A stretch of DNA of 20,000 nt from an uncultured virus (IMG/VR IMGVR_UViG_3300044644_001243) (IMGVR_UViG_3300044644_001243:108171-128170), one strand, 5' to 3'. Counted from the stretch's first letter, positions 1-20,000 are shown. Numbers and translations are program-made. The notes: generated from the letters alone by a model not told the origin.

Positions 1-16
1 ATAATTCTTTTTTCAT
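1..16 (-). CDS. 5' end of a gene running off the window (MKKRI...)
   Basis: ATG at 16-14, A-rich leader, promoter TACCTTTG at 47-54 (minus). Confidence 0.6.
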
Positions 17-94
17 AATGTTTGTTTTTTAATTGATTTCTTTTATCAAAGGTAAGGAATTGTTTTTACAATTCCAAACCTTTTTTAACTTTTT

Positions 95-289
95 TTAATT
101 TTTTTCTTGTGTTGGTTTACACCCTACATATAAGCAAGGGATAAACGATACCATACCAACTATCATCATAGTATTGGCAACCAACTCTTCGGTTTGTGTT
201 CTGCCACCCATTCCTACCATTAATCCGATAAGGATAACTATCAAAGTGGAAACGAACCACCAACTCCAATTGTACTGCGAAATTTTCAT
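95..289 (-). CDS. small membrane protein, 2 predicted TM helices (64 aa)
   Basis: Two hydrophobic stretches; own promoter at 317-348. Confidence 0.8.
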   Translation of the reverse strand: MKISQYNWSWWFVSTLIVILIGLMVGMGGRTQTEELVANTMMIVGMVSFIPCLYVGCKPTQEKN

Positions 290-364
290 CTTGTGTATGT
301 TTTAATGATTATGAAACAAAGATAAGCATAATCTTTTGATTATGCAAACCTTTTTTAACTTTTT

Positions 365-709
365 TTATTTTAATTTTAACCAATTATGATTCAATACTAC
401 TTTAACGATTTCTTCTTCTTCCGTTTCAGATAAAATAAAGGTATTACAAGTTTTTTGATTAAACCTTGTCATTTCTTTTACAAGTTTTTTAAACCCACTA
501 AATGCTGTGTAACTTTCCCATACAACCCCACCTTCATTTTTGTTACGTTGTACTGGGCTAACTGAAAGTTTTATACCTCTACCCTCAACACTACCACTAA
601 AATAGTTCATACCACCTAAATCATAGTATAATTCAACTTTTAAGTGTGTAATGTTTTTGTCGTTTGGTAACACTTCTAAATACTTTTTGCTAATTGATGT
701 CTTGCTCAT
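365..709 (-). CDS. hypothetical phage protein (114 aa)
   Basis: ORF with A-rich leader and promoter TATATTTG at 736-743. Confidence 0.85.
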   Translation of the reverse strand: MSKTSISKKYLEVLPNDKNITHLKVELYYDLGGMNYFSGSVEGRGIKLSVSPVQRNKNEGGVVWESYTAFSGFKKLVKEMTRFNQKTCNTFILSETEEEEIVKVVLNHNWLKLK

Positions 710-855
710 AATGTTTTGTTTTAATGATTATAGTACAAATATAAACATTCTTTTTTAATTGTGCAACATTTTATATAAAATAAAAATAAAATTATTTTTA
801 CTTTTTTCTTGCATAATTGATTTATAATTCCGATATTTGTTATGTCAATGATTCA

Positions 856-894
856 GACGTGCTACGAGAGTAGAAGAGTAGACTCCAACACGTC
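856..894 (+). ncRNA. repeat sRNA motif, copy 1 (transcript ~845-945)
   Basis: GACGTG-CTAC-GAGA-GTAG-AAGAGTAGACTCC-AACACGTC; plus-strand promoter TTGC 809-812 / GATATTTG 832-839; hairpin 923-941 downstream. Confidence 0.7.
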
Positions 895-922
895 CATACG
901 TGAACAACGGCAACCAATAAAA

Positions 923-941
923 AAAGGGTGTAATACCCTTT
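923..941. terminator. bidirectional intrinsic terminator
   Basis: AAAGGGT-GTAAT-ACCCTTT flanked by A- and T-tracts. Confidence 0.65.
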
Positions 942-946
942 AATTT

Positions 947-1075
947 TTAATAACCTCCCGTAAAAGTAATTAATATACCTCCATTCTTTTCTTCTGACTC
1001 AAAGGTTACTCCCGATTTGATAAACCCATCTAACATATCAGTAAAAGTTTCAGTTGATACAAATAAAGTTCTCAT
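947..1075 (-). CDS. small hypothetical protein, 42 aa (MRTLFVSTETFTDMLDGFIKSGVTFESEEKNGGILITFTGGY), not in the ORF track
   Basis: Translated by hand; AAAACAAAACATT-ATG leader like its neighbours; ends just before the terminator. Confidence 0.75.
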   Translation of the reverse strand: MRTLFVSTETFTDMLDGFIKSGVTFESEEKNGGILITFTGGY

Positions 1076-1105
1076 AATGTTTTGTTTTTAGGATATATTT
1101 TTAAA

Positions 1106-1321
1106 TTAATTTACATCGTGGTCTTCAACAATTTCTAATTGTTCATCAGTTAAAACATCATCAGCAACCATTTCAACATAAAACTTTGTAAAAGGTATTT
1201 CATTTTCAAATTCCTCAACTTGTTCGTTAAAACTTTCTTTGTTATCAGCAACAATACTTCTACCAATGTTATCAGCACTATTCTTATCAAATGCTGTTAT
1301 TTGTACATAAACTTTTACCAT
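1106..1321 (-). CDS. acidic hypothetical protein (71 aa)
   Basis: ORF with promoter cassette at 1350-1381. Confidence 0.8.
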   Translation of the reverse strand: MVKVYVQITAFDKNSADNIGRSIVADNKESFNEQVEEFENEIPFTKFYVEMVADDVLTDEQLEIVEDHDVN

Positions 1322-1349
1322 ACTATTTTATTTTAATTGATTTATAAAA

Positions 1350-1381
1350 CAAAGATAAGCATAAGTTTTCACTTATGCAAA
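1350..1381 (-). promoter_or_regulatory. Bacteroidota sigma70 promoter with hairpin spacer; identical copies at 11546-11577, 12807-12838, 15938-15969
   Basis: Minus strand TTTGCATAAGTGAAAACTTATGCTTATCTTTG: -33 TTTG, 20-nt spacer, -7 TATCTTTG; GCATAAG/CTTATGC inverted repeat. Confidence 0.85.
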
Positions 1382-1530
1382 TCTTTTTCAAAGTTTTTTA
1401 CAAAAAAATCAGTAATATTATTTAGTTTTATTCTAACTTCTTCTGCGTCTTGTCCATTGTCTTCTAATTGGTCTGCGATGTCATAAAGACTAATCAATTC
1501 TTCCCATACTTTTTTAATTTCCTTTTCCAT
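1369..1530 (-). CDS. hypothetical helical protein (53 aa; start revised to MEKEIKK)
   Basis: The track start at 1572 runs through the promoter at 1555-1562; ATG at 1530 fits the leader pattern. Confidence 0.7.
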   Translation of the reverse strand: MEKEIKKVWEELISLYDIADQLEDNGQDAEEVRIKLNNITDFFVKNFEKDLHK

Positions 1531-1603
1531 AGTTTCTAGTTGTTTAGTGTGAAACAAAGATAAGGAATACATTTCAATATTCCTAATCTTTTAATGATTA
1601 TTT

Positions 1604-1813
1604 TTAATTTATTTTTACTTCTTTTTTAACACCTTTAAACTTAACAATAAATTTTTGCATTTCATTCCAAGTATTACAATTAAATATGGTTTCATTATTC
1701 CCACCAAGTGTTACCAAGTGCCAATCTCCACCACCATTTCCCGTAAAGTTATCAGCAATAATACACTTTTCTTCGTGTCCATGATAATCTATTGTATAAA
1801 CTTCTATTTTCAT
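1604..1813 (-). CDS. hypothetical protein (69 aa)
   Basis: ORF with promoter at 1842-1873. Confidence 0.8.
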   Translation of the reverse strand: MKIEVYTIDYHGHEEKCIIADNFTGNGGGDWHLVTLGGNNETIFNCNTWNEMQKFIVKFKGVKKEVKIN

Positions 1814-1889
1814 AACTTATATTGTTTTAATTAGTATATAACAAAGATAAGGAATACTTTTCAATATTCCAAATCTTTTGTAATTATTT

Positions 1890-2549
1890 TTATTGTGCCA
1901 ACTCAACAAGTTTTTGTTGTGTAGGTTTATGACTTTGTATCAATTCGTCCAATGTCATAAATGTTTTACAATTTTCTTTATCTCTATGTAACCATTCGTT
2001 GGTATTATAAGTCAAACCAACAATTTTGTATGCTTGCACTACTTTACCACTTTCAAGTGTTACTTTAACAATTTCACGTTTAAAATCAACATAGATTTTG
2101 TGGTATTGTTTGTTGTTAAAATAATCAAAGCGACTATCACCACTACTATATTTTTTTGTTTTGCTGACAAAAAATAATTGGGTTTCCCAACCTTTATGTT
2201 CACCCAATGGTTGTTCTTTTGTTCGTTCCAACATTTTATCCAACGTGTGTTGGTCTTGCTCACTATTAGGGTATCTATACCCCAACTCAACATTTACCAC
2301 TTTACCAAATTCTTTTTCAAACTCTTTAATGTCACTCTTAAATTGCGTCACAAAAACTTTCATCATTGTAAGATTGTGTTTCGCAATAGTTTCTTTGAAT
2401 CTGTCTTCTTCTTTTAGACACTCATTAATAGTATCAAAACTAAAACGTGATGTCCCATTAGTTGGTTTAGGGTTTATCCTTGTAAACTCACTAATTAAAC
2501 TATTTACTAAACCTTGTTGTAAACTTGTTAATTGTTCAAACTTTTCCAT
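1890..2549 (-). CDS. hypothetical protein (219 aa)
   Basis: Long ORF; promoter at 2580-2587. Confidence 0.9.
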   Translation of the reverse strand: MEKFEQLTSLQQGLVNSLISEFTRINPKPTNGTSRFSFDTINECLKEEDRFKETIAKHNLTMMKVFVTQFKSDIKEFEKEFGKVVNVELGYRYPNSEQDQHTLDKMLERTKEQPLGEHKGWETQLFFVSKTKKYSSGDSRFDYFNNKQYHKIYVDFKREIVKVTLESGKVVQAYKIVGLTYNTNEWLHRDKENCKTFMTLDELIQSHKPTQQKLVELAQ

Positions 2550-2574
2550 TGTGTTTTATTTTAATTGATTAATA

Positions 2575-2618
2575 CCCTACAAAGATAAACATTATTTTTA
2601 ATTCTGCAACTATTTTGT
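2575..2618 (-). repeat. 44-bp promoter block identical to 16535-16578
   Basis: CCCTACAAAGATAAACATTATTTTTAATTCTGCAACTATTTTGT at both sites. Confidence 0.9.
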
Positions 2619-2700
2619 AATAAAATAAAAATAAAATTATTTTCACTTTTTGCTTGCATATGTCAAATATTATTGCAATCTTTGTATTGTACAATTAAGG

Positions 2701-2747
2701 TACGTGCTGCGAGAGTAGAAGAGTAGACTCCGACACGTCTATACGTG
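2701..2747 (+). ncRNA. repeat sRNA motif, copy 2
   Basis: TACGTG-CTGC-GAGA-GTAG-AAGAGTAGACTCC-GACACGTC; promoter AATCTTTG at 2677-2684. Confidence 0.7.
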
Positions 2748-2771
2748 AACGGCAACCAACCATAAAAAAAA

Positions 2772-2789
2772 GGTGACACTACTGCCACC
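2772..2789 (-). terminator. intrinsic terminator
   Basis: Minus strand GGTGGC-AGTAGT-GTCACC followed by a T-tract. Confidence 0.65.
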
Positions 2790-3054
2790 CTTGTTTAGTT
2801 ATTTTAGGTTTACCATTAATTTTTTCCCACTTCTCAAACCATTCTCCCCATTCACCACGTCTGCTACGTGAAACAAAAACTGGGTCTTCACCAATATGAT
2901 TATCCAAAATATAATCTTTTAATGCTTTCTTTAATTCAGTATAAGTATTGAATTTCTTTGTTGTGTATTCAGTTCTTACACCATATCTTTCTACTCTGTA
3001 ATCGTGTAGACTTTCACTTGTCATATACGTTACTTGTGGTTTAAAATTTGCCAT
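2779..3054 (-). CDS. hypothetical phage protein (91 aa, C-terminal RRGEWGEWFE motif)
   Basis: ORF with promoter at 3079-3086. Confidence 0.85.
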   Translation of the reverse strand: MANFKPQVTYMTSESLHDYRVERYGVRTEYTTKKFNTYTELKKALKDYILDNHIGEDPVFVSRSRRGEWGEWFEKWEKINGKPKITKQGWQ

Positions 3055-3110
3055 TGTGTTTTATTTAATTTGTTTTAACAAAGATAATACTTACATTTGA
3101 CAATTCCAAA

Positions 3111-3578
3111 TTATAATGGAAATATTTTTGCACTTTTAAATTTATACAAAGGTGTGCCAATCGTTTCAAGTATGTCTATTTTATTTGTAAATCTTTCGTT
3201 CATACAATCGGCAACAATATAAATTCCGTCTTTATCACCACAACCAACCAATTTAACTTTTTGCTTATAGTCAAACTTACCACCCCAACGTTTTAATAAA
3301 TCTCTGCTCATTGCTATAAACTTTTGTTCACTTGCTTTAAATGGATTAATTTTTAACATACTTGCTGTCGTGTATGGGTCACTATCACATTGTCCTTCAA
3401 CTGCGTTATACATAGTTACCATTACTTTGGTATGTTTAACTTTTTTCTTTTTAGGTGCTTTTGGCTTGATTGTAGCCACTTTCGTATAGTGTGTAGTAAT
3501 AGTAGTTGTCTTCAATAAATAAACGCAACCAAAGACAATTAAACTTGATACTAATACTTCTTTGAATTTATACTTCAT
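3111..3578 (-). CDS. 3D (Asp-Asp-Asp) domain protein with N-terminal membrane anchor; putative peptidoglycan-acting
   Basis: VTMYN..QCDSDPYTTAS..IAMSRDLL..VADCM..KIDIL pattern typical of 3D/MltA-like domains. Confidence 0.8.
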   Translation of the reverse strand: MKYKFKEVLVSSLIVFGCVYLLKTTTITTHYTKVATIKPKAPKKKKVKHTKVMVTMYNAVEGQCDSDPYTTASMLKINPFKASEQKFIAMSRDLLKRWGGKFDYKQKVKLVGCGDKDGIYIVADCMNERFTNKIDILETIGTPLYKFKSAKIFPL

Positions 3579-3685
3579 TGCTTGTTAATTTAGATTGTTT
3601 TGCAAATATAAGAAAAACTTTTTAAATAAAAAAATTTATTTTACTTGTTTTTTAAAAATATTATTACAATCTTTGTATTGTCGGT

Positions 3686-3733
3686 GGACGTGCTACAAGA
3701 GTAGAAGAGTAGACTCCGTCACGCCCATATGCG
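3686..3733 (+). ncRNA. repeat sRNA motif, copy 3
   Basis: GGACGTG-CTAC-AAGA-GTAG-AAGAGTAGACTCC-GTCACGCCC; promoter AATCTTTG at 3668-3675. Confidence 0.7.
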
Positions 3734-3747
3734 AACGTTATGAAATT

Positions 3748-3766
3748 ATTTAGAATGAATATAAAT
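3748..3766. promoter_or_regulatory. Fur-box-like imperfect palindrome
   Basis: ATTTAGAATGAATATAAAT; near-identical copy at 19452-19470; 11 nt upstream of a plus-strand promoter. Confidence 0.5.
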
Positions 3767-3777
3767 AACAAAATTAT

Positions 3778-3808
3778 TTTGTTATGTGAAAAATAATGAT
3801 TACTTTTG
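3778..3808 (+). promoter_or_regulatory. sigma70 promoter, plus strand
   Basis: TTTG 3778-3781, 19-nt spacer, TACTTTTG 3801-3808. Confidence 0.6.
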
Positions 3809-3814
3809 TCCCTT

Positions 3815-4042
3815 GAATAATTATGGGTGTGACTACTCATATGAATAGTCACGCCATAACTATAAACAACAAACAAACAAGAGAGTGTTTAAGGTACAAC
3901 ACACAACCGATAATACTTTATAATATAGTGGTGCTATCCCACCCAAGATAGCACACTCGCATACTCATTGGCAACCAAGGTAATTACTCCCCAATCTGCG
4001 ATAAGTTAATAGTTAGACTATTCACTATATATATGTTTTTTT
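3815..4042 (+). ncRNA. candidate structured ncRNA (long hairpin plus four-way junction); strand not certain
   Basis: No credible ORF; stems 3821-3859, 3923-3930/4023-4030, 3931-3954, 3957-4001, 4008-4022; T-tract 4036-4042. Confidence 0.55.
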
Positions 4043-4104
4043 GGTTATGCTCGGAAACTTAATCCACTACACCATATACCTACCAAAAACTTTCTTTCTT
4101 ATTA

Positions 4105-4136
4105 CAAATGTATGAATTATTTTTTAAACTTCCAAA
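4105..4136 (-). promoter_or_regulatory. sigma70 promoter firing into the ORF-less structured region
   Basis: Minus-strand TTTG (4133-4136), 20-nt spacer, TACATTTG (4105-4112). Confidence 0.6.
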
Positions 4137-4209
4137 TAATTCTTAAACTTTTTTTAAACTTTTTTTTCATCACCCCAACACACACCACACACCCCCATAC
4201 ACCACACGA

Positions 4210-4232
4210 GTACAGATTTCTGTACAAGGTAT
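4210..4232. repeat. 23-bp inverted repeat partner of 19968-19990, with palindromic core
   Basis: GTACAGATTTCTGTACAAGGTAT is the exact reverse complement of 19968-19990. Confidence 0.85.
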
Positions 4233-4510
4233 TACTTGATAGGTGCTAACACATCTATTTGAGTGTCATCAAACGTATCACTAGCATTTAATGATAGTTT
4301 ATACACACCATTTGTTTTTGGGTGCAACCTATGTCTAACTTCGTGGATAATTTTATCCTTATGTTTATAACTACCCATATATTGCCACTCTTCACCTCCA
4401 TTCAATGCAACCATTGGTTCATCAATATTCTCATTGATTGGATGATTAGCAACAAAGTTCCATATGTAATCCCATTCAGTTGAATTGTGTTTTATGTTTA
4501 AAAATTCCAT
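4232..4510 (-). CDS. hypothetical phage protein (92 aa, EEWQYMGS..HEVRHRLHP motif)
   Basis: ORF; promoter at 4515-4546 directly abuts the ATG. Confidence 0.85.
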   Translation of the reverse strand: MEFLNIKHNSTEWDYIWNFVANHPINENIDEPMVALNGGEEWQYMGSYKHKDKIIHEVRHRLHPKTNGVYKLSLNASDTFDDTQIDVLAPIK

Positions 4511-4527
4511 ATAACAAATGTATGCAA

Positions 4528-4866
4528 TTAAAATGAGAAATGCAAATGTTTATTAATAAAACTTTCAATATTTTTTCCTTGTACTGCGTCCAAAAATTCA
4601 TCATCACTAGTATCCAATGTCATAAGTATACCATCTGCTTGTTTTGGGTAACCACTATTAAATGGTTCAATACCTTTGCTACTCACATCGTAATTAGATA
4701 AAATAGGAATTGAACTAAACCCCACATACCTTGTTTCAATTTCATCGGGCAAACATTTATATGCGTCTGCCAATAACCATTTAACTTCTTCAACTCTATC
4801 TAATTCCATATCTGCACTTTGTTGTGCTATAACATTATCGTTATAAATAAATTGTACTAATTTCAT
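4528..4866 (-). CDS. hypothetical protein (112 aa)
   Basis: ATGA overlap with the upstream gene. Confidence 0.8.
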   Translation of the reverse strand: MKLVQFIYNDNVIAQQSADMELDRVEEVKWLLADAYKCLPDEIETRYVGFSSIPILSNYDVSSKGIEPFNSGYPKQADGILMTLDTSDDEFLDAVQGKNIESFINKHLHFSF

Positions 4867-5096
4867 TCCCTTGCTAATTTAACATCAATTTCTAAATCAG
4901 TTCTGCCACTTCCATAACGTGGTTCAACTTTACCATTTCTTCTCCATACAACCACAATATAACCATTGTGTAAATTTGGTTTACCACAAATAGGGTCTTG
5001 TACCAATCCAACATATAGATTATCTCTTTCTTTGTACCTTAAATCTTTTATTGGATAACCACCCAACGTTTGTGTTATTTTATCTATATTTTTCAT
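4863..5096 (-). CDS. hypothetical protein (77 aa)
   Basis: Operon-packed ORF. Confidence 0.8.
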   Translation of the reverse strand: MKNIDKITQTLGGYPIKDLRYKERDNLYVGLVQDPICGKPNLHNGYIVVVWRRNGKVEPRYGSGRTDLEIDVKLARE

Positions 5097-5097
5097 A

Positions 5098-5340
5098 TTA
5101 ATAAGTTGCTATAAATAAACAAATTTCTTTTACAAATATTAAATTACATTTTAATAAATCAAAGACAATACGTTCAGCGTTTATTGCATCTATCAAATCT
5201 TTTTTATTCATTGATAAATAAAAATAACTTGCTTCTGCTTCATCTATTTTATCAACACTTTCTGCAAAAGTATCAGTTGATAAAATATTGGTATCTAACA
5301 TTCTGTTAAATTCTTCAAGTGTCCATTCTTTAAATTCCAT
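5098..5340 (-). CDS. hypothetical protein (80 aa)
   Basis: ORF; promoter at 5366-5373. Confidence 0.8.
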   Translation of the reverse strand: MEFKEWTLEEFNRMLDTNILSTDTFAESVDKIDEAEASYFYLSMNKKDLIDAINAERIVFDLLKCNLIFVKEICLFIATY

Positions 5341-5402
5341 AATTTCTAGTGTTTATTTGTTTCTTCAAAGATAAGTAATTTATTTCAATATTCCAAACAA
5401 AA

Positions 5403-5426
5403 AAGGGTAAAATTAATTTTACCCTT
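5403..5426 (-). terminator. intrinsic terminator
   Basis: AAGGGTAAAA-TTAA-TTTTACCCTT just after the 5435 stop. Confidence 0.7.
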
Positions 5427-5434
5427 ATTTTATT

Positions 5435-6097
5435 TTATCTTTCCATTAGGTCAAATACTAATTCAGTAAAGCCTTTTGGTATTTCTGCTTTTTTTGAAAC
5501 AACACTTATTTTATCTCTCGCCCAAACTCCAATTAACTCAACGTTGCCTTGTTTCTTTTCGGTGCTAACAAAAAAGTCACCACCACCTCTGCCGTTGCCC
5601 TCACAAGTCAATAATGGTAAAGGGTGTATTTTCCATCCGTCACTATCTTTTGGTGTTTTGGTTTTATTAACAAATTCTTTTTTGTCGTGGTTCACCAAAT
5701 ACTTTGCCGTCAAAGGTGCAACCCCTTTGTAATCGTGTTCATATTTGCTTTTAACACTTTCAGTATGTGTAATTCTACCGATAGTATCAGATAAACTATA
5801 TAAGTTCACACCTTTTTCTTTCAATACTTTGCTATTCCAATACTCACTTTCTTCGTCTGCTAATAATTTTATTTCAGCATTTGAAAGTGTTGTTGGGTCT
5901 TCCTCGTCTGCATAGTCGCCAGCCCAAACAAGTTTTTGTGGTGCAACCATAAGTTGTCGTTCAACAAATCTTACCATTGGATTTTTCTCCCAAGAATGTT
6001 CCATTAATTTTGCACCACTTCCAAAGTCGTAAGATGATACACTTGCTATTGGTTTTTGGTTCTCTGCCAAAAATACTGCTTTGTAATACTGTCCCAT
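5435..6097 (-). CDS. conserved-type phage protein of unknown function (220 aa)
   Basis: MGQYY..KLMEHSW..VWAGDYAD..HPLPLLT..GNGRGGGDF motifs recalled from phage hypotheticals. Confidence 0.9.
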   Translation of the reverse strand: MGQYYKAVFLAENQKPIASVSSYDFGSGAKLMEHSWEKNPMVRFVERQLMVAPQKLVWAGDYADEEDPTTLSNAEIKLLADEESEYWNSKVLKEKGVNLYSLSDTIGRITHTESVKSKYEHDYKGVAPLTAKYLVNHDKKEFVNKTKTPKDSDGWKIHPLPLLTCEGNGRGGGDFFVSTEKKQGNVELIGVWARDKISVVSKKAEIPKGFTELVFDLMER

Positions 6098-6452
6098 AAT
6101 ATATTGTTTTTATTTGTTTATGTAAAGATAAGTAAATTATTTCAATCTACCAAATTTATTTTAATCTTTTTTCAAAATAATTTCGTGTAGATAAACTTGT
6201 GCCTCACTTCCAAAATCATTGTATTGAATTAGAATAGGATACATACTAAAATCGTCATTATCAAATTCTTCATCAATGTCTTCAATGAAATTGATTGTGT
6301 AATCGTTTCCTTTGATTGGGTCGGGGTCATTCCAAACCAATTGCTTATTCTCTGACAATGCTTGTTTTAAATCTGCTAAACTTCTCATAATATATTGTTT
6401 TTATTTGTTTATGTAAAGATAAGTAATTTATTTCAAACTACCAAATTTATTT
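6095..6452 (-). repeat. 67-bp direct repeats (6095-6161 and 6386-6452) flanking one gene
   Basis: 65/67 identical; each contains promoter, leader and ATG. Confidence 0.9.
6161..6388 (-). CDS. acidic hypothetical protein (75 aa)
   Basis: ORF between the direct repeats. Confidence 0.8.
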   Translation of the reverse strand: MRSLADLKQALSENKQLVWNDPDPIKGNDYTINFIEDIDEEFDNDDFSMYPILIQYNDFGSEAQVYLHEIILKKD

Positions 6453-6726
6453 ACAACATTTTTCTAACTTTTTCAAAATGTTTTTCTATTTGATTAACAA
6501 ACTTAATAGCACTTTGCTTTGTTTTAGCATAAGCGAAAAACTGACAAAACTCGCTATCAAATTCAATGCCTTTACAATTTATCTTTTCTTGTATAAACTC
6601 TTCAAAGTCATAAGCACTCTCAAACTCTTTTATAGTCATGCTTTTTTTAGGGTTGCCCGTAATGGTAATGTCATCACCATTATCATAAACTTTCATTCCA
6701 ATTGGGGATATATAAATTGCTTCCAT
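6451..6726 (-). CDS. hypothetical protein (91 aa)
   Basis: ORF; hairpin promoter at ~6751-6782. Confidence 0.8.
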   Translation of the reverse strand: MEAIYISPIGMKVYDNGDDITITGNPKKSMTIKEFESAYDFEEFIQEKINCKGIEFDSEFCQFFAYAKTKQSAIKFVNQIEKHFEKVRKML

Positions 6727-6797
6727 TTGTTTTTGTTTTATTTGTTTCAGTAAAGATAAGGATAAGTTTTCACTTATCCAAATCTTTTTTAATTATT

Positions 6798-7097
6798 TTA
6801 CCAAAATAATTGTTTATTCATATCACTTTTAGTTTCGCACCACTCCAGTATTTGCTCTGCATAATAGTGTGTAGTCAAGTCGCTTAAAAAGTTATACATA
6901 TCTCTATAAGGATTGCTAAACTTTGTACTAAACTCTCTGCGTGTCCATTCTTTTGCGTTGGATTGGTCACTACCTTTGTTGCTACCTTTTGAGTAGTCCC
7001 ACTCTTTACCAATAATGGTAATTTTAGTTTTTGTTGCGTTCACGGTAATTATACCCCCTTTGCAATACTCTCCAATTTTAAATGTTCTTGTTGCCAT
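6798..7097 (-). CDS. hypothetical protein (99 aa)
   Basis: ORF with leader and promoter at ~7127-7159. Confidence 0.85.
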   Translation of the reverse strand: MATRTFKIGEYCKGGIITVNATKTKITIIGKEWDYSKGSNKGSDQSNAKEWTRREFSTKFSNPYRDMYNFLSDLTTHYYAEQILEWCETKSDMNKQLFW

Positions 7098-7185
7098 TGT
7101 TTTGTTGTTTTATTGATTAATAATAGTAAAGATAATATAAAAGAATAACACTACCAAATTTTGATAGTGTTATTTTTAAATTATT

Positions 7186-7518
7186 TTATTTAAATAATTG
7201 TTCCAACATTTTTTGTCCTTCAAGTTTCTTTGTTATTTCACTTGCTGTCATCAAATGTGCATAAGGGAATTCATATGCGTCATCTAATGGTATGTGGATA
7301 AGTTTCATTGGTCGCATACTTAATACCATATACTCTGCGTATCCGTCTGCTACTGCAAATCTAACGATTTCCCCAACGTTTTTACCTTTGTACCCCATAT
7401 CTTTGATATGTTGTTTTAGGTCTGCAATGTATTGTTTGCTTTCCTCTGCATACTTCTGCATAGTACCATTAATGTTAGGTACTTTAATTTCTTTCGGTGC
7501 TGAATAAATGTCTGCCAT
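7186..7518 (-). CDS. hypothetical phage protein (110 aa; start revised to MADIYS)
   Basis: The track start overlaps the promoter at 7543-7550; GEIVRFAVADGYAEYMV motif. Confidence 0.8.
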   Translation of the reverse strand: MADIYSAPKEIKVPNINGTMQKYAEESKQYIADLKQHIKDMGYKGKNVGEIVRFAVADGYAEYMVLSMRPMKLIHIPLDDAYEFPYAHLMTASEITKKLEGQKMLEQLFK

Positions 7519-7631
7519 AACTTTTAATTTAATTTGTTTCAACAAAGATAATAAATCTTTTTTAAATAAAAAAACTTTTTTTGTTAGGATATTAATTTTT
7601 TTTATCTTACATTTGTAAGGTCAATCAGTTA

Positions 7632-7670
7632 GACGTGCCGTGGGAATGGAAGACTAGACTCCAACACGTC
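7632..7670 (+). ncRNA. repeat sRNA motif, copy 4
   Basis: GACGTG-CCGT-GGGA-ATGG-AAGACTAGACTCC-AACACGTC; promoter TACATTTG at 7608-7615. Confidence 0.7.
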
Positions 7671-7696
7671 CATACATTGGCAACCATACCAAAAAA

Positions 7697-7722
7697 AATG
7701 AGTGGTATTGCTACCACCCATT
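7697..7722 (-). terminator. intrinsic terminator
   Basis: Minus strand AATGGGTGGTA-GCAA-TACCACTCATT plus T-tract. Confidence 0.75.
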
Positions 7723-7744
7723 CTCCCATCAATCAAAACAAACA

Positions 7745-7951
7745 CTACTCGCAAATAGTTTCTTTATTATTTTCGGGTGTTAACCCAACAAATAATGTAA
7801 TGCTTTCTTCACCATCATCCCAAAGTTCCAAAAAGTTAAAATACATATCGGTGTCTTCGTCTTCGGGGTGTCCAATGTTGCCTAATAAATTTATTTCAGC
7901 GTCTTGGTTTTCAATTTTTTCTAATTGTTTAATTAAATCTTTTACTTTCAT
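7745..7951 (-). CDS. acidic hypothetical protein (68 aa, MKVKDLIKQL-type N-terminus)
   Basis: ORF; promoter at 7977-8008. Confidence 0.8.
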   Translation of the reverse strand: MKVKDLIKQLEKIENQDAEINLLGNIGHPEDEDTDMYFNFLELWDDGEESITLFVGLTPENNKETICE

Positions 7952-8000
7952 AACTTGTATTGTTTAGTTGTTTCTACAAATGTACTATTCTTTTTTTAAT

Positions 8001-8204
8001 CTACCAAACGTTTTCGAAACTTTCTTTATAAATTTTTAATGCTCCACGATACTTTTCAAATAAGTCATCGTGCATACCCTCATTTGTTTTTTTAAGTTTT
8101 TCAAAGTATTGAGAAAGATTCAACTCACTTGGTTTTTTACTTTTGAATTTTAATGCTCTAATACCACTTTCTATTTTTCGTATACATAATTCTTCGATTC
8201 CCAT
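8001..8204 (-). CDS. hypothetical protein (67 aa)
   Basis: ORF in gene array. Confidence 0.75.
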   Translation of the reverse strand: MGIEELCIRKIESGIRALKFKSKKPSELNLSQYFEKLKKTNEGMHDDLFEKYRGALKIYKESFENVW

Positions 8205-8230
8205 TTTGATTTAGTTTTATAGTTAATATT

Positions 8231-8518
8231 TTATTGTGCACACAAACCCCATGGTTCAATACTAGTCATTGTTCGTCCGTTTACATTTAAACGCTTGCAA
8301 ATGAATTCTGCTAACTTTTTATTCCCTATAGTCCCTTGGTCAATTTCACGTGTACCAATTTGCTCTATAATATAACTTGGTTCCATTCCCAACACTCTAT
8401 TACAAAACTTAACATCTTGTCCTAAATAAAAACTTTTAGTCTTTTTAGGTGTTGATACTTCTAGTGTCCAATTATGGTCAAACCCATAACTGCTGCTAAT
8501 TTTGATTTCTGCTTTCAT
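8231..8518 (-). CDS. hypothetical phage protein (95 aa)
   Basis: ORF in gene array (FYLGQDVKFCNRVLG motif). Confidence 0.85.
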   Translation of the reverse strand: MKAEIKISSSYGFDHNWTLEVSTPKKTKSFYLGQDVKFCNRVLGMEPSYIIEQIGTREIDQGTIGNKKLAEFICKRLNVNGRTMTSIEPWGLCAQ

Positions 8519-8527
8519 AACGTTTGA

Positions 8528-8791
8528 TTAGATTAGTTCAACTTCATAGTCATCAAATACTTCACCAATTTCCTCATCAGAATTTTCGTACCCTATAACA
8601 ATACTCAAAGGTATAATATCTTGATTACACTCATCTAAAATTTCTTGTGGCATAATTGTTATACCTCCGTCTAATAATCCCTCAATGATTCTATAACCTA
8701 AGTTTAACGCCATATCCTCTTGGTCTTGGTCTGCACCACTATTATACATCCAATTGATAAAATCTGCCGTTTTAATTTTTAAAGTTTTCAT
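8528..8791 (-). CDS. acidic hypothetical protein (87 aa; start revised to MKTLKIK)
   Basis: The track start overlaps the promoter at 8817-8824. Confidence 0.8.
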   Translation of the reverse strand: MKTLKIKTADFINWMYNSGADQDQEDMALNLGYRIIEGLLDGGITIMPQEILDECNQDIIPLSIVIGYENSDEEIGEVFDDYEVELI

Positions 8792-8865
8792 AATGTTTGT
8801 TGTTTTATTTATAATACAAAGATAAGAATAATATCCCATACTACCAAATAATATGGGATATATTT

Positions 8866-9159
8866 TTATTTCTTTTTTAATTGCTCTGCAATTTTTTTAA
8901 ACTCTTCCAAATTTTCATCAACAAATTTTCGGTCTTCTTCATCGTCATTTACTTGTTTTAAATTTTCCATTTCTCCAAATTCATCAATACTAAACCAAAT
9001 CTGCTCCATTGTTGCTTCATTGGTCAAAGACTGCTCCAAAATGTATTGTGCTTCATCATCATCACAATTGAATTTAGACTTAACGTCTTCCACGTGCCAA
9101 AGGTTATCTACAAAGTAACCATTTGCTTTCAATACTGCTTTTGCTTCTTCTACGTTCAT
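8866..9159 (-). CDS. hypothetical phage protein (97 aa)
   Basis: ORF; promoter at 9188-9195. Confidence 0.85.
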   Translation of the reverse strand: MNVEEAKAVLKANGYFVDNLWHVEDVKSKFNCDDDEAQYILEQSLTNEATMEQIWFSIDEFGEMENLKQVNDDEEDRKFVDENLEEFKKIAEQLKKK

Positions 9160-9206
9160 AATATTTGTTTTAATTGATTTATAATATCAAAGATAATAAT
9201 TAGAAA

Positions 9207-9719
9207 TTACAATTCCAAATTTTTATTGAAAATAATTTCCCCAACTTTCAATTCCCCTTTTACTCGGTCAATTAATCTTTCCAACGATTTTTGTCCCGTA
9301 ATAGATTTTTTAATCTCTGCAAATTTAGGATTGCCCTTGAATGAAATTTGTTTATAACTATATCCGTTAGGTTTACCCCAAACAATATGGTTTTCACATA
9401 ATTTATCAATCTTTTTTTGCTCTTTTTCTTTTTCTTTGGCAAATACTAAATCATCAATAACGCTTTCTAATGTTTGGTCAAACTCGTGTGTTTTATCTCC
9501 AAAGGTAAATTCTCGTTTTGGTAACCCTTTGCAAAATAATTCTGCTTGTTTTAACAACTCTCTTTGCCCCTCATAAGGATAATAGTCGGTGCAACCACCA
9601 CGTCCGTCATTTTTAGCGTGTGCAACTTTCTTTCCGTTTACAAATACGTCAGCAATAAAACAAGTTGTTTCTTCACTAAACGCTACATTAACTTTTAAGT
9701 TTTTCAATTCGATTTTCAT
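9207..9719 (-). CDS. conserved-type phage protein (170 aa; SEETTCF..NDGRGG motif)
   Basis: ORF; promoter at 9743-9750. Confidence 0.9.
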   Translation of the reverse strand: MKIELKNLKVNVAFSEETTCFIADVFVNGKKVAHAKNDGRGGCTDYYPYEGQRELLKQAELFCKGLPKREFTFGDKTHEFDQTLESVIDDLVFAKEKEKEQKKIDKLCENHIVWGKPNGYSYKQISFKGNPKFAEIKKSITGQKSLERLIDRVKGELKVGEIIFNKNLEL

Positions 9720-9799
9720 ATTGTTTTATTTTATTGTTTTAACAAAGATAAGAATAATAATCCAATCTACCAAATATAAATTGGATTATTTTAATAATT

Positions 9800-10048
9800 T
9801 TATAGGTGCGTCATTAACCCACAATTCATACACTCACAATATGGTTTCCCACCTTGTGTAACTGCTACACTTTCTTTTGGTAATAAAATCCAACTATTAC
9901 AATCACACTCTGGACAATTAGCGTTAAAACTACCCATACGTTCTTCTAATGTTAATTGGTCTGCACCTTTCAAATAAGGGTAAACGTGGTCTAACACATT
10001 TCCTTTTACTTCTTTTAATACTGCTTGAAAAAATCTTGGCTTGCTCAT
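9800..10048 (-). CDS. zinc-ribbon protein (82 aa)
   Basis: CPEC...CMNC pairs. Confidence 0.8.
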   Translation of the reverse strand: MSKPRFFQAVLKEVKGNVLDHVYPYLKGADQLTLEERMGSFNANCPECDCNSWILLPKESVAVTQGGKPYCECMNCGLMTHL

Positions 10049-10089
10049 AAGTTCTATTGTTTTGTTTTAACAAAGATAAGTATAATATT

Positions 10090-10329
10090 TCAATTATAAA
10101 AATATTTTTGAGTATTTTTTGTTAAAATTTTACACAATTCTTCATAGTCATTATCTCGTTCTTCTTCCGTAGCATAAGAGTAACTTGTATCTTCCACATC
10201 AATAAGATAAGGAAAATCTAAATTAAAATCCTCTTCTTTTGATATAGCCATTTTAGTTATATCATTCTCAATTGATTCTTGATTCCATTTGATTTTATCA
10301 ATGTCAAAGTTTAAATCTCCGTTTGTCAT
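10090..10329 (-). CDS. acidic hypothetical protein (79 aa)
   Basis: ORF; promoter at 10355-10362. Confidence 0.75.
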   Translation of the reverse strand: MTNGDLNFDIDKIKWNQESIENDITKMAISKEEDFNLDFPYLIDVEDTSYSYATEEERDNDYEELCKILTKNTQKYFYN

Positions 10330-10407
10330 AAGTTCTATGTTTTATTTGTTATAACAAAGATAGTAAAAAGAAATGACACTACCAAATGATAGTGCCATTA
10401 TTTTAAA

Positions 10408-11247
10408 TTATTTTTCTACTTTTTCTAATTCCTTTTGTATTGTTGCAACCAACTCAAAGTTTTCATTTGCCAACGCAATCTCTTTAAATCGTTCCAACAC
10501 ATTCCTTGCATAGCCACAATCCTCGGTTGGCATATAATCTCTATCGTATGCAATTTCAATCATTGAATTTGTAAACTTTGATAATTCCTCGTCTTCATCT
10601 ACATCACAAAAATCATCACCTAAATAATAGTCTTCACCACCTTGAATATTAAGAGCCATTTCGTATGCTTCACGTGTGCCACCTTCGGGTACATTTTCTT
10701 CAATTTCAACTCCACCTACCAAAGTATAAGTTCCTACATTGTAACCAAAGTCTTCATCAGCATATTCAACTTCAATACGTGCTTCGGGATATTTTTCAGA
10801 TAGTTTTAAAAATAAGTTGAAAGGTGTACTCCACGCAGTATTAAAACTTACACTCTCATTATCATCACTCCAATACACATCACTTGCGTTCCACTTTGTA
10901 CCCCAATTACTAATTTGCCACCCATACCAATCAGCATAACCAAATCGTTCAATAAAATCATCGTGCATTTCTTTTGTAATACCTCTCGATACTCCAAAAC
11001 GTACTTCACTTTCCGTTAATTCACCTTTGGTAATACGTTCCTCTTGTATATCGTATTCCTCTTGTGTAATAATGCGACAAGGACTTGTTGTACCTACCAA
11101 TTCAGTTGGTATTGGTGCAATTTGATTAAAATCAAATTCTTTGTCTTCACCATTACTATATGGTGTTCCTTTTACTTCTTCTCTAATCTTTGCTAATAAA
11201 GTTTCATCAGCAATGATTCTTACGTTGTTTGTAATCCAGTTTGGCAT
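10408..11247 (-). CDS. DUF1281 / YubB ferredoxin-like domain protein
   Basis: MPNW.N..FDFN.I.P.P..WY.W...NWGTKWN..F.TAWS.P..LS.KYP signature. Confidence 0.85.
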   Translation of the reverse strand: MPNWITNNVRIIADETLLAKIREEVKGTPYSNGEDKEFDFNQIAPIPTELVGTTSPCRIITQEEYDIQEERITKGELTESEVRFGVSRGITKEMHDDFIERFGYADWYGWQISNWGTKWNASDVYWSDDNESVSFNTAWSTPFNLFLKLSEKYPEARIEVEYADEDFGYNVGTYTLVGGVEIEENVPEGGTREAYEMALNIQGGEDYYLGDDFCDVDEDEELSKFTNSMIEIAYDRDYMPTEDCGYARNVLERFKEIALANENFELVATIQKELEKVEK

Positions 11248-11310
11248 AACTATTTATTTTTATTGATTAATACACTACAAATATAATTACTATTTTTGTT
11301 AATTCCAAAT

Positions 11311-11523
11311 TTATAACATAGAAATTATAACTTTTATAAAAGATTTTTTAAAACCTCTTTCTTTCAATTCTCTCCATACGTGGTCGTCATCTAATAACTC
11401 ACACTCTGCTTGGATTCTACCATTAAAGTAAATGTCAATTACGTAACCATTCGGATTGTAATATACTTTTACTTTTGTTAACCCTTTTTCAATTTGTCCT
11501 AAATAAACTTTTTCTTCACTCAT
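11311..11523 (-). CDS. hypothetical protein (70 aa)
   Basis: ORF; promoter cassette at 11546-11577. Confidence 0.8.
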   Translation of the reverse strand: MSEEKVYLGQIEKGLTKVKVYYNPNGYVIDIYFNGRIQAECELLDDDHVWRELKERGFKKSFIKVIISML

Positions 11524-11594
11524 AATGTTTTGTTTTAATGTTTATCAAAGATAAGCATAAGTTTTCACTTATGCAAATCTTTTTTAAAAATGTT

Positions 11595-11972
11595 TTATAT
11601 TATTTTATATAAACCAAAATCAACACTACCAATTTGTTCATACTTTTGATTATCCACTACTTCACCATTTAACAACCAATTTGGTTGCACCCTTGGATTG
11701 TATTTAATTCTATGACAATAGGTATCAAGTTGTAAAAACTTATTTGTGTTAATCACAATTGATTCACACAATACCCACGCACACACAACTTTTTCACCCC
11801 CATTATAAATCTTTTCAGCGACTTTCTTATGGTTGCCTAACTGACAATTCACCATCACCAATTGAGTGCTTGTAGGGTCATAATATTCAACTTCACCATT
11901 AGGGTATTGAACTTTCCATTTCATAAAGTTCTTACCTCTACCTAAATTGAATCTAACTTTAATTCGTTTCAT
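11595..11972 (-). CDS. hypothetical phage protein (125 aa)
   Basis: ORF; promoter at 11997-12004. Confidence 0.85.
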   Translation of the reverse strand: MKRIKVRFNLGRGKNFMKWKVQYPNGEVEYYDPTSTQLVMVNCQLGNHKKVAEKIYNGGEKVVCAWVLCESIVINTNKFLQLDTYCHRIKYNPRVQPNWLLNGEVVDNQKYEQIGSVDFGLYKII

Positions 11973-12115
11973 AATCGTTTGTTTAATTGTTCTCTACAAA
12001 GATAGTAATTATTTCCATTCCCACAACACTTTTATTAAAAAAAAATAAAATTATTTTTTTTGCTATTTTACTTGCATATGTCAATTATTATTGCAATCTT
12101 TGTATTGTCAAGTTA

Positions 12116-12151
12116 GACGTGCCGTGGGAATGGAAGAGTAGACTCCAACGT
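12116..12151 (+). ncRNA. repeat sRNA motif, copy 5
   Basis: GACGTG-CCGT-GGGA-ATGG-AAGAGTAGACTCC-AACGT; promoter AATCTTTG at 12095-12102 (block 12071-12108 nearly identical to 2653-2690). Confidence 0.7.
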
Positions 12152-12178
12152 GCCTTTTATTTTTTTACACGCACAAAA

Positions 12179-12198
12179 AAAGTGGGTCACCCCACTTT
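12179..12198 (-). terminator. intrinsic terminator
   Basis: AAAGTGGG-TCAC-CCCACTTT with a minus-strand T-tract. Confidence 0.7.
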
Positions 12199-12513
12199 GC
12201 GATAGTTTAATGGATAACCCCTATCAGTCCAACAAACGTTACCATAGGTAAATTCGTTTATATCTGCGTTCTCAACCATTGTAAGATAATATTGGTATGC
12301 TATATCCATAGACTCTTTTTTAGTCGTTTGTGGGGGATAAAACGCAAACATATTTTCTTTTGGGTGTCCATAAAATACTATGTAGATTTTATTCCCTCTG
12401 CTACCATATTGGTGTGCGTCTGCAATACTCTTAAACTTTGTAAAAGATACTGCTTTGTTATTCACTATTAACCCTAATAGTTCTAACTTGTTTCTTACTT
12501 CACTTGGTGTCAT
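12187..12513 (-). CDS. hypothetical protein (108 aa)
   Basis: ORF coupled to the upstream gene. Confidence 0.8.
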   Translation of the reverse strand: MTPSEVRNKLELLGLIVNNKAVSFTKFKSIADAHQYGSRGNKIYIVFYGHPKENMFAFYPPQTTKKESMDIAYQYYLTMVENADINEFTYGNVCWTDRGYPLNYRKVG

Positions 12514-12516
12514 AAT

Positions 12517-12780
12517 CTAAATTCCTTTTTCAATTACAAAATAACCATATTTGTATGGTTGTGTACCATAGTCAATGTCGCCCATATCAACGATGTCTTC
12601 TCCGTCCTCGGTTTCGTGTACCGATACAACTTGATACTCTTCCGTATCAAATTCTTTCACCCTATCAATTTCTTCGGGGTGTAAAAAAAGATAGTCACCA
12701 TATTCTACACTATCCTCTTCTGCCACTACCAATCCACCACCATACTTTGCGAAAAATTCTGTCTTTGTCATTGTTGCCAT
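12517..12780 (-). CDS. acidic hypothetical protein (87 aa; start revised to MATMTK)
   Basis: The track start overlaps the promoter at 12807-12838. Confidence 0.8.
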   Translation of the reverse strand: MATMTKTEFFAKYGGGLVVAEEDSVEYGDYLFLHPEEIDRVKEFDTEEYQVVSVHETEDGEDIVDMGDIDYGTQPYKYGYFVIEKGI

Positions 12781-12855
12781 AACTCTTATTGTTTTTGTTT
12801 GTGAAACAAAGATAAGCATAAGTTTTCACTTATGCAAATCTTTTTTTAATTTATT

Positions 12856-13164
12856 TTACCAACGAATATAAACATAATAACTCGGACTGCAAATAACAAC
12901 TTTGAATCCTTTTTCTTCAAGGTAAGGTTTCATTTTGGTTTCAACCAATCTTTGTAGATTGCTATCATCAAATAATTCACCAACTACTTTGTTGTGTGTA
13001 TCATCATTTTGATAACTACCAATGGACAATTCATTTTTTTTCCATTTTTCTGCCACGTTAACCATTCTTGGAAAAAGTACTTCATTGTATACTCTGTCAA
13101 ACTTTGGTCTATCAATATCTTTAACTTCAGATATTAAACTTTTTAATTTTGCGATGTCATTCAT
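12856..13164 (-). CDS. hypothetical protein (102 aa; start revised to MNDIAK)
   Basis: The track start overlaps the promoter at 13192-13199. Confidence 0.8.
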   Translation of the reverse strand: MNDIAKLKSLISEVKDIDRPKFDRVYNEVLFPRMVNVAEKWKKNELSIGSYQNDDTHNKVVGELFDDSNLQRLVETKMKPYLEEKGFKVVICSPSYYVYIRW

Positions 13165-13245
13165 AATATTAGTTTTAATTTGTTTGTGAAACAAAGATAA
13201 GGATAATATTTCGATTATCCAAATCTTTTGTTATTTTATTTTAAA

Positions 13246-13662
13246 TTATTTTGGTGCAACACAATTATACAATAAGTTCTCCACAATCAATTCCCACGTT
13301 GCCGTTTTGTCTTCCTCTGCTTCACTATCGTAGTATTTTAATACTTCGTTAATCTCTGCAATACTCGGATTCATTTTTAAATCCATAGCAACCCTTACAA
13401 CGTCTTCAACACTAATTTGTTTTGTTAAGATTTCTTCTTCGTCAAACTCACTATTATTTTGGCAACCCTCATACCATAAATCGGGACAATCAGATAAATC
13501 CATTACTGACTTGCAACACGCACATTCAATTTCAGAATCCATTCTATCGTGTAATAATACACTACCACAATTTCCACACGTTACAATATTAATACTTGCT
13601 ACTGCATTAACTCTGTTTTGTAACTCAATTTGTTTTTCTGCTAATTCTCTTTTAGTTTTCAT
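13246..13662 (-). CDS. zinc-ribbon-containing protein (138 aa)
   Basis: CGNCG...CACC...DCPDL. Confidence 0.85.
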   Translation of the reverse strand: MKTKRELAEKQIELQNRVNAVASINIVTCGNCGSVLLHDRMDSEIECACCKSVMDLSDCPDLWYEGCQNNSEFDEEEILTKQISVEDVVRVAMDLKMNPSIAEINEVLKYYDSEAEEDKTATWELIVENLLYNCVAPK

Positions 13663-13745
13663 AATGTTTGTTTTTGATTACAATACAAATATAGTAAAAA
13701 TAAAATAACCTACCAAATATTTGATAGGTTATTTTTAAATTATTT

Positions 13746-14183
13746 TTAATTTCTTCTTCTTGGAAAAAACCCTTGGTCGGGGTCACCTAAACTACAAGTC
13801 TCCAAATCTTCATACGTACCTTTGAATGAAGCTGAAACTAATTTTAAAGGGTATTTAAGTTTTAATATTTGTTCATCGTAACAACCAATGTCAATACCTT
13901 TACTTCTATTGTAATCAGTATGTTCATCAATTTGTTTCATCAATGGATATTCACCCTCAAATTTCAAATCCTCTGCATTGTTCCAAAATGCTAATAGTTC
14001 ATACATATCGTATTTAGGTTCACCACTAATTTCTTTTGTTCCTAGTTCACCATAATCTTGATAGTAATCTTTGATAAACCCACCACCAAATTCTTTTGGT
14101 ATTAAGAATTTAAAAGGTGTACCATAAGCAACATTTTCAGTGTTCGTTAATTCATCTGCTTTGTTCCAACTAAAACTTCCCAT
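13746..14183 (-). CDS. conserved-type phage protein (145 aa; MGSFSW..YQDYG..DPDQG)
   Basis: ORF; promoter at 14205-14212. Confidence 0.9.
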   Translation of the reverse strand: MGSFSWNKADELTNTENVAYGTPFKFLIPKEFGGGFIKDYYQDYGELGTKEISGEPKYDMYELLAFWNNAEDLKFEGEYPLMKQIDEHTDYNRSKGIDIGCYDEQILKLKYPLKLVSASFKGTYEDLETCSLGDPDQGFFPRRRN

Positions 14184-14259
14184 AATCTTTATTTTTAATG
14201 TTTAACAAATATAAGAATAATAATCCAATCTACCAAATATAAATTGGATTATTATTAAA

Positions 14260-14454
14260 TTATTTGTTGTACTTATCTTTTAAGAAATTTTCCATACATT
14301 CGTATTCACCTTTGGTGTCAACATTGAATTTGCTTTTGTCATACTCATCATATAAACTTGGCAAATCATCCCATTGCTCGTCATAACAAGCGTCAGCAAA
14401 TTCCTTGTCATAAAATTTGATAAGGTTGCTAAATAAATACATACTATAATCCAT
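14260..14454 (-). CDS. acidic hypothetical protein (64 aa; start revised to MDYSMY)
   Basis: The track start overlaps the promoter at 14485-14492. Confidence 0.75.
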   Translation of the reverse strand: MDYSMYLFSNLIKFYDKEFADACYDEQWDDLPSLYDEYDKSKFNVDTKGEYECMENFLKDKYNK

Positions 14455-14544
14455 AGGTTCTAAAGTTTTAATTGGTTTGTTTAACAAATATAAGAATAAA
14501 GATTGGATAAACAATAACATTCATCCAATCTTTTTAATTTTATT

Positions 14545-15384
14545 TTAAACTAATTTACCTTGGTTACTCAAAATTCGTTTCTCTTCCAACAAATCTTTTG
14601 TATTACTTTCAGTACTACTCATTATTAGTTGCCTTAACATTTGGTCTTCCATACCAACTTCCTTTAAGATATACTGCATAGTTTCTCCGTCAACATCAAT
14701 TACTTTTAACTTCGCAATAATGTCTTTTACAATATTATGGTTATCATCTGAATAACATAAAAAAGTTGGTACACTTGGTAACTCAAAGTCTTCTTTAAAC
14801 ATATCTCTAAAATAGCCACCATTTTGTTGGTTATTTGCTTTTTCATCCAACCATTCAACTTTAACACAATTATCGTTACTTTCGTGTTCCGTTGTATAGT
14901 CTTCGGTTACTCTCGCTTTAGCACCACCATTAACACTATAATATTGTCTTGTTTCTTTCCACTCAACAATACTATCTTTTGGTATTAATACCTTTGGTTC
15001 TTCCTTGGGTAATGTTGCAACATATTCTGCTACACTTCTAGGTTTAAATTTATCCTCTATTTCTTCTTTTGGTTCTTCGAATAAACCATACCAATTACAC
15101 TCTATTGGTTCATTAATGGTTAAATCTAATGCAATGTTAATATCAGTAACACTTCTTTGTAGTATCTCTACATTATCATACCCAATACTTTCTTCCAATT
15201 TAACTTGATTAGTAAATAGTATCTCGTGACTATCAACATTAGTACGTTTAACACATTCAATACGTTTTTCAACTTCTGCTATCTTATCAGACAAATCTGT
15301 CAACGCCATATCAACTTCATCACCTATTTGATACAAGTCCCAACGTTTTAAAGTTTCTACTAAATTGTTAAATTCATTTCTCAT
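14545..15384 (-). CDS. hypothetical multidomain protein (279 aa; start revised to MRNEFNN)
   Basis: Long ORF; promoter at 15409-15416. Confidence 0.85.
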   Translation of the reverse strand: MRNEFNNLVETLKRWDLYQIGDEVDMALTDLSDKIAEVEKRIECVKRTNVDSHEILFTNQVKLEESIGYDNVEILQRSVTDINIALDLTINEPIECNWYGLFEEPKEEIEDKFKPRSVAEYVATLPKEEPKVLIPKDSIVEWKETRQYYSVNGGAKARVTEDYTTEHESNDNCVKVEWLDEKANNQQNGGYFRDMFKEDFELPSVPTFLCYSDDNHNIVKDIIAKLKVIDVDGETMQYILKEVGMEDQMLRQLIMSSTESNTKDLLEEKRILSNQGKLV

Positions 15385-15422
15385 AATATTTGTTTTTAAT
15401 TGTTTCAACAAAGATAAATAAA

Positions 15423-15692
15423 CTATTTCAATTTTCCAAATTTATTTTCAAATTTCTTACTTACCCAACTATAATTCCCACTTGCAAAAATTTCCATTAT
15501 CTCATTATCAACATAATCACCCTCGGCAATTAGATTCATAACCCTATTATGTTTTTTAGCAAATAATTTTTTATCTTTGTGGTCGCCCATTGGATAAAAA
15601 TAAATGTGTGTACTTGTTTCTAATACCCTCTCGTATTTTATATCGTCAGTACTACGTAAACAACTTTTAACTATTTTCATAACATTAATCAT
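15423..15692 (-). CDS. hypothetical protein (85-89 aa; start at 15692 or 15680)
   Basis: Overlaps the upstream stop (translational coupling). Confidence 0.75.
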   Translation of the reverse strand: MINVMKIVKSCLRSTDDIKYERVLETSTHIYFYPMGDHKDKKLFAKKHNRVMNLIAEGDYVDNEIMEIFASGNYSWVSKKFENKFGKLK

Positions 15693-15915
15693 TAATATGT
15701 TCCCAACCCTCTAACTCTTCCAATTCCATACCCATAGGTCTTAACCCATATGGTTCTGCGTCCAAATAGTAATCAAAGGTATAACCCAATGGTTCTATCT
15801 CACTCAATATCCTATCTAACTCAAAATAGGTGTTTCCACTATCCTCATCAAATGATTCCAATATTGCTTGTACTTCGTTTGGTATCAACTCTGGTGTTTC
15901 AAATAAATCTTTCAT
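15685..15915 (-). CDS. acidic hypothetical phage protein (76 aa)
   Basis: ORF; promoter cassette at 15938-15969. Confidence 0.85.
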   Translation of the reverse strand: MKDLFETPELIPNEVQAILESFDEDSGNTYFELDRILSEIEPLGYTFDYYLDAEPYGLRPMGMELEELEGWEHIND

Positions 15916-15975
15916 AACTTTTATTGTTTTGTTTAATCAAAGATAAGCATAAGTTTTCACTTATGCAAATCTTTT

Positions 15976-16515
15976 TTAATAATTCGTAACTAATTTTAAT
16001 TGATAATCATAACTGAATTTTCCGTTGTTATGTTCATCACAACATTTAGCACAAGCATAAGTCTTTCTAATCACTTTGTGTTTTGGTGTTTCTTTACCAC
16101 AACTCTCACATAACAAAGTATATTTTGATTTAGGTAAATTAACACTATCACTACTAAAACATCTTTTAGCGTCACAACCAATTTGTTTTGCAATATGTTG
16201 CCAATTGTACCCATGACCTCTTCCGTCCCTTACACCATACACGTGAACACAAAATGCGTGTGCCAATTCGTGCAACATAGTGTCAGTAATCTTTGTGTCT
16301 ATTTTATCTAAATTTTCATTACATAGTGGCATAGATAAACCAATAGTTTTTTTACCATAACTACAGCAACCAAATCTACGTTTTGCACTATCAAACTTAA
16401 ACGTATAACCTAATTGTTCACCACTCAATGTATAAACCCCATGGTACGTGTTAAACGTGAATTGTTTTGTCATTAATGTTTCTGCCATTAATCTTACGTC
16501 ATTTAAATTTTTCAT
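15976..16515 (-). CDS. SprT-like zinc metalloprotease with C-terminal zinc ribbon
   Basis: KRRFGCC, HELAH (HExxH), GHG..W, CESC..CAKC. Confidence 0.9.
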   Translation of the reverse strand: MKNLNDVRLMAETLMTKQFTFNTYHGVYTLSGEQLGYTFKFDSAKRRFGCCSYGKKTIGLSMPLCNENLDKIDTKITDTMLHELAHAFCVHVYGVRDGRGHGYNWQHIAKQIGCDAKRCFSSDSVNLPKSKYTLLCESCGKETPKHKVIRKTYACAKCCDEHNNGKFSYDYQLKLVTNY

Positions 16516-16667
16516 TGTGTTTTGTTTTATTGTTCCCTACAAAGATAAACATTATTTTTAATTCTGCAACTATTTTGTGAGAAAATAATTATTTTTTTTT
16601 ATGCAACAAAAGTTTGTTTTTTAAATATATTATCCCTACCTTTGTTTTGTTGGTGGTGATAACCGAA

Positions 16668-16708
16668 ACGGGTCGAGGGAAATCTTGAAAGAGTAGACTC
16701 CAACCTAC
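16668..16708 (+). ncRNA. repeat sRNA motif, copy 6 (divergent)
   Basis: ACGGG-TCGAGG-GAAA-TCTTGA-AAGAGTAGACTCC-AACCTAC; promoter TACCTTTG at 16637-16644. Confidence 0.7.
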
Positions 16709-16784
16709 CTTATATTTTTTTTACCATATAAGAAAAAAATTTGCAAAGGTACAAAATAAATTCGACCTTTGCAAATAAAGTTAT

Positions 16785-16815
16785 TTACAAGGGGGTGTTG
16801 ATAACCCCCTTGTAA
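16785..16815. terminator. strong hairpin terminator after the DUF932 gene
   Basis: TTACAAGGGGGT-GTTGATA-ACCCCCTTGTAA. Confidence 0.75.
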
Positions 16816-16820
16816 CTTTG

Positions 16821-17705
16821 TTAGTAATTTAAAGCAAATTCCAAACTTGCTTGGTTCATATTGTAACCCGTTCCTTGTAACAAAGTTTCAACTTTACCAT
16901 TGTCACGTTTTGGTGCTGACAATTCGTGTGTAGTGTAATATGTAATTCCACTATGTAAACCCCACAACGTGTCACCTTTGCTATTCATTTCACGTTCAAT
17001 AGCGTTGTATAAAGCATCCATTTTGTTTATACTACGTGTAGACTTATCTGACAAGTCTTTTACACTTGTATACACTTTGTCAAACCCTAATAAGTGTTTA
17101 ACCATTTTGTGTGCCAAATCACGTGAAACTTGCGTACTTGCAAATTGATTGTAGATTTCAATTTGTCTTAATGATTCAGATAAAGCCGTTTCAATAAGGA
17201 AAGGAATTTCTTTGATTCTACGTTCCAAACTTGCCGTATGACGAAATTTAGATTGTCCACTTTTGTAGAACTTAAAAAATTGGTTACTGCAACTCATAGT
17301 TAAATCACCAATACCTACCGATAGACCCGTACTGCCGTCATTACTATCCACGATAGTAATATACTTCTTAATAGTGTCACCATTAACTTTGCCGTCACCA
17401 TTGATAGCAAGTTGTAAAAACACTTTGCGTCCACCATTCAACGCACCACCTTTGGTAACTTGAATATCGTTTCCGAAAGGTTCAATTCCACGCATAACCA
17501 ACTCAACAACCTCTTCGTTTTGAGATACCGTATAACCCTCTTTTACGGTGTTAATCACTTCATTCGTGCTTGAATTAATCAAACCGAAATACTCACTTGG
17601 TACATAGATACCATTAGAATTTAAAGCCATCATAGGTGCTTTTTCAATTGTAAAATCTAATCCATTAGACTTTAAAATTTCTTGTACTTTTTCTTGTGTG
17701 TTCAT
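16821..17705 (-). CDS. DUF932 (phage/plasmid-like, TIGR03299-related) protein
   Basis: GLDFTIEK..Y.VSQNEE..GALNGGRKVF..SNDGS..CSNQ..RHT..GDTLWGL..IT.Y..H pattern. Confidence 0.85.
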   Translation of the reverse strand: MNTQEKVQEILKSNGLDFTIEKAPMMALNSNGIYVPSEYFGLINSSTNEVINTVKEGYTVSQNEEVVELVMRGIEPFGNDIQVTKGGALNGGRKVFLQLAINGDGKVNGDTIKKYITIVDSNDGSTGLSVGIGDLTMSCSNQFFKFYKSGQSKFRHTASLERRIKEIPFLIETALSESLRQIEIYNQFASTQVSRDLAHKMVKHLLGFDKVYTSVKDLSDKSTRSINKMDALYNAIEREMNSKGDTLWGLHSGITYYTTHELSAPKRDNGKVETLLQGTGYNMNQASLEFALNY

Positions 17706-17876
17706 CTTATTTGTTTTTTAGATTATTAATACATTACAAATGTAACGCTTTTTTTTTAATTTCCAAACTTTTTATATAAAATAATGAAAAAAAAATTATT
17801 TTTATTTTTAATCACTTTTTTCTTGCATATCTAATTTATTATTTCTACATTTGTATTGTAGATGATTGATAATCGA

Positions 17877-17915
17877 TACGTGCCGTGGGAATGGAAGACT
17901 AGACTCCGTCACGTC
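17877..17915 (+). ncRNA. repeat sRNA motif, copy 7
   Basis: TACGTG-CCGT-GGGA-ATGG-AAGACTAGACTCC-GTCACGTC; promoter TACATTTG at 17846-17853. Confidence 0.7.
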
Positions 17916-17947
17916 CATATAAAAAAAATAAAAATTAAAAACAAAAA

Positions 17948-17968
17948 CCCCTACTATTTTAGTAGGGG
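17948..17968. terminator. bidirectional intrinsic terminator
   Basis: CCCCTACTA-TTT-TAGTAGGGG flanked by A- and T-rich tracts. Confidence 0.75.
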
Positions 17969-17976
17969 ATAATTTT

Positions 17977-18336
17977 TTAACATTCTGCGTCAAAACGACA
18001 AGCACCATTTTCTTTTATACAATCCCTTATTTGTATACCCAAACATAAATCTGCGTAATCACTTAATTCACTTGTGGTAATATTTGCCTCTGCCAACATA
18101 CTATCATTGTAACCATTGTTTGTTCTAAAAAAGTCTTCTATGACTTTTATTTGTTCACCCAAACTTTGCTCAATATTAGCAATTTCTTCTTCCACACCTT
18201 CTAAATCACTTTCTTCGTAATAGTACTCTAATATGTTTGGTTGTTGTCCACTTACACCAAACCTATCTGCACAATCCGAAGATTGTAGTGCAAACCAAAA
18301 CTTTCCTTCAATGTCACCCGAATAATAACGTCCCAT
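17977..18336 (-). CDS. conserved-type phage protein (119 aa; MGRYYSGDIEGKFWF motif)
   Basis: ORF; promoter at 18368-18375. Confidence 0.9.
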   Translation of the reverse strand: MGRYYSGDIEGKFWFALQSSDCADRFGVSGQQPNILEYYYEESDLEGVEEEIANIEQSLGEQIKVIEDFFRTNNGYNDSMLAEANITTSELSDYADLCLGIQIRDCIKENGACRFDAEC

Positions 18337-18436
18337 AATTTATTTTATTTAATTGATTAATACATTACAAATATAAACATTCTTTTTTAATTTCCTACTA
18401 CTTTATATAAAAAGTTTTAAAAAAAATTACCCTACA

Positions 18437-19153
18437 TTAATGTAGGATAATTTCTATACTTTTATTTGTTTTAGTTCCTAACTTTCCACTACATAAATTA
18501 CAAGCACTACAACTCGACTTATAACCCATTTCTTTACTCGCTGGGCAACCAACATACCCTAACTTATTTTCAGTTGCTACAAACGACCTATAACCTAAAA
18601 TTTCAGCACTTTGTTGCTCACTTGTTGTATGCGTACTTGCCATAAAATAATCACCTAAATTAGTTTTATTCCATTGGTGCGTATAACCCGTCCAATTGTC
18701 GCATACTTTTACCATAGAACGAATTAATTCAATTGGGTGCAAACTTGGTTCACCATACGTTCCGAAACGTACATAAGTACCTTTGCTCATTTTGGTAACT
18801 TTGTCTAACATTGAAATATCAAAGTTAGGTATATTGTCTATACTACCAAACTTTCTAAATACACTTTTTAAAGATGAAATAAAACCAACGTATTGATTAA
18901 ATTTATGTGTATAACATTTGCCATAAGAATTGAAAGGACAATCCAAACAATTGCTATCTGCGTTACTAAAAAAGTTTTTCATGCCAATTGCTTCATTCGT
19001 TTCAAAACGTTTCTTAACTAACTCAAATTGCTTATAAGAAAACGTGTACGTTTGTACTATCTTACGTTTCTTATTAGATTCAATTTTGTCATTCTTTGTT
19101 GTTGCTAACGTAACAACTTGAATAGTGTCTTTGTGTTTAAATACCAAACTCAT
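18437..19153 (-). CDS. Cys-rich putative Fe-S protein, GP88/radical-SAM-like (238 aa)
   Basis: CxxCP..CY, VRFGTYGEP, WTGYTHQW, CPAS..CxxCxLC; the family call is tentative. Confidence 0.6.
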   Translation of the reverse strand: MSLVFKHKDTIQVVTLATTKNDKIESNKKRKIVQTYTFSYKQFELVKKRFETNEAIGMKNFFSNADSNCLDCPFNSYGKCYTHKFNQYVGFISSLKSVFRKFGSIDNIPNFDISMLDKVTKMSKGTYVRFGTYGEPSLHPIELIRSMVKVCDNWTGYTHQWNKTNLGDYFMASTHTTSEQQSAEILGYRSFVATENKLGYVGCPASKEMGYKSSCSACNLCSGKLGTKTNKSIEIILH

Positions 19154-19366
19154 ATGTAATTGTTTTAATTGATTAATACCCTACAAAGATATATAAACTT
19201 TTTTAATATCCTACTACTTTATAAAAAATAATTAAAAAAAATTTTAATACCACTATTCTATAAATGTACACGTGTACATATGTGCGTGTGTAATATAATA
19301 AAAAAATAATTAATAAAAAAATTTTTTTTATTAGGATATTAAATTTATTATACCTACATTTGTATT

Positions 19367-19427
19367 GTAGGTTTGAAAGAGATACGTGCTGACTTAACAA
19401 GTTTCAGAAGAGTAGACTCCAACCTAC
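19367..19427 (+). ncRNA. repeat sRNA motif, copy 8
   Basis: TACGTG-CTGA..TCAG-AAGAGTAGACTCC; 5' GTAGGTT pairs with 3' AACCTAC; promoter TACATTTG at 19355-19362. Confidence 0.7.
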
Positions 19428-19451
19428 CCTAAACTTTTTTTAACAACCCTT

Positions 19452-19470
19452 ATTTAGAATGATTATAAAT
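19452..19470. promoter_or_regulatory. Fur-box-like imperfect palindrome
   Basis: ATTTAGAATGATTATAAAT, 10 nt upstream of a plus-strand promoter. Confidence 0.5.
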
Positions 19471-19480
19471 TGCAAAAAAG

Positions 19481-19512
19481 TTTGGTAGATTAAAATATTA
19501 TGCTTACATTTG
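19481..19512 (+). promoter_or_regulatory. sigma70 promoter, plus strand
   Basis: TTTG 19481-19484, 20-nt spacer, TACATTTG 19505-19512. Confidence 0.7.
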
Positions 19513-19699
19513 TATACTGAAATTTAAATATTAATTTTAACGCTTATGACAAAGTGAAATTTGACATATTATATTTGCACACCCTTTCCACGAGATTTGG
19601 TGCATAAATTTATACCCTTACTTTTTTAAGTAGGGGCAATAACTTGTGCCAATATTTTTACTGGGCTGGGCTGACTTACTATGCACGTTTTTGTGGTAA

Positions 19700-19715
19700 T
19701 GTTCCACGTGAAACA
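19700..19715. other. parS: parS centromere-like site
   Basis: TGTTCCACGTGAAACA matches the bacterial parS consensus TGTTNCACGTGAAACA, in non-coding DNA. Confidence 0.75.
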
Positions 19716-19967
19716 TTGTGTCCGTAAATTTCGGCTGAAAAAGTGGTTGCGTGTTTTTAAAGGGCATAAAGGTTTCTTTAACTTATTTTCCCCTATGGAA
19801 AATCTATGTCCATACCCTATTTTTAGGTAAAAAACGCCATTTACTAATTCTTTGTACCATTTACTTACACTATTTACCACTTTTTACCACAAAAACCCGT
19901 TTTTTGGCTCAAAATCGCCACATAATATTTGCGTGCTAATGTAGGTACAAATAAGTACGTCATATCC

Positions 19968-19993
19968 ATACCTTGTACAGAAATCTGTACAAG
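19968..19993. repeat. palindrome and inverted-repeat partner of 4210-4232
   Basis: CTTGTACAGA-AA-TCTGTACAAG (10-bp arms). Confidence 0.85.
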
Positions 19994-20000
19994 TTGTACT

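Follow-up and report, generated by a model that had tools for sequence, protein, structure and literature searches.

What is done by a short sequence that stands eight times, on one strand, between the genes of a single stretch of phage DNA? The window analysed here, 20,000 nt from the 128-kb record of an uncultured virus (IMGVR_UViG_3300044644_001243), carries the core AAGASTAGACTCC at eight sites, and the initial annotation read these as a multicopy family of structured, individually promoted small RNAs running antisense through an array of early genes. That interpretation is partly supported by the present analysis. On balance we favour a related reading, in which each repeat is a small, self-contained, early RNA gene driven by its own promoter, with an invariant 3' module through which the RNA would bind some conserved partner.

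Copies of the element in the window and the phage record

All eight cores previously reported were recovered on the plus strand with 0 mismatches (at 874, 2719, 3705, 7650, 12134, 16689, 17895 and 19408), compared with 0.19 expected in the window, and 0 of 200 shuffles reached 8. The hairpin beside each core has a 5' flank that fits ACGKG in 8/8 copies (ACGTG in seven, ACGGG in one), as had been described, and the flank RWC is likewise present in every one. Copies are dispersed, with a spacing of at least 986 nt, and the direct repeats of the window include no tandem family; ARAGORN identified 0 tRNA or tmRNA genes in the window. Thirteen copies are present in the whole record (0 for the reversed-pattern control), all confined to its last 26 kb. 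The five additional copies lie just upstream of the window, two of them on the other strand, precisely at the gene strand switch. Every copy in the record is intergenic, and those in the window converge on gene 3' ends. The elements and the promoters and hairpins associated with them are as follows, in window coordinates.

809..839, plus strand: promoter of copy 1, TTGCATAA..GATATTTG, a TTG-N-(T/A/G)AnnTTTG match; -7 box 832-839
857..893, plus strand: RNA motif copy 1, ACGTG, hairpin CTAC-GAGA-GTAG, core 874-886, AA, CACGT; ACGUG/CACGU paired around the hairpin in the predicted MFE structure
923..941: hairpin after copy 1; both strands score as terminator
2654..2684, plus strand: promoter of copy 2, full promoter match; -7 box 2677-2684
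2702..2738, plus strand: RNA motif copy 2, hairpin CTGC-GAGA-GTAG with G-U, core 2719-2731
2769..2792, minus strand: hairpin after copy 2; terminator score on the minus strand only
3645..3675, plus strand: promoter of copy 3, full promoter match; -7 box 3668-3675
3688..3726, plus strand: RNA motif copy 3, hairpin CTAC-AAGA-GTAG, core 3705-3717; CM hit 24.4 bits
7581..7615, plus strand: promoter of copy 4, -7 box TACATTTG 7608-7615, -33 region TAGGATAT, unusual spacing
7633..7669, plus strand: RNA motif copy 4, hairpin CCGT-GGGA-ATGG, core 7650-7662 (C variant)
12072..12102, plus strand: promoter of copy 5, full promoter match; -7 box 12095-12102
12117..12166, plus strand: RNA motif copy 5, hairpin CCGT-GGGA-ATGG, core 12134-12146, T run; CM hit 21.9 bits
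16614..16644, plus strand: promoter of copy 6, full promoter match; -7 box 16637-16644
16668..16722, plus strand: RNA motif copy 6, ACGGG, hairpin TCGAGG-GAAA-TCTTGA (two G-U), core 16689-16701, AACCTAC, T run; best CM hit among the phage's own copies, 30.4 bits
16785-16815, plus strand: hairpin scoring as terminator
17823..17853, plus strand: promoter of copy 7, full promoter match; -7 box 17846-17853
17878..17914, plus strand: RNA motif copy 7, hairpin CCGT-GGGA-ATGG, core 17895-17907 (C variant)
17948..17968: hairpin after copy 7; both strands score as terminator
19332..19375, plus strand: promoter region of copy 8, TAGGATAT; -7 box TACATTTG 19355-19362 (by eye) or TAGGTTTG 19368-19375
19384..19441, plus strand: RNA motif copy 8, hairpin CTGA-11 nt loop-TCAG, core 19408-19420, AACCTAC, T run; CM hit 25.3 bits

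Members in other phages

The exact core was found in 122 distinct stretches, 93 of which share the architecture of the element (12 from this record and 81 from other viral contigs) and 29 of which are chance-like. The motif is also present in Tenacibaculum phage Larrie and Flavobacterium phage immuto. Of the first 120 matches listed in cellular genomes, 1 was a family member, and on that sample the motif family is phage-restricted. A search with the exact core preselects members that carry the invariant core, and because core variants exist in the family (AAGGGUAGACUCC, AGGGUAGACUCC, and AAGAGUAGAC followed by GGGCCGG), the 13-mer is less invariant than the seed search suggests. The conserved G-rich strand that reads ACGKG in this phage is mostly (A)CGGG elsewhere.

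The orientation of the element relative to genes is not fixed. It is sense-oriented in four phages (G001, G003, G004 and G005); in Larrie two copies are antisense, with three of the four CM hits on that strand, and the immuto copy is antisense. The claim that the motif lies on the strand opposite to the genes stands for the present phage, where it applies to 13/13 copies. Running antisense through the array, as a property of the element, is not supported, given the intergenic position of the units together with the sense copies in those four phages.

The family appears to be undescribed and matches no catalogued RNA in Rfam. With Rfam 15 at E<=1 the sole match in the window was to MicX, on the minus strand at 2621-2805 and spanning copy 2 on the opposite strand, and at 33.3 bits it falls below half of the gathering score of 75. 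Twenty family loci (5.2 kb) searched at E<=10 gave 17 scattered weak matches to 17 families, none of them recurring; one of these, snoR25, spans the motif of its locus (L289) but reaches 21.9 bits where the gathering score is 50. As the initial annotation had anticipated, no family was assigned at any copy in the window or the 20 loci.

Promoters and 3' ends

Each window copy had been credited with its own plus-strand promoter, and a (T/A/G)AnnTTTG box indeed ends 12-24 nt ahead of ACGKG in 8/8 copies. The promoters are of Bacteroidota type (TTG..TAnnTTTG), with the full TTG-N17-21 spacing at 6/8 copies; at 7650 and 19408 TAGGATAT replaces TTGCATAT, and the promoter of copy 4 does not match the strict promoter regex. 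Six of the 14 full promoter matches on the plus strand of the window are directly upstream of copies, and the minus strand has 37, ahead of small ORFs. With a host-type promoter directly upstream of each, the copies are probably separate transcription units, and because these promoters are of the same type as those ahead of the neighbouring minus-strand small genes, they would presumably be read by the host RNA polymerase. Of 88 family members, 36 have a -7 box upstream on the motif strand; a downstream stretch of the same length has one in 11 members, and the opposite strand in 8. One metatranscriptome run shares words with the window; it has 0 contigs over any motif and is uninformative either way.

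The terminator hairpins reported after most copies were confirmed in part. Three hairpins score as terminators on the plus strand (923-941, 16785-16815 and 17948-17968), but most of the hairpins that follow window copies score on the minus strand or in both directions, and three copies have instead a T run directly after the motif.

This arrangement raises the possibility of a cis-acting leader, in which the nascent hairpin and the conserved stretch, or that same stretch in the non-template DNA, would load a factor onto the polymerase just past the promoter, much as lambda nut, HK022 put or RfaH ops sites act. The loaded factor would choose between termination at the U run and continued transcription past it. 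In phages with a sense element such read-through would extend into early genes, and here it would give antisense RNA over early genes. A promoter always stands within ~10-25 nt of the element, a U run or hairpin comes after the element, and a hairpin beside a conserved single-stranded box is the layout of nut and rrn leaders. In G003 and G005 several small genes in a row follow the element on its own strand, and in 23 of 38 contigs of 30-80 kb it falls in the outermost 10% at one end or the other (7.6 expected), which fits the head of an early operon. We nonetheless consider such a leader unlikely. Every neighbouring gene in the window has its own promoter, and in G004, with 69 TTGTAAC..TTATA promoters on that strand, 5/5 copies have one ahead of them and a second one behind that serves the next gene; at 4/5 copies this second promoter lies between the element and that gene. 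Moreover, orientation to genes is variable, a comparison by eye shows no evident resemblance of the conserved box to boxA or ops, and neither a candidate factor nor a partner protein is common to the 7 phage records compared, the only protein cluster that all 7 share being thymidylate synthase.

Covariation and strand of the hairpin

The stems listed in the initial annotation (CTAC/GTAG, CTGC/GTAG, CCGT/ATGG, TCGAGG/TCTTGA and CTGA/TCAG) are all present in the window, as are GNRA loops in 6/8 copies (two GAGA, three GGGA and one GAAA), the others being AAGA and an 11-nt loop. The observation that the stem, referred to here as P2, keeps its pairing as its sequence changes extends to the family as a whole: in 97 distinct rows, 6/6 pairs vary on both sides and covary, and 91.9% of cells are paired, although these pair counts lean towards structure because the alignment behind them had been fitted to the model. 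The covariation score is 0.345 compared with 0.140 in shuffles (0/500 reach it) and at most 0.130 in slid controls. Among the 13 copies of this phage there are 7 stem types, and 56/56 pairs are standard. The argument that G-U wobbles favour the plus strand also survives, as these copies have nine G-U and no A-C, and each such G-U would read A-C on the other strand; in the family, G-U and A-C in P2 occur at 36:11 on the motif strand. The closing helix, P1, is weak: its first pair is an invariant G-C (92 rows), the second is G-C in 69 and other in 18, and the third G-U in 47 and other in 27. There is no longer outer helix beyond P1 (duplex energy -5.7, against -5.5 shuffled).

Predicted folding energies are in keeping with an element that works as DNA, either a piece of a recurring promoter/terminator cassette by which small early genes spread and are reshuffled, in the manner of the PeSL cassettes of T4-type phages, or the site of a phage DNA-binding protein, in which case the hairpin would matter as DNA or not at all. 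Predicted RNA stability is unremarkable relative to shuffles (z from -2.45 to +0.64 on the plus strand and from -2.79 to +0.46 on the minus strand), and the minus strand folds about equally, as well as the plus strand or better. Copies also adjoin the terminators of upstream genes, in a window that is packed with repeated promoter cassettes (families D1-D8, 5-16 copies each). This is a distinctly unlikely reading, however, given a stem that covaries in all six pairs while its flanks diverge and the excess of G-U over A-C described above. Furthermore, in phages unrelated to one another the same core follows promoters of two types or more, and a recombination cassette would not keep 13 nt fixed across such phages amid other change.

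Searches for targets and known activities

A base-pairing regulator, with the invariant single-stranded module as the seed for a conserved host or phage RNA, is suggested by the order of hairpin, single-stranded conserved stretch and U tail, and by a core that is largely unpaired in predicted folds. The proposal of such a seed was not borne out, as neither 301 Bacteroidota genomes nor the phage record yielded a conserved complementary site. Twenty of these genomes have the complementary 12-mer, never more than twice, compared with 43 genomes for the reversed control, in a search that covered Bacteroidota hosts and the full 12-mer. Complementary words of at least 9 nt in the phage record are only the motif sites themselves, and for the 234 start regions shuffled tails pair at least as well as the real one (third best -12.6, control mean best -13.5, the two best being ORF calls that overlap the motif itself). 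We regard this alternative as improbable.

Protein decoy or sponge and ribozyme are candidate roles, both of them put forward at the outset. The conserved junction could form a small-molecule aptamer or self-cleaving ribozyme, as the part under very high conservation is an internal loop with a variable helix on either side, a design familiar from small ribozymes and riboswitches, and several members have a U run directly after the motif. We find this very improbable: no known ribozyme or riboswitch model matches with E up to 10 on 5.2 kb, P1 has only 3-6 poorly supported pairs, one subfamily has 7 nt of the conserved loop replaced, and the downstream gene is not consistent across members.

Least probable of all is a decoy of an RNA-guided or RNA-antitoxin defence, mimicking either a solitary CRISPR repeat (as Racrs do) or a type III antitoxin, for although a hairpin with a fixed tail is the familiar layout of many CRISPR repeats and the units are solitary, promoter-driven and phage-borne as Racrs are, the motif-sense 12-mer is present in 20/301 Bacteroidota genomes and is no array repeat there because it occurs at most twice per genome, no CRISPR-DR model of Rfam matches at any motif in the window or the 20 family loci, the hairpin sequence varies freely where a mimic should track one repeat, and the copies are not tandem.

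A candidate phage small RNA

The small, promoter-driven RNA gene that we favour has a function that we infer from sequence features, and would be built and used as follows. The transcript would start from a few to ~20 nt before the conserved G-rich strand, and continue into hairpin P2, free to vary in sequence and length as long as pairing is kept. The near-invariant 3' module R-AAGAGUAGACUCC-RN-C would come next, closed by P1, and the RNA would end at the U run or a nearby hairpin, for a predicted length of ~55-110 nt. Host polymerase would presumably make this RNA from many copies as soon as the DNA enters. The RNA may then act in trans, its variable hairpin providing a scaffold while the invariant, largely unpaired module makes contact with a single conserved partner. 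The most likely candidate would be a host protein or RNA-protein machine, for instance a nuclease, a defence sensor or the transcription apparatus, and the RNA would act by titrating or redirecting it; a trans-acting decoy role of this kind is purely conjectural.

Comparison with known systems

RNA anti-CRISPRs, or Racrs, bind Cas proteins and block interference. As described by Camara-Wilpert et al. (2023; PMC10651486), they are phage-borne, solitary, promoter-driven small non-coding RNAs, and the present element resembles them as a solitary promoter-driven phage unit with a hairpin, a fixed tail and a proposed decoy role. Racrs copy a host CRISPR repeat, whereas the present motif is no array repeat in the 301 Bacteroidota genomes, matches no CRISPR-DR model and has a hairpin sequence that is free to vary. 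Unlike a type III antitoxin (ToxI-like), the element forms no tandem short-repeat array, its nearest copies being nearly a kilobase apart.

The lambda nut and rrn boxA-boxB leaders and the HK022 put RNA have a hairpin beside a conserved single-stranded box past an early promoter, and a hairpin with a conserved box just downstream of a promoter is seen here too. Our box, however, shows by eye no evident likeness to boxA, the downstream genes have promoters of their own, and orientation to genes varies. Lambda oop, P22 sar, P4 CI and P1 c4 are 60-80 nt RNAs with their own promoter and terminator, often opposite their neighbours. Each is specific to its lineage, is present as a single copy and acts by pairing with a particular phage transcript complementary to it. 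The present element is similar in having a putative promoter and terminator to itself, lying within or next to early regions and often facing against neighbouring genes, and differs in having up to 13 copies, no complement besides its own site, and members in many unrelated phages.

The PeSL cassettes of T4-type phages are promoter-early stem-loop units. They reportedly have the same orientation as genes, with a stem-loop that ends the upstream gene, and have been proposed to promote shuffling. Like them, the present element is a short repeated intergenic unit that combines an early promoter with a stem-loop and is scattered in arrays of small early genes. Unlike PeSLs, it is set against the genes in all 13 copies and has a stem that covaries, and its 13-nt module is kept across unrelated phages.

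Copies of the element and their anatomy

The 13-nt core AAGASTAGACTCC occurs eight times in the window, always on the plus strand (starting at 874, 2719, 3705, 7650, 12134, 16689, 17895 and 19408), as the initial annotation had it; 0.19 copies are expected from shuffled sequences, and none of 200 shuffles gets to eight. The window is the final 20 kb of a 128,170 bp record that is 38% complete by CheckV and encodes a major head protein, portal, large terminase, DNA polymerase, helicase and tail fibre. The whole record holds 13 copies, 12 exact and one GAGAGTAGACTCC, spanning 101,941-127,590, and a reversed-pattern control finds no match in it. Eleven are on the plus strand and two on the minus strand, the latter sitting exactly where the ORFs switch to the plus strand, so that all 13 lie opposite the local genes, and the antisense arrangement proposed for this phage holds for every copy in the record. 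The units are intergenic, each converging on the 3' end of the previous gene. Pfam gives no match for 22 of the 25 window ORFs scanned, and the hits include SprT-like, DUF932, DUF1281_C and L5 gp82-like proteins, a content with the look of a phage accessory or, as we infer, early region.

Each copy runs from ACGKG (ACAAG in the two minus-strand copies) through a hairpin to R-AGASTAGACTCC and then RWC. The 13 copies use seven different stems (CCGT/ATGG four times, CTAC/GTAG three times, CTGC/GTAG twice, and TCGCT/AGTGA, TTGCT/AGCAA, TCGAGG/TCTTGA and CTGA/TCAG once each), and all 56 stem pairs are standard. Nine are G-U pairs that become A-C if read from the other strand, which agrees with the earlier claim that the pairing favours the motif strand. 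ACGTG pairs with CACGT, two bases past the core, in five copies. A terminator hairpin had been proposed after most copies; on the plus strand a hairpin scoring as a terminator follows only copies 1, 6 and 7 (numbered by position in the window), and such hairpins follow copies 1, 2, 5 and 7 on the minus strand.

A 47.8-kb viral contig, IMGVR_UViG_3300044530_001678, carries three copies (loci L017, L064 and L065) that are identical to three of the record's copies over the 95 nt compared; the contig most likely represents this phage or one very near to it. A second box, GGCAACCA, is also present seven times in the window against 0.34 expected; three of these boxes lie 23-35 nt past a core and just ahead of a hairpin, and they may be part of a longer form of the RNA.

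Positions of the GGCAACCA box in the window
909-916
2751-2758
7679-7686
3970-3977
176, plus strand
18544, plus strand
11830, minus strand

Promoters and neighbouring repeats

A (T/A/G)AnnTTTG box ends 12-24 nt upstream of ACGKG at all eight window copies, consistent with the proposal that each has its own promoter. Scanning the window for TTG-N17-21-(T/A/G)AnnTTTG gives 37 minus-strand matches, of which nearly all precede a minus-strand ORF by about 20 nt, and 14 on the plus strand, six of them directly upstream of a copy; one promoter type, which we take to be that of the Bacteroidota primary sigma factor, thus serves the small genes and, oppositely directed, the repeats. It is mainly because the same promoter type points at the repeats that we read them as separate plus-strand transcription units, and the plus-strand promoter of each unit diverges from that of the next minus-strand gene. 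Across the wider family described below, a TAnnTTTG-type box is found upstream on the motif strand in 36 of the 88 members having enough flank, compared with 11 of the same members when the search is made downstream and 8 when it is made on the other strand; members lacking the box have other conserved sequences upstream.

The gene promoters of the window are themselves repeated cassettes, many with a perfect palindrome between the -33 TTG and the -7 box (GCATAAGTGAAAACTTATGC, identical in four copies; GGAATTGT..ACAATTCC; GGATAA..TTATCC) that scores as terminator-like on both strands. These palindromic cassettes could be operator sites or PeSL-like shuffling cassettes. The window also contains direct-repeat families, D1-D8, with 5-16 copies each.

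Promoter cassettes, which have many relatives in the window
1350-1380, minus strand
11546-11576, minus strand
12807-12837, minus strand
15938-15968, minus strand

Two stretches are poor in ORFs.

ORF-poor stretches of the window
3579-4231, downstream of copy 3
19421-19617, downstream of copy 8

Common to both is a 64-nt element (TTATTTAGAATGAWTATAAAT..) ending in a further plus-strand promoter (3779-3808 and 19482-19512), and past 3808 there are more hairpins and one GGCAACCA box. The palindromic AGAATSATTCT part of the 64-nt element is also seen downstream of the RNA in other contigs (L014, L048, L050, L062 and L106), and the element is a candidate operator or second non-coding unit.

Evidence for RNA structure

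A covariance model built from 32 equal-length members finds 101 matches in 95 sources. The alternation of stem sequence with preserved pairing proposed from the eight copies is borne out in the family, all six hairpin pairs changing on both sides among 97 distinct alignment rows. Of the hairpin cells in these rows 91.9% are paired, and the covariation score is 0.345 against 0.140 +/- 0.009 in 500 shuffles, none of which equals it, and against at most 0.130 when the partners are slid by 1-3 columns, although the alignment was fitted to the model and these pairing and covariation figures therefore lean towards structure. An independent hand alignment agrees, with the terminal pair of the hairpin being C-G in 75 and U-A in 17 of 93 members. 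G-U outnumbers A-C in the family hairpin by 36 to 11.

The closing helix is short and weak. In the hand alignment one of its pairs is an invariant G-C; the second is G-C in 63 members, U-A in 8 (mostly from this phage), A-C in 8 and G-A in 7, and the third is G-U in 47, G-C in 15 and U-U in 19. An extended closing helix joining the 5' leader to the 3' tail is not supported, at -5.7 kcal/mol versus -5.5 kcal/mol in shuffles. For a third helix, pairing the core with the tail, column statistics give no pair clearly over expectation; a GUAG/CUAC pairing is possible in most members, and covariation cannot speak to it because the core is invariant. In thermodynamic folding the element does not stand out, the fold of the minus strand being no less stable, so that the case for an RNA rests on hairpin covariation, G-U asymmetry and promoter position rather than on stability.

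A family of elements in other phages

Scanning IMG/VR for AAGAGTAGACTCCNNC returned at least 126 stretches. The matches listed include 122 distinct 95-nt stretches with an exact core (12 from this record), which we divide into 93 members and 29 that are chance-like; at least 81 distinct members come from other viral contigs. The 93 members share a G-rich 5' strand, a hairpin ending one base ahead of the core, and then RN-C-CUAC or RN-C-ACG. The same scan of 185,579 cellular genomes (at least 120 stretches) yielded one member among the matches listed, on a 12.5-kb contig of a Bacteroidota MAG that has two copies. The core had been described as invariant, and the exact-core search overstates its invariance; variants exist, and the common part is approximately RAGRGUAGAC. 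One such subfamily keeps AAGAGUAGAC and replaces UCCRNCC with GGGCCGG, and comprises nine distinct sequences from viral contigs together with the single copy of Flavobacterium phage immuto; further variants are A(A/G)GGGUAGACUCC and UAGAGUAGACUCC. By eye, the GGGCCGG subfamily shows a small hairpin, GGC/GCC, GAG/CUC or GGU/ACC.

In Tenacibaculum phage Larrie (77.5 kb, genus Cbastvirus) two copies are firm, and there are two further covariance-model hits (E 0.0027 and 0.074), none of the four being annotated as RNA. Nearly all annotated genes of Larrie run opposite to three of the four, and the remaining one shares the gene strand. Megablast finds no near-identical DNA of the window in named phages, and short-query blastn gives real matches only in immuto and Larrie, the remainder being chance. 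There is no match in Rfam 15, which upholds the statement that the element belongs to no known family. A full-text literature search for the core sequence returns only unrelated human-gene papers, and literature searches on Flavobacterium or Cellulophaga phage small RNAs and on structured or self-cleaving RNAs give no description of the motif.

We note several features of other viral records carrying the element. In G001 (IMGVR_UViG_3300047157_000162, 129.5 kb) almost all gene families occur in duplicate, both sets follow the gene order of the 56-61 kb records G002 and G003, and there is one RNA copy per set, so that it looks like two related 60-kb genomes joined. G002 and G003 are podovirus-sized, also encode a sigma-factor-like protein and GroEL, and contain giant ORFs (33057-41378, 2,773 aa, in G002; 24377-32146, 2,589 aa, without a PHROG match, in G003) that may be virion-packed polymerases of unknown type.

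Orientation and genome position

Antisense orientation is not general in the family: the element shares its strand with the small genes around it in four other records (G001, G003, G004 and G005). The 142-kb G004 has five copies, compared with two in G001, and its gene strand bears 69 copies of a different promoter, TTGTAAC-N14-20-TTATA; each element has one of these just upstream and another just downstream serving the next gene, and thus the RNA takes a place such as a small gene would have. These arrangements bear on the main rival to a trans-acting RNA, namely a leader acting in cis to set read-through at the U run. A T run directly follows copies 5, 6 and 8 in the window. Two observations weigh against the leader: the downstream genes have their own promoters, and the orientation relative to the genes is variable.

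Of 38 cases in contigs of 30-80 kb, 23 have the element within 10% of an end, where 7.6 would be expected, and seven have it within 2%; its distance from the end is 115-175 nt in G002 and G003. These positions are only a hint that the leading end of the genome is where the RNA lies, with the reservation that contig ends are not proven genome ends and that repeats can break assemblies. Five loci are within about 300 nt of a contig end, and end-located loci include L021, L027, L115, L116 and L117.

Search for a partner, a target and a transcript

Hosts do not conserve a complement to the core, which is present in 20 of 301 Bacteroidota genomes versus 43 for a reversed control. None of the same 301 genomes has the motif-sense word more than twice, and so it is not a CRISPR repeat there. 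The idea of the core as a base-pairing seed fares no better within the phage: words of at least 9 nt complementary to it in the record are the motif sites themselves only, and 234 ORF start regions pair no better than with shuffled tails. A seed-pairing RNA and a repeat mimic are accordingly among the less likely explanations, as are a DNA-level cassette, an aptamer and a ribozyme.

An all-against-all blastp of seven records for a partner protein, in which distant relatives fall below the sensitivity of the method, finds only thymidylate synthase in all seven. A SprT-like zinc metalloprotease (PF10263, E 2e-13 to 5e-9) is encoded in four of the seven, and in three of these four it adjoins the element, about 160-420 nt away and in differing arrangements.

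SprT-like genes
window 15976-16515, minus strand
G004 80107-80685
G005 1829-2389
Larrie 10341-10889

One metatranscriptome run contains 5% of the sampled words, and 15 short contig pieces from it match the window at 90-99% likeness; the eight of the 15 that were listed all lie away from the motif copies, a placement that is neutral as to expression. A preprint on phage phi14:2 describes abundant early non-coding RNAs from two intergenic regions.

Discussion

Taken together, the freely varying hairpin, the near-fixed module with most of its bases unpaired, the strong promoters, the many copies and the placement within or in front of early genes lead us to infer an RNA that acts in trans by binding a single conserved partner, which would most likely be a protein or RNA-protein machine of the host. 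Such an RNA would titrate or redirect its host partner, for which a defence sensor, a nuclease or RNA polymerase are candidates. In its fullest form, which we put forward tentatively and consider somewhat improbable as a whole, the element would represent a new and widespread class of phage early RNA, the first product of the incoming genome and often multicopy, in which RAGRGUAGAC captures or reprograms one conserved host machine. This would amount to an RNA-only host-takeover or counter-defence device common to unrelated phages of Bacteroidota, and perhaps of other hosts.

If the partner of the trans-acting RNA is a host defence or takeover target, the element would be a new RNA-based phage tool, and if the element is instead a leader, it would be a new transcription control signal for Bacteroidota phages. 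As Larrie and immuto are cultured and their hosts cultivable, expression, partner and phenotype are directly testable.

We rate the element as an undescribed family of a known broad kind, that of promoter-driven phage small RNAs or orphan structured RNA motifs. Its core appears to be under very strong selection, with up to 13 putative promoter-driven copies in one genome. To our knowledge, few phage small RNAs have an established role, and the majority of these are confined to a single phage lineage; in contrast, the element reported here is carried by many unrelated phage contigs, with at least 81 further distinct members.
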